Shown here in pieces: positions 1-64,000 of a stretch of DNA of 64,000 nt. The notes beneath the pieces were generated by a model, which ran no database searches, was not told where the DNA came from, and saw only the letters and a program-made list of their open reading frames with translations. The translations under genes were made by a program, and so were the position numbers. Location: NCBI GenBank assembly GCA_965203275.1, contig OZ241865.1, positions 2,208,001 to 2,272,000 of the forward strand, given 5' to 3'. Within the stretch, counting starts at the first letter, position 1. Every line of letters begins with the position of its first letter. This DNA comes from Bdellovibrionales bacterium (GTDB lineage Bacteria; Bdellovibrionota; Bdellovibrionia; Bdellovibrionales; JAUICD01).

Positions 1-76
1 GTATGGACTCATAGTCGATAAAGACAAAGATAAAGAGGTGAAAAAAGAACATACTAAAAAAGAAAAGCCCGTATGA
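1..76 (+). CDS. 3' end of a further copy of the tandem coiled-coil membrane protein (truncated by window edge)
   Basis: Reads YGLIVDKDKDKEVKKEHTKKEKPV-stop, nearly identical to the C-termini of the six downstream copies. Confidence 0.9.
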   Translation, partial: YGLIVDKDKDKEVKKEHTKKEKPV

Positions 77-132
77 TCATCCACATTGATTGGAAACCTT
101 AACCCTCATAGTATGTTTCCAGTGTTTGTTGC

Positions 133-161
133 TAGACGGGCCTTAGATTATGTTGTATAAT
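133..161 (+). promoter_or_regulatory. sigma70-like promoter, repeated in each unit
   Basis: TAGACG-17 nt-TATAAT about 65 nt upstream of the ATG; AAGGAGG Shine-Dalgarno before each start. Confidence 0.55.
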
Positions 162-226
162 GATGTACTGTTTAAATGCTTTGTTTTTTTATATTAATCA
201 GGTGATGTATAACCAAGGAGGATATT

Positions 227-625
227 ATGGAAGCTTTCATTGAAATACTTAATCAGCTAGATGCAATGACCATCTTAGCTATGTTTGGTATAGGATATTT
301 TTTTTATACTAAAATCACAAATGCTTTTAATGAACGGATCAACCAATCAGAAAAGAACTTAAATGAGCGAATAAACCAATCAGAAAAGCACTTAAAGGAA
401 TATATAGATGCTAAAATGGAACCTATTCAGGAGCAGGTATACAATCATATACCTACACAGATGAAAGCCATGGAAGATAAGTTTGATCGAAAGTTTGATT
501 CGAAATTCGAAATTATGGAAGATAAGTTCGATCGAAAATTCGACACATTGTATGGACTTATAGTCAATAAAGACAAAGATAAAGAGGTGAAAAAAGAACA
601 TACTAAAAAAGAAAAGCCCGTATGA
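227..625 (+). CDS. N-terminal TM, coiled-coil repeat protein, copy 1 (132 aa)
   Basis: Strong RBS; hydrophobic segment MTILAMFGIGYFFY; 11-aa coiled-coil modules; NHIPTQ motif. Confidence 0.9.
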   Translation: MEAFIEILNQLDAMTILAMFGIGYFFYTKITNAFNERINQSEKNLNERINQSEKHLKEYIDAKMEPIQEQVYNHIPTQMKAMEDKFDRKFDSKFEIMEDKFDRKFDTLYGLIVNKDKDKEVKKEHTKKEKPV

Positions 626-776
626 TCATCCACATTGATTGGAAACCTTAACCCTCATAGTATGTTTCCGGTGTTTGTTGCTAGACGGGCCTTAGATTAT
701 GTTGTATAATGATATACTGTTTAAATGCTTTGTTTTTTTATATTAATCGGGTGATGGTATCACTAAGGAGGATATT

Positions 777-1262
777 ATGGAAGCTTTCATTGAAATACTT
801 AATCAGCTAGATGCAATGACCATCTTAGCTATGTTTGGTATAGGATATTTTTTTTATACTAAAGTGACAAATTCTTTTAATGAACGGATCAACCAATCAG
901 AAAATAACTTAAAGGAATGGGTAAATAAATCAGAAAATAACTTAAGGGAATTGGTGAACAAATCAGAAAATAACTTAAGGGAATTGGTAAACCAATCAGA
1001 AAAGAACTTAAATGAACGAATAAACCAATCAGAAAAGCACTTGAAACAATATATAGATGCTAAAATTGAACCTATTCAAGAGCAAGTAAACAATCATATA
1101 CCCACACAGATGAAAACCATGGAGGATAAGTTTGATCGAAGATTCGAAATTATGGAAGATAAGTTTGATCGAAAATTCGACACATTGTATGGACTTATAG
1201 TCAATAAAGACAAAGATAAAGAGGTGAAAAAAGAACATACTAAAAAAGAAAAGCCCTTATGA
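777..1262 (+). CDS. N-terminal TM, coiled-coil repeat protein, copy 2 (161 aa)
   Basis: As copy 1, with extra SENNLRELVNK-type modules. Confidence 0.9.
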   Translation: MEAFIEILNQLDAMTILAMFGIGYFFYTKVTNSFNERINQSENNLKEWVNKSENNLRELVNKSENNLRELVNQSEKNLNERINQSEKHLKQYIDAKIEPIQEQVNNHIPTQMKTMEDKFDRRFEIMEDKFDRKFDTLYGLIVNKDKDKEVKKEHTKKEKPL

Positions 1263-1422
1263 TCATCTACATTGATTGGAAACTGTAACCCTATAGTATG
1301 TTTCTGGTGTTTGTTGCTAGACGGGTCTTAGATTATGTTGTATAATGATGTACTGTTTAAATGCTTTGTTTTTTTATATTATTTTATATTAATCGGGTGA
1401 TGGTATCACTAAGGAGGACATT

Positions 1423-1896
1423 ATGGAAGCTTTCATTGAAATACTTAATCAGCTAGATGCAATGACCATCTTAGCTATGTTTGGTATAGGATATTTTTTT
1501 TATACTAAAATCACAAATGCTTTTAATGAACGAATCAACCAATCAGAAAAGAACTTAAAGGAGTTGGTAAATAGCTTAAATGAGCGAATAAACCAATCAG
1601 AAAAGCACTTAAAGGAATATATAGATGCTAAAATGGAACCTATTCAAGAGCAGGTATACAATCATATACCTACACAGATGAAAGCCATGGAAGATAAGTT
1701 TGATCGAAAGTTCAACACCATAGAAGAGAAGTTTAATCGAAAGTTTGACACCATGGAGGATAAGTTTGATCGAAGATTCGAAATTATGGAAGATAAGTTT
1801 GATCGAAAATTCGACACATTGTATGGACTTATAGTCAATAAAGACAAAGATAAAGAGGTGAAAAAAGAACATACTAAAAAAGAAAAGCCCTTATGA
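1423..1896 (+). CDS. N-terminal TM, coiled-coil repeat protein, copy 3 (157 aa)
   Basis: As copy 1, with extra MEDKFDRKFDT-type modules. Confidence 0.9.
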   Translation: MEAFIEILNQLDAMTILAMFGIGYFFYTKITNAFNERINQSEKNLKELVNSLNERINQSEKHLKEYIDAKMEPIQEQVYNHIPTQMKAMEDKFDRKFNTIEEKFNRKFDTMEDKFDRRFEIMEDKFDRKFDTLYGLIVNKDKDKEVKKEHTKKEKPL

Positions 1897-2047
1897 TCAT
1901 CCACATTGATTGGAAACCTTAATCCTCATAGTATGTTTCCGGTGTTTGTTGCTAGACGGGCCTTAGATTATGTTGTATGATGATGTACTGTTTAAATGCT
2001 TTGTTTTTTTATATTAATCGGGTGATGGTATCACCAAGGAGGACATT

Positions 2048-2488
2048 ATGGAAGCTTTCATTGAAATACTTAATCAGCTAGATGCAATGACCATCTTAGC
2101 TATGTTTGGTATAGGATATTTTTTTTATACTAAAGTGACAAATGCTTTTAATGAACGGATCAACCAATCAGAAAAGAACTTAAAGGAGTTGGTAAATAGC
2201 TTAAATGAACGAATAAACCAATCAGAAAAGCACTTAAAGGAATATATAGATGCTAAAATGGAACCTATTCAGGAGCAGGTATACAATCATATACCTACAC
2301 AGATGAAAGCCATGGAAGATAAGTTTGATCGAAAGTTTGACACCATGGAAGAGAAGTTTGATCGAAGATTCGAAATTATGGAAGATAAGTTCGATCGAAA
2401 ATTCGACACATTGTATGGACTTATAGTCAATAAAGACAAAGATAAAGAGGTGAAAAAAGAACATACTAAAAAAGAAAAGCCCGTATGA
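2048..2488 (+). CDS. N-terminal TM, coiled-coil repeat protein, copy 4 (146 aa)
   Basis: As copy 1. Confidence 0.9.
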   Translation: MEAFIEILNQLDAMTILAMFGIGYFFYTKVTNAFNERINQSEKNLKELVNSLNERINQSEKHLKEYIDAKMEPIQEQVYNHIPTQMKAMEDKFDRKFDTMEEKFDRRFEIMEDKFDRKFDTLYGLIVNKDKDKEVKKEHTKKEKPV

Positions 2489-2638
2489 TCATCCACATTG
2501 ATTGGAAACCTTAACCCTCATAGTATGTTTCCGGTGTTTGTTGCTAGACGGGCCTTAGATTATGTTGTATGATGATGTACTGTTTAAATGCTTTGTTTTT
2601 TTATATTAATCAGGTGATGTATAACCAAGGAGGATATT

Positions 2639-3157
2639 ATGGAAGCTTTCATTGAAATACTTAATCAGCTAGATGCAATGACCATCTTAGCTATGTTTGG
2701 TATAGGATATTTTTTTTATACTAAAATCACAAATGCTTTTAATGAACGAATCAACCAATCAGAAAATAATTTAAAGGAATGGGTAAATAAATCAGAAAAT
2801 AACTTAAGGGAATTGGTGAACAAATCAGAAAATAACTTAAGGGAATTGGTAAACCAATCAGAAAATAATTTAAGGGAATTGGTGAACAAATCAGAAAATA
2901 GCTTAAGGGAATTGGTGAACAAATCAGAAAATAGCTTAAAACAATATATAGATGCTAAAATTGAACCTATTCAAGAGCAAGTAAACAATCATATACCCAC
3001 ACAGATGAAAACCATGGAGGATAAGTTTGATCGAAAATTCGAAATTATGGAAGATAAGTTCGATCGAAAATTCGACACATTGTATGGACTTATAGTCAAT
3101 AAAGACAAAGATAAAGAGGTGAAAAAAGAACATACTAAAAAAGACAAGCCCTTATGA
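2639..3157 (+). CDS. N-terminal TM, coiled-coil repeat protein, copy 5 (172 aa)
   Basis: As copy 1, with the longest SENNL-type run. Confidence 0.9.
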   Translation: MEAFIEILNQLDAMTILAMFGIGYFFYTKITNAFNERINQSENNLKEWVNKSENNLRELVNKSENNLRELVNQSENNLRELVNKSENSLRELVNKSENSLKQYIDAKIEPIQEQVNNHIPTQMKTMEDKFDRKFEIMEDKFDRKFDTLYGLIVNKDKDKEVKKEHTKKDKPL

Positions 3158-3308
3158 TCATCCACATTGATTGGAAACCTTAACCCTCATAGTATGTTTC
3201 CGGTGTTTGTTGCTAGACGGGCCTTAGATTATGTTGTATGATGATGTACTGTTTAAATGCTTTGTTTTTTTATATTAATCGGGTGATGGTATCACCAAGG
3301 AGGACATT

Positions 3309-3731
3309 ATGGAAGCTTTCATTGAAATACTTAATCAGCTAGATGCAATGACCATCTTAGCTATGTTTGGTATAGGATATTTTTTTTATACTAAAGTGAC
3401 AAATTCTTTTAATGAACGGATCAACCAATCAGAGAACAACTTAAAGGAATGGGTAAATAAATCAGAAAATAACTTAAGGGAACGAATCAACCAATCAGAA
3501 AAGCACTTAAAGGAATATATAGATGCTAAAATTGAACCTATTCAGGAGCAAGTATACAATCATATACCCACACAGATGAAAACCATGGAGGATAAGTTTG
3601 ATCGAAAGTTCGAAATTATGGAAGATAAGTTTGATCGAAAATTCGACACATTGTATGGACTTATAGTCAATAAAGACAAAGATAAAGAGGTGAAAAAAGA
3701 ACATACTAAAGATAAAGAAAAGCCCTTATGA
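3309..3731 (+). CDS. N-terminal TM, coiled-coil repeat protein, copy 6 (140 aa)
   Basis: As copy 1. Confidence 0.9.
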   Translation: MEAFIEILNQLDAMTILAMFGIGYFFYTKVTNSFNERINQSENNLKEWVNKSENNLRERINQSEKHLKEYIDAKIEPIQEQVYNHIPTQMKTMEDKFDRKFEIMEDKFDRKFDTLYGLIVNKDKDKEVKKEHTKDKEKPL

Positions 3732-3935
3732 TCATCCACATTGGAAACCTTTAAGAAAAGCCTATTAAAATAAACGAGAACCCCTCACAAATCGATTGGC
3801 TTCAAGTGAGAAGGTTTCCGATGTAAAGTATCTGAAAGTGTTTTTTGTGGTTTCATGGCACTTTTAATCTTGAAAGAACTTGCAACTTAGAACATGGCTC
3901 TACAAATTGACTTATAACTAATGTGAAAACAATCC

Positions 3936-5753
3936 TTAAATATTTATTTCTTCTATAGAGCCGACTCTTGTTTGATTGTAAAAGTATTTAACAATATCAT
4001 TAGCTGTCCATGGTTGGTCAAGACGCGTTGGAACAGTAGCCTCTGGTGTAGGTCTTCTAGTTTCTGTGCTAGGCCATCCATGTTGAGCTAATTGGACGGC
4101 AGCCAATTGAGGTAAGCCACGACCATGTCCAAAAGCGACCACATCTCCATTGGGTCTTGCTTTCCTTCGTCCATTTGAACAACGATGAGAGGGAATATTT
4201 CTCACCTTCTGCTCTGTCAATGGATCCACATTAGGAAGAGAGCCAGGATCAATAGTTCTAGGACTACCACAGCTATAATATTCTGTTAAAGTCACTTTTG
4301 CACCAGTGAATAAAACTTGTTTTCTTGATTCCATAACTAGATTATAATAATCAGCTCTCTCGCTTTTCATTCCTAAATAGAGCTGACTACTTGTTGTGGG
4401 AAGAACATCCCAAACACGTCCTCGTCTTCGTGCCAAACGGCTTCTATTGACAGCATATGTTCTAGCAACTAAAATTTGAGCTTTGACAGCTTCCTCTGTA
4501 TTTGAGTTTAATTCTGATGGCACAACAGACAATAGATATACATCTAAATCTATGGAGTTAATAATCGACCAATAGTGTTGAGCAAACTGAATACGAAAAC
4601 TTCCTCTAAAAAATCCTGAATAATTGTTCCATTGTACATTTGTTGCACCCAAATCAAAGTAGTTAGAAGATGTACTAGAAGTAATATCTTGTAAAGGCAC
4701 AACAGACACTGCATCTGACTGTAAATAAAAAGTTTTATTTTGATTTTCGTCTAAGACAATGCGATTTGTTGAACAAGATGTTGTTCTATTAGGACAATCA
4801 AAAAACATTTCTACGATATGTGCTTGTCCTAAATTTTCCAATACTTGATTTGACACAGGATTTATTTTTTGTACAGCAAAGCCATTTTTGTTATGGAGTT
4901 TAGCATATTTTCTGTCTTCTCCTTCTACACTAGGGTAATGATCAAGATCATAACGGTTTGTGATTTTATTAGGGAAAAGCTTAACACGGATATGCCCATA
5001 ATCATCCAAAGAAGGATGTTCAATATGATGGATCACAGCTTCTATTTGAGATATTTCTTCTTTTTGAGTTTCTATTTTTTCTTCAAGCTCTGCTTGTCTT
5101 TCTCTCAGGTCTTCTTCTTCTAAGCCTTCTTCTGTTTCTAAGATATTTTCTGTTTCTAAGGTATCTTCTGTTATATCAGAAATCACTTCTACGACTGTTT
5201 CTCCATCGACCTGATCATGATGATCAGGAGCTATATCTGCATTCCTCCTTTCGGCTAAAATTTCATTGATCATTGAAAGTTTATTGAGCAATTCAGGAAG
5301 TCTTGCATTCAATGCTTGTTTTTCTTCTTCTGTTGTACTGTCTAACTGAAGGCTTGCATTGGTATTTTCAATATCTTCTATAAGAGTCTGCATTTGATTT
5401 TCTAAAGCCGTATCATCTAGGGCTTCTAAGGTATTCCTTACATCTTCTGCTTCTGCTTGTTGAGCTATTAAAGCTTCATTGATTTCTTCAAGTTCTCTTT
5501 GAGTTTCTTCATGCTCTCTCTTTTTTTCTTCTAGTTTTTCTTTGTTTTCTCTTTGGATTTGTCGAGGGTCAGCTTGTAAAATACGTCGATCATCTTCTGT
5601 AAAGGTGCCTAGGGGTGTATCATTTTCTATCGTTCCATCAAGAGTATAGCTTTCATTATGGGAAGCAATACAGGATATAGTAGATAAAGCCCATATACAA
5701 GTTAAGCTGACTATGCCGATATATTTTACATATTTCAAAAATTTAAGCTTCAT
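3936..5753 (-). CDS. Exported SpoIID/LytB-domain protein with acidic coiled-coil N-terminal half
   Basis: Motifs INSIDLDVYLLSVVPSE, EAVKAQILVARTYA, TTSSQLY and GHGRGLPQLAA match SpoIID lytic transglycosylase motifs; N-terminal signal or lipoprotein-like peptide. Confidence 0.8.
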   Translation of the reverse strand: MKLKFLKYVKYIGIVSLTCIWALSTISCIASHNESYTLDGTIENDTPLGTFTEDDRRILQADPRQIQRENKEKLEEKKREHEETQRELEEINEALIAQQAEAEDVRNTLEALDDTALENQMQTLIEDIENTNASLQLDSTTEEEKQALNARLPELLNKLSMINEILAERRNADIAPDHHDQVDGETVVEVISDITEDTLETENILETEEGLEEEDLRERQAELEEKIETQKEEISQIEAVIHHIEHPSLDDYGHIRVKLFPNKITNRYDLDHYPSVEGEDRKYAKLHNKNGFAVQKINPVSNQVLENLGQAHIVEMFFDCPNRTTSCSTNRIVLDENQNKTFYLQSDAVSVVPLQDITSSTSSNYFDLGATNVQWNNYSGFFRGSFRIQFAQHYWSIINSIDLDVYLLSVVPSELNSNTEEAVKAQILVARTYAVNRSRLARRRGRVWDVLPTTSSQLYLGMKSERADYYNLVMESRKQVLFTGAKVTLTEYYSCGSPRTIDPGSLPNVDPLTEQKVRNIPSHRCSNGRRKARPNGDVVAFGHGRGLPQLAAVQLAQHGWPSTETRRPTPEATVPTRLDQPWTANDIVKYFYNQTRVGSIEEINI

Positions 5754-5985
5754 CTTTATTCCTTATTTTCTAATTTATTGAAAATTTCACTCAATATTAC
5801 TTCTAAAGAACATTCAAGAATAATGCCAAAGTTAAAAGCTTTGTAAAGTCTATAAAATAACTGTTGAAGGGTTATAGAGGTGACAAAAAACGTCTTATTT
5901 TGCCATTTTTTGTTTCTTTAAGGGGACATTTTGTTAGCTCTACAAAGGAATATATAAGTATTTTTGCCAAACGAACTGAATAAAA

Positions 5986-6041
5986 ATCCGGGATCCGGGA
6001 TCTGGCATCCGGGATCCGGCAACCCGGCAGTCAGGCATCCG
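5986..6041. repeat. GC-rich heptamer tandem tract (GGGATCC/GGCATCC/GGCAACC)
   Basis: Read directly; similar tracts at ~9722, ~15930, ~38505 and ~57855. Confidence 0.75.
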
Positions 6042-6054
6042 AAAAACAAGCAAG

Positions 6055-6393
6055 GTGAAGCGAATATCTTGTTTCCTTAACATGGTGTCAAGAGAGGAAG
6101 GGATCCTTTCTACTAAAAGTAAACGGACTTTTGAGGCATTGCTCTTTTAATATAATTTTGAAAGCATTTTGTTTCCTTAACATGATGTTAAAAGAGGAAA
6201 GGATCCTTTCTACTAAAAGTGGTCAGGCTTTCTAGGTTGCCAGCAATTGAGAAGGCGATAGCCTTCGGCTGGCAACCAGAAAGTAGCCAGAGGCTATCGA
6301 CCACTTTTAGGGAAACAGAGGCTGGTTCAATTTTAGGGAAACAAACGTGGTCATCGCCAGAAAGTAGCCAGAGGCTAGACCACTTTTAGTGAA
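6055..6393 (+). repeat. Cluster of branched palindromic elements (left half, full copy, two right halves)
   Basis: TTCCTTAACA-N3-TGTYAA, GGATCC, ACTAAAAG.../...CTTTTAG arms and CC-AGA-GG side hairpins. Confidence 0.9.
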
Positions 6394-6673
6394 CCAAATG
6401 ATATTTTTGGAGTTGTTTTTGTAAGACAGTTCTCCAATAGAGAGGATGATAACCTAGCTTACTAGCAGCCATCTTGGCAAAATCTGGTGGAGGGAGTGCT
6501 TGTTCTTGCTCGATCATACTTAAGAAATCATTTGAAATGCCAAGCTTTTTAGCAAGTGCAGATGAAGATATTTGTTCGGACTTTCTCTCAGCCATTAAAA
6601 GATCACCAAATTTTAATGGGCCTAGTTTTTTTGCTAATATTTCTCTGGCTGTTTTATCATCTTTTTTTGTCAT
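6386..6673 (-). CDS. HTH (XRE-like) antitoxin, HigA-type
   Basis: HTH signature SSSALAKKLGISNDFLSMIEQ; overlaps the upstream toxin-like gene. Confidence 0.75.
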   Translation of the reverse strand: MTKKDDKTAREILAKKLGPLKFGDLLMAERKSEQISSSALAKKLGISNDFLSMIEQEQALPPPDFAKMAASKLGYHPLYWRTVLQKQLQKYHLVH

Positions 6674-6945
6674 GAGGACCTCTCTACTTTGAGAATAACA
6701 ATATGATTGATTTGACCTGACTTGCTAGCTTCATAAATAACCCGATAAAGTTTGCCAAAGTAAGCAACTCTTTGCCCATTTTGTTGTCCTTTAAGGGCTG
6801 TGTCATTGTATTTTTTGACCTTTTTTACTTGAGACCAACCAATAGTCTCCATAGCTGTAACCCAAGAGTAAAGCCGTATCAAAATATACTTAGGCAGTCG
6901 ATTGATGATTTTATTGTCTGCAAAAATAATCTTATCCATAAGCAC
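6670..6945 (-). CDS. RelE/HigB-like toxin
   Basis: Small basic protein with YNDTALKG...QRVAY...YRVIY pattern; toxin-before-antitoxin order as in higBA. Confidence 0.65.
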   Translation of the reverse strand: MLMDKIIFADNKIINRLPKYILIRLYSWVTAMETIGWSQVKKVKKYNDTALKGQQNGQRVAYFGKLYRVIYEASKSGQINHIVILKVERSS

Positions 6946-7128
6946 CTATATACTGTGCTGGCATTAAAACTTATTATAAAACAAAATAATAATTTCTTAT
7001 CAATTAATTATATATAGTTATAAAAATGCAAATAACACTTGTCAACAATTTATTAATGATGTAGTGTGCCATAAAATAAATAAAATAGTTTATTTTGAAA
7101 ATCAAATCAACAGGACAGGAGGTGTCAA

Positions 7129-8001
7129 ATGAAATACTTTATTATAATATTTATCCTTATGCAAGGAGCTTTAGCTCGAGCAGATTTATGTAGCCCTACA
7201 TGGTGGGAGGGCATAACATTTGATGAATTAACAGAATATACTGACGTTGGCCGTCACTTTTTTATGATAAATAGTACATGCCCTGATGGAAATAAACCTA
7301 TCCATTTAGCAGCTATGGCTAATGTACCTTTAAAGTCTATAAATTATTTTTTAAACCAAATAGTTCGATTGCATACTTTTACTAACCTTGCTCAAGAAAA
7401 TAATGACGGTCACACCCTTTCAAGTTTTCTTGCTAATGAAAATCAATGGGTTAGGTTCTATTCGGAGGTTACTGTAGAGATTATAACTTTAAATGATATA
7501 CCTTCATCTGATATGGATTCTTCTCCTTCTATAAATGAAGCACTCATGCAAGAAGTTTGTGATTTGACCTGGTGGGAAAACAGAATACAAAATGAATCTC
7601 AATCGGTGGAATATAATGAATCTCAATTGGTGGAATATCTAGTACAAGATGACCAAGACTTTTTAACACTTTACAATACCTGTGAAGATGGCAACATGCC
7701 TATACATCTAGCAGCTCAAGCAGGTGTATCTTTAATAGTAATGAATGTCTTTTTAGGAAGATCAGTACTCAATCATTTACATGAGGTTCTTTATCAAAAA
7801 AATCATCAAGGTCAAACACCTTCTGATCTTATGACAGAAAACAATTATCAAATAGCTACTTTTGATTTACAATTTTTCTTGGATGTCGAGATGCGTCATC
7901 GTGGACCCTTGTTAAGAGATATTGAACCTGATGATAATGATAATTTTGATGATATTGATGATGATTTTGATTTTCTAAATCCCCTTATCCCTCAACGCTA
8001 G
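7129..8001 (+). CDS. Secreted protein with two ankyrin-like modules
   Basis: Signal peptide; duplicated unit C-x2-TWW...DGN(K/M)PIHLAA...N-x2-G(H/Q)T. Confidence 0.65.
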   Translation: MKYFIIIFILMQGALARADLCSPTWWEGITFDELTEYTDVGRHFFMINSTCPDGNKPIHLAAMANVPLKSINYFLNQIVRLHTFTNLAQENNDGHTLSSFLANENQWVRFYSEVTVEIITLNDIPSSDMDSSPSINEALMQEVCDLTWWENRIQNESQSVEYNESQLVEYLVQDDQDFLTLYNTCEDGNMPIHLAAQAGVSLIVMNVFLGRSVLNHLHEVLYQKNHQGQTPSDLMTENNYQIATFDLQFFLDVEMRHRGPLLRDIEPDDNDNFDDIDDDFDFLNPLIPQR

Positions 8002-8027
8002 TGAATATTCATGGTATATGAAAGTCA

Positions 8028-9557
8028 ATGCAAAGCCAAAGTATAAGTAAAAGATTACTTTTATTAATTTTAGATGGGGTAGGGCTTTCTAATAAAAAGC
8101 AACACAATGCTCTTTTTTTAGCAAAGACCCCTCATTTTAATACATTCCTTAAAACAGGTTTGCATAGCAGGTTAAAAGCCTCTGGATTGGCCGTAGGGCT
8201 TCCTCCTAAGGTGATGGGCAATTCTGAAGTAGGGCATCTTACAATAGGAAGTGGAAGAATCCTCCTCCAAGATTTACTTCGAATTTCTCAATTTACTCAA
8301 AAGCATTCTTTTGCTGATTTGCCTGATGTTCAAAGAATAAGTCAATTAAATGGGCATTTACATTTATTAGGACTGCTGTCTGATGGTTGCGTACATGCTT
8401 CTTTAGATCATTTAAAATCTTTGATTGTGGATATTTATAAGGCCTTTCCTCAAAAAAAGGTTTCTATTCATATTATCACTGATGGACGTGATACATCTCC
8501 TTATAGTGGGAAGAAATATGCTTTAGAATTAGAAAGTTTTATCACCCCTTTTGACAATGTAAGGATATCAAGTGTGGCAGGACGCTTTTACACTATGGAT
8601 AGAGATAAAAGATGGGACCGCATACAGGTAGCTTATCAAAATATAACAGGTTTATCACATCATAGAGGTTTTTCTCTAGCTTCAGAAGGCATTCAAGCTG
8701 GGTACGATGCAGGGATCAGCGATGAGTTTATCAAGCCATTTCAAATACAAGGTGGACAGTGTATTCAAGAAAAAGATCAATGCATTATTTTTAATTTCAG
8801 GGCAGATAGAGTGCGTCAAATCTCAGAAGCTTTGGCTAATAGTCACTTTGAGGCTTTTAAAAGACCTTTTGTGATGTCTCCACAAAACCTTTTAACTTTT
8901 ACAAAATACAGAGAAGATTTTTTATTTCCTGTGTTATTTTCAAAGGAAGTACCAGAAAATTGTCTTGGAGAAATATTATCAAAGAAGGGTTTAAAACAAT
9001 TAAGAATTGCAGAGACAGAAAAGTATGCCCATGTAACTTATTTTTTCAATGGTGGACGAGAGAGACCTTTTGAGGGGGAAGATCGTATTTTAATTCCTTC
9101 TCTACAAGATGTAGCTACTTACGATCAAAAGCCTCAAATGAGTACCTATGAGATCACAGATCAAATGTTGGCCTGTATGTCTAAATATGATGTGATCATT
9201 GCTAATTTTGCTAATGGGGATATGGTTGGCCATACAGGTAATGAAACGGCGGTTATTAAAGCAGTAGAAGTTATAGATGAATGCTTGGGCCGTATTGTCA
9301 AATATGGCAGAAATTTTCAGTATGATATTTTTATTACATCAGATCACGGCAATTGTGAAGAAATGTTTTGTTCTAAAACGCTTCTGCCTTTAACTCAACA
9401 CACAACAAACCCTGTACCTTTCATTTGGATACCTTCTCGAGATTCACAATCTCGCAAGCTGTTAGATGGGGAGCTTTCTGATATAGCTCCCACAATTTTA
9501 AGTTATTTAGGGTATGAAGTTCCTGAGCAGATGACAGGTCACAATCTTATAGCTTAG
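8028..9557 (+). CDS. gpmI: 2,3-bisphosphoglycerate-independent phosphoglycerate mutase
   Basis: MGNSEVGH, DGRD, AETEKYAHVTYFFNGG, DMVGHTG and TSDHGN motifs. Confidence 0.97.
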   Translation: MQSQSISKRLLLLILDGVGLSNKKQHNALFLAKTPHFNTFLKTGLHSRLKASGLAVGLPPKVMGNSEVGHLTIGSGRILLQDLLRISQFTQKHSFADLPDVQRISQLNGHLHLLGLLSDGCVHASLDHLKSLIVDIYKAFPQKKVSIHIITDGRDTSPYSGKKYALELESFITPFDNVRISSVAGRFYTMDRDKRWDRIQVAYQNITGLSHHRGFSLASEGIQAGYDAGISDEFIKPFQIQGGQCIQEKDQCIIFNFRADRVRQISEALANSHFEAFKRPFVMSPQNLLTFTKYREDFLFPVLFSKEVPENCLGEILSKKGLKQLRIAETEKYAHVTYFFNGGRERPFEGEDRILIPSLQDVATYDQKPQMSTYEITDQMLACMSKYDVIIANFANGDMVGHTGNETAVIKAVEVIDECLGRIVKYGRNFQYDIFITSDHGNCEEMFCSKTLLPLTQHTTNPVPFIWIPSRDSQSRKLLDGELSDIAPTILSYLGYEVPEQMTGHNLIA

Positions 9558-9790
9558 TATATATTTAGGTTATTGAGTACACATTCTTGCTTGACAAAAT
9601 ACCATTCATAATGATCGCAGTAATGAGTGAATTATCCCATAGAAGTATGAATTTTTGAAAGAGTTTGACAAATATAAGGCACTTTCCTTAATATGTGGTT
9701 AAGAAGTGAGGAGATCCTTTTTCCGGGATCCGGGATGGCAGTCTGGGATCCGGCAACCCGGCATCAGGTCGAAAGGAAAAGGAACTTTTT

Positions 9791-10517
9791 CCTTAACATG
9801 GTGTTAAAAGAGGAAAGGATCCTTCCTACTAAAAGTAAACGGACTTTTGAGGTTGCCAGCCTTTGATCGACGGCGGTAGCCGTCGGGCTGGCTACCCAAA
9901 AGTGACCAGAGGTCAGTTTACTTTTAGTGAGACAAACCCTTAACATCATGTTAAGAGACGAGAGGATCCTCCTTACTAAAAATAAACGGATTTTTGAGGC
10001 ATTGCTCTTTTTAGACAGCGTAAGCTGTCAGAGCAATGCCCAAAAACAGCCAGAGGCTGGTTTATTTTTAGTGAGACAAACCCTTAACATGGTGTTAAAA
10101 GAGGAAAGGATCCTTCCTACTAAAAGTAAACGGACTTTTGAGGTTGCCAGCCTTTGATCGACGGCGGTAGCCGTCGGGCTGGCTACCCAAAAGTGACCAG
10201 AGGTCAGTTTACTTTTAGTGAGACAAACCCTTAACATCATGTTAAGAGACGAGAGGATCCTCCTTACTAAAAATAAACGGATTTTTGAGGCATTGCTCTT
10301 TTTAGACAGCGTAAGCTGTCAGAGCAATGCCCAAAAACAGCCAGAGGCTGGTTTATTTTTAGTGAGACAAACCCTTAACATGGTGTTAAAAGAGGAAAGG
10401 ATCCTTCCTACTAAAAGTAAACGGACTTTTGAGGTTGCCAGCCTTTGATCGACGGCGGTAGCCGTCGGGCTGGCTACCCAAAAGTGACCAGAGGTCAGTT
10501 TACTTTTAGTGAGACAA
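9791..10517 (+). repeat. A-B-A-B-A tandem of two variants of the palindromic element (291-bp period)
   Basis: Units start at 9791, 9938, 10082, 10229 and 10373. Confidence 0.95.
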
Positions 10518-10532
10518 AAGAAGGATATTTTT

Positions 10533-12227
10533 ATGCGTAATATTTTCATCATTAGTTTAATCTTGAGTTTTTTTATTGTAGGTTGTGGCAATGATTCACA
10601 AAAGCCACAAGCTCCCTCTACTCCAAAAGATAACTCACTGGATACCACTAATGAAAATGCTACTGACAATGATACAGGGGATCAAACAGAGTCATCTGAT
10701 CAACTTAGCGAAAATATTATTCATGTAAATGAGGCACTAAGAAATTTACAATCACAAGAAGAAAATCAAACTTCAGATGCTACAAGTGACTCTCCTCCTC
10801 TTAAAGTTACAATCACCCCACCAATAGAACCTCCCTCTAATTCTGATACAGTTACTACTAATCCAATAACTGCAACACCGACTGAAATAACTGCTGATAT
10901 GACTAATGATATGACAAATGACACCACTACCGACATCATTGCTAATGATGTCGGTAATAGTGTCGGTAATAATGTCGGTAATAGTGTCGGTAATAATGTC
11001 GGTAATGGTGTCGGTAATAATGTCGGTAATAGTGTCGGTAATAGTGTCGGTAATAGTGTCGGTAATAATGTCGGTAATAATGTCGGTAATGATGTCGGTA
11101 ATGATGTCGGTAATGGTGTCGGTAATGATGTCGGTAATAGTGTCGGTAATGATGTCGGTAATAATGTCGGTAATGATGTCGGTAATGATGTCGGTAATGA
11201 TGTCGGTAATGATGTTGGTAGTGTAGCCACTGATACTAATAATTCTGATGTGAGTTATTCTTCTCCCTTATTTATAGAAACAATTGAAACCTTTCATCAA
11301 CTCTTAACACTTTTGATTTTGAATAACTTAGGACTTCAAGATCAAGATATTGCAAATACAAATATCACATCTACCATAAAAATCGACACTTTAAATGAAA
11401 TGTCGATTTTTCTAAATAGTGTAAGAAATCAGCGATTAAAAAATATAATAAAGCAAGAGATCATTGATACAGATGTTTTAATATTCACTATAACTAGATT
11501 AGAGCAAGAAAAAAACCACACTTTTGCTCCATTATGGTTAGAACAAATCAACGAAACACTTAAAGAAATAATTATTTCTGTGGATACTTTAAATGACATA
11601 GGAGTTTCAATAGAAGGGATTTCAAATTATTCGGAACAATTATTTAATACAAACTCTCTTAATACAAACCCTCGTTTTATAGAAATCGTTGATCATCTAC
11701 AAACAAATAAAACAAAGCTAAATGAGATTGTAAATATAGTCATTTCTGGAGACTTTAGAAGCATTGACCCTACAAATATAAAATCTTTTTTATTTAATGA
11801 AACAATACAAACTCTTAGTGAACTCCTTGCCCTTGAAGACACTATAGAAGAAATCATCATCATTCAAAGTGAAAATGAATTAAAAGAAATCATTGGTGAA
11901 CTTGATAGACAAGAGGGTCCCTATAATGACTTATGGCTATCAGAAATCAATGAATTATTAAAAGCTATCATTGATAATACAAATGATCGTAGGGAAGCAC
12001 TTGCTCAGCTAGAAGAAACAGGTGAAGAAACTACTTTTTTCAAAGTTATAACTCTGATGAAAAGATTTATAGGCTTAAGTCCACAATATGAAATTGATAG
12101 GAAATTGCTAATCAGGAAGTTAGATCGCATCACAGAGGGCATACTATCTGGAGCATTTCAAACACAAAACCCTAAAGATTATCAATTATACGATAACATT
12201 GATCAGAACCTACCCTTCCCTTTGTAG
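10533..12227 (+). CDS. Lipoprotein with (x)VGN tetrapeptide repeat linker
   Basis: ATG at 10533 after AAGGA; lipobox FIVG-C; low-complexity T/N/D region followed by a helical C-terminal domain. Confidence 0.8.
10947..11222 (+). repeat. 12-bp coding tandem repeat, ~23 copies (RRT GTC GGT AAT)
   Basis: Read directly; encodes (D/S/N/G)VGN. Confidence 0.95.
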
Positions 12228-12253
12228 GGTGAAACATGATGGATTTTCTAAGT

Positions 12254-15142
12254 TCATTGATCTTTAATAAAGCAAGTGCAGAAAAGATTTTTATCACCAT
12301 AAGTGCCATCAATCCGTCTAACAGCAGGCCAAAATTTATTTTCTTTAAGATAAGGCAATGGAAAAGCTGCTTGTTGCCGGCTATAAGGATGAACCCAATG
12401 ATCCGATGAAACCTCTAAAGCTGTATGAGGTGCTTGTTTTAATGGATTGTCCTCTCGATCAAATACCCCTGATTCTACTTTTAAAAATTCTTTATAAATA
12501 GCAATCATGGCATCACAAAAACGATCCATTTCTTGCTTGGATTCACTTTCTGTAGGCTCTAACATTAGGGTCCCCATAACAGGCCAAGACATTGTAGGTG
12601 CATGAAAGCCATAATCCATCAATCTTTTAGCTACATCTTCTACTTGAATACCGGCTCTTTTTTTCCAATCCCTTAAATCTAAAATACATTCATGGGCTAC
12701 ATAACCCTTATGACCTGTATAAAGTATAGGATAATATTTTTGTAGACGTCGAGCTATGTAATTGGCATTGCTAATAGCCACTTGAGAAGAAGCTTTTAAA
12801 CCTTCCGATCCTAACATCAAGATATACATCCACGAAACAACACATACAGAGGCACTTCCATAAGGTGCTTGTGAAATAGTTCCTATAGAATCTTTGCATA
12901 ATCCTGAATCTCTAAAGTGCTGTGGCAAAAAAGGCTTAAGGTGTTTTTTAACAATCACAGGCCCTACTCCAGGGCCTCCTCCTCCATGAGGGATAGCAAA
13001 AGTTTTATGCAAATTTAAATGACAAATATCAGGACCATATTCACCAGGGAAACAAAGACCTATCTGTGCATTCATGTTTGCACCATCTAAATAAACTTGT
13101 CCACCGGCATCATGAATCCTCTGGCAAATTTCTTTGATGGCTAGCTCAAACACCCCATGTGTTGAAGGATAAGTGATCATCATAGCGGCTATTTTATTTT
13201 TATACAGATGGATCTTTGTTTTAAGGTCTTCTAAATGGATATTGCCATTTTTGTCACAGTTGACAGTAACCACTTGCAAACCTGCCATAGTTGCACTAGC
13301 TGGATTGGTTCCATGGGCCGATTGAGGAATTAAACAAATATTACGATGAGCTTGCCCTTGTGATTGATGATACTTTTTGATAATTAAAAGTCCTGTGTAT
13401 TCTCCTTGAGAACCAGCATTGGGCTGTAACGATGTGGCATCCATCCCCACACATTGTGCCAACCAGTTTTCTAGTTGAGTGAGTACCTCTAGATAACCTT
13501 GTGTTTGCTCGGGTGGTGCAAAAGGATGAATCTGAGCTATCTTAGGCCAGGTCACTGGTATCATTTCTGCTGTGGCATTTAGTTTCATTGTACAGGATCC
13601 TAGTGGAATCATAGAATAAGCTAAAGACAAATCACGAGATTGTAGTTTGAAAATATAGCGAAGCATTTCTGTCTCAGAATGATATGAATTAAAAACAGGA
13701 TGGGTTAAAAAGCAAGAAGTTCTCATTAGCTCTTGGGGAATACCTCTTTCTATTGACGGATGAGAAAATTTGTTTTTTGATTTTTCACAAGGTGTTTGTT
13801 CTTTAAAAAGTTCAATTATGTCCTCAATATCCTCTTGTGATGTCACTTCATTGAGAGCAATAGCTACTTCTTTTGGACCAATATATCTTAAGTTTATTCC
13901 CTTTTGATAAGCTTGTTCTAGAAGATCCTGAGCGTTTTGTGTTTTGATTTTGAGGGTATCAAAAAAACGATGACTTACTAAAAAGCCCATTTCTTCAAGC
14001 TTTTGCTGTAAGTCTTTTGTCATTTTTAAAATATTTTGTGCTATTTGTTTAAGTCCTTTAGGGCCATGCCAACAGGCATACATACTGGCCATAATAGCTA
14101 GAAGTGTTTGTGCTGTACAAATATTGCTTGTAGCTTTCTCTCTTCGAATATGTTGTTCTCTTGTTTGCAAAGCCAGCCGATAAGCAGGCTTTCCTGATTG
14201 ATCTTTAGAGACTCCTACAATACGCCCTGGTACATATCTTTTATATTCTTCTTGAGTAGCTAAAAAGGCAGCATGAGGACCTCCAAAGCCTATATGGACT
14301 CCAAACCTTTGAGTGTTGCCTATGACAATATCAGCTCCCATTTCACCTGGAGGCTTTAAAAGAGTCAATGCCAACAAATCTGTCGCAAAAACCACAATGC
14401 ATTTTTGTTCTTTGGCTTTCTGCACTAGGCCTGTGTGATCAGATATATCACCGTATGTATCAGGATATTGCAAAATCAAACCAAAATATTCAGAGAAGTC
14501 TTCAAGGCTATTAAAATCTTTTAAAATCATTTGCAAGTCTAGAGAGTGGATTCTGGTTTTAAGAACTTTTATTGTAGCTGGATGGCAGTTGTGAGAAACT
14601 AAAAACTTCTTCTTCAAAGGATTTGTGTTTTTTTTATAAGATTTGCCTTGTAAATGAAATGCCATACTCATAGCTTCTGATGCTGCTGTGGCTTCATCTA
14701 ACAGAGAGGCATTAGCTAAGGGCATGCCTGTAAGGTCACATACCATCGTCTGAAAATTAAGCAGTGCCTCTAATCGCCCTTGAGCAATTTCTGCTTGATA
14801 AGGGGTGTATTGGGTATACCAACCAGGATTCTCTAAGATGTTTCGTTGAATAACAGGTGGAGTCACTGTAGGATAATAGCCCATGCCTATATATGATTTG
14901 TAAACCTGATTTTTTTGGATTATTTGGGATAATTTTTGAAGAGCTTGGCTTTCTGTATGAGCAGGAGGTAGATTGATTTTTTTATAAGAGAGTATATCTT
15001 TTGGTATTGTTTGACTGATCAGCTCAGAGAGAGAACTCACACCGATCACTTCTAACATAGAAGACAAATCATTAGAGGTTACTCCAATGTGTCTGTTTTG
15101 AAAATTTGTTTGATTGACAGGTGAAATATTTGCTTTTGACAT
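12254..15142 (-). CDS. gcvP: Glycine dehydrogenase (decarboxylating), P protein
   Basis: YTPYQAEIAQGRLE, REKATSNICTAQ, MIPLGSCTMK and HLNLHKTF motifs. Confidence 0.98.
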   Translation of the reverse strand: MSKANISPVNQTNFQNRHIGVTSNDLSSMLEVIGVSSLSELISQTIPKDILSYKKINLPPAHTESQALQKLSQIIQKNQVYKSYIGMGYYPTVTPPVIQRNILENPGWYTQYTPYQAEIAQGRLEALLNFQTMVCDLTGMPLANASLLDEATAASEAMSMAFHLQGKSYKKNTNPLKKKFLVSHNCHPATIKVLKTRIHSLDLQMILKDFNSLEDFSEYFGLILQYPDTYGDISDHTGLVQKAKEQKCIVVFATDLLALTLLKPPGEMGADIVIGNTQRFGVHIGFGGPHAAFLATQEEYKRYVPGRIVGVSKDQSGKPAYRLALQTREQHIRREKATSNICTAQTLLAIMASMYACWHGPKGLKQIAQNILKMTKDLQQKLEEMGFLVSHRFFDTLKIKTQNAQDLLEQAYQKGINLRYIGPKEVAIALNEVTSQEDIEDIIELFKEQTPCEKSKNKFSHPSIERGIPQELMRTSCFLTHPVFNSYHSETEMLRYIFKLQSRDLSLAYSMIPLGSCTMKLNATAEMIPVTWPKIAQIHPFAPPEQTQGYLEVLTQLENWLAQCVGMDATSLQPNAGSQGEYTGLLIIKKYHQSQGQAHRNICLIPQSAHGTNPASATMAGLQVVTVNCDKNGNIHLEDLKTKIHLYKNKIAAMMITYPSTHGVFELAIKEICQRIHDAGGQVYLDGANMNAQIGLCFPGEYGPDICHLNLHKTFAIPHGGGGPGVGPVIVKKHLKPFLPQHFRDSGLCKDSIGTISQAPYGSASVCVVSWMYILMLGSEGLKASSQVAISNANYIARRLQKYYPILYTGHKGYVAHECILDLRDWKKRAGIQVEDVAKRLMDYGFHAPTMSWPVMGTLMLEPTESESKQEMDRFCDAMIAIYKEFLKVESGVFDREDNPLKQAPHTALEVSSDHWVHPYSRQQAAFPLPYLKENKFWPAVRRIDGTYGDKNLFCTCFIKDQ

Positions 15143-15330
15143 ATTCACTTCCTTCAAAATGTATATTCATTAAATATTTGCTTGAATGACCAGTATTTAA
15201 TGAGATAATGATAATAAATGTTTCAAAGCAAGGTTTAATGCAAGGTTTAATAAAAATAAAGAAAGCTGTCAATGATCAATGTAAGTTTTATTTTGAAGGT
15301 TTATGGAAAAGCTTTTCTAAAGGGGTAAAT

Positions 15331-15888
15331 ATGTATGAAACAAATAATTTCCGCAAAGGTTTAAAAGTGCTTATTGATAATGAGCCTTATGTTGTGATTG
15401 ATTTTCAACACTCAAAGCAAGCGAGGGGCAGTCAGTTTACTCGCACAAAGTTGAAAAATTTAATCACAGGTGCTAATTTAGAGAGAACCTTTAAATCAGG
15501 GGAAAAATTTGGTGTGCCTGATATTGTTTCTAAGTTAGCTACTTTTTTGTATAAGGATGAAGCGGGTTTTCACTTCATGGATAAAGAAAATTATGAACAA
15601 TATGATCTGACAGAAGATGATGTATTTGATGTGCAGTTTTATTTAACGGACAACCTAGATGTGCATTTGTTATTTTTTAATGAAAAAGTTATTGGTATTG
15701 ATGTCCCCAATCAGGTCACTCTTAAGGTTGTTCAAACAGAGCCTGGGATTAAAGGTAATACAGTTTCAGGTGGAAGCAAGTCTGCTACTTTAGAGACTGG
15801 TCTTCTCGTCAATGTACCCTTACATATCAATGTATCTGATGTTTTGAAAATAAATACTAAAACAGGACATTATCTCGAAAGAGCCTAA
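15331..15888 (+). CDS. efp: Elongation factor P with atypical loop
   Basis: FRKGLK, ERTFKSGE, GNTVSGGSKSATLETG and C-terminal YLERA; start taken at ATG 15331 after AGGGG. Confidence 0.93.
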   Translation: MYETNNFRKGLKVLIDNEPYVVIDFQHSKQARGSQFTRTKLKNLITGANLERTFKSGEKFGVPDIVSKLATFLYKDEAGFHFMDKENYEQYDLTEDDVFDVQFYLTDNLDVHLLFFNEKVIGIDVPNQVTLKVVQTEPGIKGNTVSGGSKSATLETGLLVNVPLHINVSDVLKINTKTGHYLERA

Positions 15889-15974
15889 GCCTAAAAACAA
15901 AATTTAAATTATTAGCATGGTGTTGATCTGGTCTCCGGGATCAGGCAACCCGCCATCAAGTAGACAGGCAAGGA

Positions 15975-16350
15975 TGAAGCGAATATCTTGTTTCCTTAAC
16001 ATGTAGTCAAAAAACGAAAAGATCCTCCTCTACTCAAAATGAGCAGTTTTTTGCGGCATTGCTCTTTTTAGACAGCGTAAGCTGTCAGAGCAATGCCTCA
16101 AAAATCCGCTCATTTTGAGTAGGCAGAATATCCTTCTCCCTTAACACCATGTTAAGGAAACAGTGCTTTTATTGCCTTAAAAGCAAGCACTCTGCAAATG
16201 AAACTCTTTTTCCTTAACATCATGTTAAAAGAGGAAAGGATCCTTTCTACTAAAAGTGGTCAGGCTTTCTAGGTTGCCAGCATTTAAGAAGGCGGTAGCC
16301 TTCGGCTGGCAACCAGAAAGTAGCCAGAGGCTAGACCACTTTTAGTGAAA
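15975..16350. repeat. Palindromic element cluster: inverted doublet plus one full copy
   Basis: TGTTTCCTTAACATG at ~15989 mirrored by CATGTTAAGGAAACA at ~16148; full copy ~16208-16350. Confidence 0.9.
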
Positions 16351-16353
16351 TAG

Positions 16354-19128
16354 TTAATGAAAAAAGTAAGGTTTCAAATAAGGAGCAGTGGCACAACGTC
16401 TTTCTTGACACAAAAGATGAGTTGGCCCTTGAAACATCAACTTTCCTCCTTTCTTACCACCTCCAGGACCCAATTCTATCACATAATCAGCTTCTTTAAT
16501 TAAATCTAGATTGTGTTCAATCACAAGAACACTCCCCCCTTGCTTGATCAGCCTTCTCATAATAGAAACTAACATTTCTACTTCCTTAGGATGTAATCCT
16601 GTTGTAGGTTCATCTAAAATATAAATAGACGAATCCTTTTTGATATGAATCAACCTTCTGGCAAGCTTTAATCTTTGTGCTTCCCCTCCACTGAGGGTTT
16701 GTGTACTCTGGCCTATTTTCAAATACTCTAAACCAATTTCCTTTAAAAAAGCTAGTGGCTTATAAATAGCAGGCTTATCTTTAAAAAAGGACATACCTTC
16801 TAATACTGTTAAATTTAATATTTCATTGATATGTTTACCTTGATAAATAATATCAAAAACATCTTTTTGAAACTTCTGCCCCTTACAATGTTCACAAATT
16901 AATTTCACATCATCCACAAAAGCCATATCAATTGTTTCAAAGCCTTCTCCTTCGCAATAAGGACAACGTCCACCTGTTGCTGTCATCAAACTAAAGAAAC
17001 TTGCAGAGTAATTTCTTTTAAGAGCTAGTGGAGTCATAGCCATTAAATTACGTATATGATCATAAATTTTCAAGTAAGTAGCAGGAAAGCTCTTTGAAGT
17101 CCCTCCAATAGGACTCTGATCTATAAATAAAATATCTTCCAAAACATCTGGAAAGTCTATAGATTGATAAGGCAAAGGATCATAGCATTTTGTTTTTTTT
17201 ATTTGTCTTAAAATAGCAGGATATAATGTACCTTTTAACAATGAAGACTTACCAGAACCACTTACCCCTGTTACAGCTGTTAGTTGATTTAAAGGAAATG
17301 CTACATCAATAGATTTTAAATTATGACCACTACAGCCTTTTATTTTAACAAATTCTTGATTGTGATCTATTTGAGGAGCAACTGATTTTTTGGATATATC
17401 TTCTTTGAATATTTGAGATGTTACAGTAGATGCTTTTAAAAAATCTTTTGTGCAACCTGAAAAAACAACCTCTCCACCATGCTCCCCGGCACCTGGTCCC
17501 ATCTCAACAACATGATGGCAGTTTTGAATCATGGTTTTATCATGCTCTACAATCACTAAAGTATTACCTAAATCTTTTAGTTGATGTAAAATTTTAATTA
17601 AGCGGTCATTATCTTGAGGATGCAGTCCCACTGTTGGTTCATCTAATACATAAAGGGTTTGAGAGAGGGCTTTACCCAATTGATTAGCTAAATGAACTCT
17701 TTGGTACTCACCAGCAGAAAGGGTCTTGCTCAACCTATCTAAAGTGAGATAATTCACACCCACATCACATAAAAATTGCAATCGAGATATAATTTGCTGT
17801 AAAAGCTCAGAAACCACTTTTATTTTTTTTGTATCTTGCTGAGCAAACTTTTCAAAAAAGATCAATAAATCTTCTAACATCCAACTACACAATTCAGAAA
17901 TAGACTTATTTTGAATTTTGATAGCATTGGCTTCTCTCCGCAGACGAGTACCCTGGCATAGCTCACAAGTCATATTGGTTTGGTAAGATTGAATAAATCC
18001 TGGTATTTTCTCGACTGTTTTATATTCTGCACAGCTTTCAAGATATTCTATGAGTCCATAATATCGCCCTTTACCTTTCCATATTAACTCTCGCTTTTCT
18101 TCTGGAATTTGATTCCAAGGACAACCTATATCAATATTATAATAGGTGTTGCAAATACGAAAAAAATCAGATCGTTCATATTTTAAAAAAGGCTGTGTAA
18201 AAGGATGTATGGCATTGTCTGATATAGATAAATGAGGGTTTGGAATGATTTTATCTTTGTCAAACTTCAATAAATGGCCGACACCTTTACACTCAGGGCA
18301 TGCTCCTAAAGGACTAGAAAAATTAAAAATTTGATGTGTGATAGGCGGTAGAGAAAAATCACATTTTTTACACACAGGACTCTCACTTAATTTCATCTTT
18401 TGACCTTCTGTTGTGATCACTCTAGCTTTACCCTTTTGACATGAGTGAATATAATTGAAAGCAGAATAAGCTTGTGCAATAGAATCAGCAATGCGACCTC
18501 GATCTTCTAAATCAAAACTTGTGCGATCAATCACAATCTCAAAATAGTGCCGAGGCAAGTGAGCATTATAGTCAATATCAATAACCTTTTTATTATGAAA
18601 AATACGCGTGTATCCTGACCTTAACAAAAAAGGCAATAATTCTTCTGGCTTTTTTGCTTCTTCTGTAATGCCTATTAAGATATAACCTCTCTGGCCATTG
18701 AAAGCTTCAATCACTCGATCTGTAGCACTTGTCACAGTGTCAGCTACAATAGGGATTTTATGTCTAAGACATGTAGGGATGCCTATGTTTGTGAAAAGCA
18801 ATCGTAAATAATCATTGATTTCAGTTAAGGTCCCAACTGTGGAACGACTTGTGGTGACGTGATTGACTTGTTCAATAGCAATGGAAGGAGGGATATTTGT
18901 CACATCTGTGACATCAGGCTGAGGGGAACGATCTAAAAATTGCCGAGCATAACTTGAAAGACTATTGATATATTCTCTTTGCCCTTTAGCATAGAGAGTT
19001 TCAAAGGCCAGAGAACTTTTACCACTTCCACTAGGACCACAAATGACAGAGATTTGGCCTAAAGGGAATCGCACATTAATATTTTTTAAATTATTTTGTT
19101 TAACACCTATGAGTTCTATAGACTTCAT
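16354..19128 (-). CDS. uvrA: UvrA-family excinuclease ABC subunit A
   Basis: Two ABC cassettes (GPSGSGKSS, GVSGSGKSS; LSAGE, LSGGE; DEPT) and CxxC zinc motifs. Confidence 0.9.
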   Translation of the reverse strand: MKSIELIGVKQNNLKNINVRFPLGQISVICGPSGSGKSSLAFETLYAKGQREYINSLSSYARQFLDRSPQPDVTDVTNIPPSIAIEQVNHVTTSRSTVGTLTEINDYLRLLFTNIGIPTCLRHKIPIVADTVTSATDRVIEAFNGQRGYILIGITEEAKKPEELLPFLLRSGYTRIFHNKKVIDIDYNAHLPRHYFEIVIDRTSFDLEDRGRIADSIAQAYSAFNYIHSCQKGKARVITTEGQKMKLSESPVCKKCDFSLPPITHQIFNFSSPLGACPECKGVGHLLKFDKDKIIPNPHLSISDNAIHPFTQPFLKYERSDFFRICNTYYNIDIGCPWNQIPEEKRELIWKGKGRYYGLIEYLESCAEYKTVEKIPGFIQSYQTNMTCELCQGTRLRREANAIKIQNKSISELCSWMLEDLLIFFEKFAQQDTKKIKVVSELLQQIISRLQFLCDVGVNYLTLDRLSKTLSAGEYQRVHLANQLGKALSQTLYVLDEPTVGLHPQDNDRLIKILHQLKDLGNTLVIVEHDKTMIQNCHHVVEMGPGAGEHGGEVVFSGCTKDFLKASTVTSQIFKEDISKKSVAPQIDHNQEFVKIKGCSGHNLKSIDVAFPLNQLTAVTGVSGSGKSSLLKGTLYPAILRQIKKTKCYDPLPYQSIDFPDVLEDILFIDQSPIGGTSKSFPATYLKIYDHIRNLMAMTPLALKRNYSASFFSLMTATGGRCPYCEGEGFETIDMAFVDDVKLICEHCKGQKFQKDVFDIIYQGKHINEILNLTVLEGMSFFKDKPAIYKPLAFLKEIGLEYLKIGQSTQTLSGGEAQRLKLARRLIHIKKDSSIYILDEPTTGLHPKEVEMLVSIMRRLIKQGGSVLVIEHNLDLIKEADYVIELGPGGGKKGGKLMFQGPTHLLCQERRCATAPYLKPYFFH

Positions 19129-21968
19129 TCTGATAAATCCCTTTTATAAAAATCAACAGTTTGTCCTCCTTCAAGCAAAGTAGAATCTTCTGTATTTGCT
19201 GTCGGCTCTGTCCCCTCTAAAAAAGCTTGCATGACAACTTTTTCTGAATTTGCAGAAGCTAAAAAGCCTGTTTCATTATCAATATTGGCAAATACAATTT
19301 GATCAGGTACCATAAAATCTTTTTGAGGTAGAGCTTCATGGGATTTTTTCATGTATTCTAACCAAATAGGCAATGCTGCAAGACTACCTGTTTCGCCTCG
19401 ACCCAAAGTTCTTTCATCGTCAAAGCCAACCCAAACACCTGTAACAATTTGAGGTGTATATCCCACATACCAAGCATCAAAATAACCACTTGTGGTACCT
19501 GTCTTACCAGCAGATATTCGCCCTAGTTGCCTTGCTCTAGCTGCTGTACCACCTTGTTCTTCTACAGCAGCCCTTAAAAGACTTGTGATCAAATAAGCTG
19601 TTTGAGGTGTGATTAATTGTTGTGGATCTTCAAAAAATATAAAAGGCTTTGTACCTCTATCTACTATATTGGCATGAGATTCTTCTGCTGTGTTTCTTTC
19701 TGGTGGATCTTCTATATTTGTTTTTTCCTCTTCTAATGAAGAATCATTTATATCACTTAAATAACTAGCATTAAGAAACTTCATCCTATCGATAGCAAAT
19801 TGACTATCTAACTGTGCAAGAACATTTTGAAATCTCTGATCCATAGAAACATGTCCCAACAGGGTATCCCCTATCATATTTTCTACCTTTTGTATCATTA
19901 AAGGAGATATTTTTTGTCCAAGTCTTGCAAAATGGGCAAAAACTTTAGTGATTTCATAAAGAGTAATACTGCTAGAGCCTAAGCCAAGACTCAAATCCAT
20001 ATTCAAAGAGTGAAATATGCCCAAACGCCTCGCATATTGAGTGACCCAATCCAATCCAACTATTTCTAAAAGCTTCACAGTAGGAATATTTTTAGATTGT
20101 TTAAGAGCATTTCTTAAAAGAGTATCCCCTTCAAAGCGAGAGGCATAATTGCCAGGTCTCCAGGTAAAAGTTTCAATTTCTTCATCATCTTCGTCCTCAT
20201 TTGCTTTTCGTTCTTCTTTGTAGATAATAGGAGAATCAGTGATAATGCTATTGGGTTTAAAACCCTTATCTAAAGCACTCAAGTAAATAATAGGTTTAAA
20301 GGAAGAACCTGGTTGTCTTAAAGCTTGAATAGCTCTATTAAATTTAGATTGATTAAAATTACGTCCGCCCACCATAGCAATAATATTTTCTGTTTGAAGA
20401 TCAAAAGAGATCAAGGCTCCTTGCACGAGAGGTTCTTGTTCTAACTCTAAAAGGGCAAATTCTTCAAATTTATATTTTTTGGCCAGAGTTTGTCTGGCTT
20501 TTTTATTCATTTGTGCAATTCGTTGAGATCGGAAAGTTTCATCAACAACTTTAACTTCTATCACATCACCTTTTTTAAGGGCTTGAGAAGGTTTTTTAAT
20601 TTCTCTGAATCTCCAATGGGTTTGTGGATTGGGTTTCGTAGCCCATTTCATACTCTCTATATCAATAAGCCCTTGTGTTTCAGAAATATGAATAGTCACT
20701 AAACCCCATAAGTCGTCCACTTCCATCACCACCCCTTTTACAATGTCCCCTTTGTCCATATAGTATGGGATGTTTGAGGCTTTGTTTGCTGTTTTGTTTG
20801 TGTTTTTTTTATTGAGGTTTTGATCATCGGATAAAGCTATTTCTGTATTTTGTTTAACTTCACCATCAGGTCCAATAATATGAGAAGGGTCTTTATCTGT
20901 GATCAAGTCTTTGCGTGTTTTAGATAAAAATTCAATGATTTGTTTTGGATCTTCGAGGTGGTCCCTAGCCCCTCGATAACCTTGCCTTTTATCAACCAGT
21001 CTGAGTCCTGTTTTGAGGCTTTCCTGAGCAACTATTTGTTTCTTTAGATCAACGGATGTGTAGACTCTTACGCCTTGGTCAAGAACTGTATCTTCACCTA
21101 GTTCTTTGACTAACTGTTGGCGAACTGTTTCAACATAGTAAGGAGCAAAGTGCTGGTAGTCTTTTCTAAAATACACTTTTACATCTTTTTGAAGGGTTGT
21201 ATTTTTTTCTTCTGTTGAGATAAAACCTTGAGCTTCCATACGTGAGAGAACATATTTTTGACGATTTTTTGCAGCAGAAGGATTGATGATAGGGGAGTAA
21301 CGGCTAGGTGCTTGAGGTAAACCCGCTAAGATAGCCATTTCTGCTAATGTTAAATCTTGAAGTGCTTTTCTAAAATAAAGTTCAGAGGCTGCAATTACGC
21401 CATAAACTCCAGAACCAAGATAAATTTGATTGAGATAAAGGTAGAGAATTTCTTCTTTGTTGAGGCGTCTTTCCATGCGGTAGGCTAGTAAGATTTCCTT
21501 AATCTTACGGGTGTAGGTTTTTTCAGGAGTTAAAAGGAGAGAGCGTGCAACTTGTTGTGTGATCGTGGAACCACCTTGTACTTTACGGCCTTCTTTAAGG
21601 TTGACTGATAAAGCTCTTAGAATAGCTAGATAATTAATGCCTTGATGTTCATAGAAACTAGCGTCTTCTGCTGCAATAAAGGCTTGCATAAGTTTTTCAG
21701 GGATATCTTCAATTTTAACAAGCTTGCGTTTTTCCCTAAAAAATTCCCCTATTTTTTCACCATTTATATCGAAAACTTCAGAGACCAATTTAGGTTTATA
21801 ATCTTCTGCTGTGACAAGGTGAGGAAGTGTTGTAGAAAGGTGAAATAGATATAAGGTAGCAGCTATTGTGATCAAGCAGATAAAGAATATGCTCATAGCT
21901 AGGGAATAAAAGATAGGTTTTTTCCATGGAAGTTTAAAGACAAAATTTAAGTATTGTTTTAAATGCAT
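19125..21968 (-). CDS. mrcA: Penicillin-binding protein 1A (bifunctional transglycosylase/transpeptidase)
   Basis: EDASFYEH, QGGSTITQQ, RKIKE, SSFK, SKN and KTG motifs; N-terminal TM. Confidence 0.93.
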   Translation of the reverse strand: MHLKQYLNFVFKLPWKKPIFYSLAMSIFFICLITIAATLYLFHLSTTLPHLVTAEDYKPKLVSEVFDINGEKIGEFFREKRKLVKIEDIPEKLMQAFIAAEDASFYEHQGINYLAILRALSVNLKEGRKVQGGSTITQQVARSLLLTPEKTYTRKIKEILLAYRMERRLNKEEILYLYLNQIYLGSGVYGVIAASELYFRKALQDLTLAEMAILAGLPQAPSRYSPIINPSAAKNRQKYVLSRMEAQGFISTEEKNTTLQKDVKVYFRKDYQHFAPYYVETVRQQLVKELGEDTVLDQGVRVYTSVDLKKQIVAQESLKTGLRLVDKRQGYRGARDHLEDPKQIIEFLSKTRKDLITDKDPSHIIGPDGEVKQNTEIALSDDQNLNKKNTNKTANKASNIPYYMDKGDIVKGVVMEVDDLWGLVTIHISETQGLIDIESMKWATKPNPQTHWRFREIKKPSQALKKGDVIEVKVVDETFRSQRIAQMNKKARQTLAKKYKFEEFALLELEQEPLVQGALISFDLQTENIIAMVGGRNFNQSKFNRAIQALRQPGSSFKPIIYLSALDKGFKPNSIITDSPIIYKEERKANEDEDDEEIETFTWRPGNYASRFEGDTLLRNALKQSKNIPTVKLLEIVGLDWVTQYARRLGIFHSLNMDLSLGLGSSSITLYEITKVFAHFARLGQKISPLMIQKVENMIGDTLLGHVSMDQRFQNVLAQLDSQFAIDRMKFLNASYLSDINDSSLEEEKTNIEDPPERNTAEESHANIVDRGTKPFIFFEDPQQLITPQTAYLITSLLRAAVEEQGGTAARARQLGRISAGKTGTTSGYFDAWYVGYTPQIVTGVWVGFDDERTLGRGETGSLAALPIWLEYMKKSHEALPQKDFMVPDQIVFANIDNETGFLASANSEKVVMQAFLEGTEPTANTEDSTLLEGGQTVDFYKRDLSE

Positions 21969-22327
21969 GTTCTTTAGTACCCTCCATTAAATCTTTTGAG
22001 AAAACTTTTAATGCAGTAAATGTTCAGACTTTTTAACATCGTGTTAAAGAAATGGTAATTTATTTTAAAACTTTTGTCAAGCAGTTCATTAAGATGGTTT
22101 GAGTTTGTTTCGTTTTCATACAAAGTCTATTCTTTTAGAATTACTCTAAGCACTATGGTTATTTTTTAGAAATACACTTTTAATGTGAGATTTGACTCAA
22201 ATATCAAAATAGCTCATCGTGACATGCTATAATAATAGAATTTTTAAAGGAACTCCATAAGTTACACATCTTAAAAAGAGTTTATGGCATGACCTTCTTT
22301 ATTTTTGAGAAACCTCAAATTGAAGAA

Positions 22328-23644
22328 TTATTTCATCGGTTTAAAAGAGTACCCTGCATATTGGCCTTGTTCTTTAAGATCTTCTTCTATACGGATTAAT
22401 TGATTGTACTTTGCAAGTCTTTCACTCCGGCAAACGCTACCTGTTTTAATTTGAGAGCAAGAAAAACCAACAGCTAAATCTGCAATAATAGTATCCTCTG
22501 TCTCACCACTTCTATGAGACATAATGGTATTATATCCATGAGCTTTTGCTAAGGATATGGTTTCTTTTGTTTCTGTGATTGTTCCTATTTGATTAGGTTT
22601 AATTAAAATAGCGTCAGCGACAGATTTTTCTATCCCCATTTTGAGTCTTTGAGGATGAGTTACAAAAAGATCATCCCCTACCATTTGCAATTTGCCTTTG
22701 AGTTTGGAGGTCATCTCACGCCAAGCCTCCCAGTCATTTTCTGCAAGTGCGTCTTCTATACTGATTAACGGAAATTTTCTCTGCCAAGTTTCATAAATAG
22801 ATATCAATTCACTACCAGTTATTTCTTGACCTTCCCATAAATAAAAATATTCATTTTTTTTTGAAATAGAAAATTCTGTGGCAGCCACATCTAAAGCTAA
22901 AAATATATCTTCTCCTAATCGATATTTTGTTTTTTCAATAGCCAAACAAATAAGATCTAAAGCTTGTTGGTTATTTTGAAGAGAGGGAGCAAAACCTCCC
23001 TCATCACCTACTGCGGTTGAAAAACCTTTATTTTTAAGAATAGATTTTAAACAGTGGAAAATTTCACTGGCAGCTCTTAAAGACAGAGAAAAAGAATTTT
23101 CAACTAAAGGTACAATCATAAACTCTTGCACTTCTAAAGCATTATGGGCATGCACACCTCCATTGAGGATATTAATCAAAGGCACTGGCAATGAGTATTT
23201 TTTTTCACCTCCTAGATATTTAAACAATTGACCACTGGTTGTGTTATGAACAGTAGAACTGCCATAAGTAGAACTGCTATAAGCAGCCGCTTTGAGGCAA
23301 GCCATAGAGACACCTAAAATAGCATTGGCTCCTAACTTTGATTTATTTTCAGTAGCGTCTAGTTTTAAAAGGGTCTGATCTATTTGACTTTGATGAGAGA
23401 TGTCCATGCCTTTTATTTGAGGAGCTATGATTTGCATGATGTGCTTTATAGCTTGAGTGACCCCTTTGCCATGGAATGCGTCTGTTCCATCTCTGATTTC
23501 TAAAGCCTCAAAAGAACCTTTAGAAGCCCCTGAAGGGACAGCTGCTCTGCCAAAGATGCCATTTTCAATAATAACATCAACCTCTATAGTAGGAAATCCT
23601 CGGCTATCTAAAATTTGCCTTGCTTTGATTTGCTGGATTTTCAT
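22328..23644 (-). CDS. eno: Enolase
   Basis: DSRGFPTIE, VGDEGG, KPNQIG, SHRSGET and RSERLAKYNQL. Confidence 0.98.
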   Translation of the reverse strand: MKIQQIKARQILDSRGFPTIEVDVIIENGIFGRAAVPSGASKGSFEALEIRDGTDAFHGKGVTQAIKHIMQIIAPQIKGMDISHQSQIDQTLLKLDATENKSKLGANAILGVSMACLKAAAYSSSTYGSSTVHNTTSGQLFKYLGGEKKYSLPVPLINILNGGVHAHNALEVQEFMIVPLVENSFSLSLRAASEIFHCLKSILKNKGFSTAVGDEGGFAPSLQNNQQALDLICLAIEKTKYRLGEDIFLALDVAATEFSISKKNEYFYLWEGQEITGSELISIYETWQRKFPLISIEDALAENDWEAWREMTSKLKGKLQMVGDDLFVTHPQRLKMGIEKSVADAILIKPNQIGTITETKETISLAKAHGYNTIMSHRSGETEDTIIADLAVGFSCSQIKTGSVCRSERLAKYNQLIRIEEDLKEQGQYAGYSFKPMK

Positions 23645-23656
23645 TATGGTGCCTCT

Positions 23657-24949
23657 TTAGCCTTCAAATATTTTTTGCGTGCGATTTTGTATATCTTTTA
23701 ATAACTTTTGATGAGAAAATATCTTGTCTAGCTCTTTTTGAGAAAGAATATCTTTGGTTTGAGGATTCTTAAGAAATACATCTTTAAGATTTTCATTCTT
23801 TCCCATCTGATGACTTAACATTTGAATTAAATGATATGCTTGTGATCGAGGTAGGCCTTTTTGAATAAGAGTAAGAAGAAGGTGGGAGCTAAAAATTTGC
23901 CCTTGAGATAAATCCATATTTTCTTTCATTTTTTGAGGATAAACACTTAAATTTTCTATGGTGTGAGCCATGCGGTGGAGAGCATAGTCAAGAAGGATGA
24001 AAGCATCTGGGAAAATAACTCTTTCCACACTAGAGTGACTGATATCTCTTTCATGCCAGAGTGCCATATTTTCTAAAACAGGGAGAGTATAACTTCTGAG
24101 GATACGAGCTATACCTGTTAAATTCTCTCCACTGATAGGATTTTTTTTATGGGGCATCACGCTACTGCCTTGTTGTCCTGGCAAAAAGGATTCTGAAATT
24201 TCTCTAATCTCTGTTCTTTGGAGATGACGTAACTCAATAGCAAGCCTTTCGAGTCCACCTGCATATAAGGCTATAGCTAGGATGACTTCTGCATGACGAT
24301 CCCTTGGCACAACTTGTGTGGCAATAGTTTCTGGTGGAAGACCTAAATTTTTAGCTACTTGTATTTCGATAGTTTCAGGAAGGGTTGCATACGTGCCAAC
24401 GGCTCCTGAAAGCTTACAAACACAGCATTGTTGAATCGCTTGCTGAAGTCTTTTTTGATGTCTTTGAAATTCACAAAGATGTCCAGCTAATTTATAACCA
24501 AAAGTGGTCGGCCCTGCATGCATGCCATGTGTCCTTCCCACACACAGAGAAGCAATGTGTTTTTGAGATTGACTTTTGAGGGCTTCTTTAAGTCGAGTGA
24601 TGCCTTTTTGTAAAACCTGAGATGCCTGAATGATTTGAAGGCTCAAAGCAGTATCAAGTACATCAGAACTTGTCAAACCATAGTGCAGATATTTACCATT
24701 GTCTCCAATATTTTCAGCAACTGTGTTGATAAAAGCTGTGACATCGTGTTGAGTGGTTTTTTCCATTTTCAAAATACCTTCAATGGAAAAATGAGATTTA
24801 TTTTGAATGTCTTGTGCAGCTTGTTGTGGGATCATTTGCATTTGAGCTTGCACATTAGCTACAGCTTTTTCAACCTGAAGGATAAAATCAAAACGAACTT
24901 TCTGTGTCCACAAGTTGGACATTTCTTTTCGGGCATATCGTGCAATCAT
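23657..24949 (-). CDS. purB: Adenylosuccinate lyase
   Basis: HYGLTSSD, GRTHGMHA, GSSVMPHKKNP and WHERDISHSSVER. Confidence 0.97.
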   Translation of the reverse strand: MIARYARKEMSNLWTQKVRFDFILQVEKAVANVQAQMQMIPQQAAQDIQNKSHFSIEGILKMEKTTQHDVTAFINTVAENIGDNGKYLHYGLTSSDVLDTALSLQIIQASQVLQKGITRLKEALKSQSQKHIASLCVGRTHGMHAGPTTFGYKLAGHLCEFQRHQKRLQQAIQQCCVCKLSGAVGTYATLPETIEIQVAKNLGLPPETIATQVVPRDRHAEVILAIALYAGGLERLAIELRHLQRTEIREISESFLPGQQGSSVMPHKKNPISGENLTGIARILRSYTLPVLENMALWHERDISHSSVERVIFPDAFILLDYALHRMAHTIENLSVYPQKMKENMDLSQGQIFSSHLLLTLIQKGLPRSQAYHLIQMLSHQMGKNENLKDVFLKNPQTKDILSQKELDKIFSHQKLLKDIQNRTQKIFEG

Positions 24950-25003
24950 TGAACATAGCTCCCTTTTTAGAATATGGTTATATGTTTTATTTTAAACTCT
25001 ATA

Positions 25004-25978
25004 TCAATGAACGATAGCTTCTTTAGATTTAAAGAAAATCACATTGTCCATAGCATTTTCTTTATGAAAAAGATGACGAATAAAATTTTGGATATCTTTA
25101 TGAGGTTGCAAATGAGTAGAATTAGAAGGTGTTACAATTCGAGATTTTGAAAGATGACACAAGAGCGATTTATTTAATCTTTGAACACGAATAGCTTTTT
25201 GTAAAGATTGAATGTTTTGAGTTGTGGCAGCAATGATACGTGGATAACAAAGTTTGACGCTTTGATAAGAATAAAGGGATTGAAATGCAAGATATTTTTC
25301 AAGGGATTTTTGCAAAACCTTTGAAAGATGAGTGATTTCTGGTACATAAACAGTGACATTACCTAAGTAAGAAATAAATTCAGGGTAATGTAATTGATCT
25401 TTGTTTTTTTTATCAATGGAAATAAATTGCAATGATTGAGACTGAACATGTATTTTGTAAGCTTGTTGAAGTGCTTTCTCAGGATTATTGGCTAAAATAA
25501 AAACAGGATGTTTACTAGAAAATAAAGCATGCGGTAGAGGTTGCACAGCTAAGGCTTGAGGCTTGATATGGTTTATTTGCTTTGTCTTTTTGATTTGCTC
25601 TTTTAAGAGGTTTTCAATATCACGGATCACTTGCTTTTTATGTTCAGCAATAACCACAGATCTTACAAGTAGGTCTGCTAGCATTTGTACCTTTTTTATT
25701 TTATGTGGTGGAAGAGTGATCCCATCGACTATATTAATGTATCCATAGAGATGATCATTCTTAGTGATAGGTATAAGTAGATCGTTTTGCATTGTAATCA
25801 GCTGGGCCTCTTTATGACTCAAGATAATATTAAGTATTTTGTAGGGTGGGTTTTGTTCATTATTTAAGTCAGTTAATTCTACGTGACATCCAAACTGCCT
25901 TTGAACTAGGCTTGCAAATCGATCCCAAACTATTTGAACGGGTGTAGATTGTACCATAAGCTTTGAATCCTTCCTCAT
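25004..25978 (-). CDS. Hypothetical protein with degenerate sigma54-activator-like C-terminal region
   Basis: TVYVPEITHLSKVLQKSL and PRIIAATTQNIQ echo the bEBP AAA+ core; no Walker A or GAFTGA. Confidence 0.5.
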   Translation of the reverse strand: MRKDSKLMVQSTPVQIVWDRFASLVQRQFGCHVELTDLNNEQNPPYKILNIILSHKEAQLITMQNDLLIPITKNDHLYGYINIVDGITLPPHKIKKVQMLADLLVRSVVIAEHKKQVIRDIENLLKEQIKKTKQINHIKPQALAVQPLPHALFSSKHPVFILANNPEKALQQAYKIHVQSQSLQFISIDKKNKDQLHYPEFISYLGNVTVYVPEITHLSKVLQKSLEKYLAFQSLYSYQSVKLCYPRIIAATTQNIQSLQKAIRVQRLNKSLLCHLSKSRIVTPSNSTHLQPHKDIQNFIRHLFHKENAMDNVIFFKSKEAIVH

Positions 25979-26400
25979 TTTATTTAGATACTCCAGTCAA
26001 CTTGATAGATTAGGGTTGTAAGTACTTTGCTTTTATTTCTGTTGTACATCATTCATACCACAACTCCAATAAAATTCTATATTTTTATGTGATTTATTAT
26101 GCAATTAATATGCAAAAACTGTGTATAAGAAGCATTTTTATTACAATCATTGTCAATTTTTCAAAATAAAGGCATATTATGTCATTTTTTTAGGATGAAA
26201 GCTTTGTATGAGGTAAAAAAACAGCTTTTTACACATTTGTTATTGGATATAGTCGTTTGATCAAAGCATGCTCTTGACATGCTCTTGCAAAAATCCAACA
26301 AAACAAGGTGAGCTTATATTGAAAAATGAACAACTTTTTGACAAGATGAGTAAGTTTTACAAAAAATAAATATGCCTTTAATTGAATATAGCCATTGATT

Positions 26401-27831
26401 TTATCCAATGCTGTTTTCTAATTTCATCTCAATAAGCTTCACAGCTTCAACTGAAAATTCTAAAGGTAGCTTTTGAAATATGTCATGACAAAAGCCATTG
26501 ACTAAAACAGAGATGGCTTCTTCTATACTTAAACCTCTGGATTGTAGATAAAAAAGTTGATCTTCGCTAATGCGAGTTGTACTGGCTTCATGCTCTAAAA
26601 TAGCTGATTTATTTTTAACTTCCATATAAGGATAAGTGTGGACACTGCTTTGATCTTCGATCAACATAGAATCACATTGAGAGTAATTTCTAGCTTGTTT
26701 TGCTGAAGGAAGGATCTTAACAAGCCCTCTATATACATTAGATGACTTGTCTGTTGAAATACTTTTAGAAATAATTGTGCTTTTGGTGTTTTTTCCAATA
26801 TGGATCATCTTTGTACCTGTATCCGCTTGCATTTTTCCATTTGTTAGAGCTACAGAATAAAAAGCTCCAGAAGAATGATCTCCTTGTAAAACACAGCTAG
26901 GATACTTCCAAGTAATGGCTGAACCTGCCTCTACCTGTGTCCATGTAATACGTGAGCTGTCCCCTAAACATTTACCTCTTTTTGTCACAAAATTGTAAAC
27001 TCCACCTTTACCTTTTTCATCTCCAGAGTACCAATTTTGTACAGTAGAATAATTAATCTGAGCATTTTTTAAGGCAATGAGTTCCACGACAGCAGCATGT
27101 AATTGATTGTTGTCATACATAGGAGCAGTGCATCCCTCTAAATAATTGACAAAGCTACCCTCCTCAGCGATGAGAAGTGTTCTTTCAAACTGCCCTGTGT
27201 CTTTTGCATTAATACGAAAATAAGTTGATAAATCCATGGGGCAACGGACATTTTTAGGAATATAACAAAAAGATCCATCACTAAAAACAGCTGCATTCAA
27301 GGTAGAGAAAAAATTATCTCCTATAGGAACAACTTTGCCCAGGTATTTTTCAATCATTTCAGGGTATTTTGTAACAGCTTCAGAAAAAGAGCAGAAAATC
27401 ACACCTGATGCTTCTAGCTCTTTTTGATGAGTTGTGCCAATAGAAACACTATCAAAAACAGCATCAATAGCTACACCTGTAAGCCTTTTCTGCTCCATTA
27501 GCGGAATACCTAATCTTTCAAAGGTTTTGATCAGTTCAGGGTCAACATCTTTTAAGGATTGAGGAGAGAGTGATTGTTTTTTAGGAGTAGAAAAATAGCT
27601 CATATTTTGATAATCAATGGGAGGGTATTGAAGGTAGGCCCAGCGAGGTTCTTTCATCTTTTGCCAGGTTTTAAAGGCCTTTAGCCTATATTGGAGTAAA
27701 AATTCTGGCTCTTTTTTTTTGTGAGAAATAGCATGAATAGTCTCTTCATTTAACCCTTTTTTAAGAGACTCAGATGTGATCGGCGTGACAAAGCCATATT
27801 TGTAATCTTGTTTTTTTAACGCAACATCCAT
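26401..27831 (-). CDS. sufB: Fe-S cluster assembly protein SufB
   Basis: [30 protein letters not shown] and [10 protein letters not shown]. Confidence 0.98.
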
Positions 27832-28183
27832 TATTTTTCCTCAAAATAAATAATAAAATAAACCATACTTTTATTTGCTTTTCAGTGTTTTTCAGATGGC
27901 TTACGCTACTTCAATTAAAAAACCATCAGAAAATGAAACACTTTGATAATGAAATCATAGCATATATATAGACTTTTGTCATAAATTTGATCTACAATGT
28001 GTAATAGGTAGAGAAATGCTCTAAAAGTATCAGAAAACACTATTTTAAGTCAAATATGTCTTATTATGATAATTTTTATATAAATTCTTGATGACTTATG
28101 TGTTTTATTATATCATTGTATTTATCATATTATTAAATTAATATTAATAATTTTAACTTTAACATGCACAAAGGAGGCGTCCC

Positions 28184-28894
28184 GTGAAATACCTTAAACA
28201 TTTAAACTATTTAATTTTATCTCTATTTGTAGCTTTTGTCTGTGTGTCTTGCACTCATGGTCAAGGAAAACCTTATGCCAATAAGGAACACAAAGGCAAG
28301 CATAAAAGCTATGAAAAACGTATGTGGAAGAAGATGGATGCTAATAAGGACCGTCAGATATCCCATGAAGAATTTATGCAATTCCATAAAAAGAAGTTTA
28401 AGAAAATGGACAAAGATGAAGATAAAGCCATTTCTAAGTCAGAAAAGAAAAAGGCATGGAAGAAATGGAAAGCAAAGAAACACAAGAAACATGCTGATTG
28501 TGACAAATGTGGCAAAAAAAAGTATAAAAAACATTACAAAAAGCGTATGTGGAAAAAAATGGATGCTGATGAGAATGGTGAAGTTTCTCATAAAGAATTT
28601 ATGGATTTCCACAAAAAGAAGTTTAAAAAGATGGATGCCGATGAGGATGGCATGATCTCTAAAGAAGAGAAGAAAGCATGGAAGAAAAAGAAAAAGAAAA
28701 AAATGAAGAAATGGTACAAAAAGCACAAAGCACATAAAGGGGAAAAGCACAGAAAAGAGAAAAAGGAAGAAGTAGCTGAAGATCAAGAAGCTCCTGCTGA
28801 TGAAGATGAAGACAGAGCTGATGATCAAGAAAAAGCTGCTCCAGAGGAAAACACTCAAGCAGAAGCTTCAGAAGAAGATAATGCTCAAGAGTAA
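28184..28894 (+). CDS. Lys/His-rich EF-hand protein, probably a lipoprotein
   Basis: Four EF-hand loops (DANKDRQISHEEF, DKDEDKAISKSE, DADENGEVSHKEF, DADEDGMISKEE) in an internal duplication; AAGGAGG RBS; acidic tail. Confidence 0.8.
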   Translation: MKYLKHLNYLILSLFVAFVCVSCTHGQGKPYANKEHKGKHKSYEKRMWKKMDANKDRQISHEEFMQFHKKKFKKMDKDEDKAISKSEKKKAWKKWKAKKHKKHADCDKCGKKKYKKHYKKRMWKKMDADENGEVSHKEFMDFHKKKFKKMDADEDGMISKEEKKAWKKKKKKKMKKWYKKHKAHKGEKHRKEKKEEVAEDQEAPADEDEDRADDQEKAAPEENTQAEASEEDNAQE

Positions 28895-29117
28895 GTAAAT
28901 ATTTCCTTATAAGCCTCTCTTGTGAAACGTGTTTTTCTTAGAGACTTTTTATGACTGAACTACCTCATTGCTATTCTGCTCTTGTAAGAAAGGCAGAATA
29001 GTGATGGAGATGGTGGTTGTTGTTTCTCATCACCAGCAAGCTTTCAAGAAAGCAAGCCTTCAAGAAAGAAGGTTTTCAAGAAACTGATCGTGTTTTTAGA
29101 CTAAAAAGTGTGACAAA

Positions 29118-29636
29118 ATGGTTATAAAACTCAATGAAATTCCAACAGAAGGACTTTTAATTCAGTTAAATCAAGAAGATCGTAGAACATCTCAAGCTCT
29201 TCAAGACCTTTTAATGCATCATCCGTTTGAGGTAGAAGCTTGTATTTTACCTATAGACCAAGGATATGAACTTTATGGAAAGATTACAGGACAAAGAACT
29301 CTTGAATGTTCTTTTTGTCTTTGTCAATTTAAGCAACCTTTTTGTGAAAAATTCCATGACATTTATTTAAAAACCAAAGCTAAAATAGCACAAAATCTTC
29401 AGATGTCAGATGTATCTTCTGATATTTCTGTCTTTCCTTTAAAAAGTATGAGGTTTTCATTTAGTGATTTTTTACATGAAATTTTAGTCCTAGCAACAGA
29501 TTTTCAAGTCTTATGTAAAAAAGATTGTAAGGGTCTTTGTTGCCACTGCGGTAAGAATCTTAACCATGAAAAATGCACTTGTTCCAAAAGTTTTTACAAG
29601 CAATCAAATCCCTTTTCTGCTCTTTTGAAAATGTGA
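29118..29636 (+). CDS. yceD: DUF177/YceD family protein
   Basis: CSFCL and LCKKDCKGLCCHCGKNLN motifs; upstream of rpmF. Confidence 0.9.
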   Translation: MVIKLNEIPTEGLLIQLNQEDRRTSQALQDLLMHHPFEVEACILPIDQGYELYGKITGQRTLECSFCLCQFKQPFCEKFHDIYLKTKAKIAQNLQMSDVSSDISVFPLKSMRFSFSDFLHEILVLATDFQVLCKKDCKGLCCHCGKNLNHEKCTCSKSFYKQSNPFSALLKM

Positions 29637-29763
29637 TTATATAAAAAAATGATATATTTCTGTAAAATAATTTAAGATTAATGACAGAAGGGGTTGATTT
29701 TTAATAGACGATAGATTATGTTAGTGGAATCTGATTATTAACAATGAAAACACGGGATATATT

Positions 29764-29988
29764 ATGGCAGAACCCACCAGTAAAACCACTAGGTCTAAAA
29801 GAGGTATGAGACGTTCACACCATGCCATTAAACAGACACTTTTTGCTACATGTCTTCATTGTGGGACACCTATTCGTCCACACCATGTTTGCTCTCATTG
29901 TGGGCATTATAAGGGACGTGTTTATAATGAGTTCATTAAGGTAGCAAAACCTAAAAAGAAGAAAAAAGATCAAGATAAAACCGAGTAA
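29764..29988 (+). CDS. rpmF: 50S ribosomal protein L32
   Basis: KRGMRRSH and zinc ribbon CLHCG...[11 protein letters not shown]. Confidence 0.95.
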
Positions 29989-29991
29989 TTT

Positions 29992-30978
29992 ATGTTATAT
30001 CAAGCTTATATTTCTGGCACAGGTTCTTATTTACCTGAAAAAACTTTAACAAACAAAGACCTTGAAACCCTCACGAATACCACAGATGAATGGATCACAG
30101 AACGAACAGGTATCAAGTCGAGACATATTGTCAATGAGCATCAAGCAACAAGTGATATGGCCTTTGAAGCTTCTGTCAAAGCTTTAGAGGTAGCAAATTT
30201 ATCTTCAGATGACATAGATCTTATTTTAGTAGCCACAACAACCCCTGACCATCTTTTACCTAATACAGCTTGTTTACTCCAAGCACGCCTCAAAGCAAAG
30301 CAAATAATGGCCTGCGATCTCTCAGCAGCTTGTTCTGGATTTTTGTATACTCTTGCTGTAGCTGATCAGTTTATTCAGACAGGCTTCCATCAAAATATTT
30401 TAGTTGTAGGAACAGATGTACTCTCTAAATGGTTACATTTTGAGGATAGACAAACTTGTATCTTATTTGGTGATGGAGCAGGTGCTGTTATAGTATCTAG
30501 AAGCTCTTCTGATCAATCAAAGCTTTTAAGCCATCATCTTTCTGCTGATGGATATTTATCTGACCTATTAATTTTACCCGCAGGTGGCAGTCGTTTACCT
30601 ATTACGCATGATGCACTTGATCAAAAACAACACCACTTACAAATGAAAGGCCGGGATGTTTTCAAACATGCTGTCCGTAGCATGTCTGAAGCTTGTACAA
30701 AAGTTTTACAAAAAGCAAATTTATCTATTGAAAGTGTAGATTGGTTTATCCCTCATCAGGCAAATTTAAGGATTATAGAAGCTATTGCTAAACAAATGGC
30801 ATTCCCTTTTGAAAAAGTCATTGTGAATATACAACACACCGGTAATACTTCAGCAGCAAGTATCCCTATGGCTATGGATGAAGCTATCCATCAAGGTCGA
30901 ATCAAAAGAGGACAAGTGATCCTTATGGCTGCATTTGGTGGAGGTTTGACATACGGTGCTTCTGTTATGCGATTTTAG
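29992..30978 (+). CDS. fabH: 3-oxoacyl-ACP synthase III
   Basis: AACSGF, PHQAN, GNTSAAS and FGGGLT. Confidence 0.97.
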   Translation: MLYQAYISGTGSYLPEKTLTNKDLETLTNTTDEWITERTGIKSRHIVNEHQATSDMAFEASVKALEVANLSSDDIDLILVATTTPDHLLPNTACLLQARLKAKQIMACDLSAACSGFLYTLAVADQFIQTGFHQNILVVGTDVLSKWLHFEDRQTCILFGDGAGAVIVSRSSSDQSKLLSHHLSADGYLSDLLILPAGGSRLPITHDALDQKQHHLQMKGRDVFKHAVRSMSEACTKVLQKANLSIESVDWFIPHQANLRIIEAIAKQMAFPFEKVIVNIQHTGNTSAASIPMAMDEAIHQGRIKRGQVILMAAFGGGLTYGASVMRF

Positions 30979-31148
30979 TTTCATTATAGTACATGTAGAA
31001 TACATTATGCTTTTCTAGGAATTCTATCAAAATTTATAAATCAAAACTTATAATCTCTAACACCTATAAATAAAACATTCTGACTGAAAAAAGGATAATC
31101 CACATCCCTAAATCAAATGTCAAGCTCAGGAACTGTTAAACTCAGGGC

Positions 31149-31559
31149 TTATAATTCAAGTTCATTAAGGACGTTTTCAGAAAGCTCTTCGATGATGCCT
31201 CTTACGTTAGTGGACAAAATTTCCCATTGTTCTTTTGTGATAGCTATAACAAGCCCTGTTTCTTCAGGATGATTCTCTTGAGCATAGTCAAAAAGCAATT
31301 GGCCACCTACAATGCTCGCACCAGCTAAAATAGCTCGAAAGGTCCATCGTCCCACAAATCTGCCAGCTCTTCGTATCCTGTGCTTTATTATTTTACCAGT
31401 AAAGGCAACACCTCTTGCTTTGAGATAATTTTCAAAAACCTGTGGATTCTTTGCTTGTAATGAATGTATCAATGTTCTTATTTTTGTCTCGTATTTTGGA
31501 AGGTCTTCTTTAAAGTCATATTTTCCATAATTAACCCATGAATACGTGTCTGACATTAT
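31149..31559 (-). pseudogene. 3' part of an exported protein gene interrupted by IS256
   Basis: Joins in frame through the target duplication (IMS) to the 5' part at 32960-33561. Confidence 0.8.
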
Positions 31560-32959
31560 GAGCATGTCCTATAATTCGGTGAATTTTTCTTAGAGAAGAT
31601 GTTAAGATAGAAGGCTCCTGGTTGGCATATTTCAGCCAACCAAATTTTATTAACAATTAACTTTTAAAAATAAAAAGAAAGGAGCCATTATGAAGTGTAC
31701 CAAAAATAGTCATTCATTTCAAGTTTCAGCCAATACTTTGTCAGAAATTCGTCAGATTGTAGAGGATGAGATCAAGTCATCTATTCTTTGTTCGGTCTAT
31801 GGTTTTTTTGAAGCAGAGCTATTAGAGCTTTGCGGTGAGCGTTATGGTCGTCATAGAGATACACCATATCATAGAGCTGGTAGTGATAAAGGTAGCATAC
31901 TTGCAGGTGGTCAAAAGTTGCAGGTTAGGAAGCCTCGTGTTAAGCAGTCAGGTCGTGAAGTGAGGCTTAAGATCTATTCAGCCCTTCAACACTATGACAT
32001 ACTCAGTGATCGTGTTTTAAAACATGCCATGAGTGGAGTTTCATCACGGAATTACAATCATCTTTTAGATGATATTTCAGGAGGGCTTAAACTTTCTAGG
32101 AGTAGTGTGAGTAGAGTTTTTAATAAGTCATCTAAACAAGCCCTTGAGTCGATTAACAATCGTGATTTAAGTAAGTACAGGTTTCCAGCGATAATGATAG
32201 ATGGAGTGGGTATTGGTTCTACGCTGGTTATAGTGGCCTTAGGAATCACAGATCAAGGTAAGAAGGTTATATTAGGTCTTAAAGAAGGCAATACAGAGAG
32301 TTGGGAAGTTTGCCGTGATCTTCTGGAGGGACTTATAGGTCGTGGTCTTGATAAAGAGAAGGGTTATCTTTTTGTGATTGATGGTAGCAAAGCATTAAGG
32401 AAGGGAATAGATAGAGTATTTTCAGGTCGTTCAGTAGTTCAGCGTTGTATTCAGCATAAAGAGAGAAATATTCTGAGTTGCTTACCTCCAAGTCGTCACA
32501 TAGAGTTTAAGAGTCGTTGGAAGAAGTTACATGGTATGCCAGATGAGTTGTCATCGAAGTTAGAGCATGAGTCTTTATTAAGCTGGTTAAAGCGGGTCAA
32601 TCATTCAGCATTCACATCTTTAAAAGAGGCAGAGATGGAGACACTGACAACGATCAAGCTTGGAGTTTCATTACTTTTAAGGAGGTCATTATCATCGACA
32701 AATCCTATTGAGTCTGTTTTTTCAGTTGTGAGGGAAAAAGTTCGGAGGGTAAAGAATTGGAGTTCTTCTTCAGATCAAGTTTTAAGATGGTCTGCTGTGA
32801 GTCTATTGGAAGCAGAAAAACATTTCAAAAGCATTAAAGGATTTAAAGATTTAGAACAATTAGAACAAAGTTTAAAAAAAATTATTATTGACAAAAAGAA
32901 AAAACAATTAAAAACTAATTTATGAGCCGTCTATTTTCACCGATATCAGGGACAAGCTC
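31560..32959 (+). mobile_element. IS256-family insertion sequence, 1400 bp
   Basis: Imperfect TIRs GAGCATGTCCTATAATTCGGTGAA / TTCACCGATATCAGGGACAAGCTC; 8-bp direct repeat GACATTAT at 31552-31559 and 32960-32967. Confidence 0.93.
31690..32925 (+). CDS. IS256-family (Mutator-type) DDE transposase
   Basis: IMIDG, FVIDGSKAL, QRCIQHKERN and STNPIES motifs; intact 411 aa. Confidence 0.93.
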   Translation: MKCTKNSHSFQVSANTLSEIRQIVEDEIKSSILCSVYGFFEAELLELCGERYGRHRDTPYHRAGSDKGSILAGGQKLQVRKPRVKQSGREVRLKIYSALQHYDILSDRVLKHAMSGVSSRNYNHLLDDISGGLKLSRSSVSRVFNKSSKQALESINNRDLSKYRFPAIMIDGVGIGSTLVIVALGITDQGKKVILGLKEGNTESWEVCRDLLEGLIGRGLDKEKGYLFVIDGSKALRKGIDRVFSGRSVVQRCIQHKERNILSCLPPSRHIEFKSRWKKLHGMPDELSSKLEHESLLSWLKRVNHSAFTSLKEAEMETLTTIKLGVSLLLRRSLSSTNPIESVFSVVREKVRRVKNWSSSSDQVLRWSAVSLLEAEKHFKSIKGFKDLEQLEQSLKKIIIDKKKKQLKTNL

Positions 32960-33561
32960 GACATTATCCATTGTCTACCTGATTTACGATAATAATCAAC
33001 ATAAGTTCTCGCAGTTTCCTCTATATCATTATACACTACTCTTTGATGGATTCTAATACGATGGGTTCCTCTAGAATTATCTCCAATTAAAGCGGTTACG
33101 TATTCAGACGACCATTCTACCTTCGAATCAGGTACGCTTCTTAAATAATTTCTTAAAAATTTATTTGTTTTTTCGTTTATGGCGAGGTCTCTATATGCCT
33201 CCTCTGCTTCTGAAGCTTCTGAAGCAGCTTTCCAAAAAATATCAGATTCTATTTGCTGTATGGCATACGGAGATAGTCCCGCTCCTAGTATTCCAGCACC
33301 TAGGCCCGCACTTAAAATGTTTTTAGGAAAACTCACTTGATATGTACCATCCGATAAAACTTCAAGGTTTTCTGATAAGCTATGTTCAACAGACGTGTAG
33401 AATTCCTTTATTTCTTGAGCTTGTTGAAGTGTAAGAGGTGCTTCATCTTTGCTTGAATCACCGCATCCTTCAAATTGACAATAGGCTTGCAATTTTATAG
33501 GACTTATGAAAGATAAACAAAATACAACTAACAATATGGTTTTATAAAATTTAATACTCAT
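32960..33561 (-). pseudogene. 5' part of the IS-interrupted exported protein gene
   Basis: ATG at 33561 with GGAG RBS; signal peptide MSIKFYKTILLVVFCLSFISPIKLQA. Confidence 0.8.
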
Positions 33562-33619
33562 TTTAGCTCCTTGTTTTTTAGTTTTATAGAATAAAAAAAA
33601 TAATATTAAAATATATACC

Positions 33620-33635
33620 TGCAAAGTATAGGCCA
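33620..33635 (-). promoter_or_regulatory. sigma54-type -24/-12 promoter
   Basis: Minus strand TGGCCTATACTTTGCA (GG-N10-GC), about 60 nt upstream of ATG 33561. Confidence 0.55.
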
Positions 33636-33882
33636 TAATTAATTTTTCGTCTAATAGACTAAAAGCCTTGTAAATACTAAAGTGAAGTAAAATAGATTTT
33701 CTGATGGGAGACAAAAATGGTCAATGTAGACAAATTTTGACAGTTGATTTTCGAATGTGGAAAGACTCTTAAGAAGTTATGAAACTTAAATATATAAGTG
33801 GATTTTATTTAAACTGGTGGGTTTAGCATGTGATCAGGCCACACACCATGCACTTTTTATAAGCCATACTTATAAAGGAAAA

Positions 33883-34113
33883 TCAGTAAGTCCCTAGAGA
33901 CGGGTCATGGCATTGAATATTTATTATATTCTCTTTGACTACAATCTCTGTCTTACCTTTATTATTAAGAGGTGATTTAAGATTATCAGTCTCAATAGCC
34001 ATTGGAATACTCAAAACCAATCCCATAAAAAGTGAAAGAAACAGAAAAAGTATATCTTTCTCTAAAGATTTTCTTTCCTTTAACCTCTTTCTTACTTTTC
34101 TGAATACAATCAT
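33883..34113 (-). CDS. Small single-TM hypothetical protein
   Basis: GGGAG RBS; basic N-terminus followed by a hydrophobic stretch. Confidence 0.5.
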   Translation of the reverse strand: MIVFRKVRKRLKERKSLEKDILFLFLSLFMGLVLSIPMAIETDNLKSPLNNKGKTEIVVKENIINIQCHDPSLGTY

Positions 34114-34253
34114 AATTAAAGTCTCCCATGAATTAATAAATATAGTTAAAATGTACTATTGCTTGATTGCACCACTGCCATTTTAGGTAGATCAACCTTT
34201 ATCTCTAAGAATCCATAAGAAAAACTGACACCCTGCATGCAAAAACTTTATGT

Positions 34254-34279
34254 AAAAAAAAGAGGCCACAAGGGCCTCT
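34254..34279 (-). terminator. Rho-independent terminator
   Basis: AGAGGCC/GGCCTCT stem followed by a T-run on the minus strand, just downstream of the 34323 CDS. Confidence 0.65.
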
Positions 34280-34322
34280 CTTAGCATCATGGAAAACTTT
34301 ACTTTTCATATCCTCTTATTAA

Positions 34323-35018
34323 TTAATCCTTTTTGTCTTCTCGTATTTTCTTAATATCTTCAGCAATCTGTTTTATATCTGCTTTGATTTCCTTATTATC
34401 TGCTTTAATTTCCTTATTATCTGCTTTAATTTCCTTATTATCTGCTTTAATTTCCTTATTATCTGCTTTAATTTCCTTATTATCTGCTTTGATTTCCTTA
34501 TTATCTGCTTTAATTTCCTTATTATTTGCTTTAATTTCCTTATTATCTGCTTTAATTTCCTTATTATTTGCTTTGATTTCCTTATTATCTGCTTTAATTT
34601 CCTTATTATTTGCTTTAATTTCCTTATTATTTGCTTTGATTTCCTTATTATCCTCTTTAAGCTCTTTAATAGCTGTAGTGATGTGGTTATCTATTTGCTC
34701 TTTCATAGAAGCCATCTTTTTTTTAACTGGTGAAATTAATGTTCCCACTACAAAAAATAAAGCTATTATATCCCACAGTCTATCTCCTGCTTTATCAGCA
34801 GAATAAAAAGTTTGCCATCCCAATAAACCTAAAACAAACAAAACAAACAAAATAAGTAAATAAACTGGTATTATAAACTGACTATATCGCATTATGTATG
34901 CAATAAGGTCCATGACTTTATCTGTCCATGTCTTTTTTTTATCTTCTGATGTTTCATTATCCTCTGATGTTCCATTATTTTCTATAGGTTGACCATTTGG
35001 AATATCTTCCAAAGTCAT
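34323..35018 (-). CDS. Two-TM membrane protein with ~13 NKEIKA(D/N) heptads
   Basis: AGGAGG RBS; two hydrophobic segments; NHITTAIK motif; 21-bp tandem repeat at ~34378-34650. Confidence 0.85.
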   Translation of the reverse strand: MTLEDIPNGQPIENNGTSEDNETSEDKKKTWTDKVMDLIAYIMRYSQFIIPVYLLILFVLFVLGLLGWQTFYSADKAGDRLWDIIALFFVVGTLISPVKKKMASMKEQIDNHITTAIKELKEDNKEIKANNKEIKANNKEIKADNKEIKANNKEIKADNKEIKANNKEIKADNKEIKADNKEIKADNKEIKADNKEIKADNKEIKADNKEIKADIKQIAEDIKKIREDKKD

Positions 35019-35499
35019 AATATCCTCCTAGGTTGGTTTTATTTTCATGCACCCATGACTTTGGATAAGAATCAAAAAGAGCTGTGAATTTAAGGCATGG
35101 ACTAGACTGCTAGAATATCTATCGGTATGTTTGGTAGATAAGTTTAGTAGATAGAAATAATGGAATAATTAAAGGAAAGAAATAAGTTATGAGAGTCCTC
35201 TCTAACTTATCAAACATTGATTGTTTAGTGCCATCGAATGTGACTTGAGGACAGGACCATAGAATAAATGTCTCATTAGATAGAAAAAATACTAAAATAA
35301 CCCTTATTTTCTTTTTCATACGCTCACCATATATATATTCTTTAAAAAAATCAATAAAAACTTTAACCCTCTGCATAAACTTATATTTATCTTATCATGT
35401 AGACCAAAGTATGTCAAACCATCGTGAAAATGAAGTCTTGATGAGCTTTAGCATTAAAAAATCTATGATATAATTTATTACAACAAAAAAGGACATCCC

Positions 35500-36318
35500 A
35501 TGAAAAAAACAATTTTTATTGTATCTGATGGAACAGGGGAAACAGCTAGCATTATGACCCAAGCTGCTCTTGTGCAGTATATTAACATAGACGTACATAT
35601 TGTCAGGTGTAAGAATATCAGAAATACCAATCAAATTAGTCATTTAATCAAGGAAGCACAAGAAACCTCTGGCTTTATTGTTTATACAATTGTCAACCCT
35701 GCTCTCAAGGAACAAATAGAAAGCGAAGCAAAAGCTCAAAATATACCTACTATTGATTTATTAGGTGATCTACTTAGTGCATTAGGTGAATATTTAGGAA
35801 GTCATGCTGTACCACAAGCTGGACTTCTTCGCAGTATAGATGATCGCTATTTTAAACGTATTGAAGCTATGGAATACACTGTCAAACATGATGATGGTAA
35901 AAATTTAAGTGATATTCACGAAGCAGATATTGTACTTTTAGGCATTAGTCGTACGAGCAAAACACCTCTTTCTATCTTTTTAAGCCATAAAGGTTGGAAG
36001 GTGGCCAATGTACCACTCATTTTAAATCATCCTCTACCTAAAGAACTGAACAAAGTTGATGAGCGTCGCATCATTGGTTTAATTATTGATCCTTTTAAAT
36101 TAGCTTCCATTCGCACAGCTAGACTAAATAAGCTAGGTCAACCTAGTAAAGAATATGCTAGCATGGATTATATTATCAAAGAAATAGAATATGTCACATC
36201 GGTTTTTAAAAAACACCGTCGTTGGCCTGTCTTTGACATTACAGAAAAGGCCTTAGAAGAAACAGCTACAGAAATTATTAAAGTGATCTCTCATCGTTTA
36301 GGTGACCCTATAAATTAA
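35500..36318 (+). CDS. PEP synthase/PPDK regulatory kinase-pyrophosphorylase (DUF299)
   Basis: VSDGTGETA, YFKRIEAMEYTVKHDDG and GISRTSKTPLS. Confidence 0.93.
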   Translation: MKKTIFIVSDGTGETASIMTQAALVQYINIDVHIVRCKNIRNTNQISHLIKEAQETSGFIVYTIVNPALKEQIESEAKAQNIPTIDLLGDLLSALGEYLGSHAVPQAGLLRSIDDRYFKRIEAMEYTVKHDDGKNLSDIHEADIVLLGISRTSKTPLSIFLSHKGWKVANVPLILNHPLPKELNKVDERRIIGLIIDPFKLASIRTARLNKLGQPSKEYASMDYIIKEIEYVTSVFKKHRRWPVFDITEKALEETATEIIKVISHRLGDPIN

Positions 36319-36498
36319 TCAAAAATAAACATTTTCTGATACCTGTATTTTATCTTGAAGAATATATTGTTTTAGATGGTCAATGATTTCAAAGCTAGAA
36401 AGCTAGTTATATAATAGGTTTAATAAAACAGCGAAAATAAAACATAAGTCCTAAAATATAGAATAAAATCTAAATATTCCCTTTATTAGAATATATGA

Positions 36499-36963
36499 TC
36501 ATGAGCATTCCCTTACGCAACATACTCCATCACCATCACTTTCTACAACTTCGTATGGGGTGATATCAAGGTGAAAGTCTTTTTGTATCCAATCTTCTCT
36601 CACAACACCATCAGGATAAGTAACAGAAAGCCCAGCACAAGAGTTAGCTATTTTATAAATATGACAATCATCAGAAGTATCTCGCTTATTATCTGCTCCA
36701 TAGCCTCCATAACCTAAAAGAAGAGCTGCATATCCACAGGAAGGGCGACATATACCATCAATATCTCTTACATGACATGCATCTGCTGTTTTACAATTTT
36801 CTGCACAAAATGGAGATTTACATTCTCCTCTACCACATGCTCCAAAAGGAAATGAGGGCGAAGGATAAGGTTCAAAATTCAATTGAGTTTCTTTATCACA
36901 GTTCATAAATAAAGTAATGACAATAAGAGTACAAGCAAATATAAGTAACCGAAATATCATCAT
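36499..36963 (-). CDS. Cys-rich lipoprotein, paralog A
   Basis: Signal peptide ending in C-DK; core nearly identical to the 37041 gene. Confidence 0.75.
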   Translation of the reverse strand: MMIFRLLIFACTLIVITLFMNCDKETQLNFEPYPSPSFPFGACGRGECKSPFCAENCKTADACHVRDIDGICRPSCGYAALLLGYGGYGADNKRDTSDDCHIYKIANSCAGLSVTYPDGVVREDWIQKDFHLDITPYEVVESDGDGVCCVRECS

Positions 36964-37040
36964 ACAAGTCCTTAATGGTTATTTATTTCTATCTTGTTAA
37001 ACTTTCTAAAAGCTATTGCTTAATCAAAACTATAAGATAA

Positions 37041-37586
37041 TTATTGAAAGTTACTAATATTCAATCCTTCAGGAGATATTTCATCACGCAGGCCTCGCAT
37101 GCAACATACTCCACCACCTTCTATGACTTCGTATGGAGTCATATCAAGATAAAAGTCTTTTTGTATCCAGTCATCTCTGACAACACCATCAGGATAAGTG
37201 AAAGAAAGTTCGTCACAAGATGTAGCTGATTTATACGTATGACGATCATCAGAAGTAGAAGGCTCACGATCATCGCCATAGCCTCCATAACCTAAAAGGT
37301 GGGCTGCATATCCACAGGAAGGGCGACATATACCATCAACATCTCTTACATGACATGTATCTGCTGTTTTACAATTTTCTGCACAGAAAGGAGGTGTGCA
37401 TTCCTCCTTGCCACAAACTCCAAATGATGGTGCAGGTGAAGGCTCTGGAGGTATATCTGGAAGATTTATCCTCGGAGGTTGAGCTTTAGGTAAAAAGTGC
37501 AGTTGAGGATCCTTATCACAGCCAATCTGTAGGGCAATCAAAATAAAAAGAAAACTATAGTGTAATAAAAAATGACGAATAACCAT
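37041..37586 (-). CDS. Cys-rich lipoprotein, paralog B
   Basis: Lipobox QIG-C; Pro-rich linker; PFCAENCKTAD...GICRPSCGYAA core. Confidence 0.75.
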   Translation of the reverse strand: MVIRHFLLHYSFLFILIALQIGCDKDPQLHFLPKAQPPRINLPDIPPEPSPAPSFGVCGKEECTPPFCAENCKTADTCHVRDVDGICRPSCGYAAHLLGYGGYGDDREPSTSDDRHTYKSATSCDELSFTYPDGVVRDDWIQKDFYLDMTPYEVIEGGGVCCMRGLRDEISPEGLNISNFQ

Positions 37587-37745
37587 TATTATATCAATCC
37601 TTAATATTTAATAATTTATCGGTTATTTTATTTCAATACTTGTATATAGAATTCAAAAACTAGACTTTAAATGATTAAGTATCTTGCATAACCCATAAGA
37701 TAGTGGTATCTTCAAAAAATGTAGTGTTTATGAGGAGGGGATATC

Positions 37746-38453
37746 ATGTCACGTCACTTAAGTCTTGAAATGAAAGAAGTCCAAAGTCAACTTATTCAGC
37801 TAAGTGTTTTAACTGAAGATAGTTTAGATAAAGCTCTTAAAGCTATTAAAGAAAACAGCTTAGAAATTGCCGATCAAGTTATACTACAAGATCGTAAGAT
37901 TGACCTGATGGAAGTTCGCCTTGAAGAAGAATGCCTCAAAACATTAGCTCTCTATCAACCTGTAGCCACTGATCTAAGATTTATTGTTGCAGTTCTTAAG
38001 ATCAATAACGATTTAGAGAGAATAGGAGACCTTGCCGTCAATATTGCAAAGCGAACGCACACTTTAAAAACTGTGCAGGTTAATGATCTTCCCTTTGACT
38101 TTCAGAATATAACTGGTCTTATCAAGTTTATGCTCAGAGCTTCACTGGATGCTTTTATCCGCTCAGATGCCAGTTTAGCAGAAGAGGTTTGCAAAACCGA
38201 TAACGAAGTAGATAAACTTCACAGAAATACTTATAAAAGTGTTATTGAAAAAATTAAACAACAACCAGAACAAGCAGAAGTTTTAATTCAATGTTTATCT
38301 ATATCTCGTCACTTAGAACGAATTGCTGACTACACAACCAACATTGCAGAGGATGTGATCTATTTGACCGATGGTAAAATTGTTCGCCATGAACATGGTT
38401 CTTTACCCACGTCTGAATCAGGTTCTTCTCAAACTCAATCTAAAAATGTTTAG
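37746..38453 (+). CDS. phoU: Phosphate signalling protein PhoU
   Basis: QPVATDLR, LERIGDLAVNIA and LERIADYTTNIAE. Confidence 0.96.
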   Translation: MSRHLSLEMKEVQSQLIQLSVLTEDSLDKALKAIKENSLEIADQVILQDRKIDLMEVRLEEECLKTLALYQPVATDLRFIVAVLKINNDLERIGDLAVNIAKRTHTLKTVQVNDLPFDFQNITGLIKFMLRASLDAFIRSDASLAEEVCKTDNEVDKLHRNTYKSVIEKIKQQPEQAEVLIQCLSISRHLERIADYTTNIAEDVIYLTDGKIVRHEHGSLPTSESGSSQTQSKNV

Positions 38454-38559
38454 AATTTGTCAACAGTTTCAATTCGAAGTGAGATAATGATAAATTTAAG
38501 GGAAACAACCCGGCAAGCTGGCAACCCGGTACCAGAAGGAAATTAAGAAAGAACTCAGA

Positions 38560-39146
38560 AAAAATTGTTTCCTTAACATGGTGTTAAAAGACGAGAGGAT
38601 CCTCCCTACTAAAAGTGGTCAGACAGCAAGCTTCTCTGAAGCTTGCCATGTAACAACACTAGGCGATGACCATTTTATCGACGGGAAATAAATATCTTGT
38701 TTCCTTAACATCGTGTAAAGAGACAAGAGGATTCTTCCTACTAAAAATAAACGGATTTTTGAGGCAATCAGCCTTTGATCGACGGCGACAGCCGTCGGGC
38801 TGATTGCCCAAAAACAGCTAGAAGCTGGTTTATTTTTAGTGAGACAAACGTGGTCATCGCCAGAAAGTAGCCAGAGGCTAGACCACTTTTAGTGAGCCAA
38901 CGGCATTGCTCTTTTTAGACAGCGTAAGCTGTCAGAGCAAACGTCAGAAGGAAATCTTTTTCCTTAACATTGTGTTAAGAAATGAGGACATCCTCCTTCC
39001 TAAAATTGAACAGGCTTTTGAGACAGTTAGCCTTTGATCGACGGCGAGAGCCGTCGGGCTAACTGTCCAAAAGTAGCCAGAGGCTAGTTCAATTTTAGGG
39101 AAACAGAGGCTGGTTTATTTTTAGTGAAACAACTCATTTTGAGTGA
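38560..39146 (+). repeat. Nested cluster of palindromic elements
   Basis: Two full copies plus separated left and right halves. Confidence 0.9.
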
Positions 39147-39164
39147 AAAACAAAGGAGTAATCA

Positions 39165-40133
39165 TTGGCACCTACTGAAGAACAAATCAAACAAAGTGCA
39201 AAGCTTATACAGAATGCATTAAATGAAACAAATAAAATCATTGTTGGTCAAAGGCAGATGCTTGAATCCATTATGATAGGTATGCTTACGGGAGGTCATA
39301 TCCTGCTAGAAGGTGTTCCTGGATTAGCAAAAACTTTAGCTATCTCAACCTTTTCAAAAATTATTTCATTGGATTTTCAAAGAGTTCAATTTACTCCTGA
39401 CTTGTTACCTTCAGACCTTATTGGTACCATGATCTTTAATCAGAAAACAGGAGATTTTGTAGCAAAAAAAGGCCCTATCTTTACCAATCTTGTTTTAGCA
39501 GATGAAATCAACAGAGCTCCAGCAAAAGTTCAATCGGCTCTATTAGAAGCTATGGCTGAAAAGCAAATCACTATTGGAGAATATTCATATACCCTTGCTC
39601 ACCCTTTTCTAGTTTTAGCCACACAAAATCCTATAGAACAAGAAGGTACTTATCCTCTGCCGGAAGCTCAAATGGATCGTTTTATGTTTAAGGTTTTAGT
39701 CAACTATCCTAATAAACAGGAAGAAAGACAAATTTTAGAAAATATGTCCTACGACCAAAATATCCAACCTGATATTATAATGACAAGGGAAGACCTTTTA
39801 AACACTGCTCAAATGCTACAACATATTTATATGGATGAAAAGGTCAAGGATTATATTGTAGATTTAGTGATGTGTACTCGTGTGCCTAAAGAATATGGGT
39901 TGAACTTAGAAAGATTTCTTCAAATAGGGGTCTCACCAAGGGCAACCATTCATTTGACAAGAGCAAGTCGTGCGTATGCCTACCTTCATAATAGAAACTA
40001 TGTTACGATTGATGATGTTAAGAGCATGGCTTATCCTGTTTTACGTCACCGGCTCTTATTGACATACGAAGCAGAAGCAGAAGAATATACCAGTGACGAA
40101 GTGATTAAAAAACTCTTATCTCATATCAATTGA
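39165..40133 (+). CDS. moxR: MoxR-family AAA+ ATPase
   Basis: EGVPGLAKT, QFTPDLLPSD, LADEINRAPAKVQSALLE and ATQNPIEQEGTYPLPEAQMDRF. Confidence 0.95.
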   Translation: MAPTEEQIKQSAKLIQNALNETNKIIVGQRQMLESIMIGMLTGGHILLEGVPGLAKTLAISTFSKIISLDFQRVQFTPDLLPSDLIGTMIFNQKTGDFVAKKGPIFTNLVLADEINRAPAKVQSALLEAMAEKQITIGEYSYTLAHPFLVLATQNPIEQEGTYPLPEAQMDRFMFKVLVNYPNKQEERQILENMSYDQNIQPDIIMTREDLLNTAQMLQHIYMDEKVKDYIVDLVMCTRVPKEYGLNLERFLQIGVSPRATIHLTRASRAYAYLHNRNYVTIDDVKSMAYPVLRHRLLLTYEAEAEEYTSDEVIKKLLSHIN

Positions 40134-40176
40134 AGGCAGGCGAGCTTGATGATGATGGAGCAGGAAATGAAAAGAA

Positions 40177-40388
40177 TTACAAATTTAAGTTCACTTGCTT
40201 GGGTTTGAAAGTTTGAGGTGAATTCACAAGTTTAGCACTGTCACCGACTGCCTTAATCACAAATAATCCTTGTCCCTCTGCATATTTGATAAGGAGCTTC
40301 TCATTGTCTGCTTTCAAATAACCTATAGCAATGTAAACTTTTTTATTAGAAAATTCATTGTCTTTGACAGCTAAAAAACTTTGTACTT
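40177..40388 (-). pseudogene. C-terminal fragment of a gene, possibly PD-(D/E)XK-like
   Basis: Protein-like AIGYLKAD...KYAEGQGLFVIKAVGDSAKLVN..FKPK segment; 5' end abuts two CCTGAGTTTGACAG repeats; no proper start. Confidence 0.5.
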
Positions 40389-40736
40389 CCTGAGTTTGAC
40401 AGTTGGCCTGAGTTTGACAGTTGATTTGCAAATGTGGATATCTTTTTTTTGAGAATGCTTTATTTATAGGTGTTAATGTTTGATTTTCGCCCCTAAAAAG
40501 ATATGTTGATCATATCAACGGCCATTTCAACAGATCACAACTTTTTAAGAGATAATGAAGGCAAGTCAAAATATTGATGAAATTTCTATCATAATTTTCC
40601 AACTTTGAAAACTAGCCTTTAGAACTCAAATGGACCTTCCGATTTTTATTTCACGGCGTTTATAAATGCTCAAAAATCACACAATCAAAAAATAAACAAC
40701 GGAGAGCCAGATTATGAAAAAATAACTACAATAAAT

Positions 40737-41600
40737 ATGGAAAGGCTACTTTCAAATAATAAAAATGTTCGCATGCAAACGCTTATATTTAAAACCGCAG
40801 TGAATGTGTACAATCAAATGGATTATAATGATTGGAAAAAGAAAGTCAATCAAGAGTTTATTTTCTCTCAGTTGATTCACATCATAGAGAAGTTTTTAAA
40901 CTCTAATAAATTTCAAATAAATCCTCAATCTTTTTTAAAAGATGAAACTAAGAAAAAAATTGCGACTATGATGGGGATGGAACAAATCGTAAGAAAAGTC
41001 TTTGATACTATCACTTATCAAAATACAGAAAAAATTACTCCTCTTTATAAAAATCCAAAGTATATGTCTACAAAAGAAGCCTGTCATTGGAGGACAGGAA
41101 AGGACACTTGCATACCAGAAAAAAGCCATATCAATAGATGTGTTGTAGATAGTTCATGGGAGTTAGCTCATGCTGAAAACCTAGATCAAAACCCTCATGT
41201 AGAGGCATGGGTCAAAAACGATCACTTAGGTTTTGAAGTGCCGTATATTCATAATGGAAATCGGTGTCGTTATTTACCGGACTTTATTATAAGGCTTAAA
41301 GATAAAAGTCATTTGATTCTTGAAGTGAAAGGTGTGAAAAAAGACAGAGATGAATCCAAATGGGAATATATGAAACAATGGATTCAAGCTGTCAATCAAG
41401 ATACAGAAAACAATTGGCATTTTAAAGTCTCTTATGATCCAACAGGACAGGAAGTGCATCAAATCATAGATAAGATTTTAAATTTTAAGAAAAAAGCAGT
41501 ATCTTTCCACCAAAAACTTAAATTAAAAAAAGAAACTCAAGAGGTTGAAAAAGAAATTGTGGCCAGTACAAGTGCAGAAGAAAAAAAGAGTATATCTTGA
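40737..41600 (+). pseudogene. C-terminal fragment of a type III restriction endonuclease (Res) subunit
   Basis: SHIN.CVVDSSWE, AWVKNDHLGFEVPY and YLPDFIIR...ILEVKG nuclease motifs; helicase motifs and a mod gene are absent. Confidence 0.7.
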
Positions 41601-41730
41601 TTAAAAATTAACTCATCTTAACTGACTAAAATTAAACAGCTTTTTGATATAAACTTTGTTGATTTACTAACTACCTCAAGAATCTATACATTTTAAGCAA
41701 ACAGAGTCTTTTTGGACTTGTAGTATAAGA

Positions 41731-41997
41731 TTAAGTGGAACGTTTGGATAGTAGCTCAAATATCTTATCAAGGCGTCGATTGACGTGGTCAATCTTCTGA
41801 TCAAGTGCCTTAATGTCGTCCTTCATCTCTTTAATCTGTGAGGGTATATGATTACTGACTTGTTCTTTAATATCCTTCTTAAAATCCTTGAATTGTTCCT
41901 TGAACTGTTCTTTAAAAGGTTCAACATAAAACCTCACTATGCCGATCAAGCTACCAAAAAAAACTATGAAAGTTACAATTATTTGTAATAATTCCAT
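41731..41997 (-). CDS. N-terminal TM coiled-coil protein (NHIPSQ motif), copy 1
   Basis: GGAGG RBS before ATG 41997; TTGACT-16-TATAAT promoter upstream. Confidence 0.8.
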   Translation of the reverse strand: MELLQIIVTFIVFFGSLIGIVRFYVEPFKEQFKEQFKDFKKDIKEQVSNHIPSQIKEMKDDIKALDQKIDHVNRRLDKIFELLSKRST

Positions 41998-42196
41998 ATT
42001 CAAAACCTCCATTTTATATCATTATACCCTATTAACATCAAAAGTCAACCGCCCACATTAAACTGTGGGCAACATGCAACATCCTAACTGGCTAAAATTA
42101 AACAGCTTTTTGATATAAACTTTGTTGATTTACTAACTACCTCAAGAATCTATACATTTTAAGCAAACAGAGTCTTTTTGGACTTGTAGTATAAGA

Positions 42197-42517
42197 TTAA
42201 GTGGAACGTTTAGATAGTAGCTCAAATATCTTATCAAGGCGTCGATTGACGTGGTCAATCTTCTGATCAAGTGCCTTAATATTATTATCAACTTTCTGAT
42301 CAAGTTTATCAATTTTCTGATCAAGTGCCTTAATGTCGTCCTTCATCTCTTTAATCTGTGAGGGTATATGATTACTGACTTGTTCTTTAATATCCTTCTT
42401 AAAATCCTTGAATTGTTCCTTGAACTGTTCTTTAAAAGGTTCAACATAAAACCTCACTATGCCAATTAAGCTACCAAAAAAAACTATGAAAGTTACAATT
42501 ATTTGTAATAATTCCAT
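42197..42517 (-). CDS. N-terminal TM coiled-coil protein (NHIPSQ motif), copy 2 (+18 aa)
   Basis: Same as copy 1 plus KLDQKVDNNIKALDQKID. Confidence 0.8.
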   Translation of the reverse strand: MELLQIIVTFIVFFGSLIGIVRFYVEPFKEQFKEQFKDFKKDIKEQVSNHIPSQIKEMKDDIKALDQKIDKLDQKVDNNIKALDQKIDHVNRRLDKIFELLSKRST

Positions 42518-42707
42518 ATTCAAAACCTCCATTTTATATCATTATACCCTATTAACATCAAAAGTCAACCGCCCACATTAAACTGTGGGCAACATGCAAC
42601 ATCCAATTTCACACTCCCCATCCATTTAGTTAGTCAAGATTAAACTTTATGAATTGTTAGATGCAATAGACACTTGAATATTTTTACAATATTTGTTACT
42701 AAAATAA

Positions 42708-43640
42708 GTGACATGGTGAAAAAAATGAGTTTTCTCGACATGTACTTGGTGATATGGTGAAAAAAACGGGTTTTCTCGACATGTACTTGGTGACATGGTG
42801 AAAAAAACGGGTTTTCTCGACATGTACTTGGTGACATGGTGAAAAAAGTGAGTTTTCTCGACATGTACTTGGTGATATGGTGAAAAAAATGAGTTTTCTC
42901 GACATGTACTTGGTGACATGGTGAAAAAAGTGAGTTTTCTCGACATATACTAGGTGATATGGTGAAAAAAGTGAGTTTTCTCGACATATACTTGGTGACA
43001 TGGTGAAAAAAGTGAGTTTTCTCGACATATACTAGGTGTGAAAAAAATGAGTTTTCTCGACATGTACTTGGTGATATGGTGAAAAAAGTGAGTTTTCTCG
43101 ACATATACTAGGTGACATGGTGAAAAAAGTGAGTTTTCTCGACATGTACTTGGTGATATGGTGAAAAAAATGAGTTTTCTCGACATATACTAGGTGACAT
43201 GGTGAAAAAAGTGAGTTTTCTCGACATGTACTTGGTGACATGGTGAAAAAAATGAGTTTTCTCGACATGTACTTGGTGACATGGTGAAAAAAGTGAGTTT
43301 TCTCGACATGTACTTGGTGACATGGTGAAAAAAATGAGTTTTCTCGACATGTACTTGGTGACATGGTGAAAAAAGTGAGTTTTCTCGACATATACTAGGT
43401 GACATGGTGAAAAAAGTGAGTTTTCTCGACATGTACTTGGTGATATGGTGAAAAAAGTGAGTTTTCTCGACATATACTAGGTGACATGGTGAAAAAAGTG
43501 AGTTTTCTCGACATGTACTTGGTGATATGGTGAAAAAAATGAGTTTTCTCGACATGTACTTGGTGATATGGTGAAAAAAATGAGTTTTCTCGACATGTAC
43601 TTGGTGATATGGTGAAAAAAACGGGTTTTCTCGACATATA
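42708..43640. repeat. 41-bp tandem repeat, ~23 units, no spacers
   Basis: Unit GGTGA(C/T)ATGGTGAAAAAA(ATGA/GTGA/ACGG)GTTTTCTCGACAT(G/A)TACT(T/A); one unit near 43035 lacks 6 bp. Confidence 0.97.
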
Positions 43641-43654
43641 TTAAGGTGTATAAA

Positions 43655-44794
43655 ATGAATAAGCAATCACAGCAATTATTTGATCCAAAAGTTCCCTTTG
43701 CACTTACAAAGTTGCCTCCTCCTATCATCAATGTTCAAAATAATGCAGATATTATGACAGCCTATCTTGAAGCTCAAAAAAATATTTCTGAACTTAACGG
43801 AAGATTAAGAGAGGTAGAAAATCCTGATCTCTTATTGAGTTTTTTTTATTTGAATGAATCCATACAAAGTTCAGCAGTGGAAAATATCTATACGACTATT
43901 GATTCTGCCTTAGAAGATGAAATAAAACCTGAAGAAGAAAGAAGTAGTATAAATAAAGAAGTCATAAGATATCGTGAAGCCATTTCGATAGGTTCTAATT
44001 GTATGAAAGAGCATGGTTTATCTTCTAGAACGATTAAAGAAATTCATAAAAAATTAAATATTCAAAAAGGAGTCCCAGGAGAATTTAGACGACAACAAAA
44101 TAAAATTGCTAATAAAAAAACAAATGATGAAATCATCATTGTTTATACACCTCCTGAAATAATGGCTTTAGATGGACTCTTAGGTAATTGGGAAAATTTT
44201 GTACACCAAAATCAAGACTTCTTTCCATTAATTAAAACAGCTATTTGTCATTATCAATTTGAAGCTATACATCCTTTTGTTGATGGTAATGGTCGAACAG
44301 GAAGGATTCTACTTGTTTTACAGCTTGTATTAGAGAAAATGTTAGATATTCCTGTCTTATTTATTAGTGGGTATCTGAATAAATATGATCAAAAATATAA
44401 AGAGTTGCTTTTGAAGATCACCAAAGATGGAGACTGGTATAGTTTCATTCAATTTATGTTGCAAGGATATACAATACAAGCTAAACAAACACAAGAATCT
44501 CTTTTGAAATTAAAAGATGCACAGAAAGAATTAAAAAAAACCTTATATAATACAGACAGTTTAGGTATAAGAAAAAGTAATATTTCAGATATTGTTAAGC
44601 ATGTTATTTATTATCCTATCACACATGTTTTACACATGGAAGAAAAAACAGAAATTCATCGGCAAACATGTTCTAAATATTTATCTGCTATGGCTGAGGC
44701 AGGGCTATTAAGATCTAAAAAAGCAGGAAAATATAAACATTATATCAATTTTAAAGTCTTAGATTCACTTAAATTAGATTCTGAAGATTCTTAA
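43655..44794 (+). CDS. Fic-family protein with probable C-terminal winged HTH
   Basis: Canonical HPFVDGNGRTGR motif; SSAVEN inhibitory-helix-like motif; C-terminal IHRQTCSKYLSAMAEAGLL. Confidence 0.93.
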   Translation: MNKQSQQLFDPKVPFALTKLPPPIINVQNNADIMTAYLEAQKNISELNGRLREVENPDLLLSFFYLNESIQSSAVENIYTTIDSALEDEIKPEEERSSINKEVIRYREAISIGSNCMKEHGLSSRTIKEIHKKLNIQKGVPGEFRRQQNKIANKKTNDEIIIVYTPPEIMALDGLLGNWENFVHQNQDFFPLIKTAICHYQFEAIHPFVDGNGRTGRILLVLQLVLEKMLDIPVLFISGYLNKYDQKYKELLLKITKDGDWYSFIQFMLQGYTIQAKQTQESLLKLKDAQKELKKTLYNTDSLGIRKSNISDIVKHVIYYPITHVLHMEEKTEIHRQTCSKYLSAMAEAGLLRSKKAGKYKHYINFKVLDSLKLDSEDS

Positions 44795-44956
44795 ACTCTA
44801 TTAGTCTTTTATGAAGCAACATGTCTTATGAGAATTAATGCAATTGCGGTGGCTCAAAAAAAGATTTGACAAAAGTATGGCTTTGTTCTTTACTAATCAA
44901 AAACTTATACCTCAAACACAGTTCAAACACCTAGTAAAAATAAAAGGATTTACAAA

Positions 44957-45283
44957 ATGCATTTTGTTTATGCTCAAGCTGTTTCAGGGCCTAGCTTTTT
45001 AGAAAGCCTCATACCGTGGATTTTAATCTTTGGAGTGTTTTACTTTATTCTCATTCGCCCTCAAGTCAAACAAAGAAAAGAGCATACAGCGTTTCTATCT
45101 CAACTTAAAAAAGGAGATGAAGTCATTACAATGAGTGGCTTTTTAGGACGAGTAGAAGGGTTGACAGATCAATTTATCACTTTAGAAATTGCTTCTGGCA
45201 CAAAAGTTAAAATTTTAAGAAGTCAAATTGCAAGCCCCGTACAAAAAGAAAATCAAAAAGAAAATAAGGAGACTAAAAAATGA
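44957..45283 (+). CDS. yajC: Preprotein translocase subunit YajC
   Basis: FYFILIRPQ and LKKGDEVITMSG; precedes secD. Confidence 0.95.
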   Translation: MHFVYAQAVSGPSFLESLIPWILIFGVFYFILIRPQVKQRKEHTAFLSQLKKGDEVITMSGFLGRVEGLTDQFITLEIASGTKVKILRSQIASPVQKENQKENKETKK

Positions 45284-46989
45284 TTCCACTTAAATGGCGG
45301 TTTCTTATTATAGGTGCAGTGATCTTACTTGCTGCTTTATCTGTAGCCCCTAATTTTGTGCAACTACCTAGCTTTATGTCTTCAAAAAAGATTGTCTTAG
45401 GTTTGGATATACAGGGAGGATTGCATTTAGTCATGCGAGCTAACATTGAAGATGTCCTCTCAGAACAAATGGCTCGTCTTTCTGCCACTTTAAAAACTGA
45501 TCTCGCAACACAAAATATTTCTGTCAAAGCCATTCAAAACCTCAAACAAGATAATAAGAACACTATTCGCATTCAGGTCACCAACTCAAATAAACAACGG
45601 GTAAGAACTCTTTTAGAAAACAACCTAACAGACAGCTGGACAGGGCAGTTAGGTTACTTCATCACAGAGGATATTGCCGAAAGTGATACTTCTCATTTGA
45701 TGATCTGGCAAAATGAATTAATGCTCAAAAAATCAAGAGAAAATATTGTAGAGCAATCTATCGAAACTTTACGTAATAGAATTGACGCCCTTGGAGTAGC
45801 AGAACCTTTCATTACATCTCAAGGTAATAATCGCATTTTGATTCAAATTCCTGGTGTCAAAGACGAAGATTATCAAAGAGCTAAAGACCTCATCCATCAA
45901 ACAGCTAGATTAGAATTTATGCTAGTCAAAGACGCTAATGAGTTAAGTCAATGGATTGAAGAGGCTGAGAAAAAAGGCTCTTATGATATGAAATCTCTTA
46001 CTTATCCTCAATATATCAATAGGCTCAATGAAGATATTAAAAATAGATTAGAAAACAATCAAAAAGTGCTTTTTCAAAAAGCAGAAAATGTTGAAAGCAT
46101 TGAAACATCAGGCATCCCTTATCTTTTAGAAATAACAGACTTAGGAGGAGATGACCTAAGAGGTGCTGACGTAGGTGTAGGACAGAGAATGGATCCTGCT
46201 GTGGATTTTGAATTTGACACTGATGGAGCAAGGAAGTTTTCTGATCTTACAGGAGCAAATGTCAATAAACAAATGGCTATTGTATTAGACGATATTGTGT
46301 ATTCAGCTCCTGTGATTCAAACAAAAATTTCAGGAGGGAGAGGACAGATCACCCTAGGAGGTGGTCGTAATATCGAAGATATGAGACAAGAAGCAAGTAT
46401 GATTGCTATGGCCCTGAGAGCTGGTGCCTTACCTGCTAGCTTGGAGCAAATTGAGGAGCGAACAGTTGGTCCTACACTAGGAGCAGACTCTATTGCAAAG
46501 GGTAAAACGGCCATTATGATTGGTGGTTTGTTGGTTTTAATTTTTATGGTTTTTTATTATAAATTCTTTGGGATGATTGCTGACTTTGCCTTAACCCTTA
46601 ATATGTTCTTAGTATTAGCTGTTCTCAGTGCATTAGAAGCTACACTCACTCTACCAGGGATTGCAGGCATTGCTCTAACTATAGGAATGGCTGTGGATGC
46701 CAATGTGATTATTTTTGAAAGAATCAAAGAAGCCCTACGTAAAGGAGGAAGTCTTCATTTGTCTGTAAATGAAGGTTACTCAAAGGGCTTATCTGCTATT
46801 TTTGATGCTAATATCACAACAGCTGCTACTTCAGTGATTTTAATGTATTTTGGAACAGGTCCTGTAAGGGGTTTTGCTGTAACTCTTTTGATTGGAATTA
46901 TGACCTCACTTTTTACAGCTATTTTTGTTACAAAAAGTATTTTAGATTTTTACACTCAACGATTTCATCATAGCAAACTCAAAATATAA
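45280..46989 (+). CDS. secD: Protein translocase subunit SecD
   Basis: LGLDIQGG, LRAGALPA, VGPTLG and GMAVDANVIIFERIKE. Confidence 0.97.
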   Translation: MIPLKWRFLIIGAVILLAALSVAPNFVQLPSFMSSKKIVLGLDIQGGLHLVMRANIEDVLSEQMARLSATLKTDLATQNISVKAIQNLKQDNKNTIRIQVTNSNKQRVRTLLENNLTDSWTGQLGYFITEDIAESDTSHLMIWQNELMLKKSRENIVEQSIETLRNRIDALGVAEPFITSQGNNRILIQIPGVKDEDYQRAKDLIHQTARLEFMLVKDANELSQWIEEAEKKGSYDMKSLTYPQYINRLNEDIKNRLENNQKVLFQKAENVESIETSGIPYLLEITDLGGDDLRGADVGVGQRMDPAVDFEFDTDGARKFSDLTGANVNKQMAIVLDDIVYSAPVIQTKISGGRGQITLGGGRNIEDMRQEASMIAMALRAGALPASLEQIEERTVGPTLGADSIAKGKTAIMIGGLLVLIFMVFYYKFFGMIADFALTLNMFLVLAVLSALEATLTLPGIAGIALTIGMAVDANVIIFERIKEALRKGGSLHLSVNEGYSKGLSAIFDANITTAATSVILMYFGTGPVRGFAVTLLIGIMTSLFTAIFVTKSILDFYTQRFHHSKLKI

Positions 46990-46998
46990 GGTTACATT

Positions 46999-47967
46999 AT
47001 GGAAAAAAAGCAAAAAAAAAATAATACCTCTAATAAGCCAGAGTTTATCTTAAAAGCTAAAGAAAAGCCTACTATAAATTTTATGGGTAAAAATAAATTC
47101 TTTGCTTTAGTATCTACAGGTCTAGTGATTTTTTCTATTACAATAATAATGCTACGAGGACTGAATTATGGCATTGACTTTGCTGGTGGAACAGAAGTAC
47201 AGGTACAATTTTCAGGAGGGGTAGATGTTGCAACCATAAGAAGCATGCTCAGTGAAATTGACTTAGAGTCTGTTCAAGTACAACAATTTGGAACAACTCA
47301 GGAGTTTCTTATTCGCTTTGAATCTCCGCAGGCCTCAACAGAACAAGAAGTGAATCAAAAGATTCAAGAACGTATTTTATCAGTCAGGCAAAAGATGGAA
47401 TCCACTTATCCTGATGCAGATATTCGTAGAATTGATTCTGTAGGTCCTCAGATTGGAGAACAGTTAAAACGCAATGGAGCTTTAGCAGTTTTTTATAGTT
47501 TACTATTGATATTGATTTATGTGGGTTTAAGATTTGACTACAATTTTGCACCAGGAGCTGTCGTGTGCTTGTTTCATGATTCTTTGATCACATTGGGGAT
47601 TTTTGCTGCTTTAGGTAAAGAGATCAATGTTCAAATTTTGGCAGCTATTTTAACTATTATTGGCTACTCTCTCAACGACACCATTGTTATTTTTGATCGC
47701 ATTAGAGAAAACCTTATCATCTTCAAAAATCACAAATTAATTTGGATTTTAAATCGTTCCATCAATGATGCCTTATCTCGTACATTACTCACAACGGTCA
47801 CAACACTATTAGCTGTCTTATCTTTGAATATTTTTGCAGGAGGAGTCATAGCCGACTTTGCCTTTGCTTTAGGAATCGGTGTAGTGGTGGGAACATATTC
47901 CTCTGTTTACATTGCTTCTCCTTTGGTGATTGAATTTGCTAAACTTAAAAAGAAAAGACAAAAATAA
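46999..47967 (+). CDS. secF: Protein translocase subunit SecF
   Basis: GIDFAGG, GYSLNDTIVIFDRIRE and GTYSSVYIA. Confidence 0.97.
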   Translation: MEKKQKKNNTSNKPEFILKAKEKPTINFMGKNKFFALVSTGLVIFSITIIMLRGLNYGIDFAGGTEVQVQFSGGVDVATIRSMLSEIDLESVQVQQFGTTQEFLIRFESPQASTEQEVNQKIQERILSVRQKMESTYPDADIRRIDSVGPQIGEQLKRNGALAVFYSLLLILIYVGLRFDYNFAPGAVVCLFHDSLITLGIFAALGKEINVQILAAILTIIGYSLNDTIVIFDRIRENLIIFKNHKLIWILNRSINDALSRTLLTTVTTLLAVLSLNIFAGGVIADFAFALGIGVVVGTYSSVYIASPLVIEFAKLKKKRQK

Positions 47968-48627
47968 ATGACACCTCAAAAAAAGACCCATGCTATTGTT
48001 CTGCTTTCAGCAGGGCTTGATTCCACAGTCAACTGTTACCTCACTCGACAAGATTATCAGTCCACACAAGCTCTCTATTTTAACTATGGACAGAAGGCTA
48101 CTCTAAGAGAACTTCATAGAGCTACTCAAATTGCTAAGGAACTCAATATATCTTTTATGTCAGTGGATTTACCTTGGCTCAAAGGATTAGGACAATCTGC
48201 ACTTACTTCTTCTGTTCTTTTACCTCAAATGGTCAAATTAGATGATCTCCAACAAACGCAACAAACAGCTCAACAGGTATGGGTCCCTAATCGCAATGCT
48301 ATTTTTATACACATTGCAGTAGCTTTTGCTCAAAACAATCCTACAGATATCATTGTAGGGTTTAATAAAGAAGAAGCTCAAACTTTCCCTGATAATTCCA
48401 AAGAATTTGTAGATTCGATAAATAAAAGCTTAGAATTTTCTCTATTATCTCAAGTACAAGTTAAATCTTATACGCTCAATATGGATAAAAAAGAAATTGT
48501 CCAATTAGGTAAAAAAAATAAGGTAAACTTTGATCTCATTTGGTCTTGTTATGAAGGCTATGAAAGCCCTTGTCGTCATTGTGAATCTTGTTTGCGGCTA
48601 CAATCAGCCTTAGCCGCTCATTCCTAA
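47968..48627 (+). CDS. queC: 7-cyano-7-deazaguanine synthase
   Basis: LSAGLDS, FNYGQ, WVPNRN, FPD and WSCY...PCRHCESCLR. Confidence 0.92.
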   Translation: MTPQKKTHAIVLLSAGLDSTVNCYLTRQDYQSTQALYFNYGQKATLRELHRATQIAKELNISFMSVDLPWLKGLGQSALTSSVLLPQMVKLDDLQQTQQTAQQVWVPNRNAIFIHIAVAFAQNNPTDIIVGFNKEEAQTFPDNSKEFVDSINKSLEFSLLSQVQVKSYTLNMDKKEIVQLGKKNKVNFDLIWSCYEGYESPCRHCESCLRLQSALAAHS

Positions 48628-49254
48628 TGCATAGCCAAAAATAGCTGTCAGCATCCACCCTAATGTTGACACAATTAAAAAAATACTCCAAGTGCGAGGT
48701 GAAATATGTTGATTTTCTTCTATGATCATCCATGTAGCAAATGTACAAACAAGAGGTATTCCAAAGGGGAAAAACAATCCAAATGTTAAAGCAAAAGCTA
48801 AAACTCCAATAAGAAGTCCTGAAAATATAGGTCCTAAAATATCATCAATTAAATTAAGAGGTGCTTGTTGATCAGATGATAAGTCAAAGCCCCAACCATT
48901 TATTTGCAATACAATGAGTGAGAGTACTCCTAAAAGGAGAGATACAGCAAAGACGCTGCTTGCAGCAAGTTCAGGTATAGTATATAATTTTTGACGTACA
49001 TTTTGATGGGTTAAAACAATAAATCCAGGGATAGCAGTCATAAGCAAAAGAAGAAAACTTATAGTCATAAACACCCCACTGGCTATCTCTAAAGACTGTG
49101 GGTCGTCTGATAATGACCAGAATAGAACAGTAGCAATAAATGCAAAAACAAAAAAGCAAATCCAGACAACTAATATCCATAAGATGATCTTTTGCCAAGC
49201 AGATCTTTGAGTTAATTTTTCTAATAACCTTATATATTTTTGTTTCCAATCCAT
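48610..49254 (-). CDS. Multi-pass membrane protein, paralog A
   Basis: About 5 TM segments; shares RQKLYT(I/L)PE and FPFGIP with 49376 gene; start taken at ATG 49254 after GAGG. Confidence 0.75.
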   Translation of the reverse strand: MDWKQKYIRLLEKLTQRSAWQKIILWILVVWICFFVFAFIATVLFWSLSDDPQSLEIASGVFMTISFLLLLMTAIPGFIVLTHQNVRQKLYTIPELAASSVFAVSLLLGVLSLIVLQINGWGFDLSSDQQAPLNLIDDILGPIFSGLLIGVLAFALTFGLFFPFGIPLVCTFATWMIIEENQHISPRTWSIFLIVSTLGWMLTAIFGYALGMSG

Positions 49255-49375
49255 AATAGATACCTCTTTTAAGTATACCATAAACTTGCAAACACAGTGG
49301 AAGAATATACTTATCTTTGAAAGAAATATTACGGACAGACAAATATCTACAAAGTTAAACAATAATGTCTCAAAC

Positions 49376-49996
49376 CTAGGCATTACCTAGGACATAACCA
49401 ACGAAAACCACTAATATCCAACCCAGTGTAGAAATACCTACAAAACGAAACCAAGATTTTGATGATATGATTTTATCTTTTTTGATAATACTTCTAATAG
49501 ACCATGCACAGAGAAAAGGAATGCCAAAAGGGAACACCAATCCCATTGTAAGAGGAAAAATCGCAACGCCAATTAAAAACTGCTCAAATAAAGGCGACAA
49601 AATAATAGCCTGAAAACTATCATCTGCCCTAACTCTATAGAAAGAAAAATCACTGACCTGATATAAAATGAAACAAAAGGCTATCACTAAAATGGTAGCT
49701 AATAAAAAAGACAAAATAAAACTACTTAAGGCAGCTGCCTCTGGCAAGGTATATAATTTTTGACGTAAAGGTGGATAAATAAGGGCTACACATCCAGGAA
49801 AACCTGTCACAAACAAAGCAGCAAGCACCGCAATACTCAATACTTGAAAGCTATTGCTTGCCCCGCCGACACTGTAAGCTTTCACACTCAATATGGCTAT
49901 AGCATAGGTTAGGATGCCTACTAAAACCCAGCTGATCACTGCTAATAAAGCTAATATACGCCATTGAACTAAAGGATTTTTAATGTTTTTTATCAC
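49376..49996 (-). CDS. Multi-pass membrane protein, paralog B
   Basis: About 5 TM segments; paralog of the adjacent gene. Confidence 0.75.
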   Translation of the reverse strand: MIKNIKNPLVQWRILALLAVISWVLVGILTYAIAILSVKAYSVGGASNSFQVLSIAVLAALFVTGFPGCVALIYPPLRQKLYTLPEAAALSSFILSFLLATILVIAFCFILYQVSDFSFYRVRADDSFQAIILSPLFEQFLIGVAIFPLTMGLVFPFGIPFLCAWSIRSIIKKDKIISSKSWFRFVGISTLGWILVVFVGYVLGNA

Positions 49997-50079
49997 TATT
50001 TCGACCTTATCAATTGAACCTATAGTTATATTTTAGCACAATATGATTGCATTTTAGCAACTTTAGTGAAAATCTCTGA

Positions 50080-51174
50080 TCAATCACAGTCAACAGTATC
50101 AACACAAGCAAGATCAATCAGTTCAGATAATAATTCCTTATAAGGCAACCCACTTATTTCCCATAGCTTAGGATACATACTAATGGCAGTAAACCCTGGT
50201 ATAGTGTTGATTTCATTGACAACAAGCTCCTCATTATTTTTAAGAAAAAAATCTACACGAGCCATACCTTTACATTCCAATAATAAGAAGACATCTTTTG
50301 CAAGCTGTTGAATATTTTTTACTATTTTATTTGAAAGATTTAAGTTTGAAGTTTTAAGTGTCGCTCCTTGAGGGTCTAAATATTTTGCTTCGTATGAATA
50401 AAAATCATGCTGTGGTATAATTTCCCCAGGTAAAGAAGTTTTTGGATTTTCATTACCTAAAACAGCGACTTCTAACTCTCGTCCTATAATACCTTCTTCC
50501 ACAATGGCTTTTTTGTCATATTGAAAAGTATTTTGTATAGCTTGAGTTAAATTGTTTTTGTCTTGCACTTTTTGAATGCCAATAGACGATCCCATATTGG
50601 CAGGTTTCACAAAGAGAGGAAACTTTAAGTGAGATATTTGCCTGAAGACCTCTTGCTTTTGCCAATAATGAGCAGAATCTTGCAGAGCAGATAACTCCAC
50701 AAACGGACCTACAGAAAAACCAAAAGCTGAAAGTAATTTTTTAGTAAATATTTTATCCATGGCAAGAGCAGAGGCTAAAATATCTGAACCTACAAAGGGA
50801 ATACCATAACATTTAAGAAGTCCTTGAAAGCTACCATCCTCTCCATAAGGACCATGCAAAACAGGGAAAGCTATATCTATGGACAATGGCTCTGATGGTA
50901 TGTTGGCACGAAGATCAATAAGTGATGCTGTTTGATTCTGAGGGATGAGAGTAGCAAGGTTTCCCATTTGATGAAATTTCAATTTTCGCTTTGGTTCTAA
51001 AAAAGCATCTATATCAGTAATATGATACCAAGTGCCTTTTTGAGATATCCCTATAAGAAACACTTCATATTTATTCTTGCTTAGATTCTGGAAAACACTA
51101 CGTGCTGACTGAACAGAAATAAAATGTTCCGCAGATCGACCTCCAAAAAATAAAGCTATCTTTAACTTTTTCAT
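50080..51174 (-). CDS. ddl: D-alanine--D-alanine ligase
   Basis: FGGRSAEH, LHGPYGEDG, VKPANMGSS and NEINTIPGFT. Confidence 0.97.
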   Translation of the reverse strand: MKKLKIALFFGGRSAEHFISVQSARSVFQNLSKNKYEVFLIGISQKGTWYHITDIDAFLEPKRKLKFHQMGNLATLIPQNQTASLIDLRANIPSEPLSIDIAFPVLHGPYGEDGSFQGLLKCYGIPFVGSDILASALAMDKIFTKKLLSAFGFSVGPFVELSALQDSAHYWQKQEVFRQISHLKFPLFVKPANMGSSIGIQKVQDKNNLTQAIQNTFQYDKKAIVEEGIIGRELEVAVLGNENPKTSLPGEIIPQHDFYSYEAKYLDPQGATLKTSNLNLSNKIVKNIQQLAKDVFLLLECKGMARVDFFLKNNEELVVNEINTIPGFTAISMYPKLWEISGLPYKELLSELIDLACVDTVDCD

Positions 51175-51496
51175 ACCATCTTATAGCACCGTCTCCATCT
51201 CAAAGCAAATTAAAGCTGTATATAGAACTGCTGATCTTATACATTAAAATTTCATTTATATTATGGTCTACAGGTGGAAATGTTCTACCTTTGCTGAATT
51301 GTCCAGATTGTTGGGGAGCTTCTGATCTGGAGGTCTACAAAAAATGCCTTTAAAATATAAAAATCTAAGAACAGATAATATATAATAAGTTTTGAGTTTT
51401 TGAGTTTAAGATAAGCTTTACAGAATATTTATAGATTGTTATATAAGTGAGCAAAGAGGAGGTTATCAAGATAGCCCGATATTCTAAAGAACATAA

Positions 51497-52102
51497 TTAA
51501 TCAATATTAACAAGTTTCTTATTCTCTGTTATAATCCATATATCCCTGTGCATATTTCTAGCTCCAATTAAAAACTTTACATTTCGATAACCCATGTTAT
51601 CTATCCTTACGTATCTATCTGTAGCCAGGCCAGAATCAGCCCTTGAGACTTGTTGTGGTGGATAAAAGGGATTTCTTAAAACTAAAAAACAATTTGGATT
51701 TCTACCTTGCCTTATTTTACTACTGCATGCATTAAATATATTTGCCTTGTAATTAGTTGCTAGTGGACCTGTGTATGGTGGGCTTAATGAAGGCCGAGGA
51801 TCTGTATTCTTCACGTTAACGTTGTGAGGCACTCCAAATTTTCGTTGGTTATGCCATCCTGCTGTATAATGATACGTGCCTTTTGGTTCAAAGCCGAGCT
51901 GTGAAAAGCTGGCCGTACCATATCCATAATTGGTGATAAATACCTTTTCCATTGTGTAAAGTGTAGATAAGGAAAGTTTAGCCTCTCCCTGTCTAGCCTT
52001 CGCTTTGTACTTTTGATATTGTGGAATAGCCACAACACTTAAAACACCGATAATGCCTACGACTACCAATAACTCAATTAAAGAAAAGCCTGCTTGTTTC
52101 AT
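51497..52102 (-). CDS. Type IV pilin-like protein
   Basis: G|FSLIELLVVVGIIGVLSVVAIPQY prepilin motif. Confidence 0.9.
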   Translation of the reverse strand: MKQAGFSLIELLVVVGIIGVLSVVAIPQYQKYKAKARQGEAKLSLSTLYTMEKVFITNYGYGTASFSQLGFEPKGTYHYTAGWHNQRKFGVPHNVNVKNTDPRPSLSPPYTGPLATNYKANIFNACSSKIRQGRNPNCFLVLRNPFYPPQQVSRADSGLATDRYVRIDNMGYRNVKFLIGARNMHRDIWIITENKKLVNID

Positions 52103-52115
52103 ATTGTGTTTCCTT

Positions 52116-52589
52116 TTAAATAACTGTTTCCTTACAAAAACTATCAAAAACTTGCCACTTTAGCTGTTGGCAATCCAATGGCTTATCATTATCCAAAGAG
52201 ACCACAAGCCCACAAATATATACCCTGTGATCATGAAACTTCTTAGATGTTGATAGTGTTTCTTTACAAGCTTGAGTCATGGCCGGAATACCTCGATAGA
52301 TATTGCATGTGCTTTCCTTACAAGCACTTAAAAGATTTGCCTTAGTTCCTTTCAATTTGTTTTTTTCAATATAATTTGTGTTTGGACTATAAAGACTATC
52401 CCATGCTTTCTGTGTGATGCGAATGTCTGTATTTATCCTTTTGTCTGTTTTTACATTAAGGCTTTCATTAATAAAAGCAATTGGAGCAATCCATGATATT
52501 GCCAAGCAAACAAAAGCACACGATAACCCTATAGGATTATCTAGTTTCTTAATCGTTATTTTTAGAAAGTTAAGTGTCTTTAAAACCAT
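52116..52589 (-). CDS. Hypothetical membrane-anchored Cys-containing protein in the pilin cluster
   Basis: N-terminal hydrophobic segment; abuts the stop codon of the upstream pilin. Confidence 0.55.
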   Translation of the reverse strand: MVLKTLNFLKITIKKLDNPIGLSCAFVCLAISWIAPIAFINESLNVKTDKRINTDIRITQKAWDSLYSPNTNYIEKNKLKGTKANLLSACKESTCNIYRGIPAMTQACKETLSTSKKFHDHRVYICGLVVSLDNDKPLDCQQLKWQVFDSFCKETVI

Positions 52590-53290
52590 TATCCGCCATT
52601 TATATAATGTGTTAGCTTTTTATTTGAATTAATTAGCCATTGATCAATCCTTTTGCCACCAATATTGCCAGTAGCATTAATATTAAAAATGACTTCACTT
52701 CCTCTATTATTAACACCATTAGGACTATAGCCACAGTTGCCTGTACCTCCTGGTGGTGTTTTATTACATTGTCCTCTAACCATGTTATCAAAAGTACAAG
52801 TTACTCCAGTGCCACAGTCTGGACAAGCACACGTACCAGTAATCTTCATCCTCGGAGTCATGCTATCATTTGGATGGAAGCTCAATACACCCGGAGCAAA
52901 ATCAAAGTTCATTTCTAGTGTATTAACTTCATCTATATCTGTAGCTAAAGGACCATCATAGCCACCACCTGACACCTGAGATCTGGCCGTTACGTTGACA
53001 TTTATTCCTACAGCTACTTTGTCTCTTATATGCCATCCGGCCATATAATAAGCATCTCCTATTTGGCTATATCCCATTTGTCGTAGGTTAGGTGTTCCAA
53101 CATCCCACTCGGTGATAAATGTCATTTGGGCCCCATAAATACCACTAAGTATTGTTTTAGCATTGGCTTGAATAGCCTTTCGTTTAAATTGACCATATTG
53201 TGGTACGGCAATCACAGCTAATATGCCAATAATAGCCACAGTAACCATTATCTCAATTAAAGAAAATCCTTTTTGATTTGATCTGTCCAT
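52589..53290 (-). CDS. Type IV pilin-like protein
   Basis: [25 protein letters not shown]; Cys-rich variable region. Confidence 0.92.
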   Translation of the reverse strand: MDRSNQKGFSLIEIMVTVAIIGILAVIAVPQYGQFKRKAIQANAKTILSGIYGAQMTFITEWDVGTPNLRQMGYSQIGDAYYMAGWHIRDKVAVGINVNVTARSQVSGGGYDGPLATDIDEVNTLEMNFDFAPGVLSFHPNDSMTPRMKITGTCACPDCGTGVTCTFDNMVRGQCNKTPPGGTGNCGYSPNGVNNRGSEVIFNINATGNIGGKRIDQWLINSNKKLTHYINGG

Positions 53291-53306
53291 AATATCATCC
53301 TTAAGA

Positions 53307-53731
53307 TTTCACTCAAAATGCATCATGCCTCTGGCATGTTTTTGGGCAGTTAGCCCGACGGCTTATCGCCGTCGGGCTAACTGTTATTAGAAGGATATTT
53401 TCCTTAACATGATGTCAAGAGGCAAGGATATCCTTTCTTACTTGAAATGAACGGATTTTTTAGGTGTTGCCTATTTTGTCAAAGGCGAAAGCCTTTGCAG
53501 GCAACACCAAAAAACACACCAGAGGTGTGGTTCATTTCAAGTGAAAATGACGGCTGGTTTATTTTTAGTGAAAATGTAAGAAGGAACTTTTTCCTTAACA
53601 TGGTGTTACAAAATGAGGAGATCCTCCCTACTAAAAGTGGTCAAGCTTTCTAGGTTGCCAGCATTTAAGAAGGCGACAGCCTTCGGCTGGCAACCAGAAA
53701 GTGACCAGAGGTCAGACCACTTTTAGTGAAC
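53307..53731. repeat. Palindromic element cluster (reverse partial, two full copies, one right half)
   Basis: Arms ACTTGAAATGAAC/GTTCATTTCAAGT and ACTAAAAGTGGTC/GACCACTTTTAGT. Confidence 0.88.
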
Positions 53732-53734
53732 CAT

Positions 53735-54225
53735 TTAATTTCAGGGTATTTGGTCTTTAGATAGTAGAAAAAGTACAAAGGAACAGCATGATTTTTTCAT
53801 AAAATTCTTTTCATTTGTGAAAAAGGTGTCGCAAAGTACCGATAAAAAGTATATAATGGATCTCATCACTAAAGCGATGACTTATTTTTATCAGTACAAT
53901 AATCAGTTAAGCAAAGAAGTTGTTCAATCAGCTTCAAAAGAAGTGACCCAACAATTAGGAGGAGAAGATCTTATGGAAGCATTTGACTTTACCATAGAAG
54001 GTACTATGAAAAAAGGCATTCAGATTGGCCAAGAGAAAGGCAGAGAAGAAGGTAGGCAAGAAGGTAGGCAGAAGGTAGGCAGAAGGTAGAGAAGAAGGAA
54101 AGCAAAGTATTATCTTAAAAATGCTTAAAAATAACATGGATATTTCGACTATTGCAAAAATCACAGAGTCCACAGAGAACAAAATACGAGAAATACAGAA
54201 AAAACTACAAGTTTCAAATTCCTAA
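53735..54225 (+). pseudogene. Frameshifted C-terminal remnant of an Rpn/YhgA-like nuclease gene
   Basis: KGIQIGQEKGREEGRQEG repeats, then EGREEGKQSIILKMLKNNMDISTIAKITE in another frame. Confidence 0.7.
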
Positions 54226-54390
54226 AACATAGCTTTTCTTACTGATCATAGCTTATCTTAATCTTTTCCAGTGTGGATGATCACCAGGCTAGAGTTAAGA
54301 ATCAAGAACCTCCCAAAATATTTTATTTTGGATTACAAATATTTAGACAGTTCTCAAAGATTTTAATTTTAAGATTCTAACTTCTAGCTT

Positions 54391-55974
54391 CTAACTTCGA
54401 CTGATGTCATTAACAAAGGACCAAGACACATCAACACCTTTATTCTCTATATTTTGTATAGTTTTTAATAAGCTAATTTGTGAAAACAATGGCAACCTTT
54501 GAGTTTTTGTTTTTGCAATAATTAGATAATGTACATGAGGCTTTTCAAGTTTTTTTCTAGACAATTTTGTTGTTTTTTCAATACCTTTTATAAATGTTTC
54601 ATCTTTGCTAAGTAATAAAGATAAGGATACATCTCCTTGCTGGAACAAATGACTTAATCCTGATGAACCTTGATGTTTTATTTTGACATGTACAAAATAA
54701 GCTTTTTCATCAGAAGCACTGCATAAAAGGACATCACAAGGTTCTATTTTATCATAGCCACCCATTGGAATTAATTTCTTATCTAAACAATGTGCATTTT
54801 CCCATTTATTGGCCAATGCTTGATTGTATTCTGCTTCATTTTTGTGTTGATAGTCTATAAACTTTTTATCACTCAAATTTTCTTTTTTATATTTGCTTTC
54901 ATTAATTTTTTGTATTTTTTGAGATAATTTTTGATCTATTTTATACCAATAAGAGTTAGACAAATGATATTTTTTTTCTGATATAGAGCAGTCAAAAATC
55001 AAACACTCATAAACAGAGAATCTATTTGATTTACTGTCATTGCTATCAAATAAAATAATGTCCCATTTCTTTAAATTTTCAACATTTAAACTTTCAAGAA
55101 ATTTATCTTTTTGCAATAGTTCATAAAGCTTACTAATATCTAATTCTGTTATTGAATGTTTTTTTCGATTTTTAAAATTAATTTGATAAGAATTTACCAT
55201 TTGAAAATCAATCGGCTTTGGTATATCCAAATAGATATTATCAGATTGATCTTTCAGAAACCTAATTAGCTGATCATCGAGTTGGTTAATGATATCTTTA
55301 TCTTTTACTCTTTCGGTATAAAAAACTTCTGGAAATTCTTTTTCACAGTCTTTTTTCTCATATATTTCATAAAGTTTTTTACATAATTTATCTAAATCTT
55401 CTAGAGGTTGATCAGAATCTATTGTAATAGAATCCGATCCACTAATACTTGAAAATAGATCTTTGTATTTCTGTTTTGTTTTTCCTGTAATGCGTCTTAA
55501 AATATTGGAAAATTTATCTATATCATGTCCTGTAAGACTTGAATCTTGAGTTGTTTGAGTTCTTTTTTGCTTTGAGTGATCAGAAGGGATAAACACATCT
55601 GAACTTTTGATTTTGTCTTTATCTAAGGAGTTTAAAGCTGTCTTTAAACCAAAATCCCCGACAACTTTATTTTTATCTAGTGCGGTGCTACCATATCCAA
55701 AGCAAATAGCAAATACATATTGTGAATTGTAAGGAATGAATAAAACAGCACTTGCATTTGAGGTTTTAATCTCTATTCCTAGATATTTAGACCATAAAGG
55801 TTCAAGAGGTATATTTTTTTTAACAAATAACTTCCAGTTTTTGCCATATTTTTTTTCTTTTGGAACTTTTTCTGGTTTAAATTTGGAATCGTCTTTTAAA
55901 AATTTGGAAAGATCATGTCCTGCCTCTGTCTTTAATAAAACAATAGATAATTTTTGCTTCTTAGTCTTGTTCAT
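54391..55974 (-). CDS. DUF6119/TIGR04141-like protein with PD-(D/E)XK-like C-terminus
   Basis: FAICFGYG, DFGLKTALNS, E-x2-YN, IEPCDVL...VHVK and SGLSHLFQQG pattern; family name recalled, not searched. Confidence 0.7.
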   Translation of the reverse strand: MNKTKKQKLSIVLLKTEAGHDLSKFLKDDSKFKPEKVPKEKKYGKNWKLFVKKNIPLEPLWSKYLGIEIKTSNASAVLFIPYNSQYVFAICFGYGSTALDKNKVVGDFGLKTALNSLDKDKIKSSDVFIPSDHSKQKRTQTTQDSSLTGHDIDKFSNILRRITGKTKQKYKDLFSSISGSDSITIDSDQPLEDLDKLCKKLYEIYEKKDCEKEFPEVFYTERVKDKDIINQLDDQLIRFLKDQSDNIYLDIPKPIDFQMVNSYQINFKNRKKHSITELDISKLYELLQKDKFLESLNVENLKKWDIILFDSNDSKSNRFSVYECLIFDCSISEKKYHLSNSYWYKIDQKLSQKIQKINESKYKKENLSDKKFIDYQHKNEAEYNQALANKWENAHCLDKKLIPMGGYDKIEPCDVLLCSASDEKAYFVHVKIKHQGSSGLSHLFQQGDVSLSLLLSKDETFIKGIEKTTKLSRKKLEKPHVHYLIIAKTKTQRLPLFSQISLLKTIQNIENKGVDVSWSFVNDISRS

Positions 55975-56291
55975 TCATTTATTCACTTTTATTTAAAGTA
56001 CCATTGGATTTGATCATCTAACCGAGATTTTAAGCAATATTTTTCCTTCATAATTGAAAGATGATGGTGAATTGAGGGTTGTCAAGGTTGATTCAATTAT
56101 TTTTTTCACTTTCTGTAAGACAAGGCATTTTTTCCTTAACATGGTGTTAAGAGACAAGAGGGTCCTTCTCTACTAAAAGGCCTGAGTTTGATAGCCTGCA
56201 AAAATAAAATTGAGTAAAATCAGTACGTTATAAGCCGAGAGAGATTTTATGCCACTAGGATGTAAGCTTTTCATATTGTCATCATAAATAA

Positions 56292-56319
56292 AACAAAAGG
56301 GCCGTGAGACCCTTTTGTT
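56292..56319 (-). terminator. Rho-independent terminator after the major pilin gene
   Basis: AACAAAAGGG/CCCTTTTGTT stem; a second hairpin CATAGGGACT/AGTCCCTATG lies adjacent. Confidence 0.65.
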
Positions 56320-56395
56320 AAAAAAAACATAGGGACTTAGCAATAGTCCCTATGCTCATCATGCTTAAACTTTAAAATTAAAGGATCGTGTTTCT

Positions 56396-57112
56396 TTATT
56401 GTGTCCCGTCTTCCTCATTTTGCATTACTTTACCACTAGACATAGTCCACTCATCAGTTACAGCACCCCCTATATCTCCAGAGGCCCCTATAATAAAAGC
56501 AATATTGCCAGCACCTCGGACAGAATTATCTATGGCACTAGCTCCAGGTGTTGCTGCAGTAACTATCTGCCCTAAACAACTTGACCTATTTCCAGCTCCA
56601 TCATGCGGATCGCATAAAGTAGTACTCCCGGTGCAGTCGTTTGTGGCAACGGTCCATCCACAATATGTATTTCCTGACGCCTCCACGATTGAAGGCGTTC
56701 CAGCTGTAATACCATAAGCTGTATCGAATGCTTCATGTGTACTTACCTTATCAACATCAGCAGCTGTTTGTGGAAGTGGTCCTCGAAAACCCGCTGGCCG
56801 GGTTATTGTATTTACGTTATTATTGGTAGTGGTTTTTTGAGCTGCCGCCCATCCAGCATTATAAGTTACAGCTCCGTCAGTATTAAAGCCTAACTGTACC
56901 AAACTCGCTGTTCCAACTCCCCATTCAGAAATAAAAGCTATTTCAGTTGCATATATACCAGAAAGAAGTGTCTTCGCTTCTGTTTGCATTGCCCTTCTTT
57001 GGAATTGAGCATATTGTGGAATAGCCACAGCGGCCAGAATTCCAATAATAGCCACGACGACCATTAATTCAATTAAACTAAAACCTTTTTGATTCTTAAT
57101 TAAACGTTCCAT
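56396..57112 (-). CDS. pilA: Type IV pilin, probably the major pilin
   Basis: [33 protein letters not shown]; own terminator. Confidence 0.85.
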
Positions 57113-57132
57113 AATAACCTCCACGGTTTAAT

Positions 57133-57340
57133 TCACTAAAAGTGGTCTAGCCTCTGGCTACTTTTGGGCAATGACCGCAAAGGCTTTCGCCTTTGACAAA
57201 ATGGTCATTGCCTCAAAAGCCTGACCACTTTTAGTAGGAAGGATACTTTCGTTTCTTAACACTATGTTAAGGAAAAAGTTCCTTCTGTTGATTTCCTTTT
57301 CACTCAAAGTAAACCAGCTTCTGGTCACTTTTAGTGAAAC
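57133..57340 (-). repeat. Reverse-oriented palindromic element plus partial copy in the pilin 5' region
   Basis: ACTAAAAGTGGTC/GACCACTTTTAGT arms and TTAACACTATGTTAAGGAAA. Confidence 0.88.
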
Positions 57341-57352
57341 ATTCTAAACGAC

Positions 57353-57769
57353 CTAGTGATTTCAATGACTTAGTACTGTGACTTTTGTATAAAAGTCACA
57401 ATTTGAAAAAGCAAAAAACAGGCAAATTTTTGCAAGAAAATTGTTTTGAAAAATAAAACAAAGCAAAAGTTATAAAACACAAATGAAAAACCATTACTTA
57501 TTTTTCTGATCTTATGTTTTTAAGATTAGTAAAGTGTTTCAAGATGATACAAAAATTTTAAAAAGTGATTCTTTTTGATACAAAATGTCACTTTTTTTGA
57601 TTTTTTTTAACAAAAATATAAAGTTTTATGTCATAATAAACGATAAGAATTGTGTTAGACGAAAAATTAGAAATTTCTAAAGTCGACCTAAAAAAGTCTA
57701 ACAATTACAAACACTTAATACTGTGACTTTTATACAAAAGTTACAGTATTAACTTATTGAAATCACTAG
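57353..57769. repeat. 48-bp inverted repeats (44/48 identical) flanking a 321-bp AT-rich segment
   Basis: 57353-57400 matches the reverse complement of 57722-57769. Confidence 0.9.
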
Positions 57770-57824
57770 ATTTCCAATTTTCAAATACCCTTTTCCCTAT
57801 CTTTTAGAAAAATTCCCAAAAGAC

Positions 57825-58383
57825 GAACATCTTGTTTCCCTAACATTGTGTCAATCCGGGATCTGGGATCCGGGATCCAGCAACCCGGCATCTGGTCCTA
57901 GAAATGAACTTTTTCCTTAACATCGTGTTAAAAAACGAGGAGATCCTTTCTACTAAAAGTGGTCAGGCTTTCTAGGTTGCCAGTAGTGATGAAGGAATTT
58001 TTTCCTTAACATGATGTTAAAAAAGGAAGAGATCCTCCCTACTAAAAGTAAACGGACTTTTGAGGCAATGACCATTTTGCCAATGGCAAAAAAAGTGAAA
58101 TAAATATCTTGTTTCCTTAACATGGTGTTAAGAGACAAAGAGATCCTTCCTACTAAAAGTAAACGGACTTTTGAGGCATTGCTCTTTTAATATAATTTTG
58201 AAAGCATTGTGTTTCCTTAACATGCAGTAAAAAAATGAAGAGATCCTCCCTACTCAAAGTGAACAGGCTTTTGAGACAATGACCATTTTGTCAACGGCGA
58301 AAGCCGTTGCGGTCATTGTCCAAAAGTGGCCAGAGGCCAGTTCACTTTGAGTGAAACAGAGGCTAGTTTACTTTTAGTGAAAA
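57825..58383 (+). repeat. Palindromic element cluster (stacked left halves, one full copy, one right half)
   Basis: Five TTCC(C/T)TAACAT starts; full copy ~58210-58357. Confidence 0.9.
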
Positions 58384-60103
58384 CAGTAGGAAGGGTTTTG
58401 ACTTATGCTTATGAAAGTTCCAGGTTTAGTTGCAGGAACTGTTGGTAGAGGAGTTTCAGTAGGAAGGGTTTTGACTTATGCTTATGAAAGAGAGGCTGGA
58501 TGGGAACATTTATTGACGAATTACAGTTTCAGTAGGAAGGGTTTTGACTTATGCTTATGAAAGTTGTTAAGGGATATATTGATGGTCGCTTCTTTACAAG
58601 TTTCAGTAGGAAGGGTTTTGACTTATGCTTATGAAAGCGAATATATTATGCATTTAGATACACTTACAACAGGTTTCAGTAGGAAGGGTTTTGACTTATG
58701 CTTATGAAAGCAAAGAAAGGATGGGCATCGGCAAATCCTTTTTATAGTTTCAGTAGGAAGGGTTTTGACTTATGCTTATGAAAGTTTATACAGGCAACAA
58801 AGCACTAAGACTTAAACGCGTTTCAGTAGGAAGGGTTTTGACTTATGCTTATGAAAGCCGGAAGAGTTGATCAGTATATTTGGGATAAGTTTGTTTCAGT
58901 AGGAAGGGTTTTGACTTATGCTTATGAAAGCTTCCCGTATAGCTTTTTCTGCATTGCTTTATGTTGTGTTTCAGTAGGAAGGGTTTTGACTTATGCTTAT
59001 GAAAGCCTACACACCGCCTTTATGCGTGGTAGTGAAAGGTTTCAGTAGGAAGGGTTTTGACTTATGCTTATGAAAGCTCACAAACGCACTTTCTTTGTCT
59101 TGATCTTGAAAGGTTTCAGTAGGAAGGGTTTTGACTTATGCTTATGAAAGAGACCTTGACGATAGTGATGGCAGTGAAATTGATAGTTTCAGTAGGAAGG
59201 GTTTTGACTTATGCTTATGAAAGTCAGTTCAGTTTACTAAGTTAAATGAGATATTTAGTTTCAGTAGGAAGGGTTTTGACTTATGCTTATGAAAGTGCAC
59301 TTCAAGCGGTCTAATGACCATCTTAGTTTTAGTTTCAGTAGGAAGGGTTTTGACTTATGCTTATGAAAGGAAGAGCCTGGTGATGGTGACTTAACACTTG
59401 CAGGGTTTCAGTAGGAAGGGTTTTGACTTATGCTTATGAAAGGTGATAATTGGTGATGAGATATTGGGTAAGCAATTAGTTTCAGTAGGAAGGGTTTTGA
59501 CTTATGCTTATGAAAGGAAGAGCCTGGTGATGGTGACTTAACACTTGCAGGGTTTCAGTAGGAAGGGTTTTGACTTATGCTTATGAAAGGTGATAATTGG
59601 TGATGAGATATTGGGTAAGCAATTAGTTTCAGTAGGAAGGGTTTTGACTTATGCTTATGAAAGGGGTTTATGATTCCGCAAAAGCTCAAGCTGAAATAAG
59701 TTTCAGTAGGAAGGGTTTTGACTTATGCTTATGAAAGTTAAACCCCGAAGCCGTCGCCCCACATGCAAATAGGTTTCAGTAGGAAGGGTTTTGACTTATG
59801 CTTATGAAAGCAAGGTCAATATGGTAACCTGTTAGGTTCTTAAAAGGTTTCAGTAGGAAGGGTTTTGACTTATGCTTATGAAAGCCAAAGTTAAATAAGA
59901 GACCTAAAGGTACACAAATGTTTCAGTAGGAAGGGTTTTGACTTATGCTTATGAAAGGTTGTATCTCTTTAGTTCTCTTTCCCTCGGTTCCTGTTTCAGT
60001 AGGAAGGGTTTTGACTTATGCTTATGAAAGGTCATTACGACAGCTTTTCTTACAGCTTTACGTATGTTTCAGTAGGAAGGGTTTTGACTTATGCTTATGA
60101 AAG
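58384..60103 (+). CRISPR. Type II-B CRISPR array: 24 repeats (38 nt), 23 spacers (33-37 nt)
   Basis: Repeat GTTTCAGTAGGAAGGGTTTTGACTTATGCTTATGAAAG; first repeat lacks GTTT; + strand inferred from complementarity to the tracrRNA. Confidence 0.98.
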
Positions 60104-60237
60104 GCTTAAAATATCCTACGGATTGCAATGGGTTAGGGGTGATATGATGTGTTATTTTTCGAAGAAAAGTATATTGTAAAAAATATGCTTGATTTTGCGA
60201 AGACATTTTACCACCTCCTACTCATAGCTCTAGTAGC

Positions 60238-60391
60238 CCTATAGTATAAGTTAAATCTTTTAACCACTGTAATCATCTGATGATGTGATCAAATCATATA
60301 TAAATCATATATGATTTGTCATAAACAAAAGAGAACAAAAACTTAAGGGTTTTGTGACCAAGCCACTACCAAAGGTACGCTTGGTTTTTTT
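60238..60391 (+). ncRNA. tracrRNA-like RNA with extended scaffold, copy 1
   Basis: Anti-repeat 60243-60261, then AACCACTGTAATCATCT, extra hairpins and a terminal stem-loop with U-tract; 5' end approximate. Confidence 0.65.
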
Positions 60392-60430
60392 ATACTCCTA
60401 TACTTTTCTATCATTGCAATAGTTTAAATC

Positions 60431-60496
60431 CTGAGTTTGATAGCCTGCCTGAAAAAAAGAAAATGTCCATATTCGCAAATCAACTGTCAAACTCAG
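60431..60496. mobile_element. 66-bp MITE-like element with 13-bp terminal inverted repeats
   Basis: CTGAGTTTGATAG ... CTGTCAAACTCAG; isolated ends also at ~31117-31146, ~33735, ~40389-40440 and ~56180. Confidence 0.55.
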
Positions 60497-60511
60497 AATT
60501 GTGTTCAAGGA

Positions 60512-60663
60512 CATTTTGTTTCCTTAACATCATGTTAAAAAATGAGGAGATCCTCCTTACTAAAAGTAAACGGACTTTTGAGGCAATCAGCCTTTGATCG
60601 ACGGCAAAAGCCGTCGGGCTGATTGCCCAAAAGCAACCAGAGGTTGGTTTACTTTTAGTGAAA
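60512..60663 (+). repeat. Full copy of the palindromic element
   Basis: ACTAAAAGTAAAC/GTTTACTTTTAGT, AACC-AGA-GGTT and CGACGGC-AAAA-GCCGTCG. Confidence 0.9.
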
Positions 60664-60741
60664 ATCAGAAAAGTATATTGTAAAAAATATGCTTGATTTT
60701 GCGAAGACATTTTACCACCTCCTACTCATAGCTCTAGTAGC

Positions 60742-60884
60742 CCTATAGTATAAGTTAAATCTTTTAACCACTGTAATCATCTGATGATGTGATCAAATCA
60801 TATATGATTTATCACAAACAAAAGAGAACAAAAACTCAAGGGTTTTGTGACCAAGCCACTACCAAAGGTACGCTTGGTTTTTTT
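60742..60884 (+). ncRNA. tracrRNA-like RNA with extended scaffold, copy 2
   Basis: Part of the duplication 60163-60392 / 60667-60885; 5' end approximate. Confidence 0.65.
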
Positions 60885-60954
60885 ATTTCTCTATCATTGC
60901 AACTTAATTGCAATACTGAAAAAGATTGTAGGCAAGCATAGGTTTTTTATACTC

Positions 60955-61533
60955 CTATACTTCTCTGTCATTGCAATAGTTTAAATATTCACATTGTCCA
61001 CATTGATGAGCCGTAGCATCACTTGGTGGTTTGTGGTTATCAAATAGCATTTTAAATATTTTGTCCACAATTAATTTTAACTTTTCACGTTTTTCATTAT
61101 CTATTTCAACGACTTTAAGCTTTCCATCTCCTGTTAAAATAAAACCATGACTTGCTTGTTTACTAAAATGTTTTTCAGCCAACAAAGCATAAGCTAGTAA
61201 TTGCATAATATGACCAGAATTAACTTTCTTGCCTAATTTATATTCAACAGCAAAAACACGATCAGGTGTTTCAATAATCAAATCAGATATGCCATGAAGC
61301 CTTAAAGTTTTATTTTTCAAATTTATATTATGATGTTTGATACCTTCTTTCAGGTGAAATCGAGATAAATTTCTTCTTTTAAATAAAATAGTCTCACGTT
61401 GATGATATGCACCACCTTGCTTTGACCAAAGTGGCTCTAAGGCTTTCATGCCAAGCAGTTCTCTATAATAAACTACTCTAGGACAAAAACACCACTGCCT
61501 TAATAAATTAATAGGTAAATTATAGTCCTCCAT
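60955..61533 (-). CDS. cas4: CRISPR-associated exonuclease Cas4
   Basis: QWCFCPR, GISDLI...VEYK, QLLAYAL and CGQCEYLNYC. Confidence 0.95.
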   Translation of the reverse strand: MEDYNLPINLLRQWCFCPRVVYYRELLGMKALEPLWSKQGGAYHQRETILFKRRNLSRFHLKEGIKHHNINLKNKTLRLHGISDLIIETPDRVFAVEYKLGKKVNSGHIMQLLAYALLAEKHFSKQASHGFILTGDGKLKVVEIDNEKREKLKLIVDKIFKMLFDNHKPPSDATAHQCGQCEYLNYCNDREV

Positions 61534-61825
61534 ACTCTCTCCAGTCTTTAAAATCATTTTTCTGATAACCTACACAAGTTGTATACTTACCAAAATAATT
61601 AATAGCAATAGGTGTGATCAAACATTTATCAGATGGTTCTAACGAATCCTTAACATGCCTAGCAATGGCATTGTATTCTGCCTTTGTTAAAAAGCCCCAA
61701 AACACTGATTTTTGTATAGGGAATAAACCATAATCTCGCAATATTTGAAATAACTTTGTCCTTTTTTTGTTCTCTTCAATGTCATAAGAGATTAAAAACT
61801 CACTTCTTATAGATTTGACAGGCAT
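61520..61825 (-). CDS. cas2: CRISPR-associated protein Cas2
   Basis: LISYDI...KRTKL...IQKSVFWG. Confidence 0.95.
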   Translation of the reverse strand: MPVKSIRSEFLISYDIEENKKRTKLFQILRDYGLFPIQKSVFWGFLTKAEYNAIARHVKDSLEPSDKCLITPIAINYFGKYTTCVGYQKNDFKDWREYGGL

Positions 61826-61830
61826 AATAT

Positions 61831-62795
61831 TCACCACTTAAATAAATAAGGTTTATATTTTTGTCTTTCTTGAAAATAACCGCTTAAACGATAAACCTGC
61901 CTTTGAATAATATTTTCTAATCGCACTTTTTTCTTACGATAAAGATGCCTTTTTGCTAAAACTTTTTGAACTTCATTTATAAGTTCTTTTTTAAGAGATG
62001 GCTCCAGAAACTTTTTATCAGAAGCATTTTGACGTAACTTGATCACAGCACGATCCACAACTTGAGCTCTATATTCTTCCATTAAATCTAAAACCAAAGA
62101 AGGTTTCCCTGGGCGTTGAACATGGTAAAAACCAAGGTAAGGCTCTAAGCCAGCATTCACAATAGCATTGAAAATATAACTACTTAAAATAGCATATCCA
62201 AAGTTCAACATAGCATTGGCAATCTCTTGACTACCACGCCCTTCCCTTGTTTTAAAACTTGATGGCAAAAGTTGACTTTGAACAAGAGCTTGAAAATAAC
62301 TTTTAGAAGCAAAGCCTTCTATACCTAAAAGCCTTGTTATATCTTCACTTCTACTAGCTGTATTAGCTTGCTCTTTAAGGATTTCAGAAGCATCAAATAA
62401 GGCCTGATGTTTATGATATTTGTTTAAATGATTTAAAACTGCACGTTGATTACGTATTTTCCCGTAAACAACTTGACGTGATAAAGCAAGATTTCTTTCA
62501 TCACAAGCCTTGATTTGACCTTTCTTACTGCAACCACTGCATGTTGATGACTTGCTACAAGTCCGCTGTGAGCTACACCCCTAAAATCAAGAAAGAATAA
62601 TTTAATCCCTCTTAAAGTAAAAGATTCTATAAGGTCACTCGAAAAGGTCACCCCACGTTTGGCAATAGACAAAGTCGAAAGGCGATTTAAAGGGAAGATA
62701 TATTCCGAAGGTGATTTATTTTTATTGACTACAACTAGTAAGCCACTACGAATCCCTACATAAGTTCCATAATTAAATATCACTAAATGTTTCAT
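61831..62795 (-). pseudogene. cas1: cas1 with a 1-nt frameshift near 62520
   Basis: Adding one base in AGAAAGG gives a continuous Cas1 (...KIRNQ...LLGIEG...NAMLNFGY...GFYH...LVLDLMEEYR). Confidence 0.9.
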
Positions 62796-62970
62796 TGACC
62801 TTATCTTACAATATCTTATAATAAAAAACCGGTCGTATAAACTCCCGGATGAAAATTTCGGATGAATATTTTTTAATTCTTTATTGTTCTTAGAATAGCA
62901 TATTTTTACAAATAAATCAAATAAAAAACAATTCTAAGACAAGTTTTATCATATTGAGACATTATGGATT

Positions 62971-63855
62971 TTATTTTAAGGAATTATCATTTTTAAAGAC
63001 AGCCTGCAAAAGAGCTTGTTTGACTTTTTCGTTTAAACTTGAACCTATGTATTCAATGGGTTGATTAATTTCTTTTAATTTGTCTAAATCACTGGTTGTT
63101 CTTGCCTTTGTTAAAGGATCGTTTTGAATGACCTGAATACTTTCATCATTTAATTGATCTATGGGAGTTAATTTTATTTTAGGTCTTGTGACATTATCAA
63201 TTTGATATTCTAGTTTTTTTACAAATGATTTTAACTCTTTGTGATCATCTAAGTTGATATTAATCCAGGAGTCAGGGATATGTTTTATATGATCTTTTTC
63301 AAGAAAAAAATCTTTAGTATCTTTAGTATTCAAGTTTAATTTGAATTGTTTCTTAGAGCGGAAGGGCTTATTGATAACTTTTTTCAATTCACCTTTAGTT
63401 CTATTAATAGCAAAGCTAGAGAATTTATTCCCATCTTTTTTTGAATTAGAATCACTCCATATCTGATATATTGGTTTTTTATTCCAAGAAGTTCTTTTTT
63501 GAAGTGTGTGTCCTCCCTTTGTAGGCACTGGTAAAGAAAACATTTTTCTAACTTTTTGATGTTGATGATATTTTTGATTTTTAAAAATAAGATGATCCTT
63601 TAGAAAATCTTTAAGTGATAATTTAGGGTTTTGATTTCTTTTTTCTTCCCAATCTTTATGTAACCTATACCATTGCTCTTTAACTGGCAAAGTTAATGTT
63701 TTCTTTTCTATTTTAATTTCAAAAGCTTCTTTTTTGATCATTTGAGCTTTGCAGTGTAGCTGATCAGCTATACACTGAAGCTTTTTTAAATCCAAATTAT
63801 TTTTTAAGCCCTTTTGATCTGTTAAAGGTATGATCTTTTGTGGGGAAAAAATAAT
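62971..63855 (-). pseudogene. cas9: C-terminal (WED/PAM-interacting) part of a type II-B Cas9
   Basis: LTLPVKEQWYRL, HQKVRKMFSLPV, KRTSW...IYQI and YQIDNVTRPK resemble the Francisella-type Cas9 C-terminus as recalled; cas9-cas1-cas2-cas4 order; in-frame stop at 63856-63858. Confidence 0.85.
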
Positions 63856-63878
63856 TTATAAAAAAATAAAAAGATTGC

Positions 63879-63907
63879 TTGATTTTACAGGTAGAGTATT
63901 TTATCTT
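63879..63907 (+). promoter_or_regulatory. Putative tracrRNA promoter
   Basis: TTGATT-17 nt-TATCTT immediately upstream of the anti-repeat. Confidence 0.55.
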
Positions 63908-63911
63908 CTTT

Positions 63912-64000
63912 TTTCATAAGCATAGGTTAAAATTCTTAACCGCTGTAATCATCTAAAAGCATCTTGAACGGACCTCTACATCGCGTACGTCTGCCCTTCT
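63912..64000 (+). ncRNA. Type II-B tracrRNA (runs to window edge)
   Basis: 26-nt anti-repeat fully pairable with the repeat (4 G-U), then CTGTAATCATCTAAAAGCATCTTGAACGGACCTCT...ACGTCTG, close to the Francisella novicida tracrRNA scaffold as recalled. Confidence 0.9.

What the first reader, a model, noticed from the sequence alone, without database searches (positions are those of the whole stretch)
6055..60663. Abundant ~150-nt branched palindromic element with compensatory evolution and a conserved unpaired A
Seen: about 20 full or partial copies at ~6055, 9791, 15975, 38560, 53307, 56125, 57133, 57825 and 60512. Fixed layout: TTAACA-N3-TGTTAA hairpin, GGATCC-centred dyad, 13-bp outer stem, inner stem, T-rich one-sided bulge, apical hairpin, side hairpin, and a GTGA(A/G)AC-like end. 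The stems covary. Outer: ACTAAAAGTAAAC/GTTTACTTTTAGT (9828/9916), ACTTGAAATGAAC/GTTCATTTCAAGT (53440/53530), ACTCAAAGTGAAC/GTTCACTTTGAGT (58252/58340), CCTAAAATTGAAC/GTTCAATTTTAGG. Inner: GGTTGCCAGC, GGCATTGCTCT, GACAGTTAGC and GACAATGACC, each with its complement. Side hairpin: GACC, AGCC, CACC, GGCC, AGCT or AACC around a constant AGA loop. Apical loop: GGTA, GTAA, GATA, GACA, GAAA, GAGA (once AAAA), closed by C-G. The complete copies I compared all keep one unpaired A on the 5' strand (TTTTG-A-GG vs CC-CAAAA; CTTTCT-A-GG vs CC-AGAAAG). Established: folded single strands with extrahelical bases are substrates of HUH (IS200/IS605, RAYT) transposases and of integron integrases at attC. Inference: a non-autonomous element selected on single-strand fold, with its mobiliser outside this window. 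I do not recognise it as a described family.
Basis: partly seen in the sequence, partly recalled or inferred. Interest (0 to 1): 0.88.

Follow-up and report, generated by a model that had tools for sequence, protein, structure and literature searches.

The report
Self-nesting branched-hairpin selfish DNA repeat
A roughly 150-base non-coding unit that folds into a three-armed hairpin fills 6% of this uncultured Bdellovibrio-like genome; it spreads as one folded strand, replaces a little target DNA instead of duplicating it, and no enzyme that could copy it was found.

Summary
Real. The window holds 14 full copies plus fragments; the genome about 730 full copies among ~1,390 pieces (6% of DNA). 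The three-way-junction core covaries (at least 36 distinct double substitutions) and keeps an unpaired A (645/674; 122/123 in sister species G001). The two 5' 'hairpins' do not covary. G-T outnumbers A-C 63:14 (29:8 in G001), so the shown strand folds. Perfectly paired cores are more often multi-copy (40/211 vs 16/201). Empty/filled pairs show no target duplication, 0-59 nt of target lost, ragged donor-derived ends and short microhomology. Copies insert into older copies, favour tRNA-gene edges, and drag cargo on the 5' side. No Rfam match. Found only in one genus (G004's hits look mis-binned). No Y1/RAYT or reverse transcriptase in this genome; RecJ not found either. Best reading: a non-autonomous element selected on its fold and integrated by end-annealing. 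A DNA route (0.35) narrowly leads an RNA/RT route (0.3) and a lost HUH enzyme (0.2). This scan noted the family before in other windows of this genome.

The parts
60522..60663 (+). Reference full copy, solo and perfectly paired
60522..60538 (+). 5' box: invariant left arm CC(T/C)TAACAT, variable right arm; conserved in sequence, not covarying
60559..60571 (+). Outer stem, left arm (pairs with 60647-60659); 9 perfect haplotypes with 5 or more copies in the genome
60572..60580 (+). 3-nt purine-rich junction linker and 6-bp T-stem (pairs with 60628-60633)
60581..60581 (+). Conserved unpaired A
   Evidence: 645 of 674 parsed copies; 122 of 123 distinct G001 cores
60582..60627 (+). Inner stem (13 perfect haplotypes), T-rich one-sided bulge, apical hairpin with G..A loop (AAAA in this copy)
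60634..60646 (+). Side hairpin with near-invariant AGA loop; commonest 3' junction site for nested insertions
60647..60666 (+). Outer stem right arm, G, and short A-rich 3' tail
6075..6395 (+). Nested stack: 5' remnant, leader, full copy 6175-6316, 26-nt 3' head, 3' remnant; heptamer tract just upstream (from ~5990)
9791..10515 (+). Tandem array of five full copies (A-B-A-B-A); a 5' stub lies at 9683-9723
15994..16351 (.). + copy cut by an opposite-strand 5' part (16087-16160), then full + copy 16212-16351
38571..39130 (+). Nested stack: 5' part with a 38-nt hairpin insert, full copies 38703-38845 and 38962-39104, remnants and a 3' head
53307..53732 (.). Minus-strand 3' part overlapping full + copy 53402-53546, a 3' head, and full + copy 53593-53732
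56134..56180 (+). 5' stub broken off by an unrelated repeat
57132..57338 (-). Full minus-strand copy 57132-57275 and a 3' remnant
57838..58382 (+). 5' stub with heptamer tract, three stacked 5' remnants, full copy 58215-58357, 3' head

Best explanation
A non-autonomous selfish element whose replicating form is the shown strand, folded into a three-way junction with an extrahelical A. SHOWN: covariation, which strand folds, proliferation bias towards perfect folds, true insertion into older copies, no target duplication, target loss, ends carrying donor flank. INFERRED: a single strand leaves a donor copy with a 1-9 nt A-rich 3' tail and a longer, variable 5' leader (3-30 nt, sometimes hundreds, with cargo). 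The tail anneals by 1-6 nt of microhomology to exposed target DNA, most easily an older copy or the edge of a tRNA gene. The folded core loops out, host replication fixes it, and the 5' end joins with loss of 0-60 nt of target. I commit to a DNA intermediate handled mostly by host enzymes (SPDIR-like), helped by loss of RecJ. The invariant 5' box, AGA loop and bulged A probably need a still unidentified binding protein. Confidence: 0.85 that it is a fold-selected selfish element; 0.35 for this DNA route.
For: Fold selection: at least 36 distinct Watson-Crick double substitutions with 8 or more copies each, counted; multi-copy (3 or more) cores 40/211 perfect vs 16/201 imperfect, p=0.0014. Strand: single-mismatch cores G-T 63, A-C 14, other 23; G001 29, 8, 6. 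Nesting: 40/100 outer remnant pairs still complementary vs shuffled mean 12.9, max 27; 611 of 1434 3' ends run into a same-strand remnant. Junctions: about 8 credible distinct empty/filled sites in G000 (from 14 rows and one 4HB site) and about 7 of 9 rows in G001, none with a clear duplication, loss 0-59 nt. 5' microhomology 1.26 nt vs 0.44 null, 0/2000 permutations, in the 31 of 142 junction types with a traceable donor. DNA-type features: GCGNNAGC mini-hairpin in 544/674, and 204 of 567 G..A tetraloops are GNYA; this motif is far more stable in DNA than in RNA and resists exonuclease and SSB (PMC13037366, passages and section 4). No RT, Y1, RAYT or Ku found. RecJ not found in G000/G001 but in 87/101 genomes of the order; a ComEC-type domain and DprA are present. 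SPDIR integrates ssDNA at microhomologies and is ~30-fold higher without RecJ/ExoX (10.1101/2024.07.02.601687, passages).
Against: G001 loops are mostly GNRA (42 vs 4 GNYA; 53 of 123 unparsed) and often T-A closed (29 vs 17), which is RNA-like and not the DNA mini-hairpin. SPDIR is very rare (about 1e-11 to 1e-9 even in the mutant) and is suppressed by DprA (10.1101/2023.11.22.568220, abstract), which is present; ExoVII and MutS are present too. G003, G004's main contigs and other genomes lack RecJ and have no element. Measured microhomology is short, and a few rows may be the same event. An enzyme-free route does not explain the invariant 5' box. Junction counts are inflated by amplification of compound units, and tandem duplication adds to the multi-copy count. 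No release step was observed.
Confidence: 0.35

Rival explanations
1. SINE-like retroposon: read-through transcripts are trimmed to the folded RNA, and a reverse transcriptase acting in trans (group II type, now lost from G000) copies it from a target 3' end annealed to the A-rich tail, joining the 5' end by template jumping.
For: Polarity: short 3' tail, variable 5' end, cargo on the 5' side (four-helix-bundle gene ends followed by a same-strand element in 27/32, second repeat family in 65/89, heptamer tracts in 189/389). G-T far above A-C. GNRA loops in G001. G001 holds an intact group II RT. That RT template jumps leave deletions and microhomology is recalled, not from a call.
Against: No RT or RT fragment in G000, which has about three times the copy density. 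36% GNYA loops in G000. The common stem haplotypes are nearly all Watson-Crick, and 12 of 36 compensations are transversions with no G-U intermediate. No promoter signal above chance at one copy. Only a weak sense bias behind upstream genes, 40 vs 26. No element near G001's group II RT genes.
Confidence: 0.3
2. REPIN-like ssDNA element moved by an HUH (RAYT/Y1/Y2) enzyme that is lost, too divergent to detect, or supplied by a phage or plasmid.
For: Required bulge and cleavage at varying distances 5' or 3' of the hairpin in TnpA-REP (PMC8266576, passages). REPINs show compensatory stems and insert into or next to each other (PMC3116915, passages). No target duplication.
Against: No Y1 or RAYT in G000. 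G001's only Y1 is a lone IS200-type gene with no element near it. G002 has RAYT-like genes but no element. No conserved GTAG/CGTC tag. No fixed junction dinucleotide among 481 noisy sites. No pattern match in IMG/VR. The Y2 and Rep_1 searches were blank but their controls did not ring.
Confidence: 0.2
3. The covariation is mutational: one arm is copied onto the other (template switching or repair of the folded strand), and copies spread by ordinary recombination, with little selection on the fold.
For: Many transversion-type double changes and few intermediates; inverted chimeras joined inside the palindrome; tandem arrays.
Against: Such correction should erase bulges, yet the A and the T-rich bulge persist in two species. 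G-T carriers multiply (63 cores, 111 copies) and A-C carriers do not (14 cores, 15 copies). Insertions into non-homologous sites exist.
Confidence: 0.07
4. A host-serving RNA element (terminator, stabiliser or ncRNA) kept for function.
For: Essentially intergenic: 1 of 1286 long ORFs contains it, and that ORF is made of elements. One shared old insertion behind an NrfD-type gene.
Against: It disrupts its own copies and four-helix-bundle genes. Both orientations occur next to genes. Only 2 of 45 G001 genes with a downstream element have a G000 homologue with one.
Confidence: 0.05
5. A MITE of a DDE transposase using the imperfect inverted ends TTTC..TAA.
For: The 5' box and the 3' end are rough inverted copies; IS256-family and other transposases are present.
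Against: No target duplication, ragged ends, target loss. The IS copies are mostly not flanked by the element.
Confidence: 0.03

Closest known systems
REP/BIME/REPIN elements with RAYT (TnpA-REP); PMC3116915 and PMC8266576, passages read
   Same: Hundreds of intergenic copies, hairpin with compensatory changes, conserved bulge, tandem arrays, insertion into or beside older copies.
   Different: Three-way junction of ~100 nt behind a sequence-conserved 5' box; no GTAG/CGTC tag; no RAYT; not two inverted REPs; target loss and 5' cargo.
SPDIR microindels of Acinetobacter baylyi; 10.1101/2024.07.02.601687 (passages), 10.1101/2023.11.22.568220 (abstract)
   Same: ssDNA integrated at microhomologies without a transposase, replacing target DNA; favoured without RecJ.
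   Different: SPDIR is a rare random mutation process; no selfish family exploiting it was found in my searches; microhomology here is shorter.
Prokaryotic MITEs and Rickettsia palindromic elements; PMC10969869, passages
   Same: ~150 nt, structured, non-autonomous, AT-rich intergenic sites.
   Different: No direct repeats or exact terminal inverted repeats; not in-frame within genes.
IS200/IS605 ends and integron attC sites (recalled; IS608 guide rule seen in PMC8266576 passages)
   Same: One folded strand with an extrahelical base; no target duplication.
   Different: Those reactions are precise; here both junctions are ragged and no cognate enzyme was found.
Mini-hairpin DNA GCGNNAGC of G4/St-1/alpha3 origins; PMC13037366, passages and section 4
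   Same: The apical hairpin carries this motif in 544/674 G000 copies.
   Different: Often T-A closed in G001; no priming role tested.
Non-LTR/SINE-type and group II retromobility (recalled)
   Same: Short A-rich 3' end, variable 5' end, 5' cargo, junction deletions.
   Different: No RT in G000; no group II domains (no Rfam match).

Membership tests
REP/REPIN-RAYT | GTAG or CGTC tag at the base of a short palindrome | tested here: not met
   No such invariant columns in alignment A1 or the 725-copy profile
REP/REPIN-RAYT | Cognate RAYT gene flanked by the repeat | tested here: not met
   PF01797 and NF047646 absent from G000; RAYT absent from G001
REP/REPIN-RAYT | Hairpin with compensatory changes and conserved bulge | tested here: met
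REP/REPIN-RAYT | Cleavage at a fixed dinucleotide near the hairpin | tested here: inconclusive
   No dominant dinucleotide beyond overlap with the AAAC tail; analysis noisy
IS200/IS605 non-autonomous element | Precise insertion beside a 4-5 nt target without loss | tested here: not met
   0-59 nt loss and ragged ends
IS200/IS605 non-autonomous element | Bias to the lagging-strand template | tested here: inconclusive
   Replication skew nearly erased (neighbour autocorrelation 0.06); 1 of 12 tests significant
DDE MITE | Target-site duplication | tested here: not met
   None clear at about 15 empty/filled sites; two nested junctions show a 2-3 nt overlap
DDE MITE | Terminal inverted repeats shared with a resident IS | tested here: inconclusive
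   Rough inverted ends only; IS copies not flanked by the element; ISfinder not available
Integron attC | Integron integrase and cassette array | tested here: not met
   Two tyrosine recombinases only, neither beside an array
Described ncRNA family | Rfam match at gathering score | tested here: not met
   0 in the window; only sub-threshold generic hairpin hits in two loci
Retroposon (SINE-like) | RT available in trans | tested here: inconclusive
   None in G000, three RT genes in G001
Retroposon (SINE-like) | Discrete transcript | not testable with these tools
   No RNA holder listed
SPDIR-like integration | Microhomology at both joints with target replacement | tested here: inconclusive
   Replacement met; 5' overlap 1.26 vs 0.44 nt; 3' overlap 0-6 nt in single cases
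SPDIR-like integration | Independence from a dedicated enzyme | not testable with these tools
   Needs experiment

The most novel reading that the evidence does not exclude
A selfish bacterial element with no transposase of its own or in trans: it spreads because its folded single strand survives in a cell without RecJ and is stitched in at replication forks through microhomology, dragging upstream genes along. The equally unusual alternative is a true bacterial SINE copied by a borrowed reverse transcriptase.
Probability: 0.3. Interest if true: 0.88.

Novelty: new variant of a known kind. Interest (0 to 1): 0.63.

Why it matters
How many small structured repeats of bacteria spread is still open. 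This family gives about 730 copies with 13 inner-stem alleles, a known folded strand, a measurable advantage for perfect folds, nested insertions that record junctions, and a second species. Its insertion signature (no duplication, target loss, ragged ends, one-sided cargo) fits neither MITEs nor IS200/IS605. If no dedicated enzyme is needed, fold alone can make DNA selfish, and loss of one repair nuclease in host-associated bacteria could open the door. It also duplicates neighbouring DNA, such as the four-helix-bundle cassette.

Tried and rejected
Four-helix-bundle gene (PF05635) as partner: multi-copy in G000, G001 and G004 (33, 34, 24 matches), but none of 13 inspected G001/G004 loci (6 and 7) has a same-strand element just downstream, and G004's main contigs have the gene without the element. 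It is cargo in G000, not an obligate partner. G004 as a second genus: its element-bearing contig C11 has an rplB 96% identical to G001's, with a second rplB (69%) on C14, so these contigs look mis-binned; C1 and C4 were not tested this way. Rpn nucleases as mobiliser: G003 has 16 PF04754 genes and no element; PF12784 does track the element (14, 5, 1, 0, 0), but on five related genomes only. Small integrase: look-alike in G002. TnpB search found only 1,340-1,370-aa ORFs. CRISPR guides: none of 15 matches the element beyond 15 nt. General rule 'inserts just 5' of a hairpin': not supported in 57 unique flanks (folding energy equal to shuffled). Replichore bias: uninformative. Strain polymorphism: four runs laid on window 44100-64000 showed no empty site. 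No RNA holder listed. Autonomous partner among genes upstream of the element in 2.37 of 2.94 Mb of G001: none; 9 of 45 candidates scanned in Pfam. A XerD-arm or IS91-type reading of the ends (motifs recalled) was dropped because spacing and G001 leaders do not fit. Literature searches listed no description of this family; the library lacks most subscription papers, and supplements were not read. R-scape and ISfinder were not available.


Full report
OBSERVATION. The quoted stems are in the window at the stated places. It holds 14 full copies and about 20 fragments. The genome (2.57 Mb, one contig, 35% GC, 90% complete by markers) gives 1,386 profile hits, 729 of them full length, covering 6.0% of the DNA in 685 clusters. 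They are intergenic. Relatives are Bdellovibrionales by a record title; a run labelled sponge metagenome holds short, slightly diverged pieces of the window. Rfam has no match at gathering score.

ANATOMY. From 5' to 3': a variable leader; an invariant box CC(T/C)TAACAT with a variable partner arm; a purine/GATCC/pyrimidine spacer; then the core, which is a three-way junction of a 13-bp outer stem, a 3-nt linker, a 6-bp T-stem, one unpaired A, a 10-bp inner stem, a T-rich bulge, an apical hairpin and a side hairpin with an AGA loop; then G and a short A-rich tail. The core covaries: arms are perfectly complementary in 80% (outer), 94% (T-stem), 76% (inner) and 95% (side) of 725 copies, against 13%, 30%, 8% and 21% for independent arms. 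Counting each Watson-Crick pair type seen in 8 or more copies gives at least 36 separate double substitutions, a floor that does not depend on the tree; 12 of them are transversion-type. The pair-count controls agree, though they do not remove relatedness. Inner alleles are shuffled inside outer alleles while each keeps its own partner. The two 5' dyads do not covary.

STRAND AND SELECTION. Among distinct cores with one mismatch, G-T outnumbers A-C 63 to 14 (23 other), and G-T cores have multiplied (111 copies) while A-C cores have not (15). G001 gives 29 to 8. Across all helices including the 5' dyad the raw counts show no such excess (341 G-T, 396 A-C), because that dyad is not selected to pair; without it they are 304 to 154. 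Perfect cores reach three or more copies in 40 of 211 cases, imperfect ones in 16 of 201 (p=0.0014; tandem duplicates are not independent). The unpaired base is A in 645 of 674 and 122 of 123. The shown strand is therefore the one that folds, and the fold affects spread.

HOW IT LANDS. Of 1,434 3' ends, 611 continue into a same-strand remnant, and over a hundred into the opposite strand of the 5' dyad (the latter counted roughly from tail types). These are real insertions: in 40 of 100 nested stacks the outer remnants are still complementary, against 12.9 by shuffling. Self-nesting is much rarer in G001 (31 of 310 ends). Empty/filled comparisons among paralogous sites: one search returned 14 rows, of which I dropped 6 (repeat-on-repeat matches or 'empty' sites with a remnant) and merged a duplicate, leaving 7, plus one site in the four-helix-bundle gene; one search returned 9 rows at about 7 sites in G001. 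Target loss ranges from 0 to 59 nt; no site shows a clear duplication; non-target bases number 3-26 on the 5' side and 1-9 on the 3' side. Leaders are traceable to other copies' flanks and occur in nested lengths (11, 15, 17, 18, 19 nt of one family), with 1.26 nt mean overlap at the joint against 0.44 expected, in the 31 of 142 junction types with a donor. No fixed dinucleotide appears. 3' ends sit within 15 nt of a tRNA gene edge, pointing into it, at 7 of 35 genes in G000 (1.2 expected) and 5 of 32 in the part of G001 held, but a general preference for hairpins was not found. Cargo rides on the 5' side: a four-helix-bundle gene cassette, a second ~200-nt structured repeat and heptamer tracts are followed by a same-strand element in 27/32, 65/89 and 189/389 cases.

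RANGE. G001 (same genus) has 347 hits, 201 full, in 2.37 of its 2.94 Mb. One insertion behind an NrfD-type gene is shared and decayed in G000, so the family predates the split. G004's 12 hits lie on three small contigs, one of which carries a second, G001-like rplB; I read them as mis-binned. No other genome among 151 of the order matched, nor did metagenome or viral collections. Two studies' assemblies share the window's junctions that they cover; no empty allele was seen.

MOBILISER. G000 has no Y1, RAYT (69), RT (14), standalone TnpB (53) or Ku (105); tblastn with seven RT/Y1/RAYT proteins of relatives finds no remnant; 24 proteins with a loose HUH motif gave no obvious candidate by inspection. 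Y2 and Rep_1 searches were blank with silent controls (52, 107). G001 has a group II RT, a deleted copy, a retron-type RT (my reading) and one IS200-type gene; only the retron-type gene has an element nearby, at a tRNA edge. The four-helix-bundle gene, Rpn genes, the small integrase and CRISPR guides failed as partners. RecJ was not found in G000, G001, G003 or G004, but in 87 of 101 genomes of the order. I did not scan the whole proteome.

MECHANISM. The landing pattern points to end-annealing of a folded single strand rather than precise transposase chemistry. For DNA: the GCGNNAGC mini-hairpin in 544 of 674 copies, GNYA in 204 of 567 G..A tetraloops (PMC13037366, passages and section 4), mostly pure Watson-Crick haplotypes, no RT, no RecJ, and the SPDIR precedent (10.1101/2024.07.02.601687, passages; 10.1101/2023.11.22.568220, abstract). 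For RNA: GNRA-rich, often T-A-closed loops in G001, polarity with 5' cargo, and an RT in G001. For a lost HUH enzyme: the REP precedent of a required bulge and variable cleavage distance (PMC8266576, PMC3116915, passages). I put these at 0.35, 0.3 and 0.2. The invariant 5' box and AGA loop suggest a protein reader under any model.

COMPARISON AND VERDICT. It works like a REPIN or MITE (abundant, structured, non-autonomous, intergenic) but fails their defining tests: no tag, no RAYT, no target duplication (MITE features from PMC10969869, passages; PMC3733652 seen as a search listing only). Six searches listed no description of it. Earlier notes of this scan describe the same family in other windows of this genome. 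Class: new variant of a known kind. Interest 0.63; 0.88 if it proves transposase-free or a bacterial SINE.

Noticed in passing
G000, e.g. L213:160-290 and L212: A second ~200-nt structured repeat with two compensating stem alleles (about 45 near-full copies, 138 hits), usually sandwiched between copies of the element; no Rfam match; not found in G001-G004.
   Followed up: partly
L031:2365-2670 and 20-30 loci each in G000, G001, G004: Mobile cassette of heptamer tract, RBS hairpin and 101-aa four-helix-bundle gene (PF05635), expanded also where the element is absent; several G004 copies appear to carry an in-frame insert mid-gene.
   Followed up: partly
L012:11945-12048; L180, L183: A sister form of the core without the 5' box sits inside or behind tRNA-Pro, replacing the anticodon arm.
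   Followed up: no
G001, e.g. L012:8452-8611 and L017: A tiny fold-back insert (about 14 nt, 65 occurrences of its core) recurs in the side-hairpin loop and in a tRNA-Asp duplicate; absent from G000.
   Followed up: partly
window 38571-38684: A 38-nt hairpin insert in the element's junction, 18 copies in G000, with a relative on G004 contigs.
   Followed up: no
window 60533-60538, minus strand: The variable arm of the 5' dyad reads TT(G/A/T)AC(A/T/C) on the minus strand, like an outward -35 hexamer (haplotypes; consensus recalled).
   Followed up: no
G000 whole genome: Replication skew is almost erased, which suggests frequent inversions, possibly between these repeats.
   Followed up: partly
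G004 contigs C1, C4, C11: Probably mis-binned from a G001-like organism: second rplB, near-identical element alleles.
   Followed up: partly
window 227-3731: Six tandem small genes, five with weak coiled-coil-type Pfam hits, resembling families that are multi-copy across the genome.
   Followed up: no
window 60955-62795: cas4, cas2 and a cas1 split into two ORFs, next to a solo element.
   Followed up: no
L017:1282-3054: 590-aa retron-type RT with an N-terminal extension beside tRNA-Asp in G001.
   Followed up: no
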